In this document: positions 1 to 64,000 of the stretch, piece by piece | Numbering within the stretch: the first letter of the stretch is position 1 | Layout of the letters: each line of letters starts with the position of its first letter | Assembly: GCA_034664845.1 (NCBI GenBank) | Contig: JAXDGW010000010.1 | Location: forward strand, 58,936-122,935 | Length of the DNA stretch: 64,000 bases | Direction of reading: 5' to 3' | Origin: Thermoanaerobaculia bacterium | GTDB taxonomy: Bacteria; Acidobacteriota; Thermoanaerobaculia; Gp7-AA8 | Program-made: the position numbers and the translations under genes | The notes under the pieces: model-generated | The model's input: the letters and a program-made list of their open reading frames with translations, nothing else | The model's database searches: none | What the model was told of the DNA's origin: nothing

Positions 1-465
1 GGTCGTCAGGACGACTGCTGCCACGCCACGCTGTCGCGCGCTTTCGATAAACGCGCGGGTCAGAAGCTTGCCGGCGCCGGTTCGCTGCACGCGGGGATCG
101 ACCGCCAGCGACATGAGCACGGCGCCAGCCGAGAACGTTTGCGGTGGCGCATAGAGCGCGCGCAGGAGCCGCCGCACGATCGAGGGCTTCCGCAACAGCG
201 CCGTCATCGACGCGAGTCCAAACCGCAGCCAGCGGCGCCGGGCCGCCCGGCGGTAAAAACCGCCGCTGGCTGCACCTGCCACGAGTCCGACGACGCGCTC
301 CTCATCAACGGCCACGAAGGCGATGCTTTCTTCGTCAGAAACGATGGCGCGATACAGCTCGCGCAGAAAGCGAGCACCGAGAAACGAGAGAAAGAAGCCT
401 GGGAACGCGGCGAGATGAACCTCCGCCGCAGCGCCGGCATCCTTCATCAGCAACGGCCGGATCAC
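1..465 (-). CDS. GNAT family N-acetyltransferase (3' end beyond window edge)
   Basis: Manual minus-strand translation from a GTG at 465: MIRPLLMKDAGAAAEVHLAAFPGFF...VLMSLAVDPRVQRTGAGKLLTRAFIESARQRGVAAVVLTT. This matches GNAT motif A (V-x-P-x-x-Q/R-x-G-x-G/A, acetyl-CoA binding). The frame stays open to position 1 and the gene begins 6 nt after the upstream GT4 stop. It is absent from the ORF track because it runs off the edge. Confidence 0.45.
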   Translation of the reverse strand, partial: MIRPLLMKDAGAAAEVHLAAFPGFFLSFLGARFLRELYRAIVSDEESIAFVAVDEERVVGLVAGAASGGFYRRAARRRWLRFGLASMTALLRKPSIVRRLLRALYAPPQTFSAGAVLMSLAVDPRVQRTGAGKLLTRAFIESARQRGVAAVVLTT

Positions 466-470
466 GACGC

Positions 471-1703
471 TCAACGCGCCACACCTTCGATGATGTCCAC
501 GAGCCGCGGCAGACAAACGTCCGTGGTCACGGACGCCAGGGCCCAATCGCGGCCCGCACATCCCATCCTTTGCCGCACCTCGAGTGAGAGCCGCTTCATC
601 GATCGGATCGCGTCCGCCAGCACCGCGGGATCATCGGGAGCCACAACCACGCCCGCACCACTACCGAGAATCACAGCCGCAGTGTCGGAGTCCGGCAGTG
701 CGGTGGCAAGCACCGGCCTTGCGGAGAGTAGATAGCTGATGAGTTTCGACGGCACCGAGGCGGCCGATTGGGCCGCGTGCGTCGGAAGGAGCACCGCGTC
801 TGCGGCGTGCAACACATCGATCGTCCCTGGCCATGGGTACTCGAAACGAATACGCTCCGGCGCGATATCTCCCGCCAGACGGCGGCAGCGGTCGAGCGAT
901 GCACCCTCACCTGCGACGAGGAGGTAGATATCAGGCTCGTCGTCGAGATAGCGAAAGGCCTCGATCACCGTCTCCACCCCGGCAGAGACGCTGACGTTGC
1001 CTCCGTACACAAAGAGAAAGGCGCTGCGCGGGATGCCATTGCGGTCGCGGCAGGCTTCGGCGCGGCCAGGCGTTGCCTCCGTCCCCTGCGCCGGCAACCA
1101 GTTCGGAACGATGTGGATCCTGGACATGTCGACGCCGCGCGTCCGCCGGTAGTGCTCTGCAAACCGCTCCGAGATCACGACGACGGCAGCGGCGGAGCGG
1201 ACCGTACGCCGGTCGATTGACATAAGCACGCGCGCGGTGATGCCGCTGCCGCGACGGCCCTGCGATATCAGCGATTCCGGGTAGATGTCCTGGACAGAGA
1301 CGACGAACGGGATACGGCGCAAGCGGGCCACGAAGCCGGTCATCGCGGCCGCGAAAATCGGCCATGTGTTGGCGTAGATCACAGACGGCTTCCTGCCGAA
1401 GAGCAGCGCCAGGGACGACGTGAAACCGAACGAGACGTTCTCCGCCAACCTGCTGAGCATCGACGAGCTCCGCGAAAATGACGAAAGGCAACGAACGATG
1501 CGGAAGCCTTCCGCCGCCACCTCGAGCCGGAACAGGGCACGCCGATAACCGGCGTACAACGTCCCGGCAGGACGGTTCGGAAACGGCGCAATGACCGTGA
1601 CGTCGTGTCCGCGTGCAGCCAACGCGCGCGCCGTCTCGAAACTCGTCCGGCTGGAGACGACCGGCTCGGGAGGGAAGACGCAACTGACTACGGTGATCTT
1701 CAC
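471..1703 (-). CDS. Glycosyltransferase family 4 (GT1-fold, GT4-like)
   Basis: ORF 471..1763. N-terminus VKITVVSCVFPPEPVVSS...ARGHDVTVIAP and C-terminal GT4 sugar-donor region. The likely start is the GTG at 1703, which overlaps the upstream gene's TGA (1700-1702) as GTGA. Confidence 0.7.
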   Translation of the reverse strand: MKITVVSCVFPPEPVVSSRTSFETARALAARGHDVTVIAPFPNRPAGTLYAGYRRALFRLEVAAEGFRIVRCLSSFSRSSSMLSRLAENVSFGFTSSLALLFGRKPSVIYANTWPIFAAAMTGFVARLRRIPFVVSVQDIYPESLISQGRRGSGITARVLMSIDRRTVRSAAAVVVISERFAEHYRRTRGVDMSRIHIVPNWLPAQGTEATPGRAEACRDRNGIPRSAFLFVYGGNVSVSAGVETVIEAFRYLDDEPDIYLLVAGEGASLDRCRRLAGDIAPERIRFEYPWPGTIDVLHAADAVLLPTHAAQSAASVPSKLISYLLSARPVLATALPDSDTAAVILGSGAGVVVAPDDPAVLADAIRSMKRLSLEVRQRMGCAGRDWALASVTTDVCLPRLVDIIEGVAR

Positions 1704-2911
1704 GTCTTCGCCGCCAACACTCGCGTATATACGTCGACCAGGCTGTCGGTGATGACGTCCCACGAGTACCGCTCCGCGACGAGACGGCGCCCCGCCTCCC
1801 CCATCGCGCGCAGCGACGAACGATCGCCGAGGAGCTTGCGCAACGCATCCGCCATCTTCTCCGCGTCCGTGTTGACGATGACTCCCGCGCCCGCTTCTTC
1901 AACTTCGGGGAAGTTGCATTCTGGCGAGAGCATGACCGCCGTTGCGCTTGCGAGCGCTTCGAGGACGGCGTTGGAAAAGCCTTCCGCGAGCGACGGGAGA
2001 GAAAAGAGATCGGCGCGCGCCAGCACGTCTGCCTTTTCCTCACCGCCGATCATGCCGGCAAAGAACACACGATCACCGAGTACGTCCCGCGCGCGTTCGC
2101 GCCACGCTGTTTCCGAGCCCCACTCATCGGGTCCGGCAATCATCAACACAGCGTCGGGAAAGTCGTCCATCACGCGCAGAAAAGCATCGAGCAGCTTGTC
2201 CGTACCTTTGATCGGATGCAGGCGCCCGAGGAAGAGGATCATCACAGCGTCGGGCGAAACGCCGAAGCGGGCGTGGACGCGGGCTGCGGCTTCCGGCCGG
2301 GGCGGTGGGATGTCGACGCCGTTCGGCACGATTGCGATTGGAGTCCGTACGCCGAGGGCACGATACGACGTCCGTTCTGCCTCCGTGAGTGCCACGAGCG
2401 AGGCCGCGTGGTTCATGATCGGCTTTTCGATCGCACCGATGTACAGCCGTTTCTTCAAGCCGCGAAAGCGCAAGCGCTCCTCGGCAAAGCATCCCCGCTG
2501 GCTATACAGAAGCGGCTTGTGATGGCGCAACGCCGCATGAGCCGCAGCGTACGAGGGATAGACGAACGGCCCCTGCGTGTGCACGACGTCGATGTCCGGC
2601 ATGAGCCGGTCGAGCGCCGCGCGCATTTTGGGCGCGTACATGAACCCGATCGATCGCGAGAGATACGGCACGAAAGGAAGCAGCTTCTGCATCGGCTCCT
2701 GCCGCCGGAAATACCAGACCTGCACGCCGTCGACGTCGACAGGAACACCGAGCGGGACGTCGATATCCTGATCGTTGTTCGCGGTCGTCGTGACGACGGT
2801 GACGTCATGCCCTTTGCGGACGAGTCTCTCCGCCGCCGCGGAGACCGAGACGATCGGTCCTCCCAATCGATACGCTGGTTTGTAGCCGGTACCGGCGTAA
2901 AGAATCCTCAT
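1700..2911 (-). CDS. Glycosyltransferase family 4
   Basis: This is the C-terminal 403 aa of ORF 1700..3616, beginning MRILYAGTGYKP...GHDVTVVTT... with GT4 fold motifs (EGFSNAVLEALA). The ATG at 2909-2911 overlaps the upstream gene's stop (ATGA). The N-terminal 235 aa of the long ORF are Arg-rich out-of-context sequence. Confidence 0.75.
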   Translation of the reverse strand: MRILYAGTGYKPAYRLGGPIVSVSAAAERLVRKGHDVTVVTTTANNDQDIDVPLGVPVDVDGVQVWYFRRQEPMQKLLPFVPYLSRSIGFMYAPKMRAALDRLMPDIDVVHTQGPFVYPSYAAAHAALRHHKPLLYSQRGCFAEERLRFRGLKKRLYIGAIEKPIMNHAASLVALTEAERTSYRALGVRTPIAIVPNGVDIPPPRPEAAARVHARFGVSPDAVMILFLGRLHPIKGTDKLLDAFLRVMDDFPDAVLMIAGPDEWGSETAWRERARDVLGDRVFFAGMIGGEEKADVLARADLFSLPSLAEGFSNAVLEALASATAVMLSPECNFPEVEEAGAGVIVNTDAEKMADALRKLLGDRSSLRAMGEAGRRLVAERYSWDVITDSLVDVYTRVLAAKT

Positions 2912-3894
2912 CAGCGTTTGACGGCGCGGCCGACCACAAGTCCTTCGCGCGCGGCATCCACGTCTCGCAGACCCGCCTCGGTCAGCCAGTCGCGCACCAT
3001 CGCGGCCGTCTGCGGATGATCGTGCGCCGGAGCGAGCATGTCGAACGTGTCGAGGATGGCCCACTCGCGATGTTGTTCCATCGTGAGCGGGAAGACGCGG
3101 TAGTACATCATGATCGGAAGGACATACCGGAGGCGCCCGCCGATCAGCGGAATCGCCGCAAGCACCCTGCTGACCGGCAAGAGCTTTGGTACCAACCGCT
3201 CCACGATGGCGAAGAGCCGGCCCTGCCGCATCCGGCGTGTAAAGGGCCGCAGCCAGTATTTCGACCACAACACGTTCGCCGCCAGCTTTGGATAAAAATC
3301 GAGTGCGAGCTTGCCACCTGCCTTGAGCGGCGACGACAGGGCGAGCACGGCACGATGAGGATCGGGCGTGTGTTGCAGAACGCCCATGCAATAGACGTAG
3401 TCGAAGGAAGAGGCCTTGACCGGCAGCCGATAGACGTCGGCCTGGACAACGGAGAGCCGCGGATGCGGTCCGAGGTTCGCGTAGCACGCGTCGACGGCCG
3501 TGGAGTGATCGACGGCGACCACCTCCGCGCCTGTCGCGAGCGCCACCTCGGCGAAACGGCCGGCACCGCAGCCGATGTCGAGCACCCGTTTGCCTGCCAT
3601 CTCTTCCGGCGTCCATCGCGATTCTTTGAAAAAGCGCTCCCGCGCGATCGGCAAACCAGTGCGGCTATCGAGCTGTGTCGTCCTGAATTTGTTCCATTGG
3701 AATCCGAACGAATTGGCGTACGTGTCTGCGGGAACGAAGCGCGGAACGTGTCGCACGATCGGGAACGTTCGCGGGCAACCGGCGCAGTGCAGGGTGCCGG
3801 TTTCGATACTTTCTCCGCTCCGCACCGCCGGGTCGAGCGTCAACGAGCCGCCACAATCGGGACAAGCGAGGATGTCGAGGAGGTCTGGCGTCAT
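2911..3894 (-). CDS. Trm112-like zinc-ribbon + class I SAM-dependent methyltransferase
   Basis: N-terminus LDILACPDCGGSL...LHCAGCPRTFPI (Trm112p-like Cys4 ribbon), then the FGFQWNKF motif and SAM motif I (VLDIGCGAGRF). It is paralogous to ORF 10628..11704. Confidence 0.7.
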   Translation of the reverse strand: MTPDLLDILACPDCGGSLTLDPAVRSGESIETGTLHCAGCPRTFPIVRHVPRFVPADTYANSFGFQWNKFRTTQLDSRTGLPIARERFFKESRWTPEEMAGKRVLDIGCGAGRFAEVALATGAEVVAVDHSTAVDACYANLGPHPRLSVVQADVYRLPVKASSFDYVYCMGVLQHTPDPHRAVLALSSPLKAGGKLALDFYPKLAANVLWSKYWLRPFTRRMRQGRLFAIVERLVPKLLPVSRVLAAIPLIGGRLRYVLPIMMYYRVFPLTMEQHREWAILDTFDMLAPAHDHPQTAAMVRDWLTEAGLRDVDAAREGLVVGRAVKR

Positions 3895-3916
3895 GGGTTG
3901 TGTCAGATGGAGACGT

Positions 3917-4228
3917 TTACTCGCGCAACCAGAGCACGAACATGGTCAGCGCGAAGATGCGATGCGAGTTTACGAGTCCGCGCTCCTGCCCTTCGAGCAA
4001 GCGCCGGACGACGGTCTGGCCGAAATGCTTCGAAGCGCCGAGAACGTCGCGAAAGAAGCGGCCCCAGTCGCAGAGCCGGCGGTGGCCAAAGCCGGCCCGG
4101 CCGTCCGGCGCGCGCCAAACGCCCTGATCATCGGGCCCGCGGTGGCGAAGGGTCAACGCCATCGCCTCGAGGATCTCGATACGGACGACTTCACCCGGCC
4201 GGGCCGTGGTGCCGCAGATTCCGCACAT
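3917..4228 (-). pseudogene. Remnant of a second asparagine synthetase (AsnB) gene: N-terminal glutamine-amidotransferase fragment only
   Basis: 103-aa ORF MCGICG...LRHRGPDDQGVW...GFGHRRL. This is the Cys2 nucleophile and the conserved HRGPD and GHRRL motifs of class-II GATase. Homology to the intact AsnB at 7954..9777 stops after about 55 aa. It lies in an otherwise gene-free 342-bp gap. Confidence 0.5.
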
Positions 4229-4236
4229 GCCCGCTG

Positions 4237-5355
4237 CTACCCTATCTCCGTCGTTGCAGGCTTGTGGCGTGACGCGGCAATATCGATGGCGCGCCGGTAA
4301 GCATCTTCGTAGCGCTTCGCCGTCTCTTCGAGCGACTGCGAGGTTAGCGCCGACCGCGCGCGTCCCGCACGCGCTTCCGCCTCCGGACGATCGGCGAGCG
4401 CTTTCGCAATCGCAGCGCCGATGGCCCGGTTGTCGCCGCCACTGACGAAAAAGGCCGCATCATCAGCGAGAATCGAGCGGTACGCCGGGATGTCGGAAAC
4501 AATCAGCGGCACGCCCGCAGCAATCGCCTCGAGCACGGCGTTCGGATGGCCTTCGCAAAGCGAAACCGCAACAACGGCGCTGGAACGTCGTAGCCAGGAA
4601 GCGATGTCGTGCACGAATCCCGCGAAGATGACACGAGCGTCGAGGCCCGCCGCACGGACCTGAGCCATCAGGTCGTCGCGCATCGGCCCGTCGCCGCAAA
4701 AGGCGAACTTAGCGCGCGGCCGTTCACGAACCACGTGCTGCAGCGAGTCCACGAGCGTCGTCAGGTTTTTTTCCGGGCTGAGACGTCCGACATGGATGAC
4801 AAGCTCGTCGCCGGTGCTGATGCGTGAGTCGTCGAGAGGAGCGGCCGAAGCCATCTCCCCCATCGGAACGAAGTTTGGGATGACCTCGATTCGGGAACGA
4901 TCCACAGCCTGGGCCGCCCAGTAGCCGGCTCCACCGTCCGAGTTAGGCAGGATCAGAGTGGCGTGCCTGCCCGTCGCGACGCGGACGCGATTCAACAGCG
5001 TGGGTGGATAGCTGAGCGCGGCGCTTCTCTCGCTCATTACCCAGGGGACGCGCAACAACCGCGCAACCCCACCGCCGACGATGTCCATGTGTATCAACCA
5101 GGTGTGCACCACGTCCGGTCGAGGGCGGCGTACAAGTTTGAATGCCCGCGCCACGAGCGACGGATCGTATTTTGCCGCGGTGGCGAGACGATGGAGCGTC
5201 ACCCCGGTTCCTGCAAGTCTGTCGGAATTGACTCCGGGTCCAACAAACGCGACGTGTACGTCGTGGCCACGCCGGCTCAACTCTGACGCCAGATAGGCAA
5301 GCTGCCGCTCCGCCCCGCCGCCGGTCATTGTGAGAATCATGTGGAGGATCCTCAC
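4237..5355 (-). CDS. Glycosyltransferase family 4
   Basis: (V/M)RILHMILTMTGGGAERQLAYLASELSRRGHDVHV... is a typical GT4 N-terminus, with an E-x7-E-type C-terminal domain. The GTG start at 5355 overlaps the upstream TGA. Confidence 0.75.
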   Translation of the reverse strand: MRILHMILTMTGGGAERQLAYLASELSRRGHDVHVAFVGPGVNSDRLAGTGVTLHRLATAAKYDPSLVARAFKLVRRPRPDVVHTWLIHMDIVGGGVARLLRVPWVMSERSAALSYPPTLLNRVRVATGRHATLILPNSDGGAGYWAAQAVDRSRIEVIPNFVPMGEMASAAPLDDSRISTGDELVIHVGRLSPEKNLTTLVDSLQHVVRERPRAKFAFCGDGPMRDDLMAQVRAAGLDARVIFAGFVHDIASWLRRSSAVVAVSLCEGHPNAVLEAIAAGVPLIVSDIPAYRSILADDAAFFVSGGDNRAIGAAIAKALADRPEAEARAGRARSALTSQSLEETAKRYEDAYRRAIDIAASRHKPATTEIG

Positions 5356-6872
5356 GCACGCACCACTGCGGACGGCCCTTCAGCCGTTTTACGTCCGACA
5401 CGGCTCAAGACCTGTTCGAGCAACTTGGTAGCAACGACGACCGGCAGGAAGTGATAGACAACGAAGTAGACGAAGTAGAACGTCGACGCGCGGAACGTGT
5501 AGTACGCCCAGATGCTGATGAAAAGGTAGAGCAGCGTCGGCCAGAAATAGGACGAGTGCCTTACATACCAGCGGTGCAGAAGGGCAAGACACATGGCCAG
5601 TGCCACCCCGCGCAGCACGAGCTCAATCCAATCGAGTCCGACTGCGGCCTGCGACATGACTCCGAACATGTACCCAACGCCCGCTCCGGTCTGCCCAATG
5701 GCGTCGATGTACCACGACGATGGATCGATCTTTTCGAATGGCAGAAACTGGCTGGGGATGGGAAAGTAGAAATCGCTGACGTACACCTGCCACGGAATCG
5801 AAGTGATGTCGCCCGATTCGCGCCGTTTCTTGATGTCATAGGCGGTCGTGAAGAGTCCCTGGAATTCGTTAGCGGCGGTCAGGATGTGCTGCGCCTGTTC
5901 TTTCCTCATGTCACCCGAGCGTGTGTTTCGAATGGCGCCCGCCACCATGAACGCGGCAAGCAGCAGAGAGCCGGACACCACGAGCGTCCGAAAACTGACG
6001 CGCTTCACGAGGCGGTGGTAGAGCACTCCGGCGCTGATGAGCAGGAGCACGACCTTCCCGCGCGAGCCGAGACGGATGGCGCTGATCACCACTTCGGAGC
6101 CCAGCCACATGACCAGCGCATAACGGCACCACCGCTTCCGCCAATGAGAAAGCAACAGCACGATGACGCCTAGTTGCACGACAAACAGCGCCGATAGACT
6201 GTTGTGACTGATCTGCTGCATCAGGTACGGCATGTCGCGGCCACTGTGCGCCGCAGACATAGGATCGGCATAACTGTAGTCCTCAGGGTCGTAGTCATAA
6301 ACGATCCTCAGCGCGATCTTGAAGATATAGAGCGCAATGAACATGACGGCGACAGCCGCCTGTGTGGCAGGACTCGGCAGCGCGAATACCGTCGTCTTCA
6401 CCGCCTTACGTCCGCGCATGACCAGATACGACACCGCGAACGAAACGGCATAGACGACGTAGCGCCAGCCGAACATCCCGAGCTCGGCCGCATTGAACGA
6501 ATACGCGTGCATGCGGCCATCGACGAATTGGTCCCACTCCCCTCTCATCATGAGGAAGCCAACCATCGGGAGCGTTCCGTACACGGTGATGGCGAGCATG
6601 CACAGTGTTCCGGCTTCGAATACCGGAGGTGAGCCGTCGCGGGCCCACATGACCATCATGTAAACCGAAGACGTTACGACAATCGCCAGCATGGGAGCGG
6701 CGAGCAACCGGTCGTCCCCTTTCAGCAGAAGAAGGGCCGCCACGCTGGCGATGGCAACGAACAGGCAGAACGCGATGGCCTGCCGGCGGCGTCGTCGAGC
6801 GGCGTCTCGGACGCTGCGGACGAATATGCGGCGCCGGGGAGGTAGTGACGCTGCGGCCAGCACGTCACTCAT
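5352..6872 (-). CDS. Polytopic membrane protein, Wzy-like O-antigen/EPS polymerase candidate
   Basis: 506 aa with more than 10 predicted TM helices and large loops. It is the only multi-TM non-flippase protein in the operon. The ATGA overlap with the GT2 gene upstream supports this start. Confidence 0.5.
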   Translation of the reverse strand: MSDVLAAASLPPRRRIFVRSVRDAARRRRRQAIAFCLFVAIASVAALLLLKGDDRLLAAPMLAIVVTSSVYMMVMWARDGSPPVFEAGTLCMLAITVYGTLPMVGFLMMRGEWDQFVDGRMHAYSFNAAELGMFGWRYVVYAVSFAVSYLVMRGRKAVKTTVFALPSPATQAAVAVMFIALYIFKIALRIVYDYDPEDYSYADPMSAAHSGRDMPYLMQQISHNSLSALFVVQLGVIVLLLSHWRKRWCRYALVMWLGSEVVISAIRLGSRGKVVLLLISAGVLYHRLVKRVSFRTLVVSGSLLLAAFMVAGAIRNTRSGDMRKEQAQHILTAANEFQGLFTTAYDIKKRRESGDITSIPWQVYVSDFYFPIPSQFLPFEKIDPSSWYIDAIGQTGAGVGYMFGVMSQAAVGLDWIELVLRGVALAMCLALLHRWYVRHSSYFWPTLLYLFISIWAYYTFRASTFYFVYFVVYHFLPVVVATKLLEQVLSRVGRKTAEGPSAVVRA

Positions 6873-7957
6873 TTCGCATCCTCTTTCAAATGTTTCTCGT
6901 CCGCTTCACGAAAGAGCGTAGCCCGTCCCGAGAACGCGCGCGCGCTCGTTGCCGCGAAACGCAGCGCTCCCTGAGCGAACGCCGGCAAGTCGTAGCGCGC
7001 CGCCGTCAGATACCACCGGCTCATCGTTGCCGGTGAGGCGTTCGCGGCCATCGTGGCGATCCGCGCGATCAGCGATGCCGACTGAGCGCGGATCTCGCGG
7101 AGTTGTGCGGCCTCGGGCCAGATCTTCACGAACCGTTCATAGGCGCTGTCGATCAAGCGTACGAGCGGTTCGAGCGTCTCCAGAGCCGGGTAGAGCCGGG
7201 GATTCGTACCCCTCGTGAGCACGTCGATCCCGGCGGCGGCAGCAGGCTCGGCACCGATCGTCGCAGCGACATTGCTCATGAACACTTCGGCCACCCGTCG
7301 GATCGCCTCCATCGAATAACGCGAGGAGATCGACGTGCTTCTGCCGCGGTTCGCAACGAGTGTCTCATGCACACTGCGGAGAGGATGCTCGCGGCTGAGC
7401 CGCGACCAGAGCTCGAAATCCTGATTCGTGCGGAAGGTCTCGTCATACCCGCCGAAACGATCGAGCACGAGGTCGCGGCGGAAAACGACCGCCGAATGGA
7501 CAAACGGGTTTTCGTACATCAACTGCCAGCGGATGCCGAGGTGTGTTTCGCACCTTCGGAGACGCGCTCGGCGGCGGCCAAGCTCGTCGATGGAGACAGC
7601 CTGCGAGCCGACCACGGCGACGTCGCCGTTGCGCTCGAGAAACGCCACCTGGCGTGCCAGACGGTCGCGAAACGAGACGTCGTCGGCATCCTGCCGGGCG
7701 ATTAGAGCGCCGCGCGCTTCGCGGAGACCTAGATTGAGCGAGCGCGTGAGGCCGATGTTTTCCGGGTTGCGAATGATCCGGATTCGCTTGTCGTCATACG
7801 ACGCAAGAATGGCCGGCGTCGCGTCCCTCGAAGCGTCGTCGATGATGAGAAACTCGAAATCGCGGTAGGTCTGGCCGAGGATCGAGTCGATCGCCTCGCG
7901 AAGATACCCCTCGCCGTCGTAGACGCACAGCAGCACGGTAACCAGCGGAGCGGTCAC
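6869..7957 (-). CDS. Glycosyltransferase family 2
   Basis: The C-terminal 362 aa of ORF 6869..8671 carry the GT2 signature VTVLLCVYDGEGYLREAIDSILGQTYRDFEFLIIDDASRD...QDADD. The GTG start at 7955-7957 overlaps the AsnB TGA. Confidence 0.7.
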   Translation of the reverse strand: MTAPLVTVLLCVYDGEGYLREAIDSILGQTYRDFEFLIIDDASRDATPAILASYDDKRIRIIRNPENIGLTRSLNLGLREARGALIARQDADDVSFRDRLARQVAFLERNGDVAVVGSQAVSIDELGRRRARLRRCETHLGIRWQLMYENPFVHSAVVFRRDLVLDRFGGYDETFRTNQDFELWSRLSREHPLRSVHETLVANRGRSTSISSRYSMEAIRRVAEVFMSNVAATIGAEPAAAAGIDVLTRGTNPRLYPALETLEPLVRLIDSAYERFVKIWPEAAQLREIRAQSASLIARIATMAANASPATMSRWYLTAARYDLPAFAQGALRFAATSARAFSGRATLFREADEKHLKEDAK

Positions 7958-9777
7958 CACGCGACCTCGTGCCTCTCCAGCCAGATGCCGAGGGACATCA
8001 TGATCCAGGCGCGGTAGTTGTGCTCCTCGAGCACGTCGTCGACGGGACCGCGCAGCAATTCGCGCAGTTTCGATTTCGGCCCGGTAACCCGCCGCGTGAG
8101 CGCCGCGACGTCCGGCTTCTCCATCCATGCGCCGATCGGGGAGCCGAAGCCCTGCTTGCCCCGGCCGTGCAGTTCCTCCGGCCAGTAGCGCTCGCACGCC
8201 TCGCGCAACACGAGCTTGCCGCGGTTCTCGTCGACCTTCAGCGCGGCAGGCAACGACAATGCAAACTCGGCGAGGTCGCGGTCGAGAAACGGCGCGCGCG
8301 TCTCGAGCCCGTGCGCCATCGCCGCACGATCGACCTTCACGAGGATGTCGCCCGGCAGGTAGTGCATGAGGTCGAAGAAAAGTCCCCGATCGATGCCCTT
8401 CACGTCGTCGCCAGGCCGGTACAAATCGCCGGGAGTCCACGACGGAACGGATCGTCCCCACAGCTTCTGCCGTTGGCGCGGTGATGTCGTGACGTGGCTT
8501 TGAATGTCGCCGAGCCAGGGATCCGGCCAACGGGCGGCGTAGCCAAGAGCGATCGACTTCCGCGCAAGCGCGATGTTGCGGTCGCGCAGCAGCTTGCTCG
8601 CGATACGAGCGACGATCCAGAGCGCATAGGAATGCGTCACCTGCCCTGCCCGCACGAGCATGGAGTGCCACGGATACCCGCCGAACAATTCGTCGCCGCC
8701 ATCGCCCGAAAGAACGACCTTCACGTGCCGGCTCGCAAACTCGGATACGAGAAACGTCGGAATGTGTGACGTGTCGGCAAACGGCTCGTCGTAGACATCG
8801 CTCATCCGCTCGATCAGTCCGGCCACATCGAGCGTTTCCAGGTACAGCTCATAGTGTTCGGTTCGATACCGCTCGGCAACCGCGCGCGCATACGGAAGCT
8901 CATTGATGAGCGAACCGAAGCCGACGGAAAACGTCTTCACGGGGATCGCGGAGTGCTCCTGCATCAGCGCCACGATCGTGCTCGAGTCGAGGCCGCCGCT
9001 GAGAAACGCGCCGACCGGCACATCGGCGATCATCTGGCGCTTGACCGCGCGGCCGGCGAGATGCCGCAATTCCTCGGCCGCCTCGTCCATGCCGATTTGC
9101 CGTTCGCCGAGCCGCGGCCGCCAGTACGGCTCGACAGTCACGTTGCCTTCGCGCCAATCGAGGCAGTGCGCCGGAGGCAGTGTCGCGACGTCGCGATAGA
9201 CCGTACGGTCCGGCGGGACGTAGCCGAAGGCGAGGAATGCGTCGACGGAAACCAGATCGAGAGAATGGCCGACTAGTTTCGACGCCAGAATCGCCCGAAT
9301 TTCCGAGGCGATGACGAGCGCGCCGTCGCTCATCCGCGCGTAATAGAGCGGCTTTTCGCCGAAGATGTCGCGGGCCGCAAAGAGTGTTCGGTTGTGCGTG
9401 TCCCACAGTGCGAACGCGAACATGCCGCGGAATCGCTGGAGACAATCGCGGCCCCACTCGTGATACGCGGCGATGATGACCTCAGTATCCGAATGGGTTC
9501 GGAACGGGTGACCTTTCCCTTCGAGCTCGTCACGCAGCTCGAGAAAATTGTAGAGCTCTCCGTTGTAGGTGATCCAGTACCGCTCCGATGCATCACTCAT
9601 CGGTTGTGCGCCCGAGCTCAGATCGATGATGCTCAGACGGACATGGCCCAATGCGCAGTCACGCACACTGGCCGTGCCGCGGGCGTCAGGTCCGCGATGC
9701 TCGAGCGTATCGATCATCACGGAAACGAGCTCGAGCCGGTTCGCTACCGGGCTGATGATCGCGGCAATTCCGCACAT
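7954..9777 (-). CDS. asnB: Asparagine synthetase (glutamine-hydrolysing) family amidotransferase (AsnB/WbpS-like)
   Basis: MCGIAAII...LEHRGPDARG...GHVRLSIIDLSSGAQPM, an N-terminal Ntn GATase domain, and an asparagine-synthase adenylation domain with an SGGLDSS PP-loop. 607 aa. Confidence 0.85.
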   Translation of the reverse strand: MCGIAAIISPVANRLELVSVMIDTLEHRGPDARGTASVRDCALGHVRLSIIDLSSGAQPMSDASERYWITYNGELYNFLELRDELEGKGHPFRTHSDTEVIIAAYHEWGRDCLQRFRGMFAFALWDTHNRTLFAARDIFGEKPLYYARMSDGALVIASEIRAILASKLVGHSLDLVSVDAFLAFGYVPPDRTVYRDVATLPPAHCLDWREGNVTVEPYWRPRLGERQIGMDEAAEELRHLAGRAVKRQMIADVPVGAFLSGGLDSSTIVALMQEHSAIPVKTFSVGFGSLINELPYARAVAERYRTEHYELYLETLDVAGLIERMSDVYDEPFADTSHIPTFLVSEFASRHVKVVLSGDGGDELFGGYPWHSMLVRAGQVTHSYALWIVARIASKLLRDRNIALARKSIALGYAARWPDPWLGDIQSHVTTSPRQRQKLWGRSVPSWTPGDLYRPGDDVKGIDRGLFFDLMHYLPGDILVKVDRAAMAHGLETRAPFLDRDLAEFALSLPAALKVDENRGKLVLREACERYWPEELHGRGKQGFGSPIGAWMEKPDVAALTRRVTGPKSKLRELLRGPVDDVLEEHNYRAWIMMSLGIWLERHEVAW

Positions 9778-9779
9778 GG

Positions 9780-10682
9780 TTATGGTTCGTGGACGACGGC
9801 GCGGGGCGTTCGCTCAAATACGAATTCATTGCATCCGAGACCGCCGCCGGCAGTCCTCAGGTTGCGCAGAGAAAAACCGCGCTCGTGCAGGAAGCGAAAA
9901 ACCTCTTCCGGCCGGGCCGTCTCAAATGGATATCCGCCGAGCCAGTCGATCCAGTCGTGCACGAGGGACATCCCGCGCTCCGATTGATAATCCTGATAAC
10001 GGCGCAGCGGATTACGAAGCGACAACACATCGCCGGCAACGCCGCGCACGACCCAATACGGAACGAACGCCGTGAGCACGGCCACCCGTCCAATGGCGCT
10101 CGCGCTGTAAAGGCGCTTGATCTTCTTCCAGAGGCGGGTTTTCCGTCGCTGATCGTTATAGATTGCAATGAAGAGCACGCCGCTGTCGGCAACGAGCTCA
10201 CTGGCATTCGCAATTGCGTCCCACATCCTGCCTGTGTGGTGGAGAACACCCCACGAGTAAACGACGTCCCATCGGCCGAGAGAAGCCACATACGCATCGT
10301 CGAGGATGTCACCACGTTCGACGGTCCAAGGCACGCTGTCCGGTGCGAAACGGCGTTTGATCTCGGCCGTCGTAGCGACACTCTTCGGGTCATAGTCGAA
10401 CGAATGCACGCGCGCGGCGCCTAGACGAACCGCCGCCAGCGTGGAGAGTCCGCTTCCTGAACCGGCATCGAGAAACGTTCGTCCGGCGATCGCCTCCCTG
10501 CCGCCGATCATCTCGAGCATCGACGCCTCGGCAGCCTCGATGCGCCGCTCGTCGACACATTCGAGGAAGCGCGACCAATTCGCGCCGAACTCGAAGCGCA
10601 CCTGGTCGCTGGCGGACGATGATGAGGTCACGCCGTGAGCTCTCCCGACTGCCGGTTTGCCGCTTTTTCCGCGACCACCCAA
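9780..10682 (-). CDS. Class I SAM-dependent methyltransferase
   Basis: SAM motif I FLDAGSGSGLSTL and a C-terminal Trp/Tyr-rich extension. The start may instead be the GTG at 10631, which forms a GTGA overlap with the upstream stop. Confidence 0.65.
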   Translation of the reverse strand: MGGRGKSGKPAVGRAHGVTSSSSASDQVRFEFGANWSRFLECVDERRIEAAEASMLEMIGGREAIAGRTFLDAGSGSGLSTLAAVRLGAARVHSFDYDPKSVATTAEIKRRFAPDSVPWTVERGDILDDAYVASLGRWDVVYSWGVLHHTGRMWDAIANASELVADSGVLFIAIYNDQRRKTRLWKKIKRLYSASAIGRVAVLTAFVPYWVVRGVAGDVLSLRNPLRRYQDYQSERGMSLVHDWIDWLGGYPFETARPEEVFRFLHERGFSLRNLRTAGGGLGCNEFVFERTPRAVVHEP

Positions 10683-11704
10683 CCAACGCCTCGGCGAAGC
10701 GTTTCCACGCCGTCTGCGCGATCGAAATACGACCAGAATTCCTCCGGCAGGATGATCCGCTGGTATGCGTGCTGGCCGTAATAGTCGTACGTATTCGTCC
10801 AGGTGGTTTTGAAATCGGGCATCAGGTCATAGTAGAGCGCCGTGGCGCTCCAGCGAACCAGGCGGCCGAGCAATGGGACATACGCCAATGCCGCAAAGAA
10901 CCCGCAAATGAATAGGAGCTTGAACCGCTCCATGCGGCTCAATCGTCTTCGGAGCATCTCGTAATACCCGAGCCTGAATTTGCGGACGACGCGGCGAAGA
11001 AGACCTCGCGGAGGCGCTTGCGCGTAATGGCAGGCCAGAATACGCGCAGACGGTCTGCCCACACGGCAAAGCTCCTGCACCGTGGCCACGGAATCGCGGG
11101 TGTGCTGGATGACCCCTTCGCAATAGACAACGTCGAATTGCTCCGCTTCGAACGGCAACTGCGTAATGTCGCCCTGCACGCCCACCCAGTTTGCATTCAT
11201 GCGCAATTTGCGTGCGACGACATCGATTGCCGACGAGAGATCGATCGAAACGACGTCGGCACCGTGGCGAAGCAGGTAGGCCGACTGGTCCCCCGCCCCC
11301 GCTCCGGCGTCCAGCGTCAGACGGCCGCGGAAATCGTCGATGGAAATGCCAAAGCGATCGACGACACGCATCCTCAGATCGTCGTCGGTGCGCATCTCGC
11401 TATTCCACGTCCACTGCCAGCCGAAGCTCTCGACGGTCGCTTCCGATTGAAAATCGCCGGCCGGCGGCGGCTGCAGGCCGAGTGCTTCGAGCCACTGGCG
11501 ATGACGGTTCGCCGTCTCGGGAGTGAGGCGGGCCACGCAGTCGACGATCGGATATCCAGTCGACGTTCCCTCGATCCGGAGCGCGCCGCACACTGGTACC
11601 CCAGCCGGCGTACGTGCCAGCACGATCGGTTCGAGACGCTTGCCGCTGATCGGGTCGCGCCAGGCGATTCGGTCAAAAAGGGGTGAGGGAGAAGTTGAGG
11701 ACAT
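10628..11704 (-). CDS. Class I SAM-dependent methyltransferase (paralogue of 2911..3894)
   Basis: FGWQWTWNS motif followed by TLDAGAGAGDQS (motif I). The domain order and C-terminal extension are the same as in ORF 2911..3894. Confidence 0.65.
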   Translation of the reverse strand: MSSTSPSPLFDRIAWRDPISGKRLEPIVLARTPAGVPVCGALRIEGTSTGYPIVDCVARLTPETANRHRQWLEALGLQPPPAGDFQSEATVESFGWQWTWNSEMRTDDDLRMRVVDRFGISIDDFRGRLTLDAGAGAGDQSAYLLRHGADVVSIDLSSAIDVVARKLRMNANWVGVQGDITQLPFEAEQFDVVYCEGVIQHTRDSVATVQELCRVGRPSARILACHYAQAPPRGLLRRVVRKFRLGYYEMLRRRLSRMERFKLLFICGFFAALAYVPLLGRLVRWSATALYYDLMPDFKTTWTNTYDYYGQHAYQRIILPEEFWSYFDRADGVETLRRGVGWVVAEKAANRQSGELTA

Positions 11705-11708
11705 CGGG

Positions 11709-12782
11709 TTACGCCGTCACCGTCGCGCCTTGCTGCACGGCCTTTTTCTCTTCCGCCTTGATCATCTCTTCGATGATCGACGGGAGCTCGTGCGTGATCG
11801 ACCACGACGGGAAGTGCTCCTTCATCTTGTTGAGATTCGAGATGTAGCAAATGTGATCGCCGATGCGGTTCCGCTCGTCGTACGTCCACTTCACGCGATA
11901 GCCGCCGATCTGCTCGATGAGGTCGAAGCATTCCAGCACCGATGCGGCGTTCGAACGTCCACCGCCGAGGTTGTAGACCTCGCCCGGCCGGGGATTCGCA
12001 GCGAACGCCTCGAATGCCGCGATGACGTCCGCGCTATGGATCTGGTCGCGCACCTGCTTCGCTTTATAGCCGAACACCGTGTACGGCTTGCCTGTAACCG
12101 CGACATGTACGAGGTACGAGAGAAAGCCGTGTAACTCCACGCCGGAGTGAGACGGCCCTGTGAGGCAACCGCCGCGGAAAATCCCCACTTTCATTCCGAA
12201 ATACTTGCCGTACTCCTGGGCCAGAACATCGCCGGCTGTCTTCGATGCGCCGAAGAGCGAATGAACGCAACGGTCGATCCGGCAGTCTTCAGCGACACCA
12301 TCAAAGTCCTCGGCGCGCGCATAGTCCCAGCGCTTCTCGAGCTCGACGAGGGGAATCTCGTTCGGCGCGTCGCCATACACCTTATTCGTGCTCATGTGAA
12401 TGAACACGGCATCCGCGGCGTGACGGCGCGTCGCTTCGAGAAGGTTCAAGGTACCGACGGCGTTCACGTCGAAGTCGTCGAACGGAATGTCTCGGGCCTT
12501 GTCGTGCGACGGCTGCGCCGCGCAGTGGACGATCATGTCCGGCCGCGATTCCTTGAAGAAATCCAGCACCGCGGCGCGATCGCGAATATCGATGTCGTGC
12601 GGCGAAAAGCGCTGCGTTTCACGCATCAGCCGTTGCAAGTTCCAGCTCGTGTCGCCCTCGGGACCGAAGAACTCGCGCCTCATGTTGTTGTCGATGCCGA
12701 GCACCGAGTATCCGGCCGCATCGAAGTGCTGCACCGCCTCGGAACCGATCAAACCACTGCTTCCTGTTACCAGAACACGCAT
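11709..12782 (-). CDS. NAD-dependent epimerase/dehydratase, CDP-paratose/tyvelose 2-epimerase-like SDR
   Basis: MRVLVTGSSGLIGSEAV (Rossmann GxxGxxG), catalytic YxxxK region (MSTNKVYGD...), 357 aa. The C-terminal part is typical of CDP-sugar epimerases. Confidence 0.65.
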   Translation of the reverse strand: MRVLVTGSSGLIGSEAVQHFDAAGYSVLGIDNNMRREFFGPEGDTSWNLQRLMRETQRFSPHDIDIRDRAAVLDFFKESRPDMIVHCAAQPSHDKARDIPFDDFDVNAVGTLNLLEATRRHAADAVFIHMSTNKVYGDAPNEIPLVELEKRWDYARAEDFDGVAEDCRIDRCVHSLFGASKTAGDVLAQEYGKYFGMKVGIFRGGCLTGPSHSGVELHGFLSYLVHVAVTGKPYTVFGYKAKQVRDQIHSADVIAAFEAFAANPRPGEVYNLGGGRSNAASVLECFDLIEQIGGYRVKWTYDERNRIGDHICYISNLNKMKEHFPSWSITHELPSIIEEMIKAEEKKAVQQGATVTA

Positions 12783-12785
12783 GAC

Positions 12786-13823
12786 TCACTCCACCTTGAT
12801 CGCGCTGCGGCGCAGGACGGCGCCGAGGCCAATGTCGTCGAACATCTGTTTGAAACGGTGCGTCCACATATGCTCGGCCCGAGTCCGATCGTGGTACGCC
12901 CTGGCGATACGGGCCCGCTCACTCTCGTGGCTCGCGTAATAACGCACTTTCTCCGCACAGTCGTCCAGATCCTCGAACGCTACGAATTCTTTCCCCGGCT
13001 CGTAATAGCGTTCCAGGCTGGGACTCTGACGGCAGATCATCATCGTACCCGAAAGGCCCTGTTCGAATGTCCGGCTCTTGATCTGGAGGATGTCGGCGCT
13101 GACGCTGGCCTCCATCGGCGTGTACGAGATCCTGCTGCGGTTCCAGATGTCATTGATCTCGTCGTAATGAATGACCGCGCCATAAATTGAAGGGAAACGG
13201 AACGTCACTTTGCGGATGCCGGGCCAATAGAGAAACGCCGGCGTGCGCACCATTCCCGACATGAAGCCGTAGACACGGAGACCGGCGTGTTTGGCGAGGT
13301 AGCGGGCTGAGCGCACCCGGTCGCCGTAAATCTGGCCTGCGAACGTAAAGTCGAGATCCTTCGGCCGGTCGAAGTCGCCGAATCCGTCGAAGCATCCCCA
13401 CTGACTCAGGCGCAGGTTCGGATAGCGTGCCCGGTTCTGCTCGAAAATGTGCGGATATGTCGTAAACATGAAGGTGAAATAGGGAGCCATGAGGCTCGTC
13501 TGGCTCTCCCAGGCGAAATCGTCGTCGCTGTTCCAGGCAATCGTCGGCGCGTAACGCCCCGCTTCCCGAACCGGTTCACCGATGTGCCGCGCCTCCTGAC
13601 AGGCGGTCTGATAGATGATGGCGTCATAGCCGCCCTCCCGCACCGTTTTCAGAAACTCCTCGCCCGTTTGCGCCGGCCCCTTTTCCTTCATGGAACGGTA
13701 ATGGTCGAAATGTGCGACGTCGACGCCGAGCGAGCGGAGTACGTCCGTAAAAACGATATACAACGGCTCCACCGTATTGCTCACCCCGTAGTAGCCCTTT
13801 GTGACACAAGAAAGAATCTTCAT
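12786..13823 (-). CDS. CgeB-family (DUF3880/Glyco_trans_1_2-like) putative glycosyltransferase
   Basis: 345 aa. The C-terminal region VAFEDLDDCAEKVRYYASHESERARIARAYHDRTRAEHMWTHRF resembles the CgeB spore-maturation GT family. The assignment rests on memory of the family. Confidence 0.4.
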   Translation of the reverse strand: MKILSCVTKGYYGVSNTVEPLYIVFTDVLRSLGVDVAHFDHYRSMKEKGPAQTGEEFLKTVREGGYDAIIYQTACQEARHIGEPVREAGRYAPTIAWNSDDDFAWESQTSLMAPYFTFMFTTYPHIFEQNRARYPNLRLSQWGCFDGFGDFDRPKDLDFTFAGQIYGDRVRSARYLAKHAGLRVYGFMSGMVRTPAFLYWPGIRKVTFRFPSIYGAVIHYDEINDIWNRSRISYTPMEASVSADILQIKSRTFEQGLSGTMMICRQSPSLERYYEPGKEFVAFEDLDDCAEKVRYYASHESERARIARAYHDRTRAEHMWTHRFKQMFDDIGLGAVLRRSAIKVE

Positions 13824-14464
13824 CGTGGCGGGGTGATGCGGATGATGTCGTCAACGACTTCGACGCTGTAGTGGGGGTCCAGGGAAGCCACGATCTCACG
13901 GACGCCGTCGATCGTAGGATAGTCCGCCGTTCCATTAAACGATCGCGCGTCGTCGACGAGCAGTACGTGACCTGGCGCATTCCGTCGAAAGATCTCCCGC
14001 AACTCCTGGGCGATCGGCGTGTCGATCGTGCCGCGGGCCGTAGCGCCGCCCGAATAGTGAGCGTCAAGCCAGAAAAGGGCACGGCCGGAAAGCCCGGCCA
14101 CGATTCCTGGAAGCTCGCTGGCGCTGTCGCCATGGTGAAGGTGGATGTGCGGTCTCCGCGCAAAGCGCGCCCGCGCCTTCGCATAAAACTCCTCGCTCAA
14201 CTCGATCGAGTGCAGCGTCTCGAAGGACCTGGCCATCGCCGCGATCATGTCGCCGAGATAGGTGCCGGTCTCAACAAGTGTCCGCGCTCCATACCGACTG
14301 GCGTAGTCACGGACCACGCGGCGTTTGACCGCGTGCGGCATCCCAACGGATGCATCCCACATTCCGAGCCGGTAACGGATTCCCTGAATCCAATGAAGCA
14401 CGCGGTAGTGGAGATACAGCAGACGCCGGCGAAGCGGGATCGCCACCGGAACGTCATTGGTCAT
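13820..14464 (-). CDS. Class I SAM-dependent O-methyltransferase (TylF/Methyltransf_24-like)
   Basis: TLVETGTYLGDM (motif I variant) and FWLDAHYSGG. The ATG at 14462-14464 overlaps the GT2 stop (ATGA). The longer ORF start at 14533 would overlap the upstream gene by 73 bp. Confidence 0.55.
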   Translation of the reverse strand: MTNDVPVAIPLRRRLLYLHYRVLHWIQGIRYRLGMWDASVGMPHAVKRRVVRDYASRYGARTLVETGTYLGDMIAAMARSFETLHSIELSEEFYAKARARFARRPHIHLHHGDSASELPGIVAGLSGRALFWLDAHYSGGATARGTIDTPIAQELREIFRRNAPGHVLLVDDARSFNGTADYPTIDGVREIVASLDPHYSVEVVDDIIRITPPR

Positions 14465-15351
14465 AAAGACTCCCTGGCCATGAACAACCGCTTCATGCGG
14501 CGCCTTACAGCCTGCGACATCCAGCCGCTCCATATAAAGAGATCGCGCACGTATTTGATCGAAGCAAGAACCATGACGTATGTCTGAAACCCTCGCGAGG
14601 CTCCGGCCATCCGTGCGACCTTCACGTACCGGAGCGAGTACTTCAGATTCTCGCGCACATAAACGAGGAGCCCCGACGGCACGGACACCATTGCCTGATA
14701 GCGTTTGAAGAAAAGGATCTTCGGCGCGATGCGGCAGGGGCCTTGAAGGATCAGATCGAACACGAAAAGCACGTCCGAGGCGAAGGGCGCCCAGTGAAAC
14801 ACAGTCAAACCGTGGCCGAGCCCTGAGCGGCGATGAAGAGCATAAAACAGATTCGCCTTGCCGTAGCCGTCGTTCTGCAGGATGAAGCGGCGCACGCGTT
14901 CGCGCCGGCCAGCGACTTCAAATTCCGCCGTCTTGTTGACGACCCAATCGCCCTCAGGCATCCAGAAGTTCTGCACGAACGTAAAGGCCATCACAGCCGT
15001 TGGGTCGTTGTCGAGAAGTTCTACCACGGTCGCCAGATACTCCGGCGCCCAGATATCGTCAGCCGCTGCCCACATGTAGTACGGAGCGGACGTCTCGGCG
15101 AGAACGAATTCGAAATTCGCAATGCCTCCGCGGTTCTGCGTATGGCGGACATACCGCACACGGCTGTCGCTCGCCGCCAGGCGACGGCAGATCGTCTCCG
15201 TCTCGTCGGTCGAGCCATTGTCGGAGATGAGGAGATCGAACGCCGTGAAGGTTTGCGAAAGCAGAGACACGACGGCCTCTTCAATGGTATCGCCGCCGTT
15301 GTACACAGGCATACCAATGCTGACGCGTGACCCATCGGACTCACGAGGCAA
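14461..15351 (-). CDS. Glycosyltransferase family 2
   Basis: VSIGMPVYNGGDTIEEAVVSLLSQTFTAFDLLISDNGSTDETE. This is the classic GT2 N-terminus with a DxD-type segment. Confidence 0.75.
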   Translation of the reverse strand: MPRESDGSRVSIGMPVYNGGDTIEEAVVSLLSQTFTAFDLLISDNGSTDETETICRRLAASDSRVRYVRHTQNRGGIANFEFVLAETSAPYYMWAAADDIWAPEYLATVVELLDNDPTAVMAFTFVQNFWMPEGDWVVNKTAEFEVAGRRERVRRFILQNDGYGKANLFYALHRRSGLGHGLTVFHWAPFASDVLFVFDLILQGPCRIAPKILFFKRYQAMVSVPSGLLVYVRENLKYSLRYVKVARMAGASRGFQTYVMVLASIKYVRDLFIWSGWMSQAVRRRMKRLFMARESL

Positions 15352-16843
15352 AGCGGTTCCTCAATGTCAGGACAATTCGCTGGCGAACGTCACGCGCCGT
15401 CATGGCAGCGCACAATAGCGCGGCGGCGCCGGTGAACCCGATGGCCAGCAGCGCGCGCAGTGTCGTCAAGCTCGCCGGCGTGATCGCGCGTGCGACGGCG
15501 ACAACGAGAATAGTAGCCCCGAGCGGAAGCAGCGTGTCCCGAAAATACCAGGGCCATTTGGCGTGAGGCAGAATACGAGTGTGCATGATGGGGATGCTGA
15601 TCGTGAGATAGCCGATATTGAGGATCAGCCACGCAAATGCGGCACCAACCCCTCCGAACTGTCGCGCGAGCACGATCGTCAGCGGCACGATTACCGCGAC
15701 CGCCACGGCGTTCGTATAGATGCTCAGCGAGACCCACCCGTACGCCAGCTGCAACTGATACGGAAGGAATAGAGTTGAGTGGAGCATCGTGCCGACGACG
15801 AGCACGGACAGAATCGCCGCGGTGCTCGATGCAGTCCGAATGTCGTGCGTCCACGCCAGGAGGAGCTCATACGAAAAGAAACTGATCACGACGGCGGCCG
15901 GGAATACCACCACCGACATGAGCTGACACGCGCGGTGATAAACATCCTCGAGTTGGCCCCAGTCGGCAAGCGCCACAAGAGCGGTAAAGCGAGGAAACAG
16001 GGCCTGCGAGAGCGGTCCCACAAGCCGGTACAGACTGCCGGCCGCAACGCCCGCCAGCGTGTAATAGCCGAACAGTTCCAGCGGCAGAAACCGGCTGAGC
16101 ACGAGTTTGTCCGCCTGGGTCAGCGCGACTGCCAGCAGCGTGATCGCGTTGGCACCGGCGGCAAAACGCCAGATCGCGTGAAGCTCGCGTTTGTCGAACC
16201 GCGCCCGGTCGCCGGGAGGCAACGTCAGCCACACCGCGCTGCACATCGCCGCGGTCTGCAATGCATAAGCAACGGCCTGCCATTGAAAAAACGCGGACAC
16301 GCTCGGCTCGATCAGAGTGAGAACCAATACCGAGCCAACGCCATTGACCACGGCAGCGGATACGTTGATGACGTTCGCCGTAACTTGACGCTCCAGTCCA
16401 TAGAGCACCCCGGCGTAAAAGCTGAGGGGCCATTGCAGCATCGACGCGATGCCGATGAGAACCATCGTCCGCGTGAGCACGGCCGTCGTGAGATGGCTAT
16501 CCCCAAGCCAATGCGTAGCGATCAGCGGCGCCAGCGCCGCCACAGAGACGCCGATCATCAGGGCGACACCCCAATACAGAGTCTCTGTCGTCCGGATGAG
16601 AACCCGGTTCTTGGATGCGCGTTCCGGCGATGCCGATCGAAGAGCCAATTCTCTCATGACTGCGACACTGAGGCCTGCATCGAGCGGCCCGAACAGAGAC
16701 TGCAGCGCCGCAAACACCCCCACTAAGGCATAACCTTCAATGCCCATTCGCGCGATGTAAAACGGAATGAGCACCAGCGAAAGCAGCGCCGGCAGGATGC
16801 TCCCGGCATAATTCGCGGCGATGTTGCGGATCGTTTTCGTCAT
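15341..16843 (-). CDS. wzx: Wzx-type oligosaccharide flippase (MOP/polysaccharide biosynthesis protein family)
   Basis: 500 aa and about 12-14 TM helices. The N-terminus IRNIAANYAGSILPALLSLVLIPFYIARMG is typical of PST/Wzx. Confidence 0.8.
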   Translation of the reverse strand: MTKTIRNIAANYAGSILPALLSLVLIPFYIARMGIEGYALVGVFAALQSLFGPLDAGLSVAVMRELALRSASPERASKNRVLIRTTETLYWGVALMIGVSVAALAPLIATHWLGDSHLTTAVLTRTMVLIGIASMLQWPLSFYAGVLYGLERQVTANVINVSAAVVNGVGSVLVLTLIEPSVSAFFQWQAVAYALQTAAMCSAVWLTLPPGDRARFDKRELHAIWRFAAGANAITLLAVALTQADKLVLSRFLPLELFGYYTLAGVAAGSLYRLVGPLSQALFPRFTALVALADWGQLEDVYHRACQLMSVVVFPAAVVISFFSYELLLAWTHDIRTASSTAAILSVLVVGTMLHSTLFLPYQLQLAYGWVSLSIYTNAVAVAVIVPLTIVLARQFGGVGAAFAWLILNIGYLTISIPIMHTRILPHAKWPWYFRDTLLPLGATILVVAVARAITPASLTTLRALLAIGFTGAAALLCAAMTARDVRQRIVLTLRNRFAS

Positions 16844-18000
16844 CGTGCGCGGAGAAGCGCCGCCGACGGGCCGCGAAGGGCTTCGACAGCGTCCACGAGC
16901 ACCTCGCAGACGCGGAGGACATCCTCTTTCGTTAGATTGAGTCCACTGGGCAAATTCACTCCATACGGGGCAATCCGGTACGCCACCGGATTGCGTTCCC
17001 TCGCGCCAATCGCCGAGGGACTGCCGGCATAGGCTGGGATAGAGCTCAGCGGATGAAAAAACGGCCGTGTGTCAATGTCTGCTTCCCGCAGTTGATGGAT
17101 GAGCTCTTCCTTGGAAACGCCCAACTCAGGATCGACGATCACGGTAATCATCCAGTAGGCGTTCTTCGTCCCCGGGGCCTCATCGTTCAGAGTGAGCTCC
17201 GGACGGTCCGCCAGTTTCTCGCGGTACCACTGGAAAATCTCGCGCTTACGATCCACAAGCTCATCGACTCGCTCCAATTGCGCCAGTCCGAGTGCTGCCT
17301 GCATGCTCGACATCTTGTATTTGAAGGCAACCTCACGATTGAAGAACATCGTGTCGCCGGGCGCGCGGCCGTGATCGCGGAGAACGCTGGCTCGCCCAAA
17401 GAGCTGCTCGTCATCCGTAACGAGCATCCCGCCCTCGCCCGTTGTCAGCGTCTTGGAGCCGTGGAAGCTGAAAACGCCGGCACGCCCGAAACTACCGGCG
17501 CGCCGGCCGAAGTATTCGGCGCCAATCGCTTCCGCGGCATCTTCGATGACGGCGATGCCGTGGTGGTCTGCGATCGCTTCAATGGCTGCCAGGTCGGCCG
17601 GGCTGCCATACAGGTCAACAGGAATCACCGCCTTTGTGCGAGGCGTAATGGCCCGCTCGAAGGACTCCGGGTCGAGACACCAGCTTTTCTCGTCGATATC
17701 CGCGAACACCGTCGCCGCGCCGACATACGTAATCGGCGCCGCCGAGGCGATCCAGGTCGCCTCGGGGACAATTACCTCGTCTCCTGGGCCAATACCGAGC
17801 GCAGCCAGCGCCAGGTGAATCCCCGCGGTGCAAGACGGCAGTGCGATGGCATAACGGACACCGATGTAGTCAGCAAACGCCTTCTCGAATCGATGATGAA
17901 AGACGTTCGCATTCGCGTACCACGCATTGCTGACGGCATCCATCACATAATCGATTTCTTTTTGTGTGATCCAGGGACCGGAAACAGGAATACGGCTCAT
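16840..18000 (-). CDS. DegT/DnrJ/EryC1/StrS-family PLP-dependent sugar aminotransferase
   Basis: SGPWITQKEIDYV, ALPSCTAGIHLAL and FSFHGSKTLTTGEGG (the PLP lysine region). The M8 start (MSRIP) at 18000 avoids overlap with the upstream gene. Confidence 0.8.
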   Translation of the reverse strand: MSRIPVSGPWITQKEIDYVMDAVSNAWYANANVFHHRFEKAFADYIGVRYAIALPSCTAGIHLALAALGIGPGDEVIVPEATWIASAAPITYVGAATVFADIDEKSWCLDPESFERAITPRTKAVIPVDLYGSPADLAAIEAIADHHGIAVIEDAAEAIGAEYFGRRAGSFGRAGVFSFHGSKTLTTGEGGMLVTDDEQLFGRASVLRDHGRAPGDTMFFNREVAFKYKMSSMQAALGLAQLERVDELVDRKREIFQWYREKLADRPELTLNDEAPGTKNAYWMITVIVDPELGVSKEELIHQLREADIDTRPFFHPLSSIPAYAGSPSAIGARERNPVAYRIAPYGVNLPSGLNLTKEDVLRVCEVLVDAVEALRGPSAALLRAR

Positions 18001-18005
18001 ACTCG

Positions 18006-18740
18006 TTAGTCCTTCACACAACGCAGGTAACCATCTCTGGCCACTGTAACCAGGAGCTTCGCCTCAATTCGCTTGTCAATTTCGAAGCGGTCATTTGTCT
18101 TCATGAATTCCCACACAGCCGTCTTCGGGTTGTTCGACTTACCCCACGGCCGGTCTGTGAAGAACCCCTCCGGCTGATCTTCGATGGTCGTGTCGAAGAC
18201 AACGAGGTAGCTGTCCTTACCGACGAGCGGCGAGTACGCTTCCAATTCGGCCAGGACGTGGTCGTGCGTGTGATTGGAATCGAGCACGACGATGGTTCTC
18301 TTTCCAGCAGCGCGGGCGGCCACTTGCGCCACGACGCCTGCGTCTATGGATGAACCGGAGATCATGTCGATGCGCCCGGCCATCGGATGCGCCTCGATTC
18401 GCTTGCGATTGTGGTCGCGGATATCGATATCGATTCCCAGTACGCGACCGTCGCCGCCGAGAAGCTGGAGCATGGAGGCATAGAAGATCAGCGAGCCGCC
18501 GTGCGCAATCCCCGTCTCCACAATGAGATCCGGGCGAACCTCCCAGATGATCTCCTGCATCGCGCAGAGATCCTGAGGAAATTGAATGATCGGTATGCCC
18601 AGCCAGTTGAAATTGTAGGTGTACTTGAACCGGGCCGTCTCGCGCATGAAGTCGAGCCCCAGGCTGCTCAAGGCCGCATCGCCGCCCAGGGCTTCGATAT
18701 TGCGCTTCTTCTCCTCGTCAAACAACTCCAATGGATCCAT
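18006..18740 (-). CDS. CmcI/rhamnosyl-O-methyltransferase family (cephalosporin-hydroxylase-like class I MTase fold)
   Basis: PDLIVETGIAHGGSLIFYA...RVLGIDIDIRDHN...VVLDSNHTHDHV. 244 aa. Confidence 0.6.
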   Translation of the reverse strand: MDPLELFDEEKKRNIEALGGDAALSSLGLDFMRETARFKYTYNFNWLGIPIIQFPQDLCAMQEIIWEVRPDLIVETGIAHGGSLIFYASMLQLLGGDGRVLGIDIDIRDHNRKRIEAHPMAGRIDMISGSSIDAGVVAQVAARAAGKRTIVVLDSNHTHDHVLAELEAYSPLVGKDSYLVVFDTTIEDQPEGFFTDRPWGKSNNPKTAVWEFMKTNDRFEIDKRIEAKLLVTVARDGYLRCVKD

Positions 18741-18784
18741 CGGCAGTCCTTATTCTCGAATCGTGGCAGCGCGTAGCGGCGAAT

Positions 18785-19831
18785 TCAGTGTTGGGATGTT
18801 CCCGCACCGACTGCGCTTTGGCCAATCGCTGCCTCTCCGGCACATCGTTCAGCAATGCTCATGATCAGCGACTGAGAGGGGTTGATGACGTCGACTTTGC
18901 TGACCTCGGTGATGAGGAGCTTTGCATCGACGTGGTATTGCTCGCATGCTTTCTCGATTCGCGGCAGAAAGCTGGAGTGAAACTGCGCCGAGGCCATCGT
19001 CACCTCGAGGGCGGAGACACCCGTTCCGCCGGTCATCAGAGGCTGAATCAGCCGCTCGCCCACTTCCATTGCTTTGAGCAGGTCTACTCCTGTCTTGTAG
19101 CCCAGTTTCTCCAACAGCACCAGCATGACCTCGGTCTGTGAATTGCCGCTGCTCCGTCCCATACCGAGCATCGTCGTGTCGATCATCGTCGCGCCCGCCT
19201 CAATCGCCGCAAGGGCGTTGGCGTTTGCGAGGCCGAAGTTGTTATGACCGTGGAATCCGATCCCTGTATCGCCAACGACATCGCGGAGGCGGGCCACATA
19301 CTCGCGGACCTCATTCGGCATCATGCCTCCGGCGGAGTCCACAAGGTAGACGGTCTCGGCGCCCCATTCCGCTGTCTCTTTCAGGCGGCGCTGAAACTCC
19401 TCTGGCGAGACTGCATAGGACTTCATGGCATTGTAGGAAACTTCGAATCCAAGTTTCCGGCCATACTCGATGAACTCCCGCGCCTCCTCGGAACGGGTGA
19501 CGTTCGTGCCGATCCGGATGAACGACATCCCGTAATGACGGGCCATGTCGAGATGCTCCTTCGTTCCCAGCCCGGGAATGAAGAATGCGCCGAATTTCGC
19601 CTTCTTCAATGCCTGCGCGGCGGCGCGGACATATTCCTCGTCCGAGGCGGCGGCGAGGCCGATTTCGGGAACGGAAGCGCCAAGGCCGGAGCCATGTCCG
19701 ATCTCGATCAAGTCGAAACCTGCGGCCTCGAGTGCCGCGCTGATGACGGACGTGTCGTGCGCGGTAAATTTGAAATCGATGGCATAGCTGCCGTCGCGGA
19801 GTGTGCACTCCAGGATTCGTACGCGGTTCAT
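18785..19831 (-). CDS. DRE-TIM metallolyase (HMGL-like; 4-hydroxy-2-oxovalerate aldolase/2-isopropylmalate synthase superfamily) aldolase
   Basis: RILECTLRDGSYAIDF... and HGHNNFGLANANALAAIEAGA (metal-binding His-x-His of DRE-TIM aldolases). It is not paired with an acylating dehydrogenase. Confidence 0.6.
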   Translation of the reverse strand: MNRVRILECTLRDGSYAIDFKFTAHDTSVISAALEAAGFDLIEIGHGSGLGASVPEIGLAAASDEEYVRAAAQALKKAKFGAFFIPGLGTKEHLDMARHYGMSFIRIGTNVTRSEEAREFIEYGRKLGFEVSYNAMKSYAVSPEEFQRRLKETAEWGAETVYLVDSAGGMMPNEVREYVARLRDVVGDTGIGFHGHNNFGLANANALAAIEAGATMIDTTMLGMGRSSGNSQTEVMLVLLEKLGYKTGVDLLKAMEVGERLIQPLMTGGTGVSALEVTMASAQFHSSFLPRIEKACEQYHVDAKLLITEVSKVDVINPSQSLIMSIAERCAGEAAIGQSAVGAGTSQH

Positions 19832-19862
19832 TGTCGAGATCTCCAATCCGAATTGCGGAATT

Positions 19863-20960
19863 TTATAATGAGTCAGCGATTATGCGGCAGCTCTTGCGTA
19901 TCGATTCTGCGCTCGCCGACTCGTCGACCCACAGGTTCAACACGCGTGGGCAGAAAACTGCGGTATTTGGTGCACTCTTATCGCCGTCGAAGATGTCGGC
20001 GAGCGACCAGTAGTGATTCGATGCATTGAGCCCGTTGCGCCGAAGACTCGACGTTACGCGAAACGTGGCGTCCGCGGTCGGCAGGAGGAACGTATAGCGC
20101 CACACGGAACCGCTCGACCGCCAGTTATCGCTCTGCCGAACCGGAAGCCCGGCCAATGCCGCGTGATACTGCTCCGCGCGCTCCAGCCGCGCTTTCAGAT
20201 TATCGGGGAGTTTCGCCAGTGCATCCTCGATGAGCTCGGCGACTCCATTCTCCGGGAATCGGTGAAAATACAGCTCGCGATACGCAGTCATCGCCGTACG
20301 GAACACGCCCTGCAACTGCGCTTCATTCTCAGTGCGTAACAGGTCGACAACACCGTGGTAAAGATTCCGGTGACTGAGAGCCTTGAGCGAAATGCGCGGC
20401 GACGTATCAAAGGCAGGTAATGCCGCGATCTCCCGCTCGATGGCAGCCAGATGACGGTCATCGTTGAGCAGCAATGCTCCGCCACCACCGGCGGAGACGA
20501 TCTTCGTGCCTCCGAAACTGAGGACACCGAAATCACCGATTGCGCCGAGCTTGGCGCCGCCGTATTCGCCGCCCAGGCTCTGCGCCGCGTCTTCGATCAC
20601 ATACAAACCATTCTGCCGCGCGATCTCCATGACGCGATTCATGTCGGCGGCATGACCGAACAGATGCACGGGCATGATGGCGCGGGCCGCCGGCGTCACC
20701 GCTCGTTCCAGTGCGCCGATATCCAACGTGTAGTCGTCGAGATTGATATCGACGAACCGCGGCGTGAAGCCCGCGTATTCGATCATCTGGGCGATCGACG
20801 CGCACCCGATCGCGGGCACCAACACCTCGCCAAGTCCCGCCTGCATCTCCACAGCCTTCAATGCCAGGTAAATTGCCGTCGTGCCGTGGCCTGTGAGAAT
20901 GACATGGCGGCAGCCGAATTGCCGGGCGATAACCTGTTGCAGACGCCGGAGGTCAGACAT
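19863..20960 (-). CDS. DegT/DnrJ/EryC1/StrS-family aminotransferase (short variant)
   Basis: ILTGHGTTAIYLAL, YVIEDAAQSLGG and SFGGTKIVSAGGGGALL. Confidence 0.7.
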   Translation of the reverse strand: MSDLRRLQQVIARQFGCRHVILTGHGTTAIYLALKAVEMQAGLGEVLVPAIGCASIAQMIEYAGFTPRFVDINLDDYTLDIGALERAVTPAARAIMPVHLFGHAADMNRVMEIARQNGLYVIEDAAQSLGGEYGGAKLGAIGDFGVLSFGGTKIVSAGGGGALLLNDDRHLAAIEREIAALPAFDTSPRISLKALSHRNLYHGVVDLLRTENEAQLQGVFRTAMTAYRELYFHRFPENGVAELIEDALAKLPDNLKARLERAEQYHAALAGLPVRQSDNWRSSGSVWRYTFLLPTADATFRVTSSLRRNGLNASNHYWSLADIFDGDKSAPNTAVFCPRVLNLWVDESASAESIRKSCRIIADSL

Positions 20961-21876
20961 AGGTCAGCTCCGCGGCCGCGCAGCGAGCGACCTGCTCGAG
21001 CGTGGCGATAGCGACGTCGCCGTATTCGCCGGCAGCGGCAACGAGATATTCGACATTGCTGGCCACCGTTTGCAGATCATGCGCATAAAGAGGGTGCCCA
21101 ACCGGTCCGCGCGTTTCCTCGGGGTGAAGAATTGTGACCACGACGTGATCGCCCTCTCCAAGCGATTCGAGATGACGCTTGAATGCTGCCCGCAGAATGT
21201 CGCTTCGGTAGGCGAGATTGAGATAACGCGTCAGCGGACGCGGGTCATTGGGACCTTCCACCGGCGCCGACGTCATCGGCACTTCGACAATCGGGAGAGC
21301 TGGAGAACCAGTAACCCGATAATCGGCCGCCGACGGCCGGTACGGCTGATTGGGCGTGACCGACCAGTCGAAGCGGCGTGACGAATCGTCGCGGCGGCGT
21401 CCGGGGATTGCGGTTGAATCGACGGTAATACCGAGCTCGCTCAGTGTCCTCATCGACTGATTGCCATGAAATGCCTCGCCGATTCGCGACGCAGTGAAGT
21501 GATAACCGCTCGCGGTCAGAGACGCATGGATCTCACGCAACGCATCGGCGCACCGGCGGTCGTCAGTCTCCGCCACGAAGGTTCCCTGCTCGTCGCGCCT
21601 GACTACATGCGGATGCCATCCAATGAAGTGGCCGGCCTGGCGCAGATTGCTCCAGATCGCATTGTGCTCCCGCAGGAGCCATGCCGCGTCGCCATAGACA
21701 TCGCTCAGCTGGTTATCAGCCCGAACGAACCATGTGGCCGTTATCCCGTGGCGGCCAAAAACCCCGGCGATGCGCGGAACTTCGGCCACGCTGTCCCAGA
21801 TGAGCGTATTTCGCTCGTCGGCGGCAGTCATGCCGTCATTGTCAATATCGACTGTAAAAACAAAGGAGATTGTCAA
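20953..21876 (-). CDS. Polysaccharide deacetylase (CE4/NodB-like) family protein
   Basis: FTVDIDNDG...HGITATWFV...GWHPHV. The TTG start overlaps the upstream TGA (TTGA). Confidence 0.5.
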   Translation of the reverse strand: MTISFVFTVDIDNDGMTAADERNTLIWDSVAEVPRIAGVFGRHGITATWFVRADNQLSDVYGDAAWLLREHNAIWSNLRQAGHFIGWHPHVVRRDEQGTFVAETDDRRCADALREIHASLTASGYHFTASRIGEAFHGNQSMRTLSELGITVDSTAIPGRRRDDSSRRFDWSVTPNQPYRPSAADYRVTGSPALPIVEVPMTSAPVEGPNDPRPLTRYLNLAYRSDILRAAFKRHLESLGEGDHVVVTILHPEETRGPVGHPLYAHDLQTVASNVEYLVAAAGEYGDVAIATLEQVARCAAAELTYV

Positions 21877-22499
21877 GAGAGGAACGCCGGAGTCTTATAG
21901 ACCAGGAGTGTGAAATGGAAAGGGAGATAGTCGTGCCGCAACTGTACGAACGGAGTAAGTGTTTTCCCGTGCGCGAACATCTCCTCGGGACTGAAGTAGT
22001 TCAGACGCGGCTCTTCGTAATTGACATATTTGCTCAGCATGTCGACGGAGACGCAAATCCGCGCTGAGTCGAACGCCGCAGATACCGCCGCTTTGACGAT
22101 GTCGTCGTTCGAGCCTTCGCTGTACCGATTGTTGAACACCTGGCACATGACGATGTAGTCGGCCTCGTGGCCGATGCCGTCACGCGAAACGTCGCGTAGC
22201 TCAAAACGGGCTTGCGGAAACCGCTCTCGGTTTGACTCGATGAACGCGGGAACGAGATCGTAGCCGATGTAGTCGACCTCGCATCCCTGAGCTCTCAGGA
22301 ATTCGTAATAGTGACCAAGACCGCATCCGATATCGAGAACCGTCTTCCCATTCATCGGGCCTGCTGCCGCATGCACAGCGTGCTGAAGACGGTAATGCTC
22401 CTCCCGTCCCGGATTCAGGGAGCGTAAGTCGACACCGAATTCTTCAAAGCGGCGCGTATAACGGCCGACGATCTCTTGTTTGTCCGCGTCGGAAATCAT
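21873..22499 (-). CDS. Class I SAM-dependent methyltransferase
   Basis: KTVLDIGCGLGHYYEFL (motif I) ... DYIVMCQVF. 208 aa. Confidence 0.7.
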   Translation of the reverse strand: MISDADKQEIVGRYTRRFEEFGVDLRSLNPGREEHYRLQHAVHAAAGPMNGKTVLDIGCGLGHYYEFLRAQGCEVDYIGYDLVPAFIESNRERFPQARFELRDVSRDGIGHEADYIVMCQVFNNRYSEGSNDDIVKAAVSAAFDSARICVSVDMLSKYVNYEEPRLNYFSPEEMFAHGKTLTPFVQLRHDYLPFHFTLLVYKTPAFLS

Positions 22500-23698
22500 G
22501 CCACCTCCGCCGGGCGAACGACGTCATACTGGATTCGCGCGTGCGCCTCGCGCGAGATTTGCAGCAATTCCTGATGATCGCGGCCCGTGGCCAGGAGAAA
22601 ACCGGGCCGTTGGCCGCCATTTTGAGCGGCGGAAATCACGTCGCCTGGTTGCACGAAGAAACCGGCATCGACCACACCCGCCAGATCCTTCACTTCGGCG
22701 ATTCCGTCGAGGCGAAGCACAGTTCCTTCGGGCAGCATAAGAAATTCGAGCAGTCCCGCCAATGAGCGTGTGGGCGTGAGATCGACCGCGTCGCCAAGAG
22801 ACTGCCTGATCCGCTGCCCTACCGCGTCAATGCCGGTCATCGCGGGTATGAGCAACGTCGCCACACCGGCGCCGCAACCACGCGCGGCAATCTCGATGAG
22901 CCGCGGCCCGGCCGGCGTAACGATGTACTCAGCATGCGTCATCCCCATTTCGATGCCTACCGCCCGAATGACACGTTCGTTCAAGCGGACCAGTGCGCCG
23001 ATCACTTTGGGATCGAAAGACGCCGGATACAGGAGCCGGATATCGAAGCTGTAGGGAGGCGCGCACTTTACCTTCTCACAGATTCCAAACACCGTCACCG
23101 CACCATTGGAGACGAATGCCTCGATCGACGACTCCGTGCCCGTCATCATCTCTTCCACGAGTACCGAATGATCGGAACTGAACACGCTTGCGGTCTCGAA
23201 CCACGCCACGACATCGTCAGGTGAATGCAGTTTCGCCACACCCCGGCTTGCCTGCGCATCCAGTGGCTTTACGACGACCGGAAATCCGATCTCAGCCGCG
23301 CCGGCTGCCGCTTCTTCCGCCGATCTCGCTCTGATGTATCGCGGCATTGGCAGCCCCGCCTCGCGGCAGCGCTCCCGCATGATGAATTTGTTCGTCGCAG
23401 CGACGGCCGTATGGAGACCGATGCCGGGAAGCCCGAGGTTTTGGGCGATGTGCGCGGCGGTAACTACGGCCACATCCGTTTGCTCCGCGATGACGCCATC
23501 CACACGGTGCTTTCTGGCGATTGTGAGCATGGCATCGCGATCGCGCGTGTCGGCCACTTCGATTTCATCGGCAATCCCCAGAGCGGGAGCATCGGCATTC
23601 TGATCCGTTGCAATGACGTGGAGACCCATCGCCTGCGCAGTACGGATTACAGGGACCTGCCACACACCTGCAGTAAGAACGAGTAGGCGTCGCTTCAT
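22496..23698 (-). CDS. ATP-grasp domain carboxylate-amine ligase
   Basis: PVVVKPLDAQASRGV (ATP-grasp B-loop region) ... EEMMTGTESSIEAF. 400 aa. It is the first gene after a small hairpin downstream of the protease gene. Confidence 0.65.
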   Translation of the reverse strand: MKRRLLVLTAGVWQVPVIRTAQAMGLHVIATDQNADAPALGIADEIEVADTRDRDAMLTIARKHRVDGVIAEQTDVAVVTAAHIAQNLGLPGIGLHTAVAATNKFIMRERCREAGLPMPRYIRARSAEEAAAGAAEIGFPVVVKPLDAQASRGVAKLHSPDDVVAWFETASVFSSDHSVLVEEMMTGTESSIEAFVSNGAVTVFGICEKVKCAPPYSFDIRLLYPASFDPKVIGALVRLNERVIRAVGIEMGMTHAEYIVTPAGPRLIEIAARGCGAGVATLLIPAMTGIDAVGQRIRQSLGDAVDLTPTRSLAGLLEFLMLPEGTVLRLDGIAEVKDLAGVVDAGFFVQPGDVISAAQNGGQRPGFLLATGRDHQELLQISREAHARIQYDVVRPAEVA

Positions 23699-23740
23699 TC
23701 GATTGAGAGCCCGGAGGCCGGAGAGAGTCTCTCCGCCGGC

Positions 23741-26245
23741 TTAACGGCCGCGCGGGATGACCGGGTTAAACGTTGGCGTCGTGGTGGTGAGATTGGCCGT
23801 GGTGACGACGCTGAAGCCGTTCATGAGCCAGACCACGTTCGCACCGGTCGCTGGGTTGTGCCAGAGAATGTCGCCAGTGCCATTGCCGTTGAAATCGCCC
23901 GCCCCGCCGAAACGGAACGCGCTGTTCATGGTCTGGATGAACGAGCCCGCGGCAGCTGTAGCACCGTTCATCAGCCACATGACACTCTGCCCGGTGGCAT
24001 CGTTGTGCCATAACAGATCTGCCTGACCATCGTTGTTGAAGTCGACCGCCGCGGCGAGGTTGTACGCGGGATCGACCGAGTTGATCTGTCCTCCGCCGTT
24101 GAGCGAAAAACCATTCATGAGCCACATGTAGTTCGCGCCGGTGGCTGGGTCGCGCCAGAGAAGGTCGCCTTTGCCATCTCCATTAAAATCGGCGGCACCG
24201 GCAAGACGTACATTCGCAGTCGTCGTTTGTATGAAACTACCTGCCGCAACCGTGACGCCGTTCATCAGCCACATCACGTTCTGGCCGGTGGCATCGTTGT
24301 GCCACAAGATGTCCGCTTTGCCGTCGCCGTTGAAGTCGATCGCTGCGGCGAGATTGTAGGCGGCGTCGAACGTCTGGATTTGACCACCGCCGATGACGTT
24401 GAATCCGTTCATCAGCCACATGTAGTTGACGCCGGTCGCCGGATCGCGCCACAGAAGGTCGGTCCGGCCATCGCCATTGAAATCGGCAGCCGCGCCGAGC
24501 CGGACGTTCGTCGTCGCGTTGGAGATGAACGCGCCTGACTTCGTTGTGGTTCCGTTCATCAGCCACACCACGTTCTGACCGGTGGCGTCGTTGCGCCACA
24601 TGATGTCGTCGATGCCGTCGCCATCGAGATCCCAACGCGCCCGCCGCACCGGGTTCACGGTTACCGTACCAGTTGGACTATCGGCAAACCCGCAACTATT
24701 CGTTACACGCACCCAGTAGCTTGTCGTGCTGGAGGGCGACACTGTGACAGACGCAGCGGTTTGGCCCTGCATCGGAGAAGACGTATTGCCGCTCGTTCCC
24801 ACATACCACTGATACGACAATGGCGCGGTACCGCTTGCGGTGACGCTGAGCGTGGCCGAACCTCCCGCGGTAATCGTTTGTGATGCCGGTCCGGATTGGA
24901 TCGACGGCGGAGTACACGTTGAACAACTACCGCCGGGATAAACGGCGGCGGCGGCGTGCTGGTCCCACGCCTGCAGCGCTGCGTTGAGACCGTGCGTAAC
25001 ACTTGCTGTCATGACCGCGGAGGAAGAACACTCCAGCGATGGATCGCTCGAGCACGGCACGTTCGGATTGTCCGCGCGGGTCTGGTCGGAGTGGCGGAAC
25101 CCGAGTGTATGGCCGAGCTCATGGGCGATCGCGGTCGGCCAATCGCCACTGTTCAGGAGCAGAGAACAATTCGCGATCCCGCGGTTCATCTCCACGTCGC
25201 CTTCGGAGGTGCTGAAGAACGTCTCGGTGCCGAGCGAGTTTGTGCCGATCGTCTCCGTGACGCCACCGACGCCGAGAGTGCCCGCATATGAGTTGCTCGA
25301 GCAGGTAAACGGCGGAGCACCATAGGCGGATAAATCGCGCTCGAACAACACGGTATTTGCACTGTCAGGACCAGCGAGTCCGGTTGTGTGTGTCGTGTCG
25401 GTGCCCCCATAGGCATAGTTGATTTGGGACGGACAATCATTGGTCCAGGTGGCGAGCCCGGTCTGTACAGCGGGAAAACCATTGCCCGGCGCGCCCGGCT
25501 CACCATTGGCGTTCGCGTAGAACACTACCGGACTCGGGAAAACGGCCCAGCGAGCGCCACGCCCGCTTCCGACTGTGTACGAGGTGGCGGAAAACGTGGC
25601 CAGCGTGATGAGGGCCGGCGGCGAGCTCATCGTGCCCATCGCCCGTCGCTGACCACTTGACTCACTCATCGCGAGCGGCTGGCTGTCAATCACGTAATCC
25701 TGGCGCGCCGGTCCTCCGTGAGCTTCCGCACGCACAAAGTTCAGGAACTCGGTGGCCGCCCGGCGCAGCTCACGGTGCGACGCGCCACTGGGATCCCATC
25801 CGACGATGTCGGCCTCATCCCGAACGGCGATCGCCCGCCCGCGCACATCTTCTGTGAGGCGGAACTTGCCGAGCACGAGGTCAGTAACGGCCCACGATCG
25901 CTGTGGTGTCATTGTAAGAAAAAGAAGCACGCGGTCACCAACAGCGAAGGAAGGAGCGCCGGGGACGAATGTGGCGCGTCCATCGTAGACGCCACCGGGC
26001 TCATGCACTTCGAAAACAGCGCCCGGATCTCCTTTGATGGTTTCCTCGGATGCCATGACGGTCACCGTTTCGATTCCGCCATGCGTGTTGAGCTGAACGT
26101 ATGAGCTTGTTGCGTTCGCTACTACGATCGCGTCGGCGCGCCTGACCATGTCACGATCGGGAGGCACGATGAACGTCGCGGCGTGGACGATGGTGGCAAC
26201 AAACAGGAGAGAGGGGGCGGCGAGAGCTAGAGTTCTGGGCTTCAT
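23741..26245 (-). CDS. Secreted metzincin-type zinc metalloprotease with Ig-like domain and about 8 C-terminal FG-GAP/beta-propeller repeats
   Basis: Signal peptide MKPRTLALAAPSLLFVATIVHAATF. HELGHTLGFRHSD matches HExxHxxGxxH, followed by a Met-turn candidate (AVMTA). C-terminal repeats DFNGDGKADILWHNDATGQNVMWLMNG, about 46 aa each, give nucleotide-level tandem repeats at 23760-24660. Confidence 0.6.
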   Translation of the reverse strand: MKPRTLALAAPSLLFVATIVHAATFIVPPDRDMVRRADAIVVANATSSYVQLNTHGGIETVTVMASEETIKGDPGAVFEVHEPGGVYDGRATFVPGAPSFAVGDRVLLFLTMTPQRSWAVTDLVLGKFRLTEDVRGRAIAVRDEADIVGWDPSGASHRELRRAATEFLNFVRAEAHGGPARQDYVIDSQPLAMSESSGQRRAMGTMSSPPALITLATFSATSYTVGSGRGARWAVFPSPVVFYANANGEPGAPGNGFPAVQTGLATWTNDCPSQINYAYGGTDTTHTTGLAGPDSANTVLFERDLSAYGAPPFTCSSNSYAGTLGVGGVTETIGTNSLGTETFFSTSEGDVEMNRGIANCSLLLNSGDWPTAIAHELGHTLGFRHSDQTRADNPNVPCSSDPSLECSSSAVMTASVTHGLNAALQAWDQHAAAAVYPGGSCSTCTPPSIQSGPASQTITAGGSATLSVTASGTAPLSYQWYVGTSGNTSSPMQGQTAASVTVSPSSTTSYWVRVTNSCGFADSPTGTVTVNPVRRARWDLDGDGIDDIMWRNDATGQNVVWLMNGTTTKSGAFISNATTNVRLGAAADFNGDGRTDLLWRDPATGVNYMWLMNGFNVIGGGQIQTFDAAYNLAAAIDFNGDGKADILWHNDATGQNVMWLMNGVTVAAGSFIQTTTANVRLAGAADFNGDGKGDLLWRDPATGANYMWLMNGFSLNGGGQINSVDPAYNLAAAVDFNNDGQADLLWHNDATGQSVMWLMNGATAAAGSFIQTMNSAFRFGGAGDFNGNGTGDILWHNPATGANVVWLMNGFSVVTTANLTTTTPTFNPVIPRGR

Positions 26246-26382
26246 GGCGGGTCCGGAGAGTGATCGCCGGAGTACCAATGCGAAAGATCTGCCTGTCAAC
26301 CGCCTCGCTCTTCAGTATAGCGGCCTCGGCCACAGCGAAGGCTGATGGGCCCGCCCAGTTCCGCTCGTTACACCTCGTACCG

Positions 26383-26967
26383 TCACTCATTGAGCTGATA
26401 ATCGGGATACGCGCCGTCACGCCGCGAAAGGATCGGATCAGTCAGAGGCCACTGAATTCCGAACGCCGGATCGTCCCACCGAATCCCTCGGCTTGCCTCT
26501 GCTACAAAACGCGCTGACATTTCGTAATAAACGTCGGATTCGTCGGCCAAGGTCTGGAACCCGTGAGCAAAATCCTTGGGAGCGTATACCGCGCGCCGGT
26601 TTTCAGCCGTGAGCTCGACGGCGGCCCAATGGCGATACGTCGAGGAATCGCGGCGCAAATCGACGATGACGTCGAGTATCGCACCGCGGACACAGCGAAC
26701 GATCTTCGCTTCCTGATGCGGCGCCGCCTGATAGTGCATCCCTCGCAGTGTCCCCTTTTTCCTGTTGTGCGAGATGTTGCACTGTGCAATGCAAGGCTCG
26801 AGGCCGAGCTCGAGAAACTCCTCCGCACAGAAGGTGCGGGCGAAGAATCCACGATCGTCTGCAATGGGCTCGATATCAATCACGTACGCACCGGCCAGTG
26901 GGAGAGCGGCGAACCTCAATGCAGAACCTCGACCTCTGGAATGAGAACGGCGAACCGCCCTCCCCAC
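26383..26967 (-). CDS. rfbC: NDP-4-keto-6-deoxyhexose 3,5-epimerase (RmlC/RfbC cupin family)
   Basis: AYVIDIEPIADDRGFFARTF...RGMHYQ...KIVRCVRGAILDVIVDLR (RmlC His/Tyr catalytic region). A possible TTG start at 26919 forms a TTGA overlap. Confidence 0.75.
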   Translation of the reverse strand: MGRAVRRSHSRGRGSALRFAALPLAGAYVIDIEPIADDRGFFARTFCAEEFLELGLEPCIAQCNISHNRKKGTLRGMHYQAAPHQEAKIVRCVRGAILDVIVDLRRDSSTYRHWAAVELTAENRRAVYAPKDFAHGFQTLADESDVYYEMSARFVAEASRGIRWDDPAFGIQWPLTDPILSRRDGAYPDYQLNE

Positions 26968-28142
26968 TCACGGATGTGGGCCATCTGTCTCACGATCTCG
27001 TCGCGAAGATTCCACGGAAGTATCAAAACGTAATCCGGGCGCGTCTCGGTGATCCTCTCCGGATCATGGATGGGAATGTGCGTCCCGGGGAGAAAAAGAC
27101 CTTGTTTGTGAGGGCTGCGGTCGACTGTGTATTCGACAAGATCGGCGCGAATGCCACAGTAGTTGAGGAGCGTATTGCCCTTGGCTGGTGCACCATAGCC
27201 AACCACATGCTTTCCCTCTTCCCGGGCGCCGATAAGGAACTTGAGGATGGTGCGTTTCAGTTGGCTGACCCGATCGCCGAAAGTCGTGTACGTCGCAAGC
27301 CGGTCGAGCCCAAACTCGCGCTCCCGACGCTCCAAATCGGCCACGGCCGGGGAGGCGGGAGCCTCTCCCTTGTGCATTGCATAGATACGAAGTGAGCCGC
27401 CATGCGTCGGCAACTCGTCGACGTCGACGATCTCAAGGCCGTGCGCGCTGAAGATCTGCCGCGCCGTGAGCAGCGAAAGATAAGAGAAATGCTCGTGATA
27501 GATCGTATCGAACTGGTTTCCGATCATCAGTCGCATGAGATGCGGAAACTCCATTGTGACCGTGCCGCCGGGCTTCAGCGCGGTCTGTAATCCCTGAACG
27601 AAGTCGTTGATGTCCGGCACGTGTGCCAAGACGTTGTTGCCGAGGAGGAGATCGGCCTTGCGGCCTTCCGCGGCCAGTTCGGAGGCCGTGTTCTGGCCAA
27701 AGAACCGAACCAGTGTGTCGATTCCCTTCTCGCGCGCCACATCGGCGACATTTGCCGCCGGCTCGATACCAAGGACAGGAATCTGCGCCTGCCGAAAGTA
27801 TTGCAGGAGGTAGCCGTCGTTGCTGGCGATCTCAATCACCTGAGACTCCCGACTAAGACCGAGGCGGACAATCATTGCTTCGCAATACCTTCTCGCGTGA
27901 TCCAGCCAGCTCTCGGAGTATGACGAGAAGTAGGCGTAATCGCTGAAGATGTTCTCCGGAGTCTGCACGGCGGGCAGCTGAACGAGAAAACAGCGTTCGC
28001 ACACATAGACGGTCAGCGGATAGAAAGGCTCCATCCGATCGAGCTGGTTGGCGCGCACATACGCATTCGACAAGGGCGACATCCCCAGGTCGGCAAAAAT
28101 ATGGACGAGCGGCTCATCGCAGAACCGGCAGGACAACGACAT
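26916..28142 (-). CDS. NDP-hexose C-methyltransferase (TylCIII/TcaB9-like: N-terminal Zn-ribbon + class I MTase + C-methyltransferase C-terminal domain)
   Basis: MSLSCRFCDEPLVHIFADLGMSPLSNAYV (Cys-rich zinc-binding N-domain), VIEIASNDGYLL (motif I) and a C-terminal domain. The start at 28140-28142 overlaps rfbG's TAA (TAATG). Confidence 0.65.
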   Translation of the reverse strand: MSLSCRFCDEPLVHIFADLGMSPLSNAYVRANQLDRMEPFYPLTVYVCERCFLVQLPAVQTPENIFSDYAYFSSYSESWLDHARRYCEAMIVRLGLSRESQVIEIASNDGYLLQYFRQAQIPVLGIEPAANVADVAREKGIDTLVRFFGQNTASELAAEGRKADLLLGNNVLAHVPDINDFVQGLQTALKPGGTVTMEFPHLMRLMIGNQFDTIYHEHFSYLSLLTARQIFSAHGLEIVDVDELPTHGGSLRIYAMHKGEAPASPAVADLERREREFGLDRLATYTTFGDRVSQLKRTILKFLIGAREEGKHVVGYGAPAKGNTLLNYCGIRADLVEYTVDRSPHKQGLFLPGTHIPIHDPERITETRPDYVLILPWNLRDEIVRQMAHIREWGGRFAVLIPEVEVLH

Positions 28143-29197
28143 TACTGACTGCCCTCGAAGCGTTCGATCTGCTGGTCCATTAGAGCGGCGGCGGAGCTGC
28201 CACCCAACAATCCCCCATAAAACTCGACGAGCCAATCGACTGCGGTTTCGAGCGGAACGCGCGGCCGCCAGCCGAGGAGTGCCCGCGAACGGGTGCTGTC
28301 GAGTTTGAGCGTAACGGCTTCCGGCACGTGAGCTTCTGAATCGCGCGTCCAGGCCGCGTCGTTGCCCCAGGCACCCAAGAGGCGATCGGCGATCCACTCG
28401 ACGGAATGCGCATCGCCCTCGTTCGGCCCGAAGTTCCAGGCGCCCGCCTCCGCGGTGCCGCTCCAGAGCGCTTCGGCGAGAACGAGGTACCCGTTGAGGG
28501 CATCGAGCACGAATTGCCATGGCCGGATCGCGGCAGGATTGCGGATCTGGGCCGGCGAGCCTGACGAGAAGGCGCGAATCAGATCGGGCACCAGACGGTC
28601 CTGCGCCCAATCACCGCCGCCGACAATGTTGCCGGCGCGGGCAGTCGCCACGCGGGGCGCGTTCCCGCTCTGAAAGAACGAGCTCCGATACGCTGCCGTG
28701 ACGAGTTCTGCACACGCCTTGCTGTTGGAGTAGGGGTCCTTGCCACCCATCGGCTCGTTTTCGCGGTACGGCCAGAGCCATTCGCGATTCTCGTAGCACT
28801 TGTCGCTGGTGACGACGACGACCACACGCACCGCGGGGCAGCGGCGAACTGCGTCGAGCAGGTGAACGGTGCCCATGACGTTGGTCGAGTACGTTCCAAC
28901 AGGATCGTCGTAGGACGCGCGGACGATCGGCTGCGCGGCGAGGTGCAGGACAACCTCGGGGTTCGCTGCCGTCATCGCCCGCTCGACAGCGGCGAGATCG
29001 CGGATGTCTGCGATGACTGATTCGATCCCGGCGCCGATCGTTGCTTCTTCGTAGAGGTTTGGCTTCGTCGGGGGATTGAGAGCGAAGCCGGTCACTGTCG
29101 CACCCGCCCGCTTGAGCCAATGTGTAAGCCACGCGCCTTTGAATCCGGTATGCCCGGTGAGGAACACGCGCCGGCCGCGCCAGAGGTCGGGCGTCAT
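28142..29197 (-). CDS. rfbG: CDP-glucose 4,6-dehydratase
   Basis: RVFLTGHTGFKGAWLTHWL...TSDKCYEN. Length and motifs match RfbG. It begins at MTPDLW within the longer ORF 28142..29431. Confidence 0.8.
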   Translation of the reverse strand: MTPDLWRGRRVFLTGHTGFKGAWLTHWLKRAGATVTGFALNPPTKPNLYEEATIGAGIESVIADIRDLAAVERAMTAANPEVVLHLAAQPIVRASYDDPVGTYSTNVMGTVHLLDAVRRCPAVRVVVVVTSDKCYENREWLWPYRENEPMGGKDPYSNSKACAELVTAAYRSSFFQSGNAPRVATARAGNIVGGGDWAQDRLVPDLIRAFSSGSPAQIRNPAAIRPWQFVLDALNGYLVLAEALWSGTAEAGAWNFGPNEGDAHSVEWIADRLLGAWGNDAAWTRDSEAHVPEAVTLKLDSTRSRALLGWRPRVPLETAVDWLVEFYGGLLGGSSAAALMDQQIERFEGSQ

Positions 29198-29201
29198 GAC
29201 G

Positions 29202-29969
29202 TCACCATACTTTCCAGGGCGCCTTCCCCGTTCCCCAGAGTGCATCGAGGAGGGTCTTGTCGCGAAGCGTGTCCATCGGCTGCCAGAAGCCGTCATGTTT
29301 GTACGCCGAGAGGTGTCCGTCGCGCGCAAGCGTCTCGAGCGGCTCGCGCTCCCAAATCGTCTCATCGCCGCCGAGGTAATCGAATACCTGCGGCTCGAGT
29401 ACGAAGAACCCGCCGTTAACCCAGCTGCCATCGCCGGGAGGCTTTTCGGCGAACGTCCGGATCTTCTCCGCCTCGATATCGATCACGCCGAAACGGCCGG
29501 GTGGCTGAACCGCCGTCAACGTCGCAAAGGTCTTTTGCTCGCGGTGAAAATCGATCAGCTTCGCGATGTTGACGTCGGCCAGCCCGTCGCCATACGTGAA
29601 ACAGAACGTCTCTCCATCGACGTGGTGCCGGACGCGTCCGAGGCGGCCACCGGTCTGGGTGTCCTGGCCGGTGTCGACCAGCGTGACCGTCCATGGTTCG
29701 GATGTGCTGTGATGCACGGAAACTTCATTGCTGCGCAGATTGATCGTCACGTCGGACATGTGCAGAAAGTAGTTCGCGAAGTACTCCTTGATCATGTAAC
29801 CCTTGTATCCAAGGCAGATCACGAAGTCGTTGATCCCATGCGCCGAGTACAACTTCATGATGTGCCAGAGGACGGGCATTCCTCCCAGCTCGACCATCGG
29901 CTTCGGACGAATGACTGTTTCTTCGCTGAGTCGCGTGCCGAGTCCACCGGCGAGAATGACGGCTTTCAT
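29202..29969 (-). CDS. rfbF: Glucose-1-phosphate cytidylyltransferase
   Basis: [75 protein letters not shown] is nearly collinear with enterobacterial RfbF. ATGA overlap with fcl. Confidence 0.85.
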   Translation of the reverse strand: MKAVILAGGLGTRLSEETVIRPKPMVELGGMPVLWHIMKLYSAHGINDFVICLGYKGYMIKEYFANYFLHMSDVTINLRSNEVSVHHSTSEPWTVTLVDTGQDTQTGGRLGRVRHHVDGETFCFTYGDGLADVNIAKLIDFHREQKTFATLTAVQPPGRFGVIDIEAEKIRTFAEKPPGDGSWVNGGFFVLEPQVFDYLGGDETIWEREPLETLARDGHLSAYKHDGFWQPMDTLRDKTLLDALWGTGKAPWKVW

Positions 29970-30937
29970 TGGCTGACCTCGTCCGATCCGCGTTGTTGAT
30001 TTCGATGGCCGTTGAACCATTCGATCGTGGCGGCGAGTCCGCCGGCGAATGACGTCTGGGACTGGAATCCGAACTCGCGCGCGGCGCGCGAGACATCAAG
30101 CCGCCGGTTGGGCTGTCCATTCGGCTTGGTGCTGTCCCACTCGACGTTGCCTTCGTATCCGACGAGGTGGCGGATCGTCTCGGCAAGATCCTTGATCGAG
30201 ATCTCCTTCCCGCTTCCGAGATTCACGGGGTCCGCGCCGTCGTAGCGGCTGGCCGCTGCCACGATTCCATCGGCAGCATCGGCCGCGTAGAGAAATTCGC
30301 GCGTCGGCGTGCCGTCACCCCAGAGCGTCACGGTCGGGCGACGGAGCTCCTTTGCGTCGACAAACTTGCGGATCATGGCGGGGATGACATGGCTCGACTC
30401 GAGATCGAAGTTGTCTCCGGGGCCGTAGAGGTTCACGGGAAGAAGGAAGATGCCGTTGAAGCCGTACTCCTGCCGGTAGGCCTGAAGCTGGACGAGGAGC
30501 GCTTTCTTGGCGATGCCATACGCCGCGTTCGTTTCCTCGGGGTAGCCATTCCAGAGATCGTCTTCGCGGAACGGAATCGGCGCGAACTTCGGATAGGCGC
30601 AGATCGTTCCGAGACAGACGAACTTGGCGACGCCGGCAAGGCGCGCTTCTTCGATGAGCTGAATCCCCATGATGGCGTTTTCGTAGAAAAAACTGCCCGG
30701 ATGCTTCTGGTTCGCGCCGATTCCGCCAACGACCGCGGCGGCGTGGATGATGATGTCGGGCTTCTGTGCCGCGAGATACGCGCGCACTGCGGCGGCGTCC
30801 CTGAGATCGAGCTCCTGTTTGCGCGGCGCGAGGATCGCGGCGGGCTGCTCCCGTTCCAGACGCTGGCGAATGAACGTGCCGAGAAAACCGCCGCCGCCGG
30901 TCAGAAGAACGCGCCGGCCCGGCCAGAATCCGCTCAT
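29966..30937 (-). CDS. fcl: GDP-L-fucose synthase (GDP-4-keto-6-deoxy-D-mannose 3,5-epimerase/4-reductase)
   Basis: [14 protein letters not shown]...[23 protein letters not shown]...NAAYGIAKK (Y-x3-K). ATGA overlap with gmd. Confidence 0.85.
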
Positions 30938-32007
30938 GAGCCGCCCGCTTTCAACTGCCCCTCGTTCGCGGCGAGCATGAGGTCCGCATCGACCATCATG
31001 TTGACGAGCTCCAGGAATGTCGTCCGCGGCGCCCAGCCGAGCTTTTCCCTCGCTTTTGTGGCGTCGCCGCACAGCAGCTCGACTTCGGACGGACGGAGAT
31101 AGCGCGGGTCGATGACGACACGCGTCTTTCCCGTTGCGGCGTCGATTCCCTGCTCGTCAGACCCGCTCCCTCGCCACTCGATGCGGATACCGGCGCGCTC
31201 GAAGGCAAGCTCGCAGAATTTGCGCACCGTGTGCGTCTCGGAAGTGGCCACCACGTAGTCGTCCGGCTGATCCTGTTGCAGCATGAGCCACATTGCCTCG
31301 ACGTAATCCCGGGCGTAACCCCAGTCGCGTTTTGCGTCGAGGTTGCCGAGATAGAGGCATTCCTGCAGACCATGCTTGATGCGGCCGACCGCTCGCGTGA
31401 TCTTGCGCGAGACGAACGTTTCACCGCGGCGCGGCGACTCGTGATTGAAGAGAATGCCGTTCGAGGCGTACAAACCGTAAGCCTCGCGATAGTTCACCGT
31501 CATCCAGTACGCGTAAACCTTCGCTACGCCATACGGGCTTCGCGGATAGAAAGGAGTCGTCTCGCGCTGCGGTGTCTCCATCACTTTGCCGAACATCTCA
31601 GACGAGGATGCCTGATAGATCCGCGGACGCAGTTCCAGCTCGCGAATGGCCTCGAGGAGCCTCACCGATCCGAGCCCGGTTACTTCGCCCGTGTACTCAG
31701 GCGTGTCGAACGACACCTTCACGTGACTCTGGGCGCCGAGGTTGTAGATCTCATCGGGCTTGACGATTCGAAGGATCCGATTCAGCGACGAGGCATCGTT
31801 GAGGTCGCCGTAGTGAAGGATCAACCGCCGGCCCAGCTCGTGCGGATCCTCATAAATCGAGTCGATGCGCTGCGTGTTGAAGGACGACGAGCGCCTGATG
31901 ATGCCGTGCACCTCGTAGCCCTTTTCGAGCAGAAGCTCGGCAAGGTAGGAGCCGTCCTGGCCGGTGATGCCGGTGATGAGTGCTTTTTTCAGCGCCTGTT
32001 CAGCCAT
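30934..32007 (-). CDS. gmd: GDP-mannose 4,6-dehydratase
   Basis: [46 protein letters not shown]...SSSEMFGK...[12 protein letters not shown]. Canonical Gmd. Confidence 0.9.
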
Positions 32008-32121
32008 CAGTCTTGCGTCCCGGGGACTCACCGGACGGGCTTCGCCCCCTTCGGTATACACACCGAGAGATCAGCACGGGAAAGCGACCCGCTTCGCATG
32101 TTCCTTCGCCGGCAGCCCGCG

Positions 32122-32478
32122 TCAGGCGGACCGGTCCGGCGTGATCACCAAACGGCGCACCTCTTCGGAAAGGTGCGTGATCTCCTCCGCCAGCCGATCG
32201 TATTCATCGCGCTTGCGGCGGAGGAAGGCGCGCGTGACGTCGATCTTTTCCTCGATTCCGCGAGGTGTGAGGACGTACAGGTACGCCGACTTGTTGTTGC
32301 TGTTGCGGAAGTTCCGAACCTTGACCCACCCCTTCTCGACGAGGGCCTTGAGGCAGTAGTTCGCTTTGCCGATGCTGACGCCGAGCGCCCGCGCCACCTG
32401 ACGTTGGGTGGCAGTGGGATGCTCCTCGATGTAGCTGAGAAGGCGGTAGCGGATCTCATCCGTCGGGTCGTAGGTCAT
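32122..32478 (-). CDS. EPS-associated MarR-family winged-helix transcriptional regulator
   Basis: 118 aa. RYRLLSYIEEHPTATQRQVARALGVSIGKANYCLKALVEKGWVKV...YLYVLTPRG matches the small MarR-type regulators found in exosortase/PEP-CTERM EPS loci. Confidence 0.65.
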   Translation of the reverse strand: MTYDPTDEIRYRLLSYIEEHPTATQRQVARALGVSIGKANYCLKALVEKGWVKVRNFRNSNNKSAYLYVLTPRGIEEKIDVTRAFLRRKRDEYDRLAEEITHLSEEVRRLVITPDRSA

Positions 32479-32545
32479 CGGTCGTGTTCAACTGTTGAAC
32501 GCACCACGATTTAACCATTACGCTCCGCCGAAAGCAACGCCACGG

Positions 32546-33127
32546 TCACCGCTTTGCGCGGCGAAGAACCGGCCGCTCAAACTCGACGGCCAGGTTCTTC
32601 CGCAGCAGAGAAACCGAGACGACGAGGCGATCGCCGCGGGCGCTGCGGACGACCACGCCCGAATAGCCGGAGAACGGACCTTTCATGATCGTGACGACGT
32701 CGTCCGGCAGAAGGTCTTCATAAACCTCGAACGATGCGCCGGCGAGTTGGAGCCGGCGGATCTGCGCGAGCTGTGCGCCGAGCAGGTCCTGATCTTCGAC
32801 CTCGATGATGCGTACCGTCACGCCGCTCCGCAGCGCGACATCACGTCCCCGCGCGTCCCCGCGCAGGAATACGTATCCCGGAAACAGCGGGACGTACGAG
32901 CGAAAACGCCGCGACGATCGTTCCGAGACGTGCTCGACCTGCGGGAGATAAAACGGGATTTGCTGATCGAGCAGGCGGCGAGCCAGGACCTTTTCCTGGC
33001 GGCTCCGCACATGCGTGACGTGCCAGGGGAAGGAATCCGCGGTCAGCGCGAAGAGATCGTCGGGAAAAAGGTCGGCTTCTTTCGGGAGCAGCGGCATGGC
33101 GGCTGCGAACAGCATCACCCCCGGCAC
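32546..33127 (-). CDS. NusG/RfaH-paralogue transcription antiterminator (UpxY/LoaP-like)
   Basis: NGN domain WHVTHVRSRQEKVLARRLLDQQIPFYLP...FPGYVFLRGD and KOW motif GDVVTIMKGPFSGYSGVV. It is the first gene of the minus-strand glycan operon. Confidence 0.7.
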   Translation of the reverse strand: MPGVMLFAAAMPLLPKEADLFPDDLFALTADSFPWHVTHVRSRQEKVLARRLLDQQIPFYLPQVEHVSERSSRRFRSYVPLFPGYVFLRGDARGRDVALRSGVTVRIIEVEDQDLLGAQLAQIRRLQLAGASFEVYEDLLPDDVVTIMKGPFSGYSGVVVRSARGDRLVVSVSLLRKNLAVEFERPVLRRAKR

Positions 33128-33177
33128 GTTTATTCCGTCATCACGCTGCTTGACGGGTCGCCGCCGCGCTGCGATCC

Positions 33178-34800
33178 TTGCGCGCTATGACCGATTCTCA
33201 TCACGCGGAAATTGTTGAAGTCGTCGACCGGCCGGTGTCCATCAGCCATCTCACCCACACGCTGCAGGCGTATGGGCCAGCCATCTTCCTCTCAACCGCC
33301 GCCATCGCCGTTCTCTACCTCATCCTCAGCGTGGCGATTTACGTTCTCTCGCCCACGCAGCGGATCAGCTCGCAGCAGTTCCGCTTGGATTTCGAAGGCG
33401 CCTCGGAAGCGAAGTACCCGAACGGAATCAAGTTCTCGAGTAGCGATATCACCTCGACGCCCATTCTCCTGAAGGTCTTTCAGGACAATCAACTGGACCG
33501 GTTCACGAGCTTTCCGAACTTCAGCCGCTCGCTGGTTGTCCTCGAGTCCAATGCCGACTACGAGCGCCTGGCCGCCGAGTACCAGGCTCGTCTGGCCGAT
33601 CCGAAGCAATCCGCGATCGACCGGGAGCGCGTCTTGCGCGACTGGCAGGCGAAAGCGTCGAGCATCGCCAAGAACGATTTTTCCCTCAACTGGTTCCGCA
33701 CGCGCGACACCGCTGCCGTTCCTGAGAGTGTCGTCAAGAAGGTTCTACTCGATACTCTGAGCTCCTGGGCTCGGTATGCTGCCAACGAGCAGCACGTGCT
33801 CAAGTACCGGCTGACTGTGTTCTCGCCGGAGATGATCGGGTCGGCCGATACCGACAGCGAGCCGATCGTGGCCATTCAGGTCCTCCGCTCGAAGATCTAC
33901 AAGGTTCTGCAGAACATCGATGCACTTCGCGAGGTCCCCGGGTCCGAGCTCGTTCGAGGTCCGGACGGGATGAATCTGGACGAGATCCGGCTTCGCCTGG
34001 AAGAGATCATCCGTTTCCACCTTGACCCGCTCACCGGACGCGTGAGCACGACTGGTCTGATCGCAAACCGGCCGGCCACGCTCCGGTTTCTCGAGAGCCA
34101 GCTCGCCTACGATCAACGCCACATGAAAGCCACGCAGGATTATGCGGACGTGATCCGGCAGTCCTTCGCGGTGTACTCACTCGATCAACGTGGGTTCTCA
34201 CCGGACAGCGTCACCGCGGCCGCGGCGACGGCCGCGGCGCCTCCTAACCAGCAGCACCCGCAGCAGCAACGCTCCGACACGTTGATGCCGCAGATCGGCG
34301 ACTCCTTCCTGGACCGGCTGCTAACCCTGACGTCTCAGTCCAGCGATATTCAATATCGCCAGAAGGTCGCGGACGAGTACCGGCGTGCTTCGGAAGCGGT
34401 CATCCCGGCGCAACAGTCAGTAGCCTACGATCAGGAAGTACTCGTCCAGGTGAGGTCCAGCGCCACCGCACCCATCGCCGGAGAAGCAGACGGCGTACGA
34501 AACGAGATCATCGCGACGAAGAATGAGGTCAAGCAATTGCTCGGCCGCGTCAATCACATTTACGATGCCGTTTCGGCGAATCTCAATCCATCCAAAGAGC
34601 TCTACACGCTCACGGCGCCCTCCGTGGTGCGCACGGAACACTCGCGCAGCCTTTTTCAACTCGCCCTGTATGGCGTAGCGGTGATCGCGCTCTCGCTGAT
34701 CGTCATCATCATTCTCTGTCTTATCCACGCCCGAATCCGCGAGGAAGAGGCGGCCGAGACGCATTCAAGTGAAGCGCTCCGCACCGATGGACAACCCTGA
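33178..34800 (+). CDS. Polysaccharide co-polymerase (PCP/GumC-EpsF-like chain-length determinant) candidate, no kinase domain
   Basis: 540 aa. One TM near residues 33-56, a large soluble domain with coiled-coil-like segments, and a second TM near residues 495-518. This is the classic PCP topology. It is divergent from the operon leader. Confidence 0.4.
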   Translation: MRAMTDSHHAEIVEVVDRPVSISHLTHTLQAYGPAIFLSTAAIAVLYLILSVAIYVLSPTQRISSQQFRLDFEGASEAKYPNGIKFSSSDITSTPILLKVFQDNQLDRFTSFPNFSRSLVVLESNADYERLAAEYQARLADPKQSAIDRERVLRDWQAKASSIAKNDFSLNWFRTRDTAAVPESVVKKVLLDTLSSWARYAANEQHVLKYRLTVFSPEMIGSADTDSEPIVAIQVLRSKIYKVLQNIDALREVPGSELVRGPDGMNLDEIRLRLEEIIRFHLDPLTGRVSTTGLIANRPATLRFLESQLAYDQRHMKATQDYADVIRQSFAVYSLDQRGFSPDSVTAAAATAAAPPNQQHPQQQRSDTLMPQIGDSFLDRLLTLTSQSSDIQYRQKVADEYRRASEAVIPAQQSVAYDQEVLVQVRSSATAPIAGEADGVRNEIIATKNEVKQLLGRVNHIYDAVSANLNPSKELYTLTAPSVVRTEHSRSLFQLALYGVAVIALSLIVIIILCLIHARIREEEAAETHSSEALRTDGQP

Positions 34801-35710
34801 GGAGCAGAGCGGCGGGCGCAAGTTCGCCGCTCTCTTCAAGGAGATCTCCCGCTCCCAGCACGCCGGCAAGTGCGATTCGCACGACCGCGCGGCCCTTGAA
34901 AAATCTCTGGATCTACTGCTGCGGATCGGAAGCGAACTGGGGGTCACGATTGGGCCGGCCAGCCGGGTTCTCGATTTCGGCTGTGGTCTCGGCGAGACGG
35001 TCGAGATCCTGCTTTCGCGGGGCATCGAGGCTTACGGTGTCGACGTCGGCGAGTGGTGGGGAAAGGATTTCGACGCCTATTGGCAAAAGGGTGATCTTCC
35101 TGCCGCCGGCGTTCTGGCACGTTTGCATTCCATCAACGAAGACCGCTATGTGTTGCCCTTTCCGGACGACTCGTTCGATTTGATCATCAGCACCGCTACG
35201 TTCGAGCACGTGTTCAACTACGAAACGGTCTTTCGCGAGATTCACCGCGTGCTCAAGCCGACAGGGATTTCCGTCAACATTTTCCCAGGACGCTGGTCGC
35301 CGGTGGAGCCTCACGTCGGCATTCCGATCATTCCGCTTTGCAAACACAATTGGTGGCTGGCACTCTGGGCTCTGCGACGGGGCACAGGAGTTGGCTGGCG
35401 CGAGCACTACCACTCCTTGCAGGGCACCATGAAACTCACTTGCTATCCGACGCGCAAGCAGGTCCGTCGCTACGCAGCCGCAGCCGGGGCGCATCTCGAA
35501 TTCTGCGAACGGCTCTATGTCGCTCTCTCAGCCTCAAGGCCTAACCGCATCGTGCGAGCGGCGAGCCGCTTCGGTCTGGGAAGGGTTGTTTCCGCCGCCG
35601 TGGAGCGGGTTTGCCAAAGGACGATGGTTCTGCGAAAACGTACCGCGCCGGGGCTCGATTCGCGGGGCGTCGGGAGAGCGTCCGCACAGCACGGAGCGAT
35701 CACGCCCTGA
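34769..35710 (+). CDS. Class I SAM-dependent methyltransferase
   Basis: RVLDFGCGLGETVEIL (motif I) and DLIISTATFEHV. The start may be M7 at 34787. Confidence 0.6.
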   Translation: MKRSAPMDNPEEQSGGRKFAALFKEISRSQHAGKCDSHDRAALEKSLDLLLRIGSELGVTIGPASRVLDFGCGLGETVEILLSRGIEAYGVDVGEWWGKDFDAYWQKGDLPAAGVLARLHSINEDRYVLPFPDDSFDLIISTATFEHVFNYETVFREIHRVLKPTGISVNIFPGRWSPVEPHVGIPIIPLCKHNWWLALWALRRGTGVGWREHYHSLQGTMKLTCYPTRKQVRRYAAAAGAHLEFCERLYVALSASRPNRIVRAASRFGLGRVVSAAVERVCQRTMVLRKRTAPGLDSRGVGRASAQHGAITP

Positions 35711-37037
35711 CCACATCGAGTCCGGCAACGCCGCGCGGGACGATGTTGCGCGTATCGATGGCCAGGCGCACCTTCGCCCAGAGTGACGGATCTCTGAACT
35801 GCGTGTGCGGCGTCGAAACGACGACCGCGTCATATTGACCGATCGCTTCCGCGGTGCAGGGAATCGACCGCAGCCCCACGTCGTGCTTCCGCCCCCGCCG
35901 AGCCTGCGGTACGTAAGGATCACAGTACGCGACCACAGCACCTCGGGCCTGCAGCATCTCGATCAACTCGAACGACGGCGACTCGCGGTCGTCATCGATG
36001 TCGGGCTTGTACGAGAGCCCCATCACCAGCACCGTCGCGCCGACGATGCTCTTGCCGTGTTTGTTCACCGCCTCGACCGTGCGGTCGACGACGTAGCGCG
36101 GCATCGAGGCATTGACCTCGCCTGCCAGTTCGATGAAACGGGCCCACGTCCCATACTCGGCGGCCTTCCACGTGAGGTAAAACGGATCGAGTGGAATGCA
36201 GTGCCCGCCCAGACCAGGGCCCGGATAGAACGGCATGAAGCCGAACGGTTTCGTCTTTGCTGCCTCGATGACTTCCCACACGTCGATGCCCATCCGCTCA
36301 AAGACAACCTTCATTTCGTTCACGAGAGCGATGTTCACGGCGCGAAAAATGTTCTCGAGGAGCTTGGCGGACTCCGCGACCTCCGTCGAGGAAACAGGAA
36401 CGACGCGATCGACGACGGCGCTATAGAGCTCCGTGGCTGCGCGAAGGGAGGGAGCGTCGATCCCGCCGACGACTTTCGGGATGTTCCGCGTGTTGAAGCG
36501 CTCGTTCCCGGGATCTTCGCGCTCGGGAGAGAAGCCGACAAAGTAGTCGCGGCCGCAGACAAGGCCACGCGCCTCAAAGCGCGACAGAAGCTCCTCGCGC
36601 GTCGTACCGGGGTAGGTGGTCGATTCGAGTACGACGATCTGCCCCGGCCGCAGGCGCCGCGCGATCTCTTCCGCCGTAATGCGGATGTACCGCAGATCGG
36701 GCTCGCGGTGCGTACCCAGTGGCGTCGGTACGCAGATGAGGATCGCGTCACAGTCGGCGAGGCGGTCGAAGTCGGCCGTGGCAAAGACCTTCTCGTTGCC
36801 AAACGCTTTGGCGATTCGTTCCCGGCCGATGTGCCGGATGTAGGTCTCGCCCGCGTTGAGCATCCCGGTCTTCGTCGTATCGACGTCGAAGCCCGTCACC
36901 GGGAAGCCGGCCTCCTCGAAAAGGAGAACGAGCGGAAGTCCGACGTAGCCGAGGCCGATCACGCCGATGCGAGCGGAGCGCGCTCGGATCGATTCGATCA
37001 ACGTGTCGATTCTTTGCGGGCCGGATGTCGCGGTCAT
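35700..37037 (-). CDS. UDP-N-acetyl-D-hexosamine 6-dehydrogenase (WecC/WbpA/Cap5O-type nucleotide-sugar dehydrogenase)
   Basis: [18 protein letters not shown] (NAD Rossmann), CVPTPL and [12 protein letters not shown] (catalytic Cys). The start at MTATSG gives an ATGA overlap with the epimerase gene. Confidence 0.8.
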
Positions 37038-38044
37038 CGGTCGATTCCGTAGTAGGCACGATACCAATCGACGAACCGGGCGATCCCGTCACGAATCGTC
37101 GTCGATGGACGAAACCCGACCGCGGACTCCAGCTCGGAGACGTCGGCCATCGTCGACGGCACATCACCCGGCTGCATGGGCAGCAGCTCCATCGTTGCCT
37201 TGCGTCCCAATGCTTCCTCCAGCGCGGCAATGAAGTCGAGCAGCGGAACGGGCTGGTTGTTGCCGATATTGAAGATGCGGTATGGCGCAAAGCTTCTTGC
37301 CGGATCGGGAGCGTCGCCGCTCCAGGCCGGAGCCGGTACGGCCACGGAATCGATCACCCGGATGACGCCTTCGACGATGTCATCGATGTAGGTGAAGTCG
37401 CGAATCATCCGGCCGTAGTTGTAGACCTCGATCGGCTCACCGTTGAGTATCCCCTTCGTGAATTTGAATAGCGCCATGTCGGGCCTGCCCCACGGGCCGT
37501 AAACGGTAAAGAAACGCAATCCGGTGCACGGAAGGTTGAAGAGAGCCGCGTACGTGTGCGCCATCAGCTCATTGGCTTTCTTCGTAGCCGCGTAAAGGCT
37601 GACCGGATGATCGACGTTGTGATGCTCGGAGAATGGCTGCGCGGTATTCGCGCCGTAGACTGAGCTCGATGACGCGAAGACAAGGTGCTCGATACCGTGA
37701 TGCCGGCTGCCCTCGAGGATGTTCAGGAACCCCTGCACGTTCGCGTCGATGTACGCCTGAGGGTTCACCAGGGAGTAGCGCACGCCCGCTTGAGCGGCCA
37801 GGTTGACGACGCGCTGCGGCTTGATGTCACTGAAGAGCCGGCGCATCCCGTCCGCATCGGCGATATCGAGACGCTCGAAACGAAAGCCGCTCCCGGTCAG
37901 ACGTGCCAACCGCGCTTCTTTCAACTTCGGATCGTAGTAGTCGTTGAGATTGTCGACGCCGATCACCTCGTCGCCACGCGCGAGTAGACGTTGAACGACG
38001 TGGTATCCGATGAAACCGGCCGCGCCGGTGACGAGGGCCTTCAA
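37034..38044 (-). CDS. NAD-dependent nucleotide-sugar 4-epimerase (UDP-glucuronate/UDP-GlcNAcA 4-epimerase, CapI/WbpP-like)
   Basis: [38 protein letters not shown] and SSSSVYG...YAATKKANE (Y-x3-K). Confidence 0.8.
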
Positions 38045-38064
38045 AGCCGGCGCATTCTATCTGC

Positions 38065-39807
38065 TTACTGGAGGTAGCCGAGCGATTTCAACTTCTCGAT
38101 CGTCTCGCGGTCCAGTCTTCGGGTCATGGCGTCTCGAACCTCCGCCGGCGACCCTTTCAGGTTGGACATGAAGAGTCCGAAGTACGGATCGGCGTCGCGC
38201 GCACGATCGAGCATCCCGGCTGCAAGTGCACGTTTCCTGGATCGAATCGCGAGAAGGTCAACCTGTTCAGCGCGATCCGCACGGACATCGTAGAGTCGCA
38301 CCGGAGACCCGGCAAGCACCCTGCTGACTCTGTTCCCGAAATGCAGCAACTTGTAGATGCCATCCGGCGTCAGCTCGATCCGTCCCCAGTAAAAGACCCC
38401 CAGCCGCTCGAGATCTTCGACATCTTTTTTCAGTACGGCCCCTCGATCATCCTTTTGACTGGCCAGTAATTGATGGACGGCATCCGTGTACGTGAGCGCG
38501 GAGACCGAACTTACCTGCATCGATTTTCGCTTCGTCACGGCGAACATGTTCATCGAGTCGGAAGCAGGGCCGGTTCCGAAGTCTTCGCCGAGAAGATAGC
38601 CAAGAGTCCTCACGAAATCGGCATGACTGACGAGGCGGTCGGCGACACGCCCCGGCAGGATCGCTCCGTTTTCTGTGTAGTAGAGCAGCGGTACATGCAG
38701 CGTCGATTCGAACGGACTGGGCCAGTGCTCGCCGTGGAAGCCGTGATCGTAAGACTCGCCATGGTCGGCCGTGATGACGAAGAGCGTTTTCTTCGTCAGT
38801 CCGCGTGCTTTGAAATCGTCAAAGAGCTGCTTGAGCGCGGCGTCCGCCTCGCTGAGATTGGCGTCGTAGTAAGCGAATTGGTTGGCGCGGAATGCACCTG
38901 AATCGACGGCACCCAACGCCAGTTGTTCCTCCGTGGGGCCCTTCGGGGCTTTACCCGCCGGCAGCGTTTTCGAATGCCGGCGGAGAAACTCTTCGGCGAT
39001 GGGAGTCACCGGCGCGTGCCCTCCCTTCAGGTGAATCATCGCGAAGAACGGCTTGCCGGAGGAGAGCAGCGGCAGACAATGCTCCCTGAATTGCTGGTAC
39101 GAAACGCGATTCGAGCTCCACGGCCGCGTTGCCGCGTCGGGACCAACCGGGTATTCGAAGTGATCGAATCCCCGCTCCATCTTGTTCAGGTCGTGCAGAA
39201 AGAACGCGACCGTGCTTCCAACGGTCACATATCCCCGCTTTCGCAACTCCTCGGGAAGCCAGAACACGCCCGGGGCAAGCGGCACACCGTTGTAGAGCAC
39301 TCCGTGTTTCGGCGGCACGAGACCCGACAGGAGCGTCGCGTGTGCCGGCGAGGTCGAGCCGGTGATCGTGTACGCGTGCATGACGAGCAGACCCTTGCGC
39401 GCGAGCGAGTCGAAGTAGGGCATCGTGCGCGGCGATCCACCGTATGCGCCGATGCGCGCAGCATCCGTGGCGTCGAGCGTGATGAGAACGACGTTCCACC
39501 CATCGAGGGAGCCGAGGCGCGGAGTTGGGGACGAGGCCGCGGAACCGAGGAGAAGGAGTGCGATGAAGGGAAGTGCGAGTCTTAGAGAGTGAATCCCGCC
39601 TTCCTTCCGTCGTCGTGAAACATCTTCACGGTTTCGAGCGAGTAGTCGTCGAGGTCCTTCCCCATCAGACTCAGCTTCTTGAGAATGTCGTTCGTCACCG
39701 TGATGATGTGACAGCCGATGGCGTCGGCTTGCAGGATGTTGAGCAACTCGCGAGGGCTCGCCCAGATCAGTTCGGCGCTGGGAGCAGCTTTCAGGATGCT
39801 CAGGCAT
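38065..39807 (-). CDS. Alkaline-phosphatase-superfamily 'sulfatase-like' hydrolase/transferase with Thr nucleophile (phospho-substituent transferase candidate)
   Basis: Signal/TM LRLALPFIALLLLGSAASS. The conserved block VVLITLDATDAARIGAYGG...TGSTSPAHATLLSGL has T-S-P-A-H in place of the formylglycine C/S-x-P-x-R motif, as in LtaS/MdoB/EptA-type transferases. The only canonical in-frame start is the ATG at 39807, which forces a 226-bp overlap with the transaldolase gene, so the true start is uncertain. Confidence 0.5.
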   Translation of the reverse strand: MPEHPESCSQRRTDLGEPSRVAQHPASRRHRLSHHHGDERHSQEAESDGEGPRRLLARNREDVSRRRKEGGIHSLRLALPFIALLLLGSAASSPTPRLGSLDGWNVVLITLDATDAARIGAYGGSPRTMPYFDSLARKGLLVMHAYTITGSTSPAHATLLSGLVPPKHGVLYNGVPLAPGVFWLPEELRKRGYVTVGSTVAFFLHDLNKMERGFDHFEYPVGPDAATRPWSSNRVSYQQFREHCLPLLSSGKPFFAMIHLKGGHAPVTPIAEEFLRRHSKTLPAGKAPKGPTEEQLALGAVDSGAFRANQFAYYDANLSEADAALKQLFDDFKARGLTKKTLFVITADHGESYDHGFHGEHWPSPFESTLHVPLLYYTENGAILPGRVADRLVSHADFVRTLGYLLGEDFGTGPASDSMNMFAVTKRKSMQVSSVSALTYTDAVHQLLASQKDDRGAVLKKDVEDLERLGVFYWGRIELTPDGIYKLLHFGNRVSRVLAGSPVRLYDVRADRAEQVDLLAIRSRKRALAAGMLDRARDADPYFGLFMSNLKGSPAEVRDAMTRRLDRETIEKLKSLGYLQ

Positions 39808-40319
39808 TCGGTCATGATGGGAATCGGATCCCGGCCGGTATCGGCGATGCGGCCGGCGAAGACTGAGACGCAGGAGGGCACACTTGCGTTTACAGCACCG
39901 GCGACATTGCGCACCTGATCGATCGTCATGATGGCGGTGATATTCAGCTTCACCCCATCATTCGAAAGTCGCCGCACGAGCTCGTACGCCGGCTCGCGGC
40001 GCGTGTTCGTGACGGGGATCTTGACGTAGACGTTGCCGCCCCACGTGGCAATCTCGCGCGCCTGCCGCTCCATCTCGTCGAATTCATCCGAGAAGACCTC
40101 GAACGAGATGGGCCGGTCGGGGATTGCAGCGACGATGTCATGCGCGAACGCGCGGTAGTCGGTCAGCCCCACCTTGTGCATCAACGTTGGATTGGTAGTG
40201 AAGCCTTTGATGTACGGTTTGGCGTACATCTCCAGCATGCCGGCCTTATCCGCGCCATCGGCGAAGATTTTCACGTTGAGGTCTTCAAGAGGTTTGGTCA
40301 CTGGTTTTCGAGAATCCAA
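39582..40319 (-). CDS. tal: Transaldolase / fructose-6-phosphate aldolase family (short TalC/FSA type)
   Basis: VKIFADGADKAG...GFTTNPTLM...VYVKIPVTNTRREP. The Schiff-base lysine region (VKIP) is typical of the about 220-aa class. The start may be the GTG near 40274. Confidence 0.75.
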   Translation of the reverse strand: MDSRKPVTKPLEDLNVKIFADGADKAGMLEMYAKPYIKGFTTNPTLMHKVGLTDYRAFAHDIVAAIPDRPISFEVFSDEFDEMERQAREIATWGGNVYVKIPVTNTRREPAYELVRRLSNDGVKLNITAIMTIDQVRNVAGAVNASVPSCVSVFAGRIADTGRDPIPIMTECLSILKAAPSAELIWASPRELLNILQADAIGCHIITVTNDILKKLSLMGKDLDDYSLETVKMFHDDGRKAGFTL

Positions 40320-40840
40320 TCTGCGGCCGCTGCGAGTGAAGGAACGCGGACGAACGGAGCCTCCGGCTGCCGCTCGCGATACCCATTATCGACGAAAAGA
40401 CACCGGCAACCGGCACGCTGGCCGGCTTCGATGTCGCGCCAGCGATCTCCCACCATGAACGAGCGCTCGACCTCGACGTCGTGCCGTCGTGCAGCGGCGA
40501 GGATCGCTCCCGGCTTTGGCTTCCGGCAGTCACAGTCGTCGCCGTCGTGAAAGCACGTCAGCACTTCGTCGATCGCCAGCTCTGAAGCCAGCCGCTCGTG
40601 CATGGCCTCGACCTTGTCCCGCGTCTGCGTTCCGCGCGCGACGTCCGGCTGATTCGTAATCACGATCAGGCGGAACCCAGCACTGCGCAGCTTGCTCAGC
40701 GCATCCGCGACGCCGGAGAGCACTTCCAACTCATCGACGCTTTCCGGCGGGTGAGGTTTTCCGTCACGCACGATGGCGCGGTTGATGACGCCGTCCCGAT
40801 CGAGAAAGACGGCGCGCGCCACTACCGGGTCGACTCCCAT
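40298..40840 (-). CDS. gmhB: D-glycero-D-manno-heptose 1,7-bisphosphate phosphatase (HAD-IIIA, GmhB-like)
   Basis: AVFLDRDGVINR (DxDGT/V motif I), VITNQ and GDRWRDIEAGQRAG. 180 aa. Confidence 0.8.
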   Translation of the reverse strand: MGVDPVVARAVFLDRDGVINRAIVRDGKPHPPESVDELEVLSGVADALSKLRSAGFRLIVITNQPDVARGTQTRDKVEAMHERLASELAIDEVLTCFHDGDDCDCRKPKPGAILAAARRHDVEVERSFMVGDRWRDIEAGQRAGCRCLFVDNGYRERQPEAPFVRVPSLAAAADWILENQ

Positions 40841-41433
40841 TTTGTCTCGGCGGCTTTCAATTTCGGATGCGACACCAGCAGGTGCCAGATCACGGCTTGA
40901 AACGCTTCCGTGTGCGGGGTGACGTTCTGCGGATTCACGGTGGGAACGATGACGCAGGCGTCCGCAACTTTCGCTGTGTAGCCTCCATCGCGACCAACGA
41001 TGCCACAGATCGTCGCACCAACCTCTTTCCCGTATTCGAGGGCGGCTACGAGGTTGGGGCTCACATTTTTCTCCCGATCGCCACCGCCGACTGAGAGAAC
41101 GAAGAGCAGGTCCTCCGGGCGCAACCTGCTAACCTTCAGCCATTCGATGAACACCGACGCCCAGCCATCATCGTTCGTGCGCGCGGTCAGTTCGCTGACG
41201 TTGTCGGTCGGGGCATACGCCTCGATGCCGCAGATCTTGCGGAAGTCATTCACAGCGTGGGAGCAGTTGGCCGCGCTACCGCCGACGCCGAGCAGAAAAA
41301 GACGGCCATGCCGCTCCCGCAGCTCGGCGAGGAGGGCGGCTGTTCGTTCGATCGAATCGGCGTCGAGCGCAGCAATGATCGCGGCCGCTTCCTGAAGATG
41401 TCGTTGTGCGTAGCTCATCGGCGAGAGCGCCAT
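40822..41433 (-). CDS. gmhA: Sedoheptulose-7-phosphate isomerase (SIS domain, GmhA)
   Basis: RLFLLGVGGSAANCSHAVNDF...LLFVLSVGGG...ICGIVGRDGG. Confidence 0.85.
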   Translation of the reverse strand: MALSPMSYAQRHLQEAAAIIAALDADSIERTAALLAELRERHGRLFLLGVGGSAANCSHAVNDFRKICGIEAYAPTDNVSELTARTNDDGWASVFIEWLKVSRLRPEDLLFVLSVGGGDREKNVSPNLVAALEYGKEVGATICGIVGRDGGYTAKVADACVIVPTVNPQNVTPHTEAFQAVIWHLLVSHPKLKAAETKWESTR

Positions 41434-41449
41434 TGTAGCGGGCTGTCAC

Positions 41450-42430
41450 TCACGACATGAGCACTTTGGTACCCTCGAAATCGAAACGGAACCGCACCTC
41501 TTCCAGTCCTGCCTCACTCATCGCCCTTCGCAATCCCGTTCGATCCTCGGCGTAAAACAACAGGAACCCACCACCGCCGGCACCGACCAGCTTCCCTCCG
41601 ATGGCGCCGCTGCGGCGTGCGAGCTCGTACCACTCATCGATCTGCGGATTGCTCATTCCGCGCGAGCGCCGCTTCTTGTGCTCCCAATGCTCGTGCAGCA
41701 GCTCTCCGAACTCATGACACCGGCCAGCCTCGAGCGCGCTCTGGCTGCGGTAACCAAGATCCTTGACGTAGTGGAGGTTGTCGATCATCTCGGGATCTGC
41801 CTCTTCGGAACGCGTTTTCTGATCCTGCAGGAGGCTTCCCGCGCTTCGTGAAAAGCCGGTGAAGAAGAGGAGGAGATTGTCCTCGAGCTCGAACAGCGTA
41901 TCCATCGCCAGCGTCAGAGGCCGCGCCGCAACCGAGCCGTCGGGATGAAAATCGAAGCAGGTCACTCCGCCGTATGCCGCGATGTACTGATCCTGCTTCC
42001 CGACCGGCTCATGCAACCGTTCGATCTCAATCTCGCAGGCCAGCCGCGCCACCTCACTCGAATGCAGCAGCCGCCGCCGGTGGGCGTAAAGCGCCTTGAC
42101 CAGCGCGGTGGTGAAGCTCCCTGACGACCCGAGGCCGGTGCCGGATGGGATCTCGGCGAGCGTGGTGATCTCGATCTGCGGCGTGCGCAGGTTCATCATC
42201 CGCAGTGCCTCGCGCAGGATCGGATGCCGCACTTCATCGACAGTGTCGACGTTCTCGATGTCGGAGTACTTCAGACGGATGCCCGCGCCGAAAGGACGGT
42301 TGACGGTAACGTAGACGTAGCGGTCGATGGCCGCGGCGATGAGGAATCCACCGAATTTCTCGTAGTACGAAGGCAGGTCCGTACCACCGCCACCCAGACT
42401 GATCCGGAGGGGGCTGCGCGTGATGATCAT
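41450..42430 (-). CDS. GHMP-family sugar kinase, D-glycero-D-manno-heptose 7-phosphate kinase (HddA/WcbL-like)
   Basis: MIITRSPLRISLGGGGTDLP...PSGTGLGSSGSFTTALV (GHMP motif 2) ... GAGGGGFLLFY (motif 3). Confidence 0.75.
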   Translation of the reverse strand: MIITRSPLRISLGGGGTDLPSYYEKFGGFLIAAAIDRYVYVTVNRPFGAGIRLKYSDIENVDTVDEVRHPILREALRMMNLRTPQIEITTLAEIPSGTGLGSSGSFTTALVKALYAHRRRLLHSSEVARLACEIEIERLHEPVGKQDQYIAAYGGVTCFDFHPDGSVAARPLTLAMDTLFELEDNLLLFFTGFSRSAGSLLQDQKTRSEEADPEMIDNLHYVKDLGYRSQSALEAGRCHEFGELLHEHWEHKKRRSRGMSNPQIDEWYELARRSGAIGGKLVGAGGGGFLLFYAEDRTGLRRAMSEAGLEEVRFRFDFEGTKVLMS

Positions 42431-42552
42431 CGCTCTCTCTCCCGATCCCGAACCGCCGTCATCTTCGTCATTCGCACGAGCATACGCAAGCGGCAGGCGT
42501 CCCGTCGGATTATGGCGGTGAAGTCAGTCGGAACTCGCCGTCATAGGGAGAA

Positions 42553-44229
42553 TCAGCCGCGAATCCGCATCGCCCCAAGCAACGCCAAGATTCCCGCGAG
42601 GGCCACCAAGACCCACATCGAGGCGGCTGGGATCACCGCCGGATTGACCGTGGTGATCGCTAACGTGGAGGTGTTGTTCGCTGGATTCAAATCCGTCTCC
42701 GTCGCTGTCACGGTTGCCGTATTCGCGATCGGCCCAGGCGTTGACGCGCTAGTCAACGTGAGACTGATCGTCGCGCTACTCCCGTTCGTCAACGCGCCGA
42801 GTACGCAAGTCACCGTCGTCGTTCCGCTACACGACCCCAGCGACGACGTCGCGGAGACGAACGTGGTGCCCGCCGGAAGCACATCCGTGACAGTCACATT
42901 GTTCGCCGCCCCAGGACCATTGTTGACGACCGCGATGGTGTAAGTGATGTTTCCGCCGGCAGGAAAGAGCGGCCCGCCGGTGATGGACTTTGTGATGTTG
43001 AGGTCTGGTGCCGGGACGAAAACTAACGCAGCACCGGCGTTATTGCTGTCATTTGGCGCTCCCAGAATGGCCGTGAAGCCATCGGCAGAAAGGGACACAG
43101 CATTGCCTTCGAAAGCGGTCCCTATTAAGTCAAAACCAACCAGCTTCGAGGACTGCTGAGTCCAAATCACGCCGTTCCTTTTCCAGACCCAGGCCGCCCC
43201 GACGTCATTGTTGTCGCGTGGACCGCCGATGAGGGCGGTATTGCCGTTTGCCGAGATAGATACGGAATCGCCCTGTCGAGAGAATCCCCCGAGAACGCCA
43301 GAGCCGACCAACTTGGTTCCCTGTTGAGTCCAGACTCCTCCGACTCTCGTCCAGACCCACCCGGCACCAACGACATTGTCGTCATATGCTCCTCCGACAA
43401 GGGCCGTGTTGCCATCGGCCGAGAGAGACACGGCGGTACCTTGTTGAGCGTTACCCACCGCCCCGGAACCGACCAGTTTGCCTCCCTGTTGAGTCCACAC
43501 TCCTCCACTTCTGGTCCATACCCAAACTGCCCCATCGGTGTTGTTATCGAAGGGGCCGCCAACAATCGCTGTATTGCCGTCACCGGACAGGCATACGGAT
43601 GTGCCTTGGATCGCATTACCCATGGCTCCCGAACTCACGAGTTTGGTCCCCTGCTGAGTCCACAACCCGCCCGTTCTCGTCCAAATCCACGCCGCCCCAA
43701 CAGAATTATCGGCTGGTCCGCCTATAATGGCCGTGTTGCCATCGGCGGCCAGTGATACGGCAACGCCCTGTTCGCTAGGATTCATAGCACCTGAACCAAC
43801 TAGTTTGGATCCCTGCTGTGCCCAGACACCTCCGCTCCTTGTCCAGACCCAAGCAGCCCCAGCATCATTGTTGTCACTGGGCCCTCCGACAATGGCCGTG
43901 TTGCCGTCGGCCGATATGGAGACGCTGTATCCTTGACTCTGAGGGCCAACGCCCCCTGACCCGACAAGCTTTGGTCCTTGCTGCGTCCAAACTCCTCCGC
44001 TTCTTACCCAAACGAACGCGGCCCCAATGTAGTCGTTGTCATTGAGGCCTCCAACGATGGCCGTGTTGCCATCGGCAGAGAGCGCCACAGATCTGCCTTG
44101 AGCAGCGTTTCCTGCGGCCCCTGTCGCGACCAGCTTAGGACCCTGCTGCGAGAACTGCGCGAAGGCCGAACGAGAAAGCAACGTTGCGGCGAAAAGGGCG
44201 ATCAACGCAATAGAATGGCGCCGTTTCAT
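42553..44229 (-). CDS. Secreted tandem-repeat (beta-propeller-like x9) + DUF11/CARDB-like protein with C-terminal IPTL/PEP-CTERM-type sorting signal
   Basis: Signal peptide MKRRHSIALIALFAATLLSRSAFAQ. Nine repeats of about 48 aa (QQG-KLVGSGA-G---QG-SVSLSADGNTAIVGGP-DNN-GAAWVWTRSGGVWTQ). A DUF11-like domain (NITYTIAVVNNGPGAANNVTVTDVLPAG). A C-terminal tail NPAVIPAASMWVLVALAGILALLGAMRIRG made of a short motif, a TM helix and a basic end. Confidence 0.6.
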   Translation of the reverse strand: MKRRHSIALIALFAATLLSRSAFAQFSQQGPKLVATGAAGNAAQGRSVALSADGNTAIVGGLNDNDYIGAAFVWVRSGGVWTQQGPKLVGSGGVGPQSQGYSVSISADGNTAIVGGPSDNNDAGAAWVWTRSGGVWAQQGSKLVGSGAMNPSEQGVAVSLAADGNTAIIGGPADNSVGAAWIWTRTGGLWTQQGTKLVSSGAMGNAIQGTSVCLSGDGNTAIVGGPFDNNTDGAVWVWTRSGGVWTQQGGKLVGSGAVGNAQQGTAVSLSADGNTALVGGAYDDNVVGAGWVWTRVGGVWTQQGTKLVGSGVLGGFSRQGDSVSISANGNTALIGGPRDNNDVGAAWVWKRNGVIWTQQSSKLVGFDLIGTAFEGNAVSLSADGFTAILGAPNDSNNAGAALVFVPAPDLNITKSITGGPLFPAGGNITYTIAVVNNGPGAANNVTVTDVLPAGTTFVSATSSLGSCSGTTTVTCVLGALTNGSSATISLTLTSASTPGPIANTATVTATETDLNPANNTSTLAITTVNPAVIPAASMWVLVALAGILALLGAMRIRG

Positions 44230-44453
44230 GATCATCAGTTTAGGCGGAACAAATGAAAGCTGAGCACTCACCACTACCCAAGGTTGGAAGAGGGCTAACA
44301 TCAGCCGACCAAAGGTACCGGCAATTCTTCGTGGCGACCTCCAGCTATCTTCAGCGGACTGCATCCGACACTCGCCGCCTCGACCGAGAGGTTCACGAAT
44401 CTAGGCATTGATGGCCCGGAAGCCGCCAAACGATTATCGGATCCGAGTGGTTC

Positions 44454-45320
44454 TTACTGCAGCGTAAGGAGCACCAGGATTTCGCCCCGTCCGTTCGGTA
44501 GCGACTCTAATGCCTTACCCAGGATTGTGCCTGGGCGATGCATTTCGATCTCGCCAACCTTCACCGGCACGGATCTCATGGCCATTCCTGAACCACCGCC
44601 GGTGACCAGAAGGTCGCCCACGTGAATACCCGTCTTCCCCGCGTCAACCATCACCTTTACGCGTCCGGTCGTTGCGATCTTACATTTGCCTGGAGCATCT
44701 TCACCCAGGATTACGCCCGGATTCTCCGAGACCACGCCGGCCACGGTAGTGTCGTAGGCTCGCGACGAAGCCATGACTTCGTTCGAATGCTCCTTGTTGA
44801 GAACGACGACCGTTCCAGCCTTCATCGCAGCGTTCGCCGGGACCCATTCAGCGACGTCCTGGTATTTCGCGGCAATGTTCCCATCGGCCATAATCGCTCC
44901 CGCCACGTGAAGCATCGCCTGGGGGTTCGTTGTGCCGATGCCAACGTTGCCGCCATTCGTGACTACCATCTTTGTAGTTTCGGGACTATTGCCGGTATTG
45001 AAAAAGATGCTACCAACGCCGTTGTAGGCATTAAGAATAAAGTTACCCGTGGTACCTCTGAAGACGATATCGCCTGGCACCGCGGTCGTCGAGAACTGCC
45101 CCGCGCCGGCAGCGACGGCGAGGATTCCATCCTGCCCCGTCCGACCGACATTGTAGCCGGCATAGGCACCCGCATTGAGGCTGAACACCTGAGCGATCGT
45201 GCTGCCATTGTGTGAGTACTGGATCGTCCCGTTAGCATCCGGCGGGGTCCATTGGGCAAAACAGGGGACTGCGACGAGAAGCGCCACTAACATCATCAGA
45301 CCACGTGTTCGCGAATTCAT
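44454..45320 (-). CDS. Secreted protein with tail-fibre/collar-like domain
   Basis: Signal peptide MNSRTRGLMMLVALLVAVPCFAQ. NGGNVGIGTTNPQAMLHVAG is a motif typical of phage-tail-fibre-like cell-surface proteins. The C-terminal Gly-rich beta region is unassigned. Confidence 0.35.
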   Translation of the reverse strand: MNSRTRGLMMLVALLVAVPCFAQWTPPDANGTIQYSHNGSTIAQVFSLNAGAYAGYNVGRTGQDGILAVAAGAGQFSTTAVPGDIVFRGTTGNFILNAYNGVGSIFFNTGNSPETTKMVVTNGGNVGIGTTNPQAMLHVAGAIMADGNIAAKYQDVAEWVPANAAMKAGTVVVLNKEHSNEVMASSRAYDTTVAGVVSENPGVILGEDAPGKCKIATTGRVKVMVDAGKTGIHVGDLLVTGGGSGMAMRSVPVKVGEIEMHRPGTILGKALESLPNGRGEILVLLTLQ

Positions 45321-45662
45321 TTGAAGCTCCTTTGATGATTCCGTTCCGATGCCGATTCAGATTTCGAATCACGACGGGCCGCCCGGCCTCGGCATGATGC
45401 TGTTCACTCCGTCGATTCAGGATTGACGCCAGCCCGATCAAGAGCCACCTTACCGTCAGTATACCTCTCCTGGTCCGTCAACGAGACCAGACCTCTGAGT
45501 GCGGCTTCCTGCCGGATTGAGTTGTCGGGATTGCCTGAGCGCGCAATTGTAGTGCTTCCTGAATCAGCATGCAATTCGCCGTCTTTCTGCGCCCCGAAAG
45601 GGGGGGCTGTCATCCATCGTCTTCGGAATCTGGGGAAGTAACTTCGAAGCCCGGCTCTTCCA

Positions 45663-46607
45663 TCAAGAATCCCGCGCCACTCTCCCATTCTCGCCAAACC
45701 ACGCCATTGTTTTCATCAATCCCTCGCGAATCGAGAGAGGCGCGTTGAGGGTGGCCAGCGTTCTCAAGCGGCCACCATCGAGAACACTCCGCATCTGTTC
45801 TCCTGCTTTTGCTTCACCATGAGTCGGCGCGTCCCCCACTCCGGCGGTCGAGGCCAGAATCTCGTACACCTCATTGATCGATGTCTCGACGCCCGTGCCG
45901 ACGTTGTATTCGCCCTGCCAGTCGCCATCGGACGCAGCCAGATTCGCGGCAACGACATCTCCGACGTAGACGAAATCGCGCGTCTGCGTTCCGCTTCCGT
46001 TGATCACGACCGGCTGTCCTTCGAGCAGGCGTCCGGCAAAGATGGCCACAACTCCCGCTTCCCCCTGCGCGTTTTGCCTTGGTCCGTAGACGTTGGCGTA
46101 GCGCAAGGCGACGGATGAGAGGCCGCGCACGACGCGAAAGTAGTGTAGATAGTGCTCGACGGCGAGTTTGGCGCAGCCATACGGCGAGAGCGGCGCGGTT
46201 GGATGCGATTCGTCCTGCAGCCCTCCGACCGGCTCCCCGTAGATCGCGCCGCCGGTCGACGCAAACACGACGCGCTTCACGCCGGCATCGGCGGCCGCTT
46301 CGAGCAAGCGCAACGTTCCGACGACATTCACATCGGCATCGTTGGCCGGATCCTCAACCGATTTGCGAACGTCCATCTGCGCGGCGTGATGACTGATGAC
46401 ATCGGGCTTGAGCGTGCGAATGAGATGGCCCGCGGCGGCATCGCGAATATCAATCTGGTGAAACTCCGCATGTGGGTTGAGGTTGCGGCGGTCGCCGCCG
46501 GAAAGGTTGTCGATGATCGTGACGCGGTCGCCGCGCTCGACGAAGGCGTCAGCAAGGTGTGAGCCGATGAAGCCCGCGCCGCCGGTGATCACGACGTGCA
46601 TGGTCAT
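45663..46607 (-). CDS. NAD-dependent epimerase/dehydratase (UDP-glucose 4-epimerase GalE-like)
   Basis: [34 protein letters not shown] and [13 protein letters not shown] (Y-x3-K). Confidence 0.75.
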
Positions 46608-47512
46608 GCCGGTGTTGCCGCGGCGCGCGCTGCGCGCTGCGCTTGCTCCTCGAGCAGGCTGAAAAGGTAGCGGCCGTACGTGCTCTTGGCGAGCTTCGTG
46701 GCCAGGTCACGCATTTGCTGCGCGTCGATGAGCCCGAGGTAGTAGGCAACTTCTTCGGGGCAGGCGATCTTCAACCCCTGCCGCAACTCGACGGTCTCGA
46801 CGAAATTGGCGGCCTGCAACAGCGACTCCTGCGTTCCCGTATCGAACCAGGCGTAGCCGCGGCCGAGCTGCTCCACGCGCAGTTCGCCCATCTCCAGATA
46901 GACGCGATTCAGATCGGTGATCTCCAACTCGCCGCGCTTCGAAGGCTTCAGATTCGCGGCGAAGTCGCAGACGCGCTCGTCGTAAAAATAGAGTCCCGTG
47001 ACGGCGAAGTTGGAGCGCGGCTTCTCCGGCTTTTCTTCGATGCTGATGGCGCGGCCGCTTTCATCGAACTCCGCCACACCGTAACGCTCCGGATCGTTCA
47101 CGCGATAGACAAAGACGGTCGCGCCACGGTCGCCTTTGGCGGCTCGCCGCAGCGAGTCCGGCAAACCGTGACCGTAGAAGATGTTGTCGCCCAGGATCAG
47201 GCAGCTCGGCTCCCCGGCAACGAAATCACGTCCGATCAGAAACGCCTGCGCCAGTCCGCCCGGATCGGGCTGCGCTGCATATTCGAGCCGGATTCCCCAC
47301 TGCGATCCGGATCCCAGCAGCTTCTGAAAACTCGCCTGATCCTCGGGCGTGGTGATGATCAAAAAGTCAGTGATGCCGGCGAGCATGAGCGTCGTCAACG
47401 GGTAATAAATCATCGGCTTGTCGTACACGGGCAACAACTGTTTCGACATCGCCGACGTCATCGGATAGAGCCGCGTGCCCGAGCCGCCGGCCAGAATGAT
47501 CCCTTTTTTCAA
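46604..47512 (-). CDS. rfbA: Glucose-1-phosphate thymidylyltransferase
   Basis: (TTG)[46 protein letters not shown]... is near-canonical RmlA. The TTG start at 47510-47512 overlaps the rhomboid TGA (TTGA). The long ORF N-terminal to it is Arg-rich noise. Confidence 0.85.
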
Positions 47513-48285
47513 GAAGCGTCTCCTTCGCCTGCATATGGTGTCATACGTTCCCGCGCTCCCCGCCTGGCGATCAATCCGATCAGCGCGCCAAACAGGAAAC
47601 CGCCAACGTGCGCCCACCAGGCGATTCCCGTCACTTCCTGCGTGCGGTGCGCCGCCGCAATGGAGAGGAAACCGTTGAAAAACTGCATGCCGAACCAGAT
47701 CGGCAGAAAGATGACCGCGCGGATCTCGACCATCGCCCAGTAAACGATCAGCGGCAGCAGCGTGATGATGCGCGCCTTGGGACGAAGCACGAGAAACGCG
47801 CCGAGGATGCCGGCGATGCTGCCCGAGGCACCGATCGACGGCACGGTCGAGTGCGGAAAAAGCATCGCGTGCGTCAGGCTGCCGATCACACCGCAAATCA
47901 CGAAGAAGACGATGTAGCGGGTGTGTCCGAGCGCGTCCTCGACTGCGCCGCCGAAGACCCAGAGATAGATCATGTTGCCGATCAGATGGACGAACCCGCC
48001 ATGCAGAAACAGCGAGGTGACGAGCGTGATCAGCACTTCAAAGATCGAGTAGCCGTAAGCCGCCGGATGAAACAACCGGACCGGCACGAAACCGAAGATG
48101 TTGATCATCGTTTCCGTGCGGGACCCGAGGAGGAGTTGGGACAGGAAGACGATGCAGTTGGCGATGACGATGGCGCGATTGACGATCGGAGTCGTTCGCG
48201 GCGGAAGCGTGTGGCGGAGTGGGATCATGGTGTGGCACAGACAGTCCTGTCTGTGTCCAGAACTTCTAGCCCAAAGCCTTCCCAA
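47509..48285 (-). CDS. Rhomboid-family intramembrane serine protease
   Basis: [31 protein letters not shown] (GxSG catalytic Ser) and [13 protein letters not shown] (catalytic His). About 6 TM helices. It is overlap-coupled on both sides to sugar-nucleotide genes. Confidence 0.8.
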
Positions 48286-49384
48286 TCTCCCGAACCACCT
48301 CCGCCATCTGATCCTTCGTCAGCTCCGGGAAAACAGGAATGGCCAGGGTCCCCGCGGCAGCCAGATCGGAATTCGGAAACTGGCCGCGCCCCGAGACATT
48401 GTCCGCAAAGCATTCCTGCTGCGGCAATGTCAGTGGGTAGTAAATGTCGCACCCGATGCCGGCACTCTTGAGGTGCGCCATGACGCTGTCTCGCTTCCCA
48501 CCCGTGAACCGGATCACGTACTGGTTGTAGACGTGATGCCGCCGCGGCAGCTCGCGCGGCAGAATCACGCGGTCGCCGAGGGCAGCATCGGCGAAGAGCT
48601 CCGCGTAGGTCGCGGCGTTACGCCGGCGTCCTTCCGCCCAGGCATCGAGGTGGGCCAGCTTGATGTGGAGAATCGCCGCCTGCAGCGCGTCGATGCGGAA
48701 GTTCCCTCCGAGGTAGCGGTGGTAGTACTTCGGCCGCATTCCATGGACGCGAAAGTCGATGAGTCGCTCGTAGGTCTCCTCGTCTTCGCAGGTCACGGCG
48801 CCGGCATCTCCGAACGCGCCGAGGTTCTTGGATGGGAAGAAGGAGAAGGCGGCCATCGTCCCGAGCACACCGGCGCGGCGACCGTCGTATTCGGCGCCGA
48901 CAGCCTGCGCCGCATCCTCGATCACTGCCAGCTTGTGTTTTGCAGCGATGCGATTGATCTCGTCCATCTCCGCGCATTGACCGTAGAGATGGACCGGCAT
49001 GATCGCCTTCGTAGCCGGCGTGATCAGAGGCTCGATGACTTTCGGATCGAGGTTGTAGTCCGCCAGGTCGACGTCGGCGAACACGGGAGTCGCGCCGAGG
49101 CGGTCAACGACTCCGGCGGTGGCGAAAAAGGAGTAGGCGGGAACGATGACTTCGTCGCCAGGTCCGACGCCGAGAACCATGAGCGCGATGAGCAGCGCAT
49201 CGGTGCCCGACGACACGCCGACGGCGTGTTTGCTGTGGCAATAGGCAGCAAAGTCGCGCTCGAAATCGTCGACACGTTTGCCGAGGATGAAGTACTGCGA
49301 TTCGTAGACCTCGTTGGTGACGCGGAGGACTTCGTCGCGAATCGTGGCGTACTGAAGTTTCAGATCGAGTAATGGGACGGGCAT
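48266..49384 (-). CDS. DegT/DnrJ/EryC1/StrS-family PLP-dependent sugar aminotransferase
   Basis: PLLDLKLQY...ILGKRVDDFERDFAAYCH and SFFPSKNLGAFGDAGA (PLP Lys). The ATG at 49382-49384 (MPVPLLDL) is the likely start. Confidence 0.8.
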   Translation of the reverse strand: MPVPLLDLKLQYATIRDEVLRVTNEVYESQYFILGKRVDDFERDFAAYCHSKHAVGVSSGTDALLIALMVLGVGPGDEVIVPAYSFFATAGVVDRLGATPVFADVDLADYNLDPKVIEPLITPATKAIMPVHLYGQCAEMDEINRIAAKHKLAVIEDAAQAVGAEYDGRRAGVLGTMAAFSFFPSKNLGAFGDAGAVTCEDEETYERLIDFRVHGMRPKYYHRYLGGNFRIDALQAAILHIKLAHLDAWAEGRRRNAATYAELFADAALGDRVILPRELPRRHHVYNQYVIRFTGGKRDSVMAHLKSAGIGCDIYYPLTLPQQECFADNVSGRGQFPNSDLAAAGTLAIPVFPELTKDQMAEVVREIGKALG

Positions 49385-49424
49385 ATCGGGCGGAGTATAT
49401 CGAGCGGGTGAGAGAACCGTTTCA

Positions 49425-49478
49425 CGCGAAGCCGCGAAGAACACGAAGAAACTCTTTCGCGACTTCGCGACTTCGCGT
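49425..49478. repeat. Tandem-octamer palindromic element (CGCGAAGN x3 and inverted partner) in the DegT / secreted-protein divergent intergenic region
   Basis: cgcgaagccgcgaagaacacgaag ... ttcgcgacttcgcgacttcgcg. Three 8-nt units on each arm, and the arms are reverse-complementary. Confidence 0.55.
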
Positions 49479-49677
49479 GAGTGGTTCCCAACGCTTTCAC
49501 GACTCCCCCCGTATCACCAACGCCAAACGCACACGAATGCGGCCGCCATCGCGGTCGTACGTGTGCGTTTTGCGTATCGATCTAAACGGCTTTGTTTTCA
49601 ATGCTTTGACCGCATAAATTCATAGACGTTCTTTTTCGTGACGGCGTACCAGAGCGCAACTAACGAAGGAGAACCGA

Positions 49678-50748
49678 ATGAACATCAAACGCATCCTCAC
49701 CACCACCATCGCAGCACTCTTTCCACTCGTCGCCGCCGCCACCACACTCATCATCCCGGCCTCGGGGACGGTCCAGGGAGTCGACAACAGCCATTGGCAG
49801 ACGGAGCTGACGCTGCACAACACGAGCGCCAGCGCGATCGCCGCAACGCTCACGTTTCATGACGCCGCCGGCGCCGCGGAAACATCGATCGTCAACGTTC
49901 CGCCGCGTGCCACCGTCGCCCTTGCTGACGTCGTCGCCAACCGCTTCGGACGCCAGAGCGCGACGGGCGCGATCGAGATCACGTTCGACAGCGCCTTCGC
50001 CCAGAAGCTGAGCGTAGCCTCGCGGACATTCAACAAGTTACCGTCGGGCGAGTTCGGCCAGGACATTCCCGCCGTCGATGCGTCCACCGCAGCCGCGGCC
50101 GGCAACACCATCGTCCTCGGCGGACCATCCTCCACAGCCAGCGCGCGCTTCAACTTCGGCGTCTACGCGGTGAACGCCGCCGCCGTACGATGGGATCTCA
50201 TCCGCGCCGACGGCAGCATCGCCGCGTCGACGGAAGTCTCCTACGCGGCTGGCTCGCAGCGGCAGTACAACGACGGCGTCACGACTCTGTTCAACAGCAC
50301 CTCCGCGGACAACGACACGGTTCACGCAGTCGTTATGAGCGGGAAGGCCATCGCCTTTGGCAGCGTCGTGAACAATCAATCCGGCGATCCGACGTACGTG
50401 CCGGGACTGCTCGCCCGCTCCGATCTGCGCATCAACTTTGTGGGCGTCTCGTTCGGCGACACGGGAGCGATCGATGTGGCAGATGGCAATCATGACGGTG
50501 TGCTGGACCGCTCCGTCGACATCCAGACCGGTACGTGGCCGGTGGCCTTCCGTGTCGTCGTCAACTCGGCCAGCGTCGCGACGTTCGAGCTGGTGAATCC
50601 GCCAGCGGACGTGAAGTTCTTCGACGCACACGGTGGCATCGTCTGGACTCCGCGAGCATCGGCGGCAGGCACGAGCCCGACGCTCACGCTTCGCGTCACG
50701 GCGGACGGATCAACCGAGATCATCACGATTCCGGTCAATCTGCGGTAA
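49678..50748 (+). CDS. Secreted hypothetical protein (no recognisable family)
   Basis: Signal peptide MNIKRILTTTIAALFPLVAAATT. The body is Ala/Ser/Thr/Val-rich and beta-like. RBS ggagaaccgaATG. Followed by an intrinsic terminator. Confidence 0.55.
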   Translation: MNIKRILTTTIAALFPLVAAATTLIIPASGTVQGVDNSHWQTELTLHNTSASAIAATLTFHDAAGAAETSIVNVPPRATVALADVVANRFGRQSATGAIEITFDSAFAQKLSVASRTFNKLPSGEFGQDIPAVDASTAAAAGNTIVLGGPSSTASARFNFGVYAVNAAAVRWDLIRADGSIAASTEVSYAAGSQRQYNDGVTTLFNSTSADNDTVHAVVMSGKAIAFGSVVNNQSGDPTYVPGLLARSDLRINFVGVSFGDTGAIDVADGNHDGVLDRSVDIQTGTWPVAFRVVVNSASVATFELVNPPADVKFFDAHGGIVWTPRASAAGTSPTLTLRVTADGSTEIITIPVNLR

Positions 50749-50756
50749 TCCTCGCG

Positions 50757-50787
50757 AGGGACGGGGGGAAACTCTCGTCCCTTTTTG
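50757..50787 (+). terminator. Rho-independent terminator (agggacg-N12-cgtccct-TTTTT)
   Basis: A 7-bp GC stem immediately after the stop of 49678..50748, followed by a T5 run. A second 16-bp-stem hairpin at 50803-50863 lies between it and the convergent tyrS. Confidence 0.7.
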
Positions 50788-50872
50788 AATCAAAACCATG
50801 CACCACAGAGGCGCAGAGAGCACAGAGAAATGATTAAACTCTGTGACCTCTGCGCCTCTGTGGTTCAAATCA

Positions 50873-52090
50873 TCAGCCGAACACGATCTTCGCGAAGCGC
50901 CGCTTTCCGACCTTCAGCACATACGACTTTCCGCTCGACGCATCGAGCGTTGCGCGCGGGTCGCTCACCTTCGCATCATCGACGAGCACGCCGCCCTGCG
51001 CGATCACACGCTGCGCATCTTTGTTCGACTCGGAGAGACCGGCCTGCACGATGACTTTCGATAGCAATTGCGCCTCGGCCGCGGCAGGCAGCGTCGTCTC
51101 CTCGATCTCCGCCGGCGCCTGTCTCTCGCTGAACACCCTCCGAAACTCCGCCTCGGCGGCATCAGCAGCAGCGGCGTCGTCGTGAAAGTCGCGAATGATC
51201 GACTTGGCCAGCTCGCGCTTGGCCTCCATCGGATGCAGCGCTCCCGACTCGACTTCGCTCCGTTTCTCCGCGATCGCGGCGGGCGTCAAATCGGTGCAGA
51301 GCGTGTAGTACTTCCACATCAGATCGTCGGAGATCGACATCACTTTCCCGAAGATCGAGCCGGGCTCTTCGTGGATGCCGATGTAGTTGCTGAGCGACTT
51401 CGACATCTTCTCGATGCCGTCGAGTCCTTCGAGCAACGGCATGGTGATGACGACTTGCGGCTCGAGGTTGTACTCGCGCATCAGATCGCGGCCGACCAGC
51501 AGGTTGAAGAGTTGATCGGTTCCGCCCATCTCCACGTCGCACTTCAACGCGACCGAGTCGTATCCCTGCGCAAGTGGATAGAGAAGCTCGTGGATGGCGA
51601 TCGGTTGATGCGCGTCGAATCGTTTGCGGAAATCGTCCCGCTCGAGGATGCGCGCCAGCGTGTACTTCGCCGCGAGGCGCACCATTCCTTCCGCGCCGAG
51701 GGCGCCGAGCCACTCGGAGTTGAAACGTATCTCGGTCGTGGCCGGATCGAGGATTTTGAAGACCTGCTGCTTGTAGGTCTCGGCGTTCGCCAGCACTTCC
51801 TCTTTCGAAAGCGCCGGACGCGTAGCCTTCTTGCCGGTCGGATCGCCGATGAGTCCCGTGAAATCGCCGATCAGAAAAATGACGCGATGCCCGAGCTGCT
51901 GGAAGTGCTTCATCTTCCTGATGACGACGGTGTGCCCGAGGTGGATATCTGGCGCCGTCGGATCGAATCCGACCTTGATCGTCAGCGGCTTCCCGCGCGC
52001 CAGCTTGGTCTTGAGGTCCTTGCGTTCGATAAAGTCGACCGTCCCCTTGCCGAGAAAGTCGAGTTGTTCGTCGAGTGTCATGGCGCGCAT
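50873..52090 (-). CDS. tyrS: Tyrosine--tRNA ligase
   Basis: HIGH motif (PDIHLGH), KMSKS motif and a C-terminal S4 domain. 405 aa. Confidence 0.9.
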
Positions 52091-52102
52091 TGTAGCGGCG
52101 GT

Positions 52103-52290
52103 AGCGAGGTCGCGAGGTTTGCGGGGTCGCGCAGTGGTTGCTGGGTTGCTGAGTTGGCGAGTTGGCGTGTATGGGCGATCTTCGTCGCGCCGAGCTTATA
52201 GATGCCGACCGAGCAACCAAGCAACCTGGCAACTCAGCAACCCAAACCGCGACCCCGAGACCGCGAGCCCCCGCGACCGCATTTGACAGC
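52103..52290. repeat. ~190-bp imperfect palindromic element built from tandem octamers, in the tyrS/hisZ divergent intergenic region
   Basis: Left arm gcgaggtc|gcgaggtt|tgcggggt|cgcgcagt|ggttgctg|ggttgctg|agttggcg|agttggcg. Right arm caaccaag|caacctgg|caactcag|caacccaa|accgcgac|cccgagac|cgcgagcc|cccgcgac. The arms are reverse-complementary (for example ggggtcgcg/cgcgacccc and gttgctgagttg/caactcagcaac). Confidence 0.6.
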
Positions 52291-52467
52291 CACCGCTCCC
52301 GTCTCTACACTCCGCAAACTCAATGAGCACCCACGTCGCCCAGCAGCACCATCATCACCACAGCTAGGGGTGCCGTGCGCGCCCCGATCGGACGAGGGGC
52401 GCTCAGCGACGATACGTAGCCAACTGACCTGAACCTCTTCCGATTTCGAGAAGAGGTTTTTGAGTTT

Positions 52468-53349
52468 ATGGCCACGAAATCGAGATACCCGACAGGTGTA
52501 CGGCCGCTCTTGGCCGAGGAGACCGCGCGCCGCCGGCGGATGGAATCGCGCTTCGTCGATGCATTCACCGGCGCCGGCTTTGCCGAAGTCGTGCTTCCGA
52601 TCATCGATTATGTCGAGCCGTACGCAGCGCTGGTCGAGCCTGCGACGGCAAAGCAGAGCTATCGATTCGTCGACCGCGAAGGCGACCTGATCGCCATCCG
52701 CTCCGACTTCACGCCGATGCTGGCTCGCGCGCTCGCGCCTGCGATCACGCCCGAGGATCTGCCGATGCGGCTCTTCTACCGCGGCGATGTCATCCGCGTC
52801 GAAGCCTCCCGCCTCGGCGCCAACCGGGAGTTGTTCCAGATCGGCGCGGAGATCGTCGGCGACGACTCCATCGACGCCGATGTAGCGATGCTGCGGCTGG
52901 CGGCCGATCTCGTGCGCGCTCCCGGCGACGAGCCGACGGTCGTCTACAACGACGTCTCGATCGCTGCCGCGTTGATCGCGCAGTCGGCGCCTGTTCGTGA
53001 AGCGCTGGCGGCGAAGCGGATGACCGCGGGAGTGCCTGCTGCCTTACAAACAATCGTCGCGAAACTGATCTCCGGCGACGCGACGTTGAGCGATGTTGCG
53101 CCGTTCGCGCCTGAGGCGGCGGCGAGGTTGTCGGCGATCGAGGAAGCGGTCGCCGGCGACAGCATCTTCACGTTGCACCTCGACGACATCGAAGACAGCG
53201 GCTACTACACTGGCCTTCGCTTTCGCGTCTACGCCGGCGGCGCGCGCACGAAGGTTGCGCAGGGCGGGCGGTACGACAACCTCTACGAACGCTTCGGCCA
53301 GCGCGCCGCGGCGATCGGATTCACCTTCACGATCGACGACCTGGATTGA
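52468..53349 (+). CDS. hisZ: ATP phosphoribosyltransferase regulatory subunit
   Basis: HisRS-like catalytic core without an anticodon-binding domain. 293 aa. Directly precedes a short-form hisG. Confidence 0.85.
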   Translation: MATKSRYPTGVRPLLAEETARRRRMESRFVDAFTGAGFAEVVLPIIDYVEPYAALVEPATAKQSYRFVDREGDLIAIRSDFTPMLARALAPAITPEDLPMRLFYRGDVIRVEASRLGANRELFQIGAEIVGDDSIDADVAMLRLAADLVRAPGDEPTVVYNDVSIAAALIAQSAPVREALAAKRMTAGVPAALQTIVAKLISGDATLSDVAPFAPEAAARLSAIEEAVAGDSIFTLHLDDIEDSGYYTGLRFRVYAGGARTKVAQGGRYDNLYERFGQRAAAIGFTFTIDDLD

Positions 53350-53354
53350 ACGAT

Positions 53355-53963
53355 ATGCGCATTGCGATACCGAAAGGACGGCTGCAGGAGAAGGCGCTCG
53401 CCGTCTTCGCCAACGCCGGCTACGACGTGCCTTCCGAGGCGGATCTGAAGACGCGGAAACTCGTGTTCGAGCGCGGCGGCATCGAATGGATCTTCGTCAA
53501 AGATGGTGACGTACCGGTCTACGTCGAGCATGGCGCCGCCGACGCAGGCATCGCCGGACTCGATCAGATCCTCGAGCACGAATGCACCGCCTATCAGCCG
53601 GTCGAGTTTCCGTTCGGCCACTGCAGGATGATGCTGATCGCCGCGCCGGGCGCGCCTCCGCTGACGAAAGTGGCCACGAAGTATCCGCGCATCACGCGGC
53701 AGTTCCTCGACGCGCGCGGCGTTCACGCGGAGATCGTCCCGCTGAGCGGCTCCGTCGAGCTCGCGGCGGTGCTGAACCTCACGTCGCACGTCGTCGATCT
53801 CGTCGAGACCGGCGAGACCGTGCGCATTCACAAACTGGAGATGCAGGAAGTGGTCGCGGAGATTTCGCCGCGGCTGATCGTCGGAAAGAACTTCTATCGC
53901 ACGGAACCGAAGATGGTGAGAGAACTGATCAACAGAATTGAGGAGAAAGTCCTGTCATCCTGA
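53355..53963 (+). CDS. hisG: ATP phosphoribosyltransferase, short form
   Basis: MRIAIPKGRLQEKAL...ADAGIAGLDQILEH. About 200 aa with no C-terminal regulatory domain. The ATG at 53355 is preferred over the TTG at 53346. Confidence 0.85.
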   Translation: MRIAIPKGRLQEKALAVFANAGYDVPSEADLKTRKLVFERGGIEWIFVKDGDVPVYVEHGAADAGIAGLDQILEHECTAYQPVEFPFGHCRMMLIAAPGAPPLTKVATKYPRITRQFLDARGVHAEIVPLSGSVELAAVLNLTSHVVDLVETGETVRIHKLEMQEVVAEISPRLIVGKNFYRTEPKMVRELINRIEEKVLSS

Positions 53964-53991
53964 GGCGCCTTGGCGGCTCAGGATGACATCA
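53951..53991. repeat. Short palindromic element with TGTCATCCTGAG / CTCAGGATGACA inverted termini at the hisG-hisD junction
   Basis: cctgtcatcctgag-gcgccttggcgg-ctcaggatgacatc. The left arm encodes the last codons and stop of hisG. The same termini bound the 163-bp element at 59570..59732. Confidence 0.65.
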
Positions 53992-53999
53992 AAATCCAA

Positions 54000-55193
54000 A
54001 TGCGAGTCTTTAACGCAAACACCCCCGAATCCGACGCCGCCTTGCGCGCGATTCTCGATCGCCGCAGCGCCACGAACGAGAACGCGTTGCGCGTGGCCGA
54101 CGAGATGATCGCCGGCGTCCGCGCTCGCGGCGATGGGTATGTGGCCGAGGTCATCGCGAAGTTTGACGGCGTGACGATTGGGCCGGACGCGATCCGGACT
54201 ACGCCGCGCGAGGTCACGATTTCGACCGAGATGCAGGCAGCCATCGATCTCGCCATCGACCGCGTCGAAGCGTTCCACCGGCCGCAGCTTCCGCAGTCGT
54301 ACACGCTTGGCAATCTCGAGCATCGCGTGCGGCCGATCCGACGCGTCGGCGTCTATGTGCCGGGCGGACGCGCCGTTTACCTCTCGACGCTGATCATGAC
54401 CGCGGTCCCGGCGCGCATTGCGGGAGTCGACGAGATCGTCTGCATCACAACTTCTTCTGCTGCAGATCGCGACGAGCTTCATTACGTTTGCAACCGCCTC
54501 GGCGTCCGCGAAATCTATCGCTGCGGCGGCGCGGCAGGCGTCGCCGCGGCGGCGATCGGAACGCAATCTCTCGCTCGCGTCGACAAGATCGTCGGGCCGG
54601 GCAACGCCTACGTCACCGCCGCGAAAATGCGCCTCATCGGCGAGGTGGGAATCGACATGACCGCCGGCCCGACCGAGCTGGTGGTCATCGCCGACGACAC
54701 TGCCGACGCACGATTCGTCGTCGCCGATTTGCTCGCGCAAGCGGAGCACGGCGCCGATTCGGAAGTCATCCTTCTGACGACTTCGCAAACGCTGGCCGCG
54801 CAAATGCCGGAGCGCGCGCTCACATTCGTCGTCGCCTCGCTCGACGACGCGATCGTGATCGCCGACCGCATCGCGCCGGAGCATCTCTCCATTCACACCC
54901 GCGATGCGGCAGCGATCGGAGCGCGTGTCCAAAACTGCGGCGCCATCTTCTGCGGTCCGTTCGCGCCGCCCGCGGCCGGCGATTACGTCGTCGGGACGAA
55001 TCACGTGCTCCCCACCGCCGGCAGCGCGCGTTTCTTCTCCCCCCTCGGCGTCTACGATTTCGTCAAGCGCGCCAACGTCATCTCCCTCTCCGCCGAAGAG
55101 CTTGCGGAAATCAGCGATGCCGGCGAACGGATCGCCACGTTCGAAGGACTGCCCGCTCACGCCGCATCGATGGCCATCAGGAGGACCGCATGA
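54000..55193 (+). CDS. hisD: Histidinol dehydrogenase
   Basis: Full HisD with Zn/NAD motifs. The ATG at 54000 (MRVFNANTPES...) places ARGD at the position seen in E. coli HisD. The ORF track starts at the TTG at 53970. Confidence 0.9.
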   Translation: MRVFNANTPESDAALRAILDRRSATNENALRVADEMIAGVRARGDGYVAEVIAKFDGVTIGPDAIRTTPREVTISTEMQAAIDLAIDRVEAFHRPQLPQSYTLGNLEHRVRPIRRVGVYVPGGRAVYLSTLIMTAVPARIAGVDEIVCITTSSAADRDELHYVCNRLGVREIYRCGGAAGVAAAAIGTQSLARVDKIVGPGNAYVTAAKMRLIGEVGIDMTAGPTELVVIADDTADARFVVADLLAQAEHGADSEVILLTTSQTLAAQMPERALTFVVASLDDAIVIADRIAPEHLSIHTRDAAAIGARVQNCGAIFCGPFAPPAAGDYVVGTNHVLPTAGSARFFSPLGVYDFVKRANVISLSAEELAEISDAGERIATFEGLPAHAASMAIRRTA

Positions 55194-56230
55194 GTCGCGC
55201 TGTCGTCGCCGCCATGACCGCCTACACGCTGGAGTTGCGTGAGGCCGAGATCAAGCTGAATCAGAACGAGAGTCCGAGCGATTTTCCGCAGGAGCTCAAG
55301 GAGAGAGTTCTCGCCGAGATGGCGCGGCGCTCGTGGAACATCTATCCCGACTTCGAGTCGATGATGCTTCGCGGCGCGCTGGCGAAGGCGTACGGCTACG
55401 AAGCCGCGAACATTCTCGTCGGCAACGGCTCGAACGAGCTGCTTGCCGCGACGATCCCGACGTTTGTCGGCCCCGGAACGCCGGTCGTTTTTCCGAAGCC
55501 GACGTTTGCGCTGTACGAAAAACTCGTCGCCGTCGCCGGCGGCATCGCGCTGCCCGTCGCGGTCGATCCCTCGACGGGACTGCTGCCGCTCGACGAGATG
55601 CTCCGCGCCATCGCCCGCTGCGACGACGCTGTCGTCATCGTCTGTTCGCCGAACAATCCAACGGGCGGCGTGCTGCCGGACGGCGGGATCGACGCGCTCC
55701 TCGCCACCGGCGCGACCGTGCTTTTCGATCGCGCGTACGGCGATTTTGCCGAGGATGTGATGCCGGAGCTGAACGACCGGCTGGTGACGTTCTCGACGTT
55801 CTCGAAAGCGTGGGGAATGGCCGGATTGCGCGTCGGCTGGCTCGCGTCGACGGCATCGACCTGCCGCGAGATCCGCAAAGTGAAACTCCCCTACTCGCTG
55901 AACATCGTCAGCGAATACGCCGCCGCGACGGCGCTCGAGAACGGCGAGATCCGTACGCGCAACGTCGCCGCCACGATCGCCGAGCGCGCGCGGATGTTCG
56001 CGGCGATGCAGCAAATCGACGGCGTGACGCCGTTCCCATCGCGCTCGAACTTCATCGCGTTCACGACACAGCGCGACGCGAAGGAAGTCTTCAACGCGCT
56101 GCACGCCAGCGGCATCCTTATCCGCGACATCAGCGCCGCGGTCCCGAACGCGCTGCGCGTTTCGGTCGGGACGCCGGCACACAACGACGCATTCCTCACC
56201 GCTCTCGATCAAACAATGAAGCAGGAGTAA
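55190..56230 (+). CDS. hisC: Histidinol-phosphate aminotransferase
   Basis: Class II aminotransferase with PLP-Lys region FSTFSKAWGMAGLRVGW. The ATG at 55190 overlaps the hisD TGA (ATGA). The ORF track embeds it in a longer artefactual ORF, 54488..56230. Confidence 0.9.
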   Translation: MSRAVVAAMTAYTLELREAEIKLNQNESPSDFPQELKERVLAEMARRSWNIYPDFESMMLRGALAKAYGYEAANILVGNGSNELLAATIPTFVGPGTPVVFPKPTFALYEKLVAVAGGIALPVAVDPSTGLLPLDEMLRAIARCDDAVVIVCSPNNPTGGVLPDGGIDALLATGATVLFDRAYGDFAEDVMPELNDRLVTFSTFSKAWGMAGLRVGWLASTASTCREIRKVKLPYSLNIVSEYAAATALENGEIRTRNVAATIAERARMFAAMQQIDGVTPFPSRSNFIAFTTQRDAKEVFNALHASGILIRDISAAVPNALRVSVGTPAHNDAFLTALDQTMKQE

Positions 56231-56233
56231 CCG

Positions 56234-56824
56234 ATGCGACAAGCAACCATTACCCGCACCACCAAAGAAACCAACGTCGCGGTCACGCTCGATCTGGACG
56301 GCGACGGCACGCATTCGAAGATCGACACTCCCGTCGGTTTTCTGTCGCACATGCTCGACGTCATCGCGCGCCACGGCCGCGTCGATCTCGACATCGTCTC
56401 CACCGGCGACACGCACATTGACTATCACCACACGGTCGAAGACACCGCCCTCGTCCTCGGCGAAGCCTTCGCCCAGGCCCTCGGCGACAAGCGCGGCATC
56501 CGCCGTTTCGGCCACGCCTACGTTCCGCTGGACGAAGCGCTGGCGCGCGTCGTCGTCGACTTCGCGGGCCGGCCTTTTCTCGTCTTCGACGTCCCTTTCG
56601 ACCGCGAGATGCTCCTCATCCACAAGGATTTTCCCTTCGCACTCGTCGAGGAGTTCTTCAAGTCGTTCGCGAACAAATGCGCCTGCAACATCCACGTCGA
56701 TCTCATTCGCGGCCGCAACGGCCATCACGCCGCCGAGGCGATTTTCAAGGCGTTCGCGATCGCGCTGCGCGAGGCGAAGAGCGTGGTTGGGAGCGAGATT
56801 CCGAGCACGAAGGGTGTGATTTAA
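56234..56824 (+). CDS. hisB: Imidazoleglycerol-phosphate dehydratase
   Basis: TKETNVAVTLDLDG...HHTVEDTALVLG...HHAAEAIFKA. Monofunctional, 196 aa. Confidence 0.9.
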   Translation: MRQATITRTTKETNVAVTLDLDGDGTHSKIDTPVGFLSHMLDVIARHGRVDLDIVSTGDTHIDYHHTVEDTALVLGEAFAQALGDKRGIRRFGHAYVPLDEALARVVVDFAGRPFLVFDVPFDREMLLIHKDFPFALVEEFFKSFANKCACNIHVDLIRGRNGHHAAEAIFKAFAIALREAKSVVGSEIPSTKGVI

Positions 56825-56927
56825 CGAAAGGGGTCAGGTCGAAACCGAAACTGACGACGGCCATCGATGAACCACTCGCTCTACTCAAGCTCGTCGTCAG
56901 TTTCGGTTTCGACCTGACCCCTTTCGC
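56825..56927. repeat. 103-bp palindromic element (35-bp perfect arms) between hisB and hisH
   Basis: cgaaaggggtcaggtcgaaaccgaaactgacgacg - 33-nt loop - cgtcgtcagtttcggtttcgacctgacccctttcg. It starts 1 nt after the hisB stop, and hisH starts 7 nt after it ends. Confidence 0.7.
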
Positions 56928-56933
56928 TAACCC

Positions 56934-57530
56934 ATGATCACGACTCTCATCGATTCACCCGTCGCGAACGTCGCCAACATCGCTCGTGCGCTGCGCACTG
57001 TCGGCGCGGAGCTGGTTGTCACGCGCGATCCGGACGCGATTGCAGCGGCGGAGAAACTTGTCCTGCCGGGCGTCGGTTCCTTTATCGCCGCGATGCGATG
57101 GCTCGAAGAGAATCGCATCGATGCAGCGATCAGCACGGCGGTCAAACGCGGCGCGACGCTGCTCGGCGTTTGCGTCGGACATCAGCTCTTGTTCGATCTC
57201 TCGCACGAAATGGGGAGCACGCGCGGCCTCGGCTTGGTGCGCGGCGAAGTACACAAATACGAGGGCTCGCTTCCGGTACCGCAGATCGGATGGAATCGCG
57301 TGAAGGCCGCCGAGGGCTCGGCACTCTTCGACGGCGTCGAGAATGGCGTCTTCTACTTCGTCAACTCCTACGCGGCTTCGAACGCGCCCGACGAGATTGC
57401 GCGCGCTGATTACGGTAGGCCGTTCACCGCGGCGGTTCAACACGATCGCGTGTTCGGCGTGCAGTTTCATCCCGAAAAATCGTCGGCGGCAGGTCTGCGC
57501 GTCTTGAGGAACTTCGTGACATGGACGTAA
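56934..57530 (+). CDS. hisH: Imidazole glycerol phosphate synthase, glutamine amidotransferase subunit
   Basis: Class I GATase: GVCVGHQLL (nucleophile Cys) and FGVQFHPEKS. Confidence 0.9.
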   Translation: MITTLIDSPVANVANIARALRTVGAELVVTRDPDAIAAAEKLVLPGVGSFIAAMRWLEENRIDAAISTAVKRGATLLGVCVGHQLLFDLSHEMGSTRGLGLVRGEVHKYEGSLPVPQIGWNRVKAAEGSALFDGVENGVFYFVNSYAASNAPDEIARADYGRPFTAAVQHDRVFGVQFHPEKSSAAGLRVLRNFVTWT

Positions 57531-58987
57531 TCCCTTCGCTCGACCTCCTCGGCGGGCAAGTCGTCCGTCTGCTGCACGGCGATTTCGCGAACGTGACGGC
57601 GTACGGCGATCCGGAGAAGGTTCTCGATTCACTCGAGGTGCCACGCGGATCGCGGCTGCACATCGTCGACCTCGAAGCGTCGCGCAGCGGCAGACCGGTC
57701 GAACTGGAGGCCGTGCGGCGATTAGCGAAACGCGATCTGCGCGTTCAGGCCGGCGGCGGAATTCGCTCGCTCGCCGATGCGAAGGCGTGGATCGACGCCG
57801 GCGCCGAGAAGGTCGTGATCGGAACCGTCGCCGCAGACGCGCCCGAGGTCTTGCGTGAGATCGTCGCGGCGCTCGGCGCCGATCGCGTCATCGCCGCCGT
57901 CGATGTGCGCGACGGCGTCGTACGCGTGCACGGCTGGGAGCGTGACGCGGGCGCGACGCTCGCCGAGGTTCTCGAGCGCGTCGAATCCCTCGGCATCAGA
58001 GAAGCGCTCATCACCGACATCAACAAAGACGGCGCGATGCGTGGGCCGTCGTTCGCGCTTTACCGCTCGCTGCGCACGAAACTGCGCATCATCGCCAGCG
58101 GCGGCGTCTCCACCCTCGGCGATGTCGTCTCGCTGAGCCGCATCGGCAGCGTCGGCGCATGCGTCATCGGGCGCGCGCTGCTCGACGGCCGCGTGCAACT
58201 CGCCGAGGCGCGGGCGCGTGTGGCGACACCGAACGCGATTCCGGAGCGCGTCATCCCCTGCCTCGACGTGCGCGACGGCCGCGTGGTCAAGGGCATCAAC
58301 TTCGTCGATATCCGCGACGCCGGCGATCCGGTCGAATGCGCCGTGCGATACGAAGCCGAGGGCGCCGACGAGATGGTGATTCTCGACATCTCCGCGACCG
58401 ACGCGAATCGCACGACGGCTCTCGACACGGTGCATCGCGTCTCCGAATCGTTGTTCATCCCGCTCACCGTCGGTGGCGGCGTGCGGACGATCGAAGATTT
58501 TCGCGCGTTGCTCCGCGCCGGCGCGGACCGCGTGGCCATCAACACCGCCGCGCTTCGCAATCCGCGGCTCATCGCCGATTGCGCCGCCGAGTTTGGCGTG
58601 CAGGCCGTCGTGCTTTCGTGCGATGCCAAACGGATCGGCGATCACTACGAGGCGATGGTGCGCAGCGGCAAGGAATCGTCGAGCGTCGATGCCGTGGTGT
58701 GGTGCCGGCGCGCCGAGGAGCTGGGCACGGGCGAGATCCTGCTCACGTCGGTCGATCGCGATGGAACGAACGCGGGATACGACATCGAGCTGCTGCGCGC
58801 CGTCACCAGCGTCGTTCGCATCAGCGTCATCGCCTCGGGTGGCGCCGGCTCTCTCGAGCACTTCCGCGACGCCATCGAAGCCGGCGGCGCGCGCGCAGTG
58901 CTGGCGGCGTCGCTGTTTCATGACCGGCGGCTGTCGATTGGCGATGTGAAGCGCTTTCTGGCAAATGAAGGGATACCCGTACGATGA
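57521..58987 (+). CDS. hisA-hisF: In-frame fusion: ProFAR isomerase (HisA) + imidazole glycerol phosphate synthase cyclase subunit (HisF)
   Basis: Single 488-aa ORF. Residues 1 to about 233 are HisA ([17 protein letters not shown]...[20 protein letters not shown]). HisF follows directly (...[38 protein letters not shown]...). Across the junction ...gtg gcg aca ccg aac gcg att ccg gag cgc gtc atc ccc tgc ctc gac gtg... there is no stop codon and no ATG/GTG/TTG. Confidence 0.75.
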
Positions 58988-59568
58988 CTGATTTGAAATT
59001 CGACGCATCAGGCCTCATCCCCGCAGTCATTCAAGACGCGCGAACCGGCGAAGTTCTGACGCTCGCGTACATGAATCAGGCTTCGCTCGACCGCACGCGC
59101 GAGAGCGGTGAGACGTGGCTCTGGAGCCGCTCGCGCAAGGAGCTCTGGCACAAAGGCGCGACGTCAGGCAATACGCAGCGCGTCGTCGCCATCAGTGAAG
59201 ACTGCGACGGCGACGCGCTCGTCGTCAGCGTCATTCCGAACGGACCGGCGTGTCACACCGGCGCGCGATCGTGCTTCGCCGGCACGCCGCCGCGCACGCT
59301 CGATCGGCTGATGAACGTTCTGCGTGATCGGCGCGAAAAGCGTCCCGAGGGCTCGTACAGCGCGAAGCTGTTCAGCGGAGGACGAGGCAGGATTGCGAAA
59401 AAAATCGGCGAGGAGGCCACCGAGGTCGTCATCGCCGCGCTGAGCGAAACGCGCGAGCGCATGGTCAGCGAGATCGCCGATCTGGTCTTTCACGTCACCG
59501 TGCTGATGGCGGATGAAGGGATCGACTGGAGCGAGATTGAGGGGGAGCTGGCGGGCAGAGAAAGGTAA
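58984..59568 (+). CDS. hisIE: Bifunctional phosphoribosyl-AMP cyclohydrolase / phosphoribosyl-ATP pyrophosphatase
   Basis: HisI domain (LAYMNQASL...[12 protein letters not shown]...CDGDAL) followed by the HisE MazG-like domain. ATGA overlap with the hisAF stop. Confidence 0.9.
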
Positions 59569-59569
59569 A

Positions 59570-59732
59570 CCTGTCATCCTGAATCGCCGAAGGACACGAA
59601 GTGCCGGAGGACGATGAAGGACCCCCCGCGCATGTGCACGGTCGGGTGGTGGAACTGGTGACAACGCAATGCGCAGGGGGTCCTTCGACCGTCCTCCGGC
59701 ACTTCGTGTCCTGCGGCGGCTCAGGATGACAG
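59570..59732. repeat. 163-bp near-perfect palindromic element with TGTCATCCTGA terminal inverted repeats, downstream of hisIE
   Basis: Left arm cctgtcatcctgaatcgccgaaggacacgaagtgccggaggacgatgaaggaccccc. The right arm is its reverse complement (gggggtccttcgaccgtcctccggcacttcgtgtcctgcggcggctcaggatgacag). The central loop contains a further gcgcatg/catgcgc-type stem. It lies between the convergent hisIE and M23 peptidase genes. Confidence 0.7.
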
Positions 59733-59876
59733 CGTGGATGACAGGGGACGACTGCGCGGGTCATACGAGCGCTCGCACCACAACCCTTGACGAGCGACCG
59801 CCTGCCGAATCGCGAGGAGCTTCGGCGACAACGCGCGAAGCGCAACCAACCGACAACCGACAACGCGCGAAGCGCA

Positions 59877-60755
59877 CTAAAACGCGTTGAGGATGTACTC
59901 GAGCGGATTCACCGGGTTGTTGTTCAAGCGCACTTCGTAGTGGAGGTGCGGGCCGGTGGAGCGGCCGGTCGAGCCGACGTACGCGATGATGTCGCCGCGC
60001 TTGACGTGCTGGCCGGGCTTGGCCGCGTACGCCGAGAGGTGGCCGTAGCGCGTCGAGTAGCCGTATCCGTGCGAGAGATAGATGACGTTGCCGTAGCCGT
60101 TGGCCCATTCGGCCTTGACGACGATGCCGTCAGCGGGGGCGCGTACGGCCTGTCCGATGGCGGAAGAGATATCGACTGCGTTGTGAGTGCCGGCTTCACC
60201 GGTGAACGGATCGGAGCGGCCTCCGAAACCATCCGTCAGGATTCCGCGGACCGGCGCGATCGACGGCGTAGATGCCAGGAGCTGCGACTGCGCCACGAGC
60301 TTCTGTTCGAGGACTGACAGATCGCCTTCGATACGGCGGGAGCGGAAGGCCATCTTGTCGACGTCATCGCGATACGGATTGTCGCCCAGGTCTGAGGGGC
60401 GAAGGCCGCCGACGCCGCCCTGCTGCGCGCTGTCATCGAGGCTGCTGATTCCGGCGTAGATCGCCAGTTTGCGGGTGCGGTCTTCAACGGTGCGAAGCTG
60501 CCCGCGGAGTGATTCGACCGACTTGCTGAACTGTTCGTTGGCGGTCTGGAGGTCTTTGTTCTCGTGGCGAAGTTTGCTGAGCTCGTGCGTCTGCGAGAGC
60601 GAGGTGAAGTACTGGACGGAGAAGAAGGTCGATAGACAGAGAGAGGAGGTCAGGACCGACAGAACAGAGAAGAGCAGGCGGTGGGACACCTTCAACTTCC
60701 GGAACTTGGCCCGCGCATGCGGGACAAAGATGATTGTTGAATAGCGTTGATCCAT
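59877..60755 (-). CDS. M23-family (LytM/EnvC-like) peptidoglycan endopeptidase with N-terminal TM and coiled coil
   Basis: The C-terminal domain has HNAVDI...GYGNVIYLSHGYGYSTRYGHL...GSTGRSTGPHLHYEV (HxxxD / HxH zinc motifs). The N-terminal coiled-coil is EnvC/NlpD-like. Confidence 0.85.
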   Translation of the reverse strand: MDQRYSTIIFVPHARAKFRKLKVSHRLLFSVLSVLTSSLCLSTFFSVQYFTSLSQTHELSKLRHENKDLQTANEQFSKSVESLRGQLRTVEDRTRKLAIYAGISSLDDSAQQGGVGGLRPSDLGDNPYRDDVDKMAFRSRRIEGDLSVLEQKLVAQSQLLASTPSIAPVRGILTDGFGGRSDPFTGEAGTHNAVDISSAIGQAVRAPADGIVVKAEWANGYGNVIYLSHGYGYSTRYGHLSAYAAKPGQHVKRGDIIAYVGSTGRSTGPHLHYEVRLNNNPVNPLEYILNAF

Positions 60756-61121
60756 GCGTACTCCTTAACTCGGGATGGCCGACTGGACGACGGCAGTGAG
60801 GGGCGTATTCTATGGAAAGAGCGAGCGGAGTCAACGCAAAAACGGCGGTAAGTTGTGGGAGCACAAGCACTTCCGGGCGCGTTTTATGGTGTTACCCCAT
60901 ATTCGGGACGGATGGCTTAAGGTTTCCGTTTCATAACACAAATAACTTTATGTTGAGGTTGTCCTGGAGCGTGCGAAATGGGAGCGGATGCGCATCTGCA
61001 CCGGTCGTTGTGCATGTCCGCGTTCGCGCCGCTCACACTCCCCAGCCCACTCCCCGCATCCCGTGCTATCCTCCCGCCGCCCTTCCCGAACGGCGACAAA
61101 TCTCTCTAAAACAAGGTCTGT

Positions 61122-61658
61122 ATGAACGTCAAAAAACGGCTGCTCGACGGTCCTCGAATGAATCGCGCCATCCGGCGCATGGCCATTGAAATCCTCGAGA
61201 AAAACCGCGGGACCGATGACCTCATCATCGTCGGCATCCGCAGCCGAGGAGTTCCGATCGCCGAGAGGATGGCGAAGGAGATCGAGGAGATGGAAGGGCA
61301 TCCGGTCAGCTCCGGCATCCTCGACATCACCCTTTACCGCGACGACCTGACGACGATCGCGCCGCAGCCGGTCGTCAAGCCGACCAAGCTTCCCGAGCCG
61401 ATCGACGACAAGATCGTCGTCCTCGTCGACGACGTTCTCTACACCGGCCGCACGGTTCGCGCCGCGCTCGATGCGCTGATCGACTTCGGCCGTCCCAAGG
61501 CAGTCATGCTCGCCGTCCTCATCGATCGCGGCCACCGCGAGCTCCCCATCCACGCCGACGTGATCGGCAAGACAGTCCCCACCGATGCGCACGAAGTGAT
61601 CAAAGTGAAGCTGGTGGAGACGGATGGCGAGGACGAGGTTTTGATCATGGAGAAGTGA
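61122..61658 (+). CDS. pyrR: Bifunctional pyrimidine operon regulator / uracil phosphoribosyltransferase
   Basis: [16 protein letters not shown]...[22 protein letters not shown] (PRPP-binding motif). 178 aa. Upstream of pyrB. Confidence 0.9.
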
Positions 61659-61669
61659 TGTTTGCGGTT

Positions 61670-61730
61670 GCGAGGTCTCGGGGTTGCGCGGTAGCGCAGT
61701 AACACCGCGAGACCGCGAGACCGCGAGACC
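61670..61730. repeat. Tandem-octamer palindromic element (CGCGAGAC x3 and inverted partner) between pyrR and pyrB
   Basis: gcgaggtctcggggttgcgcggtagcgcagtaacaccgcgagaccgcgagaccgcgagacc. It may double as the pyr attenuator/terminator hairpin, with no U-tract. It belongs to the same family as the 49425..49478 and 52103..52290 elements. Confidence 0.55.
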
Positions 61731-61752
61731 GCGAGACCCCGCCACCGCCAAC

Positions 61753-62703
61753 ATGCGCGCCTCCACATCCTCGCTCCGCTCGAAAGACCTTCTCGGCATC
61801 GAGCAACTCCTTCCCGAAGAGATCGAGTTGATTCTCGATACCGCAGAGGGATTCAAGGAAGTGAGCGAGCGGCCGGTGAAGAAAGTGCCGGCGTTGCGCG
61901 GGCAACTCATCATCAATCTCTTCATGGAAGCGTCGACGCGGACGCGGGTCTCGTTCGAGATCGCGGAGAAACGCCTCTCCGCCGACACGCTCAACTTCAC
62001 CGCCTCCGGCTCCTCGGTCGAAAAAGGCGAAACGCTCATCGACACCGCCGAGAACCTCGTGGCGATGCATCCGGAGATGATCGTCATCCGGCATAAGTAT
62101 CCGGGCGCGCCGAAGATGCTGGCGGACCGGCTGCCGAACGTCTCGATCATCAACGCCGGCGACGGCGCGCACGAGCATCCGACGCAGGCTCTCCTCGACG
62201 CCTTCACCATCCGCGAGCGTCTCGGGCGGCTGGCCGGCGTCAACGTCTCGATCATCGGCGACATCGCTCACTCGCGCGTGGTGCGATCGAACATCCATCT
62301 GCTGACGAAGATGAAGGCCAACGTCACCGTGGCCGCGCCGCCGACGCTGCTGCCGGCGGAGATCGGAAAGATGGGCGTGCGCGTCGTTCACTCGCTCGAC
62401 GAAGCGGTGTCCGGGGCGGACGTCATCATGATGTTGCGCATCCAGCTCGAACGGCAGGGGAAGCTGTCGTTTCCGTCGCTGCGCGAGTACTACAACACGT
62501 TCGGCCTGACGCCGGAGCGGCTGAAGCGCGCCAACAGCGAGGCCATCATCATGCATCCCGGTCCGATGAACCGCGGCGTGGAGATCGCCAGCGATGTGGC
62601 GGATGATCCTCGGCGCTCAGTCATCCTGGAGCAGGTGACGAATGGTGTGGCGGTGCGGATGGCGGTGTTGTATCTGCTGGGGGGAGCGCATGGCAGTGAG
62701 TGA
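61753..62703 (+). CDS. pyrB: Aspartate carbamoyltransferase catalytic subunit
   Basis: STRTR (carbamoyl-phosphate binding), HPTQ and HPGP motifs. The ATG at 61753 ([19 protein letters not shown]) is the likely start within ORF 61684..62703. Confidence 0.9.
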
Positions 62704-62775
62704 AAAACCTTTTCATCCGCAGATGACGCAGATGTACACAGATCTGCGTTCATCTGCGACATCTGCGGATAAAAA

Positions 62776-64000
62776 ATGAATCTACTGATTACCAACGGCC
62801 GCGTCATCGACCCAAGTCAGGAGCTTGACGCCAAACTCGACGTCCTCATCGAAGACGGCGTCATCGCGCGCATCGACAAGCGGATCAAGGCTGACGTCGA
62901 GACCATCGATGCCGACGGACTTGTCGTCGCCCCGGGGCTCATCGACCTGCACACCCATCTTCGCGAGCCCGGTCAGGAGCACAAAGAGACGATCGCCACA
63001 GGCACTCGCGCGGCAGTTGCGGGCGGCTACACGGCAGTCTGCGCGATGGCCAACACGCTGCCGCCGAACGATGAGCGCGCCGTGACCGAGATGATCATCG
63101 CCGAGTCGCGGCGGAACGGCGCGTGCCGCGTCTACCCGATCGGCGCGGTCAGCAAAGGCCTGATGGGCGAAGCGCTGGCGGAACTGGCCGACCTTCGCGC
63201 CGCCGGCTGCGTCGCAGTCAGCGACGATGGCAAACCGGTCTGGAACGCGCAGCTGATGCGGCGCGCGCTCGAGTACTGCTCCATGCTCGGCATCCCGGTG
63301 ATCGCGCATGAAGAGGACGCCAATCTCTCCGACCACGGCGTGATGCACGAAGGCTATTACTCAACGCTACTGGGCCTGGGCGGCATCCCCGCGGCATCGG
63401 AGGAGACGCTTGTGGCGCGCGATGTGATTCTGGCGCGTATGACCGGATCGCACGTGCACATCGCCCATTTGTCGACAGCCGGTGCGGTCGACTCCGTGCG
63501 TCACGCGCGCGCGGCCGGCGTTCGCGTCACCTGCGAAGTCACCCCACACCACCTCACCCTCGGCGACGAGAGCGTGCAGTCGTTTTCGACGAACCTGAAG
63601 ATGAATCCGCCGCTGCGCTCGAAGGAGCATCGTGACGCGCTCATCGCCGGCATCGCCGACGGAACGATCGACGCGATCGCCACCGATCACGCGCCGCATC
63701 ACTTCGACGAAAAGAACGTCGAGTTCGATCTCGCGCCGTTCGGGATCATCGGCCTGGAGACTGCGTTTGCCGTCTGCTACGACCAGCTTGTCCGCGCTGG
63801 CGTCATCGCAATCGATCGCCTGATCGAGCTGATGTCCTGCGGACCGGCGCGCATCTTCAATCTGCCCGGCGGAACGCTGCGCAATGGAGCGTTGGGCGAT
63901 GTGACGCTGATCGATCTCGATTCGAAGTTCACCGTTCCGGCAGCGTTCCGATCGAAGGCGTCGAACTCGCCCTTCGTTGGCCAGACGCTGCACGCCCGGC
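62776..64000 (+). CDS. pyrC: Dihydroorotase (type I, multifunctional-complex type), 3' end beyond window
   Basis: The ATG at 62776 opens a frame that stays open to the window end. It encodes MNLLITNGRVIDPSQ...GLIDLHTHLREPGQEHKETI...ATDHAPHHFDEK (metal-binding HxH and Asp). It is absent from the ORF track because it has no stop in the window. Confidence 0.85.
   Translation, partial: MNLLITNGRVIDPSQELDAKLDVLIEDGVIARIDKRIKADVETIDADGLVVAPGLIDLHTHLREPGQEHKETIATGTRAAVAGGYTAVCAMANTLPPNDERAVTEMIIAESRRNGACRVYPIGAVSKGLMGEALAELADLRAAGCVAVSDDGKPVWNAQLMRRALEYCSMLGIPVIAHEEDANLSDHGVMHEGYYSTLLGLGGIPAASEETLVARDVILARMTGSHVHIAHLSTAGAVDSVRHARAAGVRVTCEVTPHHLTLGDESVQSFSTNLKMNPPLRSKEHRDALIAGIADGTIDAIATDHAPHHFDEKNVEFDLAPFGIIGLETAFAVCYDQLVRAGVIAIDRLIELMSCGPARIFNLPGGTLRNGALGDVTLIDLDSKFTVPAAFRSKASNSPFVGQTLHAR

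Follow-up and report, generated by a model that had tools for sequence, protein, structure and literature searches.

A conserved leader element downstream of a specialised NusG paralogue and an EPS-type MarR regulator in a very long glycan operon of a Thermoanaerobaculia bacterium

The question raised by this locus is how a very long glycan gene array, headed by a specialised NusG paralogue, is controlled. The window (the whole stretch of DNA that was analysed, 64,000 nt) comes from a Thermoanaerobaculia bacterium (Acidobacteriota); the carrier of the operon is a soil acidobacterium. From 33097 down to position 1 all of the Pfam- or NCBIfam-supported genes were found on the minus strand, and there was no Pfam match for the ten longest plus-strand ORFs in this interval, which were therefore regarded as shadow ORFs. 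The unidirectional glycan array described in a first-pass annotation was thus confirmed as an observation; the interpretation offered with it was partly supported. The array is indeed long (about 33 kb had been given), but the count of about 28 genes was too low: the window contains 32 minus-strand genes forming one glycan-biosynthesis array, the last of which is truncated where the window ends. The corresponding locus in a second assembly (L204) contributed three further co-directional genes, namely the completed GNAT gene, DegT and an initiating Bac_transf gene. There the array ends at a 12-bp hairpin, and the genes that follow are convergent. With this extension the array comprises 34 genes over about 35.0 kb. 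These data support a glycan operon of great length, read in one direction, whose first gene is a specialised NusG paralogue and whose second is an EPS-type MarR regulator.

The biosynthetic genes, all on the minus strand, begin with a GDP-mannose 4,6-dehydratase (G3; 30934..32007; Pfam GDP_Man_Dehyd, 519 bits), followed by a GDP-fucose-synthase-like, NAD-dependent epimerase/reductase (G4; 29966..30937) and a sugar-1-phosphate nucleotidyltransferase (G5; 29202..29969), each of these two joined to the preceding gene by an ATGA overlap. An SDR-type NDP-sugar dehydratase/epimerase (G6; 28142..29197) shares a TAATG overlap with an NDP-hexose C-methyltransferase (G7; 26916..28142; Methyltransf_14, 222 bits), and an NDP-4-dehydro-6-deoxyhexose 3,5-epimerase follows (G8; 26383..26919; dTDP_sugar_isom, 205 bits). 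The next gene (G9; 23741..26245) had been called a protease. This identity was rejected, since no model supported it and the Pfam, NCBIfam and signal-peptide results indicated a secreted FG-GAP/Ig-domain protein, with homologues within related loci L001 and L005. G10-G17 (15341..23698) encode an ATP-grasp ligase (22496-23698), a methyltransferase (21873-22499), an unknown protein (20953-21876), a DegT-like protein (19863-20960), an HMGL-like aldolase (18785-19846), a CmcI-type methyltransferase (18006-18740), a DegT aminotransferase (16840-18000) and a Wzx-type flippase (15341-16843). G18-G32 (1..15351) encode a GT2 (14461-15351), a methyltransferase (13820-14464), a glycosyltransferase (12786-13823), an epimerase (11709-12782), two methyltransferases (10628-11704 and 9780-10631), an AsnB-type amidotransferase (7954-9777), a second GT2 (6869-7960), a membrane protein of 9 segments, possibly a Wzy (5352-6872), a GT4 (4237-5340), an AsnB fragment (3917-4228), a Trm112-methyltransferase (2911-3894), two more GT4 enzymes (1700-2911 and 471-1703) and the truncated GNAT (1-474). 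We propose a Wzx/Wzy-type heteropolysaccharide operon (O-antigen, capsule or EPS) whose product comprises deoxy-sugars that are heavily methylated and aminated.

The first gene of the array, G1, encodes a protein of 183 aa (32546..33097, minus strand) with an NGN domain (Pfam NusG NGN, 37 bits) and a KOW-like C-terminal domain. Its start had been placed at GTG 33127; the family consensus MPLLPKE instead places it at ATG 33097. The assignment to the NusG paralogues stood when the protein was compared with NCBIfam models: UpxY scored best at 73 bits (cut-off 100), RfaH 37 and 28 bits in two models (cut-offs 144 and 124), LoaP 33 bits (cut-off 125) and housekeeping NusG 24 bits (cut-off 136), all under their cut-offs. 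Judged by these scores, G1 is clearly a specialised paralogue and not housekeeping NusG, and is nearest to UpxY. In the AF2 model the NGN domain had a pLDDT of about 90, and the C-terminal domain was predicted as beta-strand with a pLDDT of 45-60, which gives no confident evidence of an RfaH-like autoinhibited C-terminal domain. The second gene, G2 (32122..32478, minus strand; 118 aa), was verified as a small EPS-associated MarR-family winged-helix regulator (TIGR04176 MarR_EPS, 150.9 bits, cut-off 88) and has 927 homologues, chiefly in Acidobacteriota.

A short sequence immediately past these two genes is the main new result. This leader element of about 45 nt (32030..32075, minus strand; core ACCGAAGGGGGCGRAGCCYG) scored 58 bits with a covariance model (E = 2e-13), is present as a single copy in the window and was found in 54 of 82 related loci, all 55 matches having E <= 3e-4. 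The matches were always on the strand of the paralogue and always just downstream of it, with or without an intervening marR gene and regardless of the gene that follows. The core did not vary between loci in which the paralogues share only 41-80% identity, and an identical core serves many paralogues, including two within one MAG (L017 and L026). About 28 relatives, stand-alone Holophagales genes included, have no adjacent element. In a metagenome scan there were 98 informative loci, with a paralogue upstream of the element in 52; some of the metagenome matches are probably chance hits within coding sequence. In at least 18 loci a second NusG-paralogue family, 24-32% identical to the first and scoring 92-94 bits with the UpxY model, starts directly after the element.

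The element contains two potential hairpins. In H1, TCGGT (32066-32062) pairs with ACCGA (32055-32051), which is followed by AGG; H2 (GGGC, loop GAA, GCCC) lies within the 12-mer GGGCGAAGCCCG (32047-32036). H2 was paired in 99.5% of alignment cells, with GC, AU and CG at one pair (46, 7 and 1 sequences) and GU and GC at another (30 and 23). Its covariation score exceeded that of 500 of 500 shuffles, a signal that depends on one base pair and perhaps on only two independent events. Because the core of H1 is invariant it shows no covariation, and there was no significant difference between its energy and that of shuffled upstream sequence (mean z -0.3 to -0.5). The columns also fit a pause consensus, with G at -10 in 53 of 54 sequences, a pyrimidine at -1 in 54 of 54 and G at +1 in 51 of 54; in the second family the register is offset by one, and TTG follows GCC. 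This layout agrees with the hairpin-plus-pause arrangement that has been demonstrated experimentally for the UpxY site opsX (PMC11213015). The element is a candidate ops-like pause and recruitment site, at which the NusG paralogue would probably be loaded onto RNA polymerase.

Two other roles for the element were weighed. It may act without the paralogue, as an antiterminator RNA that needs no protein (EAR- or put-like), as a signal for RNA stability or processing, or as one for translation of the next gene, the linkage reflecting shared operon position only. The pair of small neighbouring hairpins recalls RNA-only antiterminators, the GU pairs in H2 favour structure at the RNA level, the second family has a Shine-Dalgarno-like AAGGGGG 7 nt before its TTG start, and some copies precede other envelope genes (encoding a YvcK-like protein, DegT and a PEP-CTERM-associated protein) with no paralogue in the available DNA. 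However, association with two such divergent paralogue families in two arrangements would be hard to account for if there were no functional link. In the first family, moreover, the spacing between the element and the next start codon is variable (15 to 60 nt or more) and none follows it directly, so the element is not a ribosome-binding site there, and no Rfam 15 family, EAR and JUMPstart included, matched it. We therefore consider a role independent of the paralogue unlikely. Alternatively, the paralogue might bind the element RNA through a KOW/NGN surface and antagonise NusA at hairpin terminators, as LoaP does, with no recognition of non-template DNA at a pause. The LoaP system (dfn and mln leader hairpin; Bacillus and other Firmicutes) likewise has the paralogue gene beside a long biosynthetic operon and requires only a small conserved leader RNA hairpin (PMC12691694); H2 of the element shows compensatory changes and GU pairs, and the element sits between the regulator genes and the target genes. 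Against this, the LoaP score is far under its cut-off, there is no UNCG tetraloop, no NusA-dependent terminator was detected after the element, nor any terminator-like site between 32000 and 32122, and the invariant sequence reaches beyond the hairpins and fits the pause consensus. We consider a LoaP-style mechanism improbable. The two systems also differ in product, here a polysaccharide and there a polyketide.

The first-pass annotation had assumed transcription solely from upstream of 33127. The spacer between G1 and the divergent gene (33098..33186) is only 89 nt long, so the leader of the paralogue must be short. It carries conserved blocks (CAAGGATCGCAGC ... GTCAAG ... GGAATAAA; 10-locus alignment) and presumably holds the promoters of both flanking genes, although no sigma-70 consensus match was found within it. 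The divergent gene (33187..34800, plus strand; 537 aa) had no Pfam or NCBIfam match. Its product has one transmembrane segment at each end (hydrophobic residues 28-58 and 487-520), and its AF2 model (mean pLDDT 79) gave top Foldseek matches in the PDB that were all Wzc or WzzE, at a probability of 0.98-1.0 but with TM-scores of only 0.2-0.25; it appears to be polysaccharide co-polymerase (Wzz/Wzc)-like. It occurs in divergent orientation at L001-L006, L009, L011, L012 and L014 and is kept beside the nusG paralogue, as part of a recurring module of co-polymerase-like gene, nusG paralogue, marR_EPS and sugar genes in which the paralogues are only 54-80% identical. Between the two regulator genes we predict a second, MarR-gated start, P_marR (32509..32537, minus strand), a sigma-70-type promoter with an extended -10: -35 TTGCTT (32537..32532), a 17-nt spacer with TG, and -10 TTAAAT (32514..32509). 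Comparison argues for it, as the architecture TTGCnn-17/18-TGn-TnnAAT is shared by 19 of 27 distinct marR loci. A perfect palindrome, GTTCAACAGTTGAAC (32486..32500; GTTCAAC-N-GTTGAAC), lies between the -10, 8 nt away, and the marR ATG, 7 nt away, and is the predicted MarR_EPS operator. It is the sole site in the window with two or fewer mismatches (0.11 expected by chance), and GTTCAA-NNN-TTGAAC is present at the same position in 28 loci.

These features bear on a further explanation, in which a single promoter upstream of the paralogue serves the whole operon, the paralogue works from its own 5' leader in the manner of UpxY, MarR has an accessory part and the 33 kb form one obligately translationally coupled transcript. 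In its favour, the UpxY-like paralogue is the first gene of a co-directional array, and in marR-less relatives the element starts just 40-75 nt past the paralogue stop, where co-transcription is likely. The start codon also overlaps the upstream stop at all 14 junctions that had been listed, one of which (2911) is TGATG, a 1-nt overlap; two of them hinge on start-codon choice. Independent JGI gene calls on L204, which match ours for G18-G32 except at two start codons, start G27 at ATG 5340, so that the overlap at 5352 is lost, and G25 at GTG 7960, giving a 7-nt overlap at the 7954 junction. With additional overlaps at 26916, 20953, 15341 and 471, 15-18 of the 31 junctions overlap. Nevertheless, 13-16 do not, and five intergenic gaps are at least 40 nt long (67, about 114, 83-137, 42 and 44 nt), so that obligate coupling across the whole locus was overstated. 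The short upstream spacer, shared with the divergent gene, contains no copy of the element, and the conserved promoter and operator lie between genes 1 and 2. The hairpin at 23699-23740, cited as a terminator, was rejected in that role: it is a real 7-bp stem with no U-tract and a stability like that of shuffled sequence (z = -0.3). We give this explanation little credence. That MarR_EPS alone regulates the operon, with the paralogue acting elsewhere or being dispensable, is very unlikely: stand-alone paralogues exist in Holophagales and terminator-like sites are not enriched, but the order paralogue, element, glycan genes is kept in the window, at 54 related loci in genomes and at 52 in metagenomes.

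We hold with roughly even confidence that the locus is a variant of the ops/NusG-paralogue antitermination system with control at two levels, initiation and elongation. At initiation, the paralogue would be expressed from the 89-nt divergent region, and MarR_EPS would bind the palindrome, which overlaps the predicted start site of P_marR, thereby gating both its own production and transcription into the sugar genes. At elongation, RNA polymerase would meet the element about 45-90 nt past marR, where H1 may form in the nascent RNA, with a consensus-type pause (G-10 ... Y-1 G+1) 12-15 nt later within the 12-mer GGGCGRAGCCYG, itself able to fold as H2. The paused complex would take up the paralogue, in the way that RfaH is recruited at ops and UpxY at opsX; the paralogue would then displace housekeeping NusG and render the polymerase termination- and Rho-resistant for the next 32 kb, until it reaches the 12-bp hairpin that closes the array. 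Translational coupling may be added locally by the frequent 1- and 4-nt overlaps. Since the count of terminator-like sites inside the operon was not above shuffle expectation, the need for antitermination is assumed.

Among known systems, RfaH with ops/JUMPstart (Enterobacteria) is similar in that polysaccharide operons carry, in their transcribed leader, a 12-nt element with G-10, Y-1 and G+1. GGGCGRAGCCYG agrees with the ops consensus, GGCGGTAGnnTG, at 7 of 10 specified positions, a lead and not a test. Copies of the element that may lack an adjacent paralogue suggest action in trans, as for RfaH. In contrast to RfaH, the paralogue gene stands in cis as the first gene of its presumed target, both RfaH scores are far under cut-off, AF2 lends no support, at low confidence, to a C-terminal domain that is alpha-helical and autoinhibited, and the JUMPstart Rfam model has no match here. 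Bacteroides UpxY/UpxZ with opsX is likewise similar: a specialised NusG paralogue opens a long polysaccharide operon and is followed by a small regulator as gene 2, UpxY is the best HMM match of G1, and at the candidate site, as at opsX (PMC11213015), a hairpin in the nascent RNA lies upstream of a consensus-type pause, with a possible small hairpin in the non-template strand; the start codon directly after the site in the second family recalls class-2 UpxY (+9). The present locus differs in that G1 falls under the UpxY cut-off, the second gene encodes MarR_EPS, a DNA-binding protein, and has a predicted promoter and operator of its own, the site follows both regulator genes and is not in a leader before the paralogue, the core is invariant over many loci and paralogues whereas opsX is locus-specific, no invertible promoter was seen, and the phylum is Acidobacteriota.

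Specialised NusG paralogues beside polysaccharide genes, held in the first-pass annotation to be characterised mainly in Bacteroides and a few other lineages, have already been catalogued bioinformatically, with one cluster beside a helix-turn-helix regulator (PMC7593976). By description only, the RfaH-like cluster CL4 of Wang et al. 2020 (PMC7593976) resembles the present module, its neighbours including a helix-turn-helix regulator and envelope-biogenesis genes. What is new is the strongly conserved short signal after the regulator genes, absent from Rfam 15; on the reading favoured here it would belong to a variant ops-type system in Acidobacteriota.

The window has a G+C content of 62% and derives from a Thermoanaerobaculia (Acidobacteriota) metagenome-assembled genome. 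ORF listing, inspection of start codons and Pfam/NCBIfam scans identified 32 minus-strand genes between 33097 and position 1; the ten longest plus-strand ORFs within the operon span gave no Pfam matches. A second assembly of the locus (L204), which was found via gene 29, carried independent JGI gene calls that were the same as the window gene model except for two start codons. In L204 the array continued beyond the window edge: the GNAT gene was complete there and was followed by genes for a DegT aminotransferase and a Bac_transf initiating transferase. Approximately 45 nt past the latter was a perfect, GC-rich hairpin of 12 bp, AGAGGCGAGCGG-AAA-CCGCTCGCCTCT, beyond which the genes were convergent. 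This terminal hairpin (L204:15815-15860, operon strand) lies ~1.9 kb outside the window, past its start, and is flanked by an A-run and, on the opposite side, by TCGGTTTG. It was not picked up by a simple terminator scan, and probably is a bidirectional terminator common to the operon and the convergent gene. Based on this continuation, the whole unit comprises 34 genes and ~35.0 kb. The first-pass annotation, which had described a unidirectional glycan operon led by a NusG paralogue and a MarR_EPS regulator, was borne out in kind; its count of ~28 genes compares with 32 in the window here.

The operon encodes a GDP-mannose dehydratase and epimerase/reductase, an NDP-hexose branch (nucleotidyltransferase, dehydratase, C-methyltransferase and 3,5-epimerase), two to three DegT aminotransferases, an ATP-grasp ligase, an AsnB amidotransferase, an HMGL-type aldolase, at least eight methyltransferases, six glycosyltransferases and a secreted FG-GAP/Ig protein. 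The parts of a Wzx/Wzy locus were represented to differing degrees. A Wzx-type flippase was above cut-off (Polysacc_synt_3, 42.5 bits compared to 23), the Bac_transf gene lay just outside the window, and a nine-segment membrane protein with no family match is a possible polymerase. The divergent gene (33187..34800, plus strand) encodes a 537 aa protein that also had no family match, but whose two transmembrane segments give it the topology seen in polysaccharide co-polymerases. The top PDB matches of its AF2 model were exclusively Wzc and WzzE; since the TM-scores were low, it is called co-polymerase-like with moderate confidence only. Separately, an ORF at 3917-4228 (minus strand, 103 aa), also called as a gene by JGI, has an N-terminal MCGICG amidotransferase start fused to a short C-terminal tail and resembles what is left of an AsnB-type gene after collapse; the intact AsnB gene is at 7954-9777. 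A second co-directional sugar-gene block was observed upstream of the operon (35700-49444, minus strand). It encodes a UDP-sugar dehydrogenase, an epimerase, a sulfatase-like protein, a transaldolase, an NTP-transferase, a DegT protein, a GmhB/GmhA/HddA-type heptose pathway, an FG-GAP+DUF11 surface protein and a weak Peptidase_G2-like ORF, and contains neither a NusG paralogue nor a copy of the conserved leader element described below.

All 14 of the stop/start overlaps that had been proposed were present, but the JGI calls remove the one at 5352 and lengthen the one at 7954. Four additional overlaps were found, giving 15-18 overlapping junctions out of 31, and there were five gaps of at least 40 nt. 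The gene preceding the hairpin at 23699-23740 had been called a protease gene; it encodes the secreted FG-GAP/Ig protein. The hairpin itself, which had been put forward as a transcription barrier, has a 7-bp stem, no U-tract and a z-score of -0.3, and folding of this sequence and of the five larger spacers yielded no z-score below -0.5. Terminator-like sites in the operon did not exceed shuffle expectation. Two hairpins of 10-11 bp with T-rich tails are present on the sense strand at 14080-14102 and 16001-16026 (minus strand), inside methyltransferase and flippase genes; these could be intragenic terminator-like sites for a processive complex to pass. Overall, the observation made in the first-pass annotation was confirmed and its interpretation was partly supported.

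Gene 1 (32546..33097, minus strand) was assigned an ATG start at 33097 (MPLLPKE...) from the family alignment. Its highest score among all NusG-type models was against UpxY (NF033644, 73.0 bits, E = 2.7e-20), but the cut-off of 100 was not reached. Scores also were below cut-off for RfaH (TIGR01955, 36.9 bits, cut-off 144.5; NF006534, 27.8 bits, cut-off 124), LoaP (NF033641, 33.2 bits, cut-off 125) and housekeeping NusG (TIGR00922, 23.8 bits, cut-off 135.7). The latter score and the absence of a secE-nusG-rplK context, the neighbours being the co-polymerase-like gene and marR, disposed of the alternative that gene 1 was the housekeeping NusG gene. Since every NCBIfam score fell under its cut-off and UpxY was the highest, gene 1 is a specialised paralogue that is nearest UpxY and outside every curated family. 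As in UpxY loci, it is the first gene of a polysaccharide operon, heading 34 co-directional glycan genes. Its partner is not UpxZ; gene 2 (32122..32478, minus strand) passed the MarR_EPS model TIGR04176 (150.9 bits, cut-off 88) and has glycan genes on both sides. No hairpin-plus-pause-like element was found in the 89-nt spacer upstream of gene 1; such an element, with a predicted pause, is located downstream of genes 1 and 2. In the AF2 model of gene 1 the NGN domain was confident and the C-terminal domain was modelled as beta strands with a pLDDT of 45-60, which would be decisive neither for nor against RfaH-like autoinhibition.

At least 986 homologues of gene 1 were found, those from genomes being almost all in Thermoanaerobaculia, Holophagales and unclassified Acidobacteriota. 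Relatives with a paralogue 54-80% identical to gene 1 had a recurrent gene order: the divergent co-polymerase-like gene, the paralogue, marR_EPS and sugar genes. More distant relatives lacked marR and the divergent gene. In six of the marR-less loci (L021, L025, L030, L031, L035 and L051) a recurrent GGCGCTTC motif directly followed the paralogue stop codon, in L051 within a small hairpin (GGCGCT...AGCGCC). Holophagales loci (L054-L061, L065, L069 and L076) carried stand-alone paralogue copies with a conserved upstream TTGGTAGAGT block, a convergent downstream gene and no adjacent leader element; these may be trans-acting, RfaH-style members.

Alignment of the paralogue-marR spacers revealed, in fixed order, a -35 TTGCnn and a -10 TnnAAT, separated by 17-18 nt with TG at the end, followed 4-12 nt past the -10 by a perfect palindrome, GTTCAA(Y)-N-GTTGAAC, with the marR start another 5-12 nt on. 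The palindrome was at the same place in 28 distinct loci and the full promoter architecture was present in 19 of 27. In the window, the comparative alignment predicts a minus-strand promoter, P_marR, with its -35 at 32537..32532 and its -10 at 32514..32509. The palindrome GTTCAACAGTTGAAC at 32500..32486, the sole such site in 64 kb, is the predicted MarR_EPS operator. From this arrangement, referred to as element A, we infer an autoregulated MarR promoter whose predicted operator overlaps the transcription start, so that entry into the sugar genes would be gated here too, not solely upstream of gene 1. Scans for consensus promoters and terminators found no more sites than expected from shuffled sequence, the promoter scan being too strict for P_marR since the -35 sequence is TTGCTT. 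A three-locus alignment showed no conserved promoter within the operon just upstream of the FG-GAP gene. A literature search on EPS-associated MarR proteins returned passing annotation mentions only, and no published description of a palindromic MarR_EPS operator was found.

The spacer between marR and gene 3 holds a block, element B (32030..32075, minus strand), that was invariant in the alignment even where gene 3 differed. An exact-pattern search located it in 33 of 83 loci, every time on the strand of the paralogue. A covariance model of the element (R1) matched the window copy with E = 2e-13, matched 54 of 82 other loci and detected no second copy within the window. In loci without marR, the core of the element began 40-75 nt past the paralogue stop, and a conserved gene of the UDP-N-acetyl-hexosamine dehydrogenase type followed at a distance of 15-60 nt; element B is therefore tied to the paralogue rather than to marR. 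One locus binned as Rhodothermales (L027) is a rearranged form of the module, with two copies of the element (4633-4670 and 5001-5046) downstream of the paralogue and marR upstream of it.

A metagenome scan with the 19-nt core identified at least 120 loci, 98 of which had enough upstream DNA to be judged. Among the matches listed, a paralogue was upstream of the element in 52 of the 98, with marR intervening in 14 of these, and four had marR only. The remaining 42 included at least 18 with a paralogue of a second family, whose start codon directly abuts the element; a few copies preceded other envelope genes, and several core matches look like chance occurrences inside coding sequence. Family 2 is 24-32% identical to family 1, that of gene 1, and scored 92-94 bits against the UpxY model. 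Family 2 loci (motif WYALWTHSHCEQLV; L084, L095, L098, L103, L113, L120, L129, L141, L146, L151, L171, L178, L192 and others) had the core abutting a TTG or ATG start, with AAGGGGG at Shine-Dalgarno distance. Rfam 15, including JUMPstart and EAR/epsC, gave no gathering-score match in the window and nothing relevant at E ≤10 over 31900-33250. The literature search found no published description of element B.

Element B consists of a hairpin (H1), then AAGG, then a 12-mer, GGGCGRAGCCYG, which holds a second hairpin (H2). H1 pairs (T)CGGT with ACCG(A) around a loop of 4 to ~30 nt whose sequence and length differed from one aligned locus to another, and which was a long, sequence-variable extended helix in family 2. 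The H1 core was invariant in every aligned sequence. An energy test of H1 was not significant, and no thermodynamic support is therefore claimed for it. H2 has the form GGGC-GRA-GCCY and was 99.5% paired in a model-based alignment of 54 distinct sequences, with GC 46, AU 7 and CG 1 at one pair and GU 30 and GC 23 at another. Its covariation score was higher than in any of 500 shuffles or of the slid controls, in an alignment that was fitted to R1 and in which as few as two events may account for the compensatory changes. The LoaP-type UNCG hairpin is not present, the H2 loop being GRA, and the canonical ops sequence of RfaH likewise is absent; the 12-mer agrees at 7 of 10 specified positions with the E. 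coli ops consensus, GGCGGTAGnnTG. With the pyrimidine of column 65 read as -1, the element has G-10 in 53 of 54 sequences, Y-1 in 54 of 54 and G+1 in 51 of 54, and H1 ends at -12 to -15. This geometry, as read from sequence, has the same layout as Bacteroides opsX, for which experiments have demonstrated a consensus pause together with a pause hairpin that extends to -12 to -9 and a small hairpin in the non-template DNA (PMC11213015).

An alternative-sigma promoter was rejected as the primary reading of element B on three grounds: its hairpin shows covariation, it keeps to the paralogue's strand at a fixed 40-75 nt past the paralogue stop, and in family 2 it abuts the start codon. A promoter may nevertheless lie within the 3' end of the paralogue gene. 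The AAGGGGG sequence was rejected as a ribosome-binding site at the window locus, where no start codon is in range downstream; that role is plausible in family 2 only.

We propose a mechanism in which MarR_EPS would gate initiation at P_marR and the paralogue, as the product of the first cistron, would be loaded onto a complex paused at element B. The loaded paralogue would then provide processivity over ~32 kb to the terminal hairpin, with the stop/start codon overlaps contributing local translational coupling. The gating, loading and processivity activities are all putative. Such a system would resemble UpxY/opsX and RfaH/ops in its working, but falls outside both. Its partner gene encodes a DNA-binding MarR protein instead of UpxZ, its site is placed after the regulator genes, its core is invariant and not locus-specific, and its phylum is Acidobacteriota. 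The association of NusG paralogues with polysaccharide genes, and in one cluster (CL4 of Wang et al. 2020) with an HTH regulator, has been noted already (PMC7593976).

A tentative reading, on which doubt slightly outweighs belief, is that the ~45-nt element B is an undescribed, phylum-wide signal that recruits specialised NusG paralogues, and that two or more deeply diverged paralogue families of Acidobacteriota use it in cis and probably in trans. Because the core is invariant and not locus-specific, the locus would be chosen by MarR_EPS, a repressor of the classical type acting at an operator of its own, and not by an anti-NusG protein like UpxZ. If true, this would add a third way of settling which of the polysaccharide operons is supplied with the antiterminator.

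Specialised NusG paralogues are a standard bacterial means of expressing very long, costly surface-polymer and antibiotic operons. To our knowledge, how a paralogue finds its target has been established for three systems only: RfaH/ops, UpxY/opsX and LoaP with its hairpin. The module reported here, from an uncultured lineage that is globally abundant in soil, is a clean and testable candidate for a fourth. Its 20-nt core is invariant and its geometry defined, over 100 natural variants of the sequence are available, the genes occur in two arrangements, and the predicted repressor site is separate and defined by its sequence. R1 and the palindrome also provide annotation handles for the starts of glycan operons in Acidobacteriota metagenomes. 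The main added value is a concrete, testable cis element, with which it may be asked whether ops-type recognition is ancestral to the UpxY/RfaH radiation, whether an RNA hairpin and non-template DNA cooperate outside Bacteroides, and how control of initiation is integrated with control of processivity in a single operon.

Follow-up and report, generated by a model that had tools for sequence, protein, structure and literature searches.

A predicted CDP-linked C-methyl 6-deoxyhexose cassette in a methyltransferase-rich surface-polysaccharide operon of an uncultured Thermoanaerobaculia bacterium

When a sugar C-methyltransferase gene lies among genes for several nucleotide-sugar pathways, which activated sugar does the enzyme methylate, and what becomes of the product? 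Here we address this question for a Wzx/Wzy-type surface-polysaccharide operon of an uncultured, soil-type member of the Thermoanaerobaculia (Acidobacteriota). The operon comprises 27 genes running in one direction, from position 32061 to 1700 of the 64,000-nucleotide stretch of DNA that was analysed (the window). The features given with coordinates below lie on the minus strand, apart from the methyltransferase gene MT8 (plus strand) and the gene for a Wzz-like two-TM protein upstream of it (33178-34800; recognised by its TM pattern). The explanation that we favour, and that we regard as reasonably probable when taken as a whole, is a CDP-3-C-methyl cassette with an amino-sugar branch and a tailoring block.

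The cassette contains rfbF (29202..29969; 255 aa), encoding glucose-1-phosphate cytidylyltransferase (TIGR02623, 453.6 bits, cutoff 300), rfbG (28142..29197; 351 aa), encoding CDP-glucose 4,6-dehydratase (TIGR02622, 460 bits, cutoff 278), a gene for a TylCIII/TcaB9-type NDP-hexose C-methyltransferase (C-MT; 26916..28142; 408 aa) and a gene for an RmlC-like NDP-4-keto-6-deoxyhexose epimerase (26383..26919; PF00908, 205 bits; TIGR01221, 165.5 bits, cutoff 155.75), whose TTG start overlaps the C-MT stop. The position of the C-MT gene between rfbG and the epimerase gene, pointed out in the initial annotation, was confirmed, and the gene is coupled upstream to rfbF/rfbG and downstream to the epimerase gene. 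The operon reads as gap-free and the cassette genes as translationally coupled: starts and stops overlap at fcl/rfbF (ATGA), rfbG/C-MT (TAATG) and C-MT/RmlC (TTGA), and the rfbF stop is followed after 4 nt by the in-frame ATG of rfbG. Both the zinc ribbon and the C-terminal C-methyltransferase domain, on which the initial annotation had staked its assignment, are present in the C-MT (Methyltransf_13, PF08421, 82 bits; Methyltransf_23, PF13489, 63 bits; Methyltransf_14, PF08484, 222 bits). Residues 4-402 match PDB 4rv9 at 1.6e-88, with KijD1 and TcaB9 also matched; the zinc-ribbon cysteines C5, C8, C48 and C51 line up with those of MtmC and KijD1, and Y215, E217 and H218 are invariant. The His, Lys, Tyr and Asp positions of the RmlC-like protein line up with RmlC 9j9s, and a C-MT::RmlC fusion protein (P0078) was found in one of the loci used for comparison (L003).

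The survey covered 80 genome loci whose C-MT is 62-76% identical to that of the window. A nucleotidyltransferase gene lay beside the C-MT gene in 75 of them, and RfbF (at least 45% identity) was present in 40; a true RfbG in addition to RfbF was found in 16, RmlC after C-MT in 64, and Gmd near C-MT in only four. The closest C-MT relatives (L001, 76%; L087, 78%) both occur in the order RfbF-RfbG-CMT-RmlC-SDR reductase-CmcI. A Peteryoungia plasmid carries two copies of the order rfbF-rfbG-MT-rfbC (PGAP annotation), and a ddhA-ddhB-'NDP-hexose 3-C-methyltransferase' trio is annotated on pSymB of Sinorhizobium meliloti (PMC4053727). The cassette is present in many phyla, and annotations of rhizobial plasmids list it as a matter of routine. 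The window C-MT shares 56% identity with the Bacillus cereus-group enzyme, but 38.5% and 36.7% with the dTDP enzymes MtmC and KijD1, respectively. Because of this difference in identity, the coupling to true rfbF and rfbG equivalogs, and the recurrence of the order rfbF-rfbG-C-MT(-RmlC) in many phyla, we infer CDP as the nucleotide carrier; a CDP-linked substrate, giving a C-methyl 6-deoxyhexose, is the best-supported reading of the sequences. CDP-yersiniose is another C-branched sugar on CDP (PMC9306805). Nothing else that would use up the RfbG product is encoded at the locus, in particular no RfbH (E1), for which NF011936 scored far under its cutoff.

The initial annotation had also proposed a CDP-linked C-methyl 6-deoxyhexose, and had implied that it was novel because C-branched sugar pathways are mostly dTDP-linked. 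The substrate reading holds up, whereas the novelty does not: a CDP-linked 3-C-methyl-6-deoxyhexose pathway, that of CDP-cereose/cillose in B. cereus, has been experimentally characterised, as stated in papers that cite the work (PMC7725333, PMC10050317). For the comparison, a C-MT from a 1007-member B. cereus-group cluster (at least 90% identity) stood in for Q81B31. Li and colleagues reportedly assigned in 2017 the activities of Q81B33, Q81B32, Q81B31 and Q81B30 of B. cereus ATCC 14579 in the formation of CDP-cereose and CDP-cillose. The RfbF, RfbG, C-MT and reductase of a B. cereus-group locus (L085) have the lengths of these four proteins (255, 359, 407 and 307 aa), and the window rfbF product is as long as Q81B33. 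The B. cereus operon resembles the window in encoding cytidylyltransferase, 4,6-dehydratase and TylCIII-type C-MT in the same order, with C-MT similarity over the full length, and in making a sugar of a cell-surface glycan rather than of an antibiotic. The window differs in lacking an ortholog of the 4-reductase and in adding an RmlC-like epimerase, a Per-like aminotransferase, a CmcI-like O-methyltransferase and an ATP-grasp/aldolase block, so a different final sugar is expected.

Other carriers fit the locus less well. TylCIII, MtmC, KijD1 and TcaB9, which act at C-3 of dTDP-hexoses, share the three domains, the zinc cysteines and the Tyr/Glu/His motif with the window C-MT (E 1e-88 to 1e-71), and every solved C-MT relative uses dTDP sugars. 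That the C-MT and the RmlC-like protein, which does exceed the TIGR01221 cutoff, act on dTDP-4-keto-6-deoxyglucose supplied via the RmlA equivalog at 46.6 kb (TIGR01207, 486 bits, cutoff 360) is nevertheless highly improbable: this gene lies 18 kb away with unrelated genes between, neither RmlB nor RmlD was found above cutoff in the scanned ORFs, the C-MT shares no more than 37-38% identity with the dTDP enzymes, and the conserved neighbour of the C-MT clade is RfbF, not RmlA. Moreover, those enzymes belong to secondary metabolism, where their substrates are dTDP-2,6-dideoxy or 3-amino sugars, whereas the window C-MT is partnered by rfbF and rfbG within a glycan locus of the Wzx/Wzy type. It also seems unlikely that the C-MT acts on GDP-4-keto-6-deoxy-D-mannose from Gmd (30934..32061; TIGR01472, 583 bits, cutoff 415), with epimerisation and reduction by the GDP-L-fucose-synthase-like epimerase/reductase (Fcl-like; 29966..31072, true start near 30920; NF047922, 307 bits, cutoff of 500 not reached), whose stop overlaps the rfbF start, while RfbF and RfbG feed an unrelated CDP sugar. 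Genes in the order Gmd-Fcl-RfbF-RfbG-CMT-RmlC do indeed adjoin one another and are coupled, both in the window and in L002, L003 and L088, and a GDP- or dTDP-pathway has been proposed for virenose of Coxiella burnetii, in which a TylCIII-like C-MT (CBU_0691) likewise lies in an LPS locus beside GMD (CBU_0689) and a GDP-fucose-synthase-like enzyme (GMER, CBU_0688) (PMC3539893). That proposal involves no CDP enzymes, whereas the window C-MT is coupled to rfbG. The rarity of Gmd in the survey, compared with the frequency of nucleotidyltransferases and RfbF, argues against a GDP route, as do the similarity of the C-MT to the B. cereus-group CDP-pathway enzyme and the absence of another consumer of the RfbG product at the locus. 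Furthermore, gmd had no match within the fetched flanks (7-10 kb) of the Bacillus, Sinorhizobium and Peteryoungia cassettes, nor in the 21 kb fetched around the DegT gene of the Peteryoungia cassette L084. Gmd and the Fcl-like enzyme may provide GDP-L-fucose or a related 6-deoxyhexose.

In the CDP pathway that we prefer, RfbF would form CDP-glucose, RfbG would convert it to CDP-4-keto-6-deoxy-D-glucose, and the TylCIII-type enzyme would methylate C-3 via the 3,4-enolate, with SAM as the methyl donor. The choice of C-3 follows the B. cereus and TcaB9-type enzymes by analogy and is provisional, since NovU-like C-5 methyltransferases belong to the same family. The RmlC-like enzyme would epimerise the methylated product; with C-3 quaternary, only C-5 would be left to epimerise, which points to an L-series sugar. 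Because a cereose-type 4-reductase is absent from the locus, the most likely fate of the 4-keto group is transamination by a perosamine-synthase-like NDP-4-keto-6-deoxyhexose 4-aminotransferase (DegT; 16840..18021; PF01041, 392 bits), which would give CDP-4-amino-4,6-dideoxy-3-C-methyl-hexose. The DegT protein is the best match in the window to the aminotransferase of L084 (48% identity, 348 bits), which is translationally coupled to C-MT, and is 44% identical to that of L041. Its gene shares a 16-nt overlap with that of a CmcI/rhamnosyl-O-methyltransferase-family enzyme (18006..18740; PF04989, RMNT_CmcI, 301.6 bits; NF045824, 98.8 bits, cutoff of 400 not reached), as in amino-type CDP cassettes. 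A cassette of the form rfbF-rfbG-C-MT-RmlC-DegT-(GNAT or MT)-CmcI occurs in L002, L009, L039, L041 and L084, and a CmcI-like gene accompanies rfbF-rfbG-C-MT in L001, L002, L007, L009, L039, L084, L086, L087, L088, L090 and L091; L041 has it with rfbF-C-MT, no rfbG being detected there. The CmcI-like enzyme would O-methylate the amino sugar; the analogy to rhamnosyl 2-O-methyltransferases makes O-2 the probable site.

The sugar might instead be neutral, although we consider this rather doubtful. It would then be a CDP-6-deoxy-3-C-methyl-hexose that is cereose- or virenose-like, or vinelose-like after 5-epimerisation and 2-O-methylation, with the 4-keto group reduced by an SDR of the locus (11709..12782) or by the Fcl-like enzyme, either of which could serve as 4-reductase. 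DegT would act as a GDP-perosamine synthase on the product of Gmd, which is encoded within the operon, and the decoration made by the ATP-grasp block would go onto this perosamine or onto a uronic acid. The best PDB match of DegT is GDP-perosamine synthase 3dr7 (5.7e-90, 305 bits), and by sequence it is about equally similar to this enzyme and to the cassette aminotransferases, so that it could use the Gmd product instead of the CDP sugar. The presence of an SDR reductase and CmcI in L001 and L087 and the occurrence of the ATP-grasp block elsewhere without a C-MT are also in line with a neutral sugar. However, no window ortholog was found of the reductases of L001, L087, L025, L068 and L085, the best match being 22-26% identical and located at 37-38 kb, and both the DegT/CmcI overlap and the lack of a gmd in the 21 kb fetched around the coupled DegT of L084 favour the amino sugar. 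CDP-vinelose of Azotobacter vinelandii, reportedly described by Okuda, Suzuki and Suzuki in the 1960s, is said to be 6-deoxy-3-C-methyl-2-O-methyl-L-talose; its genes have, to our knowledge, never been assigned. Its CDP, 3-C-methyl, 2-O-methyl and L-series features would be expected from RfbF, RfbG, C-MT, an RmlC-like enzyme, a reductase and a CmcI-like enzyme, exactly the set held by the L001/L087-type relatives, whereas the window has an aminotransferase in place of the reductase.

Between the cassette and DegT lies the tailoring block: an ATP-grasp ligase of the L-amino-acid-ligase type (22496..23698; PF18603, LAL_C2, 63 bits, and ATP-grasp_4; PDB matches 4wd3 and 3vot, L-amino acid ligases), the small class I methyltransferase MT6 (21873..22499; PF08242 and PF13489, Methyltransf_12/23, 38 bits), a rare 307-aa protein (unk307; 20953..21876), a second DegT-family PLP enzyme (DegT2; 19863..20960; PF01041, 191 bits in two stretches; SFGGTK lysine present) and a DmpG-type 4-hydroxy-2-oxovalerate aldolase homologue (18785..19846; NF006049, 311 bits, cutoff 229; TIGR03217, 288 bits, cutoff 286; PDB 8ih7, 4.9e-58). 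Searches with unk307 gave no Pfam or NCBIfam match and only 98 clusters of homologues in 5.8 billion proteins; some are labelled PgdA/CDA1 by JGI, and the protein is possibly a CE4-like deacetylase or hydrolase. L088 has the contiguous order Fcl-RfbF-RfbG-CMT-RmlC-ATPgrasp-MT6-unk307-DegT2-HMGL-CmcI-DegT-Wzx-GT2-MT4, with a DegT2 ortholog of 74% identity. The ATP-grasp gene, the aldolase gene and CmcI also lie beside the cassette in L090 and L091 (50-68% identity); L090 keeps DegT (69%), and the L091 sequence ends before the DegT position. In L088 and L092-L094 the ATP-grasp gene (LAL type) adjoins unk307 or lies one or two genes upstream of it, whereas in L091 the distance is two genes. An MT6 ortholog of ~210 aa lies between the two in L088 and directly precedes unk307 in L092 and L094, and L094 has an HMGL-like gene. 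Since ATP-grasp, methyltransferase, unk307 and DegT genes occur together in L092-L094, loci without any C-MT, the block is not specific to the C-methyl sugar. In the window, these enzymes probably make an acyl or aminoacyl substituent and attach it, for example to the 4-amino group. The absence of a 4-reductase, together with the epimerase, the aminotransferase, the CmcI-like enzyme and the recurring block, makes a decorated 4-amino-3-C-methyl-6-deoxy sugar the likely product. The C-MT very probably adds a methyl branch on carbon to a CDP-activated 6-deoxy sugar, a chemistry known from B. cereus spores and placed here in a richer, uncharacterised tailoring context; the missing cereose-type 4-reductase and the added enzymes set this locus apart from that of B. 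cereus. By predicted chemistry alone, the closest known sugar is N-acyl kansosamine, 4,6-dideoxy-2-O-methyl-3-C-methyl-4-(2-methoxypropionamido)-L-mannose, which is also 3-C-methylated, 4-acylamino-4,6-dideoxy, L-series and 2-O-methylated. Its acyl group is O-methylated, and it occurs beside fucose. It is found in lipooligosaccharides of Mycobacterium kansasii (PMC4403928).

All eight methyltransferase-fold genes listed in the initial annotation proved to be genuine ORFs whose products have the fold of class I SAM-methyltransferases, seven by the Pfam searches it had suggested and the eighth by structure prediction. In addition to C-MT, the CmcI-like enzyme and MT6, they comprise MT1 (2911..3894; Trm112-like zinc ribbon, PF03966, 37 bits, and PF08241, Methyltransf_11, 69 bits), MT2 (9780..10682; PF08242, Methyltransf_12, 38 bits), MT3 (10628..11704; PF08241, 65 bits), MT4 (13820..14464) and MT8 (34769..35710; PF08241, 63 bits); these five may methylate other residues or cap the chain. 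MT4 contains the motif LVETGTYLGD but reached only 23.4 bits for Methyltransf_24 (threshold 26.3), and none of its 3684 homologues has a Pfam domain. Its AlphaFold2 model (pLDDT 88.8) resembles cation-dependent O-methyltransferases in the PDB, including TrmR, CCoAOMT-like and SafC enzymes (Foldseek probability 1.0, E about 1e-9, TM 0.5-0.6), and L088 has a 71% identical ortholog downstream of GT2. Methyltransferases were counted as 8 of the 27 co-directional genes (MT8 itself being listed on the opposite strand), compared with none among 14 other distinct ORFs scanned at 35.7-52 kb, so that their clustering is far above chance. Such numbers had been called unusual, but high density is typical of cassette-bearing loci, with four in 6 kb in L041, five in 17 kb in L090 and four in L093. 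A strongly hydrophobic glycan, as had been predicted, is not established either: genes for an NDP-sugar 6-dehydrogenase, an AsnB-type glutamine amidotransferase (7954..9777; PF00733, 312 bits, and GATase_7), aminotransferases and an amide ligase lie in the locus and its flanks, which leads one to expect polar or charged groups as well.

The operon further encodes a Wzx-type flippase (15341..16843; PF13440; about 10 TM segments), 45-46% identical to that downstream of the cassette in L001 and L039, a GT2 glycosyltransferase (14461..15351; PF00535, 102 bits) and a polytopic membrane protein with nine hydrophobic segments and no Pfam match (5352..6872), a candidate Wzy polymerase. The SDR epimerase/dehydratase/reductase mentioned above (PF01370, 139 bits) stayed under the cutoff of every NCBIfam model, and comparison ruled it out as an ortholog of the post-RmlC 4-reductase of L001 and L087. 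A secreted FG-GAP/Ig-like repeat protein (23741..26299; PF01839, PF13517 and PF13927; N-terminal signal-like hydrophobic segment) is an insertion in the operon rather than a sugar-pathway enzyme; its gene is missing from this position in L088 and present in L003.

The gene at 26916-28142 (-) encodes a 408-aa C-methyltransferase (C-MT) with an N-terminal zinc domain (PF08421 Methyltransf_13, 82 bits, full profile 1-62), a central class I SAM domain (PF13489, 62.7 bits, plus PF08242 and PF08241) and a C-terminal Methyltransf_14 domain (PF08484, 222 bits, profile positions 1-160 of 160). The zinc ribbon and the C-terminal C-methyltransferase domain postulated in the initial annotation are thus both present, so that its assignment cannot be refuted by their absence. 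Cysteines C5, C8, C48 and C51 align with the zinc cysteines of MtmC and KijD1, and the protein matches solved sugar C-3 methyltransferases from end to end (MtmC, 4rv9, 1.6e-88; KijD1, 5t64, 2e-78; TcaB9, 3ndi, 5.6e-72), with 38.5% and 36.7% identity to the dTDP enzymes MtmC and KijD1, respectively. Y215, E217 and H218, which form the Tyr-x-Glu-His motif (Y222/E224/H225 in TcaB9), do not vary among the window enzyme, MtmC, KijD1 and 15 homologous sequences of the loci compared. The C-5 methyltransferases (NovU) belong to the same family, and C-3 transfer by the window enzyme is predicted.

Directly upstream of the C-MT gene lie rfbF (29202-29969, -; 255 aa with refined start), identified as glucose-1-phosphate cytidylyltransferase (TIGR02623, 454 bits against a cutoff of 300), and rfbG (28142-29197, -; 351 aa with refined start), identified as CDP-glucose 4,6-dehydratase (TIGR02622, 460 bits against a cutoff of 278). 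Together with an RmlC-like epimerase gene (26383-26919, -), the four genes form a chain in which each stop codon overlaps or abuts the next start codon. A scan for relatives of C-MT with one genome per species yielded at least 570 genomic stretches, of which the best 80 (62–76% identical to C-MT) were analysed, and their neighbouring genes were labelled by tblastn. These 80 loci are distributed over Acidobacteriota, anammox Planctomycetes, Nitrospirota, Thermodesulfobacteriota, Verrucomicrobiota, Cyanobacteria, Actinomycetota, Pseudomonadota and others. A nucleotidyltransferase of any kind accompanies C-MT in 75 of the 80, RfbF at 45% identity or more in 40, a true RfbG in addition in 16, and an RmlC-like gene in 64. 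The conserved neighbour of the RmlC-like epimerase across loci is C-MT, and a natural fusion of the two in an Acidobacteriota genome (591-aa protein P0078; locus L003, 6001-7767) supports their functional link.

The conserved neighbourhood and the pattern of identities favour CDP over GDP and dTDP as the predicted carrier of the sugar. A GDP route, as proposed for Coxiella, would draw on Gmd and the Fcl-like enzyme encoded directly upstream; Gmd is a neighbour of C-MT in 4 of the 80 best loci, and we regard this route as improbable. Still further down the scale is a dTDP route via the distant RmlA, which we hold to be very improbable because no ORF among those scanned reached the cutoffs for RmlB (365) or RmlD (224). 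The RmlC-like gene itself exceeds the threshold of the dTDP-L-rhamnose model (TIGR01221, 165.5 bits against 155.75); this reading was rejected, with RmlA located at 46.6 kb but RmlB and RmlD missing among the scanned ORFs.

The cassette is also found on plasmids. In Peteryoungia desertarenae, PGAP annotates rfbF, rfbG, a class I SAM-dependent methyltransferase and rfbC in two copies, which are divergent and lie back to back on opposite strands (NZ_CP058351.1, 409-415 kb; L084). The two C-MTs share 59% and 51% identity with that of the window, and one copy is ordered epimerase-C-MT-DegT-(gap)-CmcI. Sinorhizobium megaplasmids in the plasmid collection carry the cassette as well; the gene context of the Sinorhizobium and Bacillus sp. 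plasmid records was rebuilt by tblastn. For Sinorhizobium meliloti pSymB, a comparative-genomics paper of 2013 lists ddhA, ddhB and an NDP-hexose 3-C-methyltransferase (SMb21416-18; PMC4053727). In the majority of the other lineages, a DUF4910/DUF2172/HTH_47 protein is linked to the same C-MT clade (49 of the best 80 loci, within L004-L080, and two further comparison loci, L081 and L083). Nitrospira, anammox bacteria and Desulfobacterota combine this protein with RfbF and a different SDR; in Nostoc and on rhizobial megaplasmids, it is accompanied by a PIG-L deacetylase and a distinct nucleotidyltransferase.

CDP-vinelose of Azotobacter vinelandii is a CDP-linked C-methyl sugar, and four consecutive proteins of Bacillus cereus ATCC 14579 reportedly synthesise CDP-cereose and CDP-cillose, the sugars being 3-C-methyl-6-deoxy-gulose and 3-C-methyl-6-deoxy-allose, respectively. 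These proteins, a cytidylyltransferase (Q81B33, 255 aa), a CDP-glucose 4,6-dehydratase (Q81B32, 351 aa), a C-methyltransferase (Q81B31, 407 aa) and a 4-reductase (Q81B30, 302 aa), are entered as experimentally characterised in the supplement of PMC7725333, and the citing passages of PMC7725333 and PMC10050317 name Li et al. 2017 (J Biol Chem 292:7636) as the primary work on CDP-cereose and CDP-cillose. A Bacillus record of the plasmid collection (L085) has the order RfbF-RfbG-C-MT-SDR with ORFs of 255, 359, 407 and 307 aa, and its C-MT falls into a cluster (at least 90% identity) of 1007 407-aa proteins of the B. cereus group. The window C-MT is 56% identical over 405 residues to a 407-aa member of this B. 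cereus-group cluster (as a stand-in for Q81B31) and likewise follows a cytidylyltransferase and a CDP-glucose 4,6-dehydratase. The two operons differ in what comes next: in Bacillus the 4-reductase directly follows C-MT, whereas the window has the RmlC-like gene in this position.

C-branched sugars include CDP-yersiniose, another CDP-linked one (PMC9306805), 3-C-methyl-mannose in the O-antigen of Helicobacter pylori, and virenose in the lipopolysaccharide of Coxiella (PMC3539893); C-methyl sugars in surface glycans are thus rare but known. The CDP-linked C-methyl 6-deoxyhexose proposed in the initial annotation is accordingly right in substance and the best-supported inference, but its unusualness was overstated, since a pathway of this kind has already been characterised in B. 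cereus. The result is mostly a well-supported annotation and less a discovery; the locus is a variant of this pathway with an extended tailoring module.

A search of the window with the reductases of L001 and L087, two Acidobacteriota relatives, recovered no ortholog of the cereose- or vinelose-type 4-reductase; the best matches were unrelated SDRs with 22–29% identity. Filing the window as a cereose pathway was rejected for lack of this ortholog. In place of the reductase, the window encodes a DegT-family aminotransferase (16840-18021) and a CmcI-like methyltransferase (18006-18740), which overlap by 16 nt and are directly followed by the flippase. The order RfbF-RfbG-C-MT-RmlC-DegT-(GNAT or MT)-CmcI recurs in L002, L009, L039, L041 and the second Peteryoungia copy, where the DegT and C-MT genes overlap by 4 nt; the best match of the Peteryoungia cassette DegT in the window is the product of 16840-18021 (48% identity, 348 bits). 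The window DegT retains the lysine of the SFHGSK motif, and its best match in PDB is GDP-perosamine synthase (3dr7, 5.7e-90; 305 bits to 3dr7/3bn1). Gmd is encoded in the same operon, but the window DegT is equally similar (48%) to an aminotransferase of a CDP cassette, and its substrate may be of either the GDP-perosamine type or the CDP-cassette type. Should DegT act as a perosamine synthase, the cassette would yield a neutral cereose- or vinelose-like product, a reading that we consider unlikely, with the window having no 4-reductase ortholog and a DegT gene recurring beside the cassette elsewhere. Both DegT and a second DegT-family enzyme, DegT2 (19863-20960), retain the PLP lysine. A 3-deoxygenation of the RfbH/E1 type leading to a 3,6-dideoxyhexose was rejected (NF011936, cutoff 423; 189 bits for DegT, 89 bits for DegT2).

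At the catalytic positions of RmlC, the RmlC-like protein retains His, Lys, Tyr and Asp. In RmlC/EvaD-type chemistry, a sugar methylated at C-3 can be epimerised only at C-5; the enzyme would therefore be expected to epimerise C-5 and to yield a sugar of the L-series. The CmcI-like enzyme matches PF04989 RMNT_CmcI with 301.6 bits (profile 2-204 of 206) and is not an equivalog of the mycobacterial rhamnosyl 2-O-methyltransferase (NF045824, 98.8 bits against a cutoff of 400); methylation at O-2 may be assumed only by analogy.

The interval from the RmlC-like gene to CmcI holds a block of five genes, which begins past an inserted gene for a secreted FG-GAP/Ig-like protein. They encode an ATP-grasp ligase with an L-amino-acid-ligase C-terminal domain, a 208-aa methyltransferase (21873-22499), a 307-aa protein (20953-21876, -) without a Pfam or NCBIfam match, DegT2, and a homologue of DmpG-type 4-hydroxy-2-oxovalerate aldolase (NF006049, 311 bits against a cutoff of 229; PDB 8ih7, 4.9e-58). 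A metagenome scan with the aldolase returned four loci, three of which (L088, L090, L091) keep the block. L088 is contiguous, has 67–86% identity, and shows the order Fcl-RfbF-RfbG-CMT-RmlC-ATPgrasp-MT-307aa-DegT2-aldolase-CmcI-DegT-Wzx-GT2-MT4 (MT4, the methyltransferase of 13820-14464) without the FG-GAP gene. L090 and L091 have ATP-grasp, aldolase and CmcI beside the cassette (50–68% identity); L090, an ABC-transporter-type locus, also keeps DegT (69%), and the contig of L091 ends inside the 307-aa gene, before any DegT position. In three other contigs (L092-L094), the 307-aa gene lies near the same type of ATP-grasp gene, usually with a small methyltransferase and DegT and often with CmcI; nucleotidyltransferase, SDR, RmlC and DegT genes occur in L092 and L093, none of them in L094, and no C-MT was found in the three contigs. 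This retention without C-MT identifies the block, as far as can be predicted from sequence, as a separable tailoring module for NDP-amino-6-deoxy sugars. The 307-aa protein belongs to a rare family of only 98 clusters among 5.8 billion proteins, and JGI labels some of these clusters as PgdA/CDA1-type deacetylases; two N-terminal motifs of the family, FTVDIDNDG and WHPH, recall CE4/NodB deacetylases. In glycan loci, whether or not C-MT is present, the L-amino-acid-ligase-type ATP-grasp gene adjoins the 307-aa gene or lies one or two genes upstream of it.

Our best guess is that the block would make a small hydroxy or amino acid and ligate it as an amide. By its predicted chemistry, the closest known sugar to the window product is the N-acyl kansosamine of Mycobacterium kansasii (PMC4403928). 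We put forward, tentatively and with more doubt than confidence in the proposal as a whole, including the N-substituent and the corollaries, that the window locus and L088, L090 and L091 specify an undescribed CDP-activated, kansosamine-like 4-acylamino-4,6-dideoxy-3-C-methyl-2-O-methyl-L-hexose. According to this proposal, the DmpG-type aldolase would use pyruvate to form an unusual hydroxy or amino acid as the future N-substituent; the PLP enzyme, the small methyltransferase and the hydrolase-like 307-aa protein would process it, and the ATP-grasp enzyme would attach it. If this kansosamine-like structure is correct, the block is a portable sugar-tailoring module not yet described. C-branched sugars of the cell surface are rare and often antigenically dominant, as in the case of virenose (Coxiella), cereose (B. 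cereus spores) and kansosamine (M. kansasii).

The region as a whole is a Wzx/Wzy-type surface-glycan locus and encodes a Wzx flippase, a Wzy candidate with nine TM segments and no Pfam match, and GT2 and GT4 glycosyltransferases. It includes a chain of 27 co-directional minus-strand genes from 32061 down to 1700, whose stop and start codons overlap or are at most 83 bp apart, with the sole exception of a 342-bp gap before 2911-3894; a Wzz-like protein with two TM segments is encoded on the opposite strand. The G + C content is about 60–63% throughout the window, with no compositional break at the glycan locus. Sugar-nucleotide genes extend to about 49 kb, and the region spans about 50 kb if the genes at 35700-49444 are counted, among them an NDP-sugar 6-dehydrogenase (35700-37067), an SDR (37034-38044), a sulfatase-family membrane protein (38065-39807), a transaldolase-like gene, an HddA-like heptose-phosphate kinase (41450-42430), the true RmlA (46604-47506) and a third DegT (48266-49444). 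The gene at 2911-3894 (-), in which an N-terminal Trm112p-like zinc ribbon is fused to a methyltransferase catalytic domain, may begin a separate transcription unit, given that the preceding gap is the only sizeable one in the chain. The FG-GAP/Ig-like repeat protein (852 aa; 23741-26299, -) is encoded inside the sugar operon, between the RmlC-like and ATP-grasp genes; L088 is collinear except that it lacks this gene here, and in L003 the C-MT::RmlC fusion is followed by a homologue with 41% identity. A second such protein (FG-GAP/DUF11) is encoded at 42553-44364, and each of the two might be a glycosylated substrate or a glycan-binding protein.

All eight ORFs initially assigned a methyltransferase fold retain this assignment: seven score above threshold with class I methyltransferase Pfam models, and the eighth was recognised by AlphaFold2 modelling and Foldseek. 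The latter (13820-14464) reaches only 23.4 bits with Methyltransf_24 and belongs to a family annotated as hypothetical, with 3684 database homologues (E 1e-5 or better) that have no Pfam domain. The model, based on an alignment of 30 homologues (pLDDT 88.8, pTM 0.87), has a seven-stranded alternating beta/alpha topology, and its Foldseek matches in PDB are exclusively SAM-dependent methyltransferases, with cation-dependent O-methyltransferases on top (TrmR 8k1f, CCoAOMT-like 3ntv and SafC 5log; probability 1.0, E ~1e-9). The ORF is thus confidently modelled with a cation-dependent O-methyltransferase fold, and its family is a candidate new Pfam family. The start codons first chosen for 13820-14464 and 26916-28142 also hold, giving ATGA and TAATG overlaps with the upstream genes.

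Eight methyltransferases in 27 genes are a real local enrichment, since none of 14 further distinct ORFs scanned at 35.7-52 kb is a methyltransferase. Other loci have four in 6 kb (L041), five in 17 kb (L090), four (L093), and three or four (L087); dense methyltransferases recur wherever the cassette occurs, and eight is the upper end of this pattern, not an isolated oddity. In a search against NCBIfam, C-MT matched no model and the other seven did not score above any cutoff, so no substrates can be assigned. Besides the methyltransferases, the locus with its flanks has genes for an NDP-sugar dehydrogenase, an AsnB-type amidotransferase, three aminotransferases and an amide ligase, so that the strongly hydrophobic polymer initially expected is not a safe prediction.

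The closest relatives of the window cassette are of a reductase type, with the order RfbF-RfbG-C-MT-RmlC-SDR reductase-CmcI-Wzx (L001, 4164-10873; L087, 8179-16594). Homologous reductases follow the RmlC-like gene in the Acidobacteriota loci L001, L025, L068 and L087 and follow C-MT in L022; in L001 and L087, the CmcI-like methyltransferase and the flippase come next. The reductase of the Bacillus record L085 is 38% identical to that of L001. L087 also contains a 135-aa Methyltransf_14 fragment (12762-13169), apparently the remnant of a second C-MT. CDP-vinelose is 6-deoxy-3-C-methyl-2-O-methyl-L-talose, and to our knowledge its genes have never been assigned. RfbF, RfbG, C-MT, epimerase, reductase and O-methyltransferase would constitute the set required for CDP-vinelose, which makes these loci a lead; as a corollary of the kansosamine-like structure, this sister cassette (L001, L087) would be the missing gene set. 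Literature searches for vinelose, and for cephalosporin hydroxylase with glucose-1-phosphate cytidylyltransferase and methyltransferase, retrieved no paper.

C-methylation cassettes of the CDP type are spread widely across phyla (Acidobacteriota, anammox Planctomycetes, Nitrospira, cyanobacteria, rhizobia, Bacillus) and occur in several fixed combinations, with a reductase, an aminotransferase, DUF4910, or the ATP-grasp/aldolase block. Such combinations are concrete gene sets for the expression of new nucleotide sugars and may assign orphan chemistry to genes, as for CDP-vinelose and a 174-Da unit in the S-layer O-glycan of Kuenenia stuttgartiensis, which has been called a 'dimethylated deoxyhexose' (PMC5088730). 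With the kansosamine-like reading, a related anammox cassette could supply the latter unit. A mass of 174 Da is also that of a 6-deoxyhexose with one C-methyl and one O-methyl group, and Kuenenia genomes (L005, L010) carry an RfbF-(RfbG or SDR)-C-MT-RmlC cassette.

Follow-up and report, generated by a model that had tools for sequence, protein, structure and literature searches.

We describe here a block of seven genes, housed on the minus strand in a glycan locus of about 50 kb of a Thermoanaerobaculia MAG, and lean modestly towards reading it as a portable glycan-tailoring cassette in which an unusual carboxylic acid is made and amide-linked to a nucleotide-activated amino sugar. The grouping of the genes exceeds chance: dozens of unrelated genomes carry them in the same order. 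Because five of them (those for the ATP-grasp ligase, the small methyltransferase, the CE4-like hydrolase, DegT2 and the aldolase) also recur beside three unrelated amino-sugar pathways in many phyla, the most likely function of the block is to build an acid and attach it to a sugar amine. All of the proposed steps are drawn from family membership and gene linkage. A literature search found no published description of the cassette. The seven open reading frames (ORFs) were confirmed at the positions given in a sequence-only reading of the window (the 64,000-nucleotide stretch of DNA analyzed here), and the gene identities proposed there were upheld by Pfam, NCBIfam and PDB sequence searches, with AlphaFold and Foldseek used for the 307-aa ORF:

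22496..23698, minus strand: ATP-grasp carboxylate-amine ligase, L-amino-acid-ligase-like, 400 aa (LAL_C2, ATP-grasp_4)
21873..22499, minus strand: small class I SAM methyltransferase, 208 aa (Pfam Methyltransf_12/23/25)
20953..21876, minus strand: CE4/NodB-fold metal-hydrolase-like protein, 307 aa (AlphaFold model and Foldseek)
19863..20960, minus strand: DegT2, a divergent DegT-family PLP enzyme, 365 aa (PF01041, E = 3e-56)
18785..19831, minus strand: DmpG-like class II (metal-dependent) pyruvate aldolase, 348 aa (HMGL-like, TIGR03217)
18006..18740, minus strand: CmcI/rhamnosyl-O-methyltransferase-family methyltransferase, 244 aa (PF04989, E = 3.6e-90)
16840..18021, minus strand: DegT1, a canonical NDP-sugar aminotransferase, 386-393 aa (PF01041, E = 3e-117)

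Gene spacing in the block is -4, -4, -8, +31, +44, +5 and -4 bp, and intergenic gaps of this size (-8 to +44 bp) are compatible with a single transcription unit. The operon reads from high to low coordinates, so the block lies mid-operon, upstream of a flippase and glycosyltransferases; its earlier placement in the distal third was a strand error.

The cassette was followed through 80 genome loci that carry a relative of the CE4-like protein. The ATP-grasp gene was present in 51 of the 80 and DegT2 in 46 (directly downstream of the CE4-like gene in 45/47); both were present in 42, and both together with the aldolase, all three within 7 kb, in 32, across three sugar contexts. More than 40 genomes, spread over many phyla, have colinear ATP-grasp, methyltransferase, CE4-like and DegT2 genes, usually with the aldolase, and a Lentisphaerae MAG retains the identical order (ATP-grasp, methyltransferase, CE4, DegT2, aldolase, CmcI) at 46-61% identity. 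Three kinds of pathway adjoin the cassette: CDP-6-deoxyhexose/C-methyltransferase (4 loci), nonulosonic acid (13 loci, among them one of Woodsholea maritima for flagellin glycosylation, with flagellin genes) and Arn-like lipid-linked amino sugar (22 loci). Most of these loci have in common a neighboring sugar aminotransferase of the canonical DegT type. Around the aldolase subfamily, a LAL_C2-type ATP-grasp gene lies 1-3 genes away in 8 of 8 contexts. Variants also occur. Two loci in the same CDP-sugar context (L091 and L092) have no DegT2 or CE4 gene and carry an Amidohydro_2 gene and one for a 262-aa unknown protein instead, and the aldolase is absent or replaced, with all other cassette genes kept, in L007, L010, L022, L023 and L080.

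In the reading that we favor, the DmpG-like aldolase would condense pyruvate and a small carbonyl compound, and the 2-oxo group of the resulting 4-hydroxy-2-oxo acid would be transaminated by DegT2 to yield a gamma-hydroxy-alpha-amino acid. The 208-aa methyltransferase and the CE4-like metal hydrolase may then tailor this acid, candidate chemistries being methylation plus de-esterification, deacylation, or lactam/lactone chemistry. The ATP-grasp enzyme would convert the carboxylate to an acyl phosphate and couple it to the sugar amine. The acceptor would be built by a cytidylyltransferase, a 4,6-dehydratase, a C-methyltransferase, an RmlC-like epimerase and DegT1; the CmcI-like enzyme would add an O-methyl group, and the finished sugar would pass to the downstream flippase and glycosyltransferases.

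Amidation had been proposed as the final step in the sequence-only reading, and it is indeed the likely one; the ligase resembles L-amino-acid ligases. The ATP-grasp protein matches LAL_C2 (E = 4e-17, 62.7 bits vs 29.4) and ATP-grasp_4 (E = 1e-13, 51.6 bits vs 27) in Pfam, and its best PDB sequence matches include RizA (4wd3, 2.5e-18) and BL00235 (3vot, 8e-17). It has its domain architecture and best matches in common with the L-amino-acid ligases (RizA, BL00235 and BacD/YwfE, ATP-grasp enzymes with LAL_C2), to which it is only distantly similar (E-values of 1e-17 to 1e-18). Those enzymes couple two free amino acids, whereas the linkage of the cassette ligase suggests an amino-sugar nucleophile, and we propose that it links the tailored acid to the sugar amine as an amide. 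PurT (74-80 bits vs cutoffs of 339-502) and PurK (38-40 bits vs cutoffs of 318-375), which the earlier reading had named as competing assignments, were rejected; the protein is neither of the two (38-80 bits overall vs 318-502).

A pathway for the acceptor sugar lies just upstream of the cassette, and one further gene of the window bears on the choice of sugar:

26383..30020, minus strand: acceptor-sugar pathway as a whole, with an FG-GAP protein gene between it and the cassette
29202-30020, minus strand: glucose-1-phosphate cytidylyltransferase (TIGR02623, 453.6 vs 300)
28142-29197, minus strand: CDP-glucose 4,6-dehydratase (TIGR02622, 461.2 vs 278)
26916-28142, minus strand: TylC3-type C-methyltransferase (Pfam Methyltransf_13 and Methyltransf_14)
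26383-26883, minus strand: RmlC-type epimerase (TIGR01221, 162.6 vs 156)
35700-37067: UDP-glucose/GDP-mannose dehydrogenase-family gene, about 12 kb from the cassette

The acceptor in the window is probably a CDP-4-amino-4,6-dideoxy-C-methyl-hexose. DegT1, which matches the full PF01041 profile and whose best NCBIfam matches (LegC, PseC, ArnB and DesI) all fall under their cutoffs, is the predicted source of the sugar amino group. The CmcI-like enzyme is a strong member of PF04989 (301.6 bits vs 23.2), scores under the NCBIfam rhamnosyl O-methyltransferase equivalog (98.8 vs 400) and matches CmcI in the PDB at 1.4e-10. It had been counted as part of the module, but in the comparison loci CmcI occurs only where a TylC3-type C-methyltransferase is also present (the CDP-6-deoxyhexose context). 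This restriction to the C-methyl-6-deoxyhexose pathway makes the sugar its probable target, rather than the acyl group.

The second aminotransferase, DegT2, probably transaminates the acyl precursor. PF01041 covers mainly residues 5-171, the N-terminal half only, but the AF2 model (pLDDT 96.5) has a complete sugar-aminotransferase fold over its full length (TM 0.75-0.80). The catalytic Lys is kept, with SFGGTK aligned to the Lys of perosamine synthase and K153 invariant in 38 relatives, and the family forms a discrete clade of about 99-100 protein clusters. Among its structural neighbors are Fic25 and AHBA synthase, DegT-fold enzymes whose substrates are small molecules other than sugars. Two observations count against the building of an acyl group by this route: the complete fold of the model makes a sugar substrate conceivable, so that DegT2 could act on a sugar, and the absence of DegT2 from L091 and L092 indicates that transamination is not universal.

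The same genes might instead serve carboxyl amidation, to which we assign a rather low probability. Here the aldolase and DegT2 would make an amine (an amino acid or amino alcohol) that the ATP-grasp enzyme would join to a uronic acid or to C1 of a nonulosonic acid. A pathway of this kind would resemble the one for glucuronamide in the Campylobacter jejuni capsule, where a small amine comes from DegT-like enzymes and is attached by an ATP-grasp amidoligase. The Campylobacter system has in common with the cassette its DegT-fold enzymes and ATP-grasp amide ligase in surface-glycan decoration, but has no aldolase, methyltransferase or CE4 protein and draws its carboxylate from the sugar; the PDB sequence search returned no close match between it and the cassette ligase. 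Nonulosonic acids do bear a carboxylate, some DegT-family enzymes use small molecules, as the structural neighbors of DegT2 illustrate, and the UDP-glucose dehydrogenase-family gene about 12 kb away leaves room for a sugar carboxylate as ligase substrate; in L092, such a gene lies directly downstream of the cassette region. However, the product of the genes adjoining the cassette in the window is a CDP-4-amino-6-deoxyhexose, a sugar without a carboxylate, the neighbor in most contexts is a sugar aminotransferase and not a dehydrogenase, and the ligase matches L-amino-acid ligases, which activate the carboxylate of an amino acid.

Synthesis of an acid for amide linkage, the reading that we favor, would begin with the aldolase. 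This protein matches PF00682 (HMGL-like, E = 2.8e-42) and exceeds both family cutoffs, TIGR03217 barely (287.9 vs 286) and PRK08195 clearly (310.9 vs 229), while its DmpG_comm domain is weak (19.6 bits vs a cutoff of 27). Solved aldolases (8ih7, 4lrs, 4jn6 and 1nvm) match it strongly over the full length (E-values of 1e-53 to 1e-58). The metal ligands D13, H194 and H196, together with R12, are retained, aligning with DmpG Asp18, His200, His202 and Arg17, and 116-117 of 117 relatives share them. His21 and Tyr291 (DmpG numbering) are catalytic residues in studies of BphI and DmpG. The four solved canonical enzymes all carry this His and Tyr, whereas the cassette aldolase has Tyr16 (115/117 relatives) and His285 (117/117). 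Two DmpG motifs are also altered, GMGA to GMGR, which adds a conserved Arg, and LLLPG to FFIPG. Of 117 family members, 113-117 keep the four substitutions, as does every locus-encoded copy with that position aligned. Judged by its sequence, the aldolase belongs to a distinct subfamily of DmpG-like enzymes with an active site altered family-wide.

DmpG, BphI and HsaF are 4-hydroxy-2-oxovalerate aldolases, DRE-TIM metallolyases that serve meta-cleavage pathways for aromatics and steroids. Like them, the cassette aldolase has an HMGL-like TIM barrel and, after it, a helical domain at the C terminus, and it keeps their Arg-Asp and His-x-His metal/pyruvate site. It differs in its two swapped catalytic residues, extra Arg (GMGR) and Phe-lined pocket, and in a context of glycan synthesis, not aromatic degradation, without an acylating aldehyde dehydrogenase. 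That it stands without its usual dehydrogenase partner had already been noted, and this was borne out: the ORFs scanned across the window contain no Pfam family of DmpF/BphJ-type dehydrogenases or of aromatic-degradation genes, and the neighbors in 8 related aldolase contexts include no DmpF partner. A DmpF-like Cys motif was likewise absent from the window, though this is a weak test. In other loci, the aldolase instead ends in a fusion of its C terminus to an unknown domain of about 370 aa.

Nikkomycin assembly follows a parallel logic, from a DmpG-type aldolase through a 4-hydroxy-2-oxo acid and its transamination to ATP-grasp coupling to a sugar amine, the likeness drawn here being one of logic. 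The nikkomycin amino acid is made by the DmpG/DmpF homologues NikB/NikA and then a transaminase. NikS, an ATP-grasp enzyme of nikkomycin synthesis, couples an amino acid to an amino-sugar nucleoside (PMC11641026). A comparable linkage of aldolase, transaminase and ATP-grasp genes beside an amino-sugar pathway was seen in 32 of the 80 loci, as linkage only. The cassette differs in that its acceptor would be a nucleotide sugar for a surface glycan and not an antibiotic nucleoside, in having no NikA-type dehydrogenase and a transaminase of the DegT type, and in its added methyltransferase and hydrolase pair.

The sequence-only reading had the aldolase extend or branch the sugar itself, and this part of its proposed product fared less well than the amidation. 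The aldolase accompanies the ATP-grasp and methyltransferase genes beside three chemically unrelated sugar scaffolds, and some cassettes that are complete in other respects lack it or carry a replacement. Together, this points to an acyl side chain and not to the sugar ring; branching is less likely than the making of an acyl side chain. We regard as unlikely a version in which the aldolase would add pyruvate or acetaldehyde to a keto-sugar nucleotide, DegT2 would aminate the side chain and the ATP-grasp enzyme would amidate or cyclize it. The position of the aldolase between two sugar-type aminotransferases, the complete sugar-aminotransferase fold of DegT2 and an active site unlike that of DmpG (His/Tyr swap, extra Arg, Phe-lined pocket), which might admit an unusual electrophile, speak in its favor. 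Against these stand the occurrence of the subfamily with CDP-hexose, CMP-nonulosonic acid and Arn-like pathways, always near an ATP-grasp gene, the NeuB-type synthase already present in nonulosonic-acid loci and the loci listed above in which only the aldolase is absent or replaced; moreover, no DmpG-type aldolase known to us uses nucleotide sugars. Cassettes without the aldolase also count against the acylation that we favor, as in L007, where a class I/II aminotransferase takes its place.

The remaining pair comprises the 208-aa methyltransferase, which has only weak NCBIfam matches, and the 307-aa ORF. In the contexts compared, the methyltransferase orthologue invariably adjoins a hydrolase gene, either CE4-like or Amidohydro_2. 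The 307-aa ORF had been called a CE4-like deacetylase, a label that holds at the level of fold. It has no Pfam (even at E <= 1), NCBIfam or PDB sequence match, but its AF2 model (pLDDT 96.1) supports a CE4/NodB fold: the best Foldseek matches are 3rxz, HP0310, ArnD and WbmS (TM ~0.55, probability 1.0), and the top 25 are all CE4 or related deacetylases at probability 1.0, with TM of only 0.40-0.56. D10, R52, D54, H88, H90, R131 and D153 are invariant in the family, and the Asp and two His are consistent with a metal site as in the de-N-acylases ArnD, HP0310 and WbmS. Unlike those enzymes, the protein has no Polysacc_deac_1 match, its D10, H88 and H90 sit in TVDxD and HPH (His-x-His spacing) instead of the CE4 motifs TFDD and H(S/T)xxH, and its slot is filled by an Amidohydro_2 enzyme in sister cassettes. 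On the acylation reading the acceptor amine is already free, which leaves the hydrolase without an explained role and counts against that reading. It is improbable that the CE4-like protein removes a sugar N-acetyl group for the ATP-grasp enzyme to install another acyl group, with DegT2 adding a second amino group and the aldolase as an accessory: the nearest structures are indeed sugar N-deacylases, a PIG-L deacetylase accompanies the cassette in Moorena and GNAT acetyltransferases occur in several nonulosonic-acid loci, but the CDP-glucose-derived sugar of the window has no N-acetyl group to remove, and the unrelated Amidohydro_2 enzyme in the same slot of other variants is always beside the methyltransferase. 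The CE4-like family is small, with 98 clusters among 5.8 billion proteins.

We have identified a discrete, horizontally mobile gene set that attaches itself to amino-sugar pathways of at least three kinds. In the window its genes all lie on the minus strand, and the operon is therefore transcribed from high to low coordinates. In order of transcription, its features are:

about 32.1-30.0 kb, minus strand, GDP-mannose 4,6-dehydratase and GDP-fucose-synthase-like reductase
29202-30020, minus strand, glucose-1-phosphate cytidylyltransferase
28142-29197, minus strand, CDP-glucose 4,6-dehydratase
26916-28142, minus strand, TylC3-type C-methyltransferase
26383-26883, minus strand, RmlC-type epimerase
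23741-26299, minus strand, FG-GAP/Ig repeat protein, between the epimerase and the seven genes that follow
22496-23698, minus strand, ATP-grasp protein
next gene, minus strand, 208-aa methyltransferase
20953-21876, minus strand, CE4-like 307-aa protein
19863-20960, minus strand, DegT-family protein (DegT2)
18785-19831, minus strand, aldolase
next gene, minus strand, CmcI-like methyltransferase
16840-18021, minus strand, canonical sugar aminotransferase (DegT1)
downstream, to about 0.5 kb, Wzx-like flippase, glycosyltransferases, four more methyltransferases, an SDR and an AsnB-type amidotransferase

The seven genes from the ATP-grasp gene to DegT1 overlap or are separated by gaps of at most 44 bp. 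The first four of these, usually with the aldolase, constitute what is termed here the cassette. Further glycan genes lie at 32-50 kb of the window, and housekeeping genes (TyrRS, HisZ/HisG and an M23 peptidase) lie beyond 50 kb. Scanning 15-33 kb for promoters and terminators gave no more hits than expected by chance. The window belongs to a metagenome-assembled genome of Thermoanaerobaculia (Acidobacteriota). JGI contig Ga0467039_0000061 encodes proteins with 100% identity to the window aldolase, DegT2 and 307-aa protein.

An alignment of the CE4-like family was used as the query against one genome per species, which yielded 80 loci from many phyla, and the window proteins were searched against these loci using tblastn. 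An ATP-grasp gene within 7 kb was found at 51 of the 80 loci and DegT2 at 46; in 45 of 47 cases DegT2 was the next gene downstream after the CE4-like one. ATP-grasp and DegT2 genes occurred together at 42 of the 80, the aldolase as well at 32, and the 208-aa methyltransferase at 35. A Lentisphaerae MAG carries the ATP-grasp, methyltransferase, CE4-like, DegT2, aldolase and CmcI genes in the window order at 46-61% identity. In all eight contexts of the aldolase subfamily that were looked up, an LAL-type ATP-grasp gene was one to three genes away. An Amidohydro_2 enzyme can stand in for the CE4-like and DegT2 pair (L006, L087, L089 and L091-L093 among the comparison loci), with a class III aminotransferase or a 262-aa protein nearby, and the methyltransferase orthologue is always beside whichever hydrolase is present. 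In an Actinomycetes MAG (L007), a class I/II (Aminotran_1_2) PLP enzyme at 8168-9367 occupies the aldolase slot of an otherwise complete cassette, which suggests another route to the acyl precursor. The cassette occurs in Acidobacteriota, Chloroflexota, Alphaproteobacteria (Woodsholea and Hyphobacterium, both cultured, among them), candidate phyla and archaea.

Three sugar contexts were distinguished. Context (A) is a CDP/NDP-6-deoxyhexose pathway with a TylC3-type C-methyltransferase, an RmlC-like protein and DegT1, and is found in the window and in Lentisphaerae, Pseudolabrys, WPS-2 and Actinomycetes MAG loci. Context (B) consists of nonulosonic-acid genes (PseB-like, NeuB, CMP-synthetase and PseG-like) in Alphaproteobacteria, Chitinophagales, WOR-1, Uhrbacteria, Methanosarcinales and cyanobacteria. 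Context (C) is Arn-like, with an ArnC-like GT2, an LPG-synthase-type membrane protein, an SDR, an ArnB-like DegT protein and GT87; it also occurs with WbpB/WbpE/acetyltransferase-like genes and is common in Acidobacteriaceae. Of the 42 loci that combine ATP-grasp with DegT2, four belong to (A), 13 to (B) and 22 to (C). Since CmcI was confined, within the comparison loci, to those with the C-methyltransferase, all of context (A), it is assigned to the sugar pathway and not to the cassette. The Arn-like context suggests that an acylated amino sugar is lipid-linked and moved to an envelope acceptor.

Woodsholea maritima DSM 17123 (L018, 5744-18401) carries a cassette of ATP-grasp, CE4-like, DegT2 and aldolase genes, here with a different methyltransferase, flanked by nonulosonic-acid genes on one side and a flagellin gene on the other. 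The same cassette occurs beside CMP-synthetase-like genes in Hyphobacterium (L016, from H. vulgare KCTC 52487, and L049) and a Maricaulis MAG (L015); Woodsholea and Hyphobacterium are open to experiment. In Acidobacteriaceae and relatives (L026-L065, e.g. L031 3077-17777), the Arn-like set around the cassette includes an ArnA-C-like SDR, an LPG_synthase_TM protein and hexapeptide-acetyltransferase-like genes.

The aldolase, a 353-aa ORF whose called start is an ATG five codons downstream (348-aa form on record), just reaches the NCBIfam cutoff for 4-hydroxy-2-oxovalerate aldolase (287.9 against 286) and aligns over its full length to all four solved DmpG-type enzymes. The metal/pyruvate site is kept (Arg12, Asp13, His194 and His196). 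Tyr16 and His285, however, stand where all four solved enzymes have His and Tyr (DmpG His21 and Tyr291), which we take to be the acid/base pair of DmpG. In addition, the motif GMGA is changed to GMGR and LLLPG to FFIPG. These active-site changes are kept in 113-117 of 117 relatives (49-100% identity) and in every cassette-linked aldolase with the position aligned, down to 36% identity. Judged by these residues, the aldolase is a distinct subfamily, the substrate of which is probably not the canonical one. The sequence-only reading had described the aldolase as lacking its usual dehydrogenase partner, and this was borne out, as neither an acylating aldehyde dehydrogenase nor aromatic-degradation genes were found in the window. 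The protein resembles the DmpG family in family-model score and metal site but differs in catalytic pair, partner enzyme and genomic context, and the label 4-hydroxy-2-oxovalerate aldolase is unsuitable for it. PDB 3dxi, a structural-genomics entry for a "putative aldolase" of Bacteroides vulgatus, also has the RDG-x-Tyr and GMGR features and may be the closest solved representative of the altered active site.

The ATP-grasp protein has an L-amino-acid-ligase C-terminal domain (LAL_C2, 4e-17), counts RizA and BL00235 among its best solved relatives, and fits the architecture of L-amino-acid ligases. The sequence-only reading had called it a carboxylate-amine ligase, to be doubted if it grouped with the purine enzymes PurK and PurT; the models of both scored far below their cutoffs. 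The 307-aa protein gave no sequence match in Pfam, NCBIfam or PDB, and its family comprises 98 clusters among 5.8 billion proteins. An AlphaFold model built with 40 relatives as input (pLDDT 96.1) has CE4/NodB-fold deacylases (ArnD, HP0310 and WbmS among them) as its closest solved structures, at a probability of 1.0 and a TM of about 0.55. The label "CE4-like" is thus upheld by predicted fold but not by sequence, and the invariant Asp10, His88 and His90 of the family are compatible with a metal site. DegT2 matches the DegT profile mainly in its N-terminal half and keeps the Schiff-base Lys; about 99 clusters make up its family, which is discrete, and further hits cover only half of the protein. 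The half match to Pfam could mean that DegT2 is not of the sugar type, but this was dropped as a firm conclusion because the model (pLDDT 96.5) has a complete sugar-aminotransferase fold, with WbpE and perosamine synthase among the structures that it matches at TM values of 0.75-0.80. The CmcI-like protein belongs clearly to PF04989, and the 208-aa methyltransferase is a generic class I enzyme; PDB sequence searches with these two gave no functional resolution.

An amino-acid-ligase-like ATP-grasp enzyme constantly accompanies the pyruvate aldolase, which suggests that the carboxylate activated by the ligase is the tailored aldolase product. Because the module keeps its composition across hexose, nonulosonic-acid and Arn-type pathways, which most often share an amine, it most plausibly acts on the amino group put in by a DegT-type aminotransferase. 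We infer a sequence in which the aldolase would carry out an aldol condensation, DegT2 would transaminate the product, methylation and hydrolase-dependent tailoring would follow, and the acid would be joined to the sugar amine by an ATP-dependent amide bond; on balance we lean towards this account, each step of which is inferred. The hydrolase step is the least understood of the pathway. Two unrelated metal hydrolases fill the slot beside the methyltransferase, which hints at methyl-ester, lactone or lactam chemistry in place of sugar deacetylation, the more so as the window CDP-sugar has no N-acetyl group. The amino acid of nikkomycin is made by a DmpG/DmpF-type aldolase pair and then a transaminase. 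In the same assembly, whose order of steps the proposed cassette sequence mirrors, the ATP-grasp enzyme NikS couples an amino acid to an amino-sugar nucleoside (PMC11641026).

Nearby uronic-acid genes leave room for another arrangement, in which a sugar carboxylate is amidated by an amine made by DegT2, yet the adjoining sugar pathway holds no carboxylate and we regard this as improbable. Less probable still is the proposal of the sequence-only reading that the aldolase branches or extends the sugar: the aldolase is independent of sugar context, nonulosonic-acid loci already have NeuB synthases, and some cassettes have no aldolase. Deacetylation and re-acylation of the sugar would fit the CE4 structural neighbors but not the sugar of the window, and is likewise very doubtful.

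In the window, the amide-linked acid would probably be accepted by a CDP-4-amino-4,6-dideoxy-C-methyl-hexose bearing an O-methyl group from the CmcI-like enzyme, a sugar that presumably resembles kansosamine. The set of C-methyltransferase, RmlC-like protein, DegT1 and CmcI would fit a candidate N-acyl-kansosamine-like product (3-C-methyl, 2-O-methyl, 4-acylamino-6-deoxy-L-hexose).

With low probability, the cassette could be a route to hydroxylated, C-methylated N-acyl groups of the glutamate or 5-oxoproline type on the amino sugars of bacteria. A 4-hydroxy-2-oxoglutarate derivative would arise when the Tyr/His-swapped, Arg-bearing aldolase joins pyruvate to a keto acid, either a second pyruvate or glyoxylate. 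Its methyl group would come from the small methyltransferase, placed at C3 in the manner of GlmT or as a methyl ester. DegT2 would transaminate the methylated acid, the CE4-like enzyme (Amidohydro_2 in sister cassettes) would close or open a lactam or lactone, and the ATP-grasp enzyme, as part of a plug-in module, would place the acid on amino sugars of the hexose, nonulosonic-acid or Arn type. Such N-acyl groups have been listed, e.g. 3-hydroxy-2,3-dimethyl-5-oxoprolyl and 2,4-dihydroxy-3,3,4-trimethylpyroglutamoyl (PMC10609480), and the molecular basis of a related acylated sugar in C. coli has been called unknown (bioRxiv 10.1101/050328).

A full-text literature search found no description of the gene combination. 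Glycan N-acyl tailoring by an ATP-grasp ligase is a known kind of system, to which the cassette would add a dedicated aldolase-based acid supply. N-acyl groups on amino sugars influence how antigenic O-antigens, capsules, S-layers and flagellin glycans are, and probably also how phages and the immune system recognize them; enzymes are known for only a minority of the non-acetyl decorations. The cassette is widespread, portable and uncharacterized, and its presence in cultured strains makes its product accessible to analysis. "4-Hydroxy-2-oxovalerate aldolase" and "dTDP-4-amino-4,6-dideoxygalactose transaminase" are routine automatic annotations of proteins that form separate glycan-associated subfamilies, and the CE4-like family is without any Pfam model. 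These subfamilies provide testable enzymes for glycoengineering.

Fusions of the aldolase also occur, with a GNAT domain (P0082) or with a domain of ~370 aa, designated X370, that has no Pfam or PDB match. X370 is fused to or follows the aldolase in most nonulosonic-acid and Arn-like contexts (L031 5897-8071 and about 25 others, e.g. L026, L033 and, at about 13.1-14.1 kb, L013). A profile from 22 copies found nothing in the window, so X370 is not part of the window locus. It is positioned where DmpF would contact the communication domain and may be a new aldolase partner. Sister cassettes (L091 5883-14536, L092 6781-14447, L087 2389-8654, L089 3221-11521, L093 and L006) vary in their extra genes, which include a paralogous protein of 262-271 aa, class III aminotransferase fusions, a GNAT-aldolase fusion and, in L089, B12-radical SAM enzymes.

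Two large FG-GAP repeat proteins are encoded in the glycan locus (23741-26299 and 42553-44364, both minus strand), one with Ig_3 and TcdB_toxin_midN-like segments and the other with a DUF11 domain. The gene at 23741-26299 separates the CDP-sugar genes from the cassette and is missing in the otherwise colinear Lentisphaerae locus. The AsnB-type glutamine amidotransferase of the same operon (7954-9777, minus strand) has the XrtA/PEP-CTERM-system amidotransferase as its top model (529 bits against a cutoff of 817) and could amidate a carboxyl of the glycan or of an acyl substituent. Besides the C-methyltransferase, CmcI and 208-aa genes, there are five extra SAM methyltransferase genes (13820-14533, 10628-11704, 9780-10682 and 2911-3894, minus strand; 34769-35710, plus strand), and heavy methylation of the glycan product is likely. 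Long ORFs that lack a Pfam match lie at 5352-6872, 53955-56728, 57722-59008 and 60948-62264 (minus strand) and at 33178-34800 and 49678-50748 (plus strand). The first of these is flanked by glycosyltransferases and may encode a polymerase- or ligase-type membrane protein.
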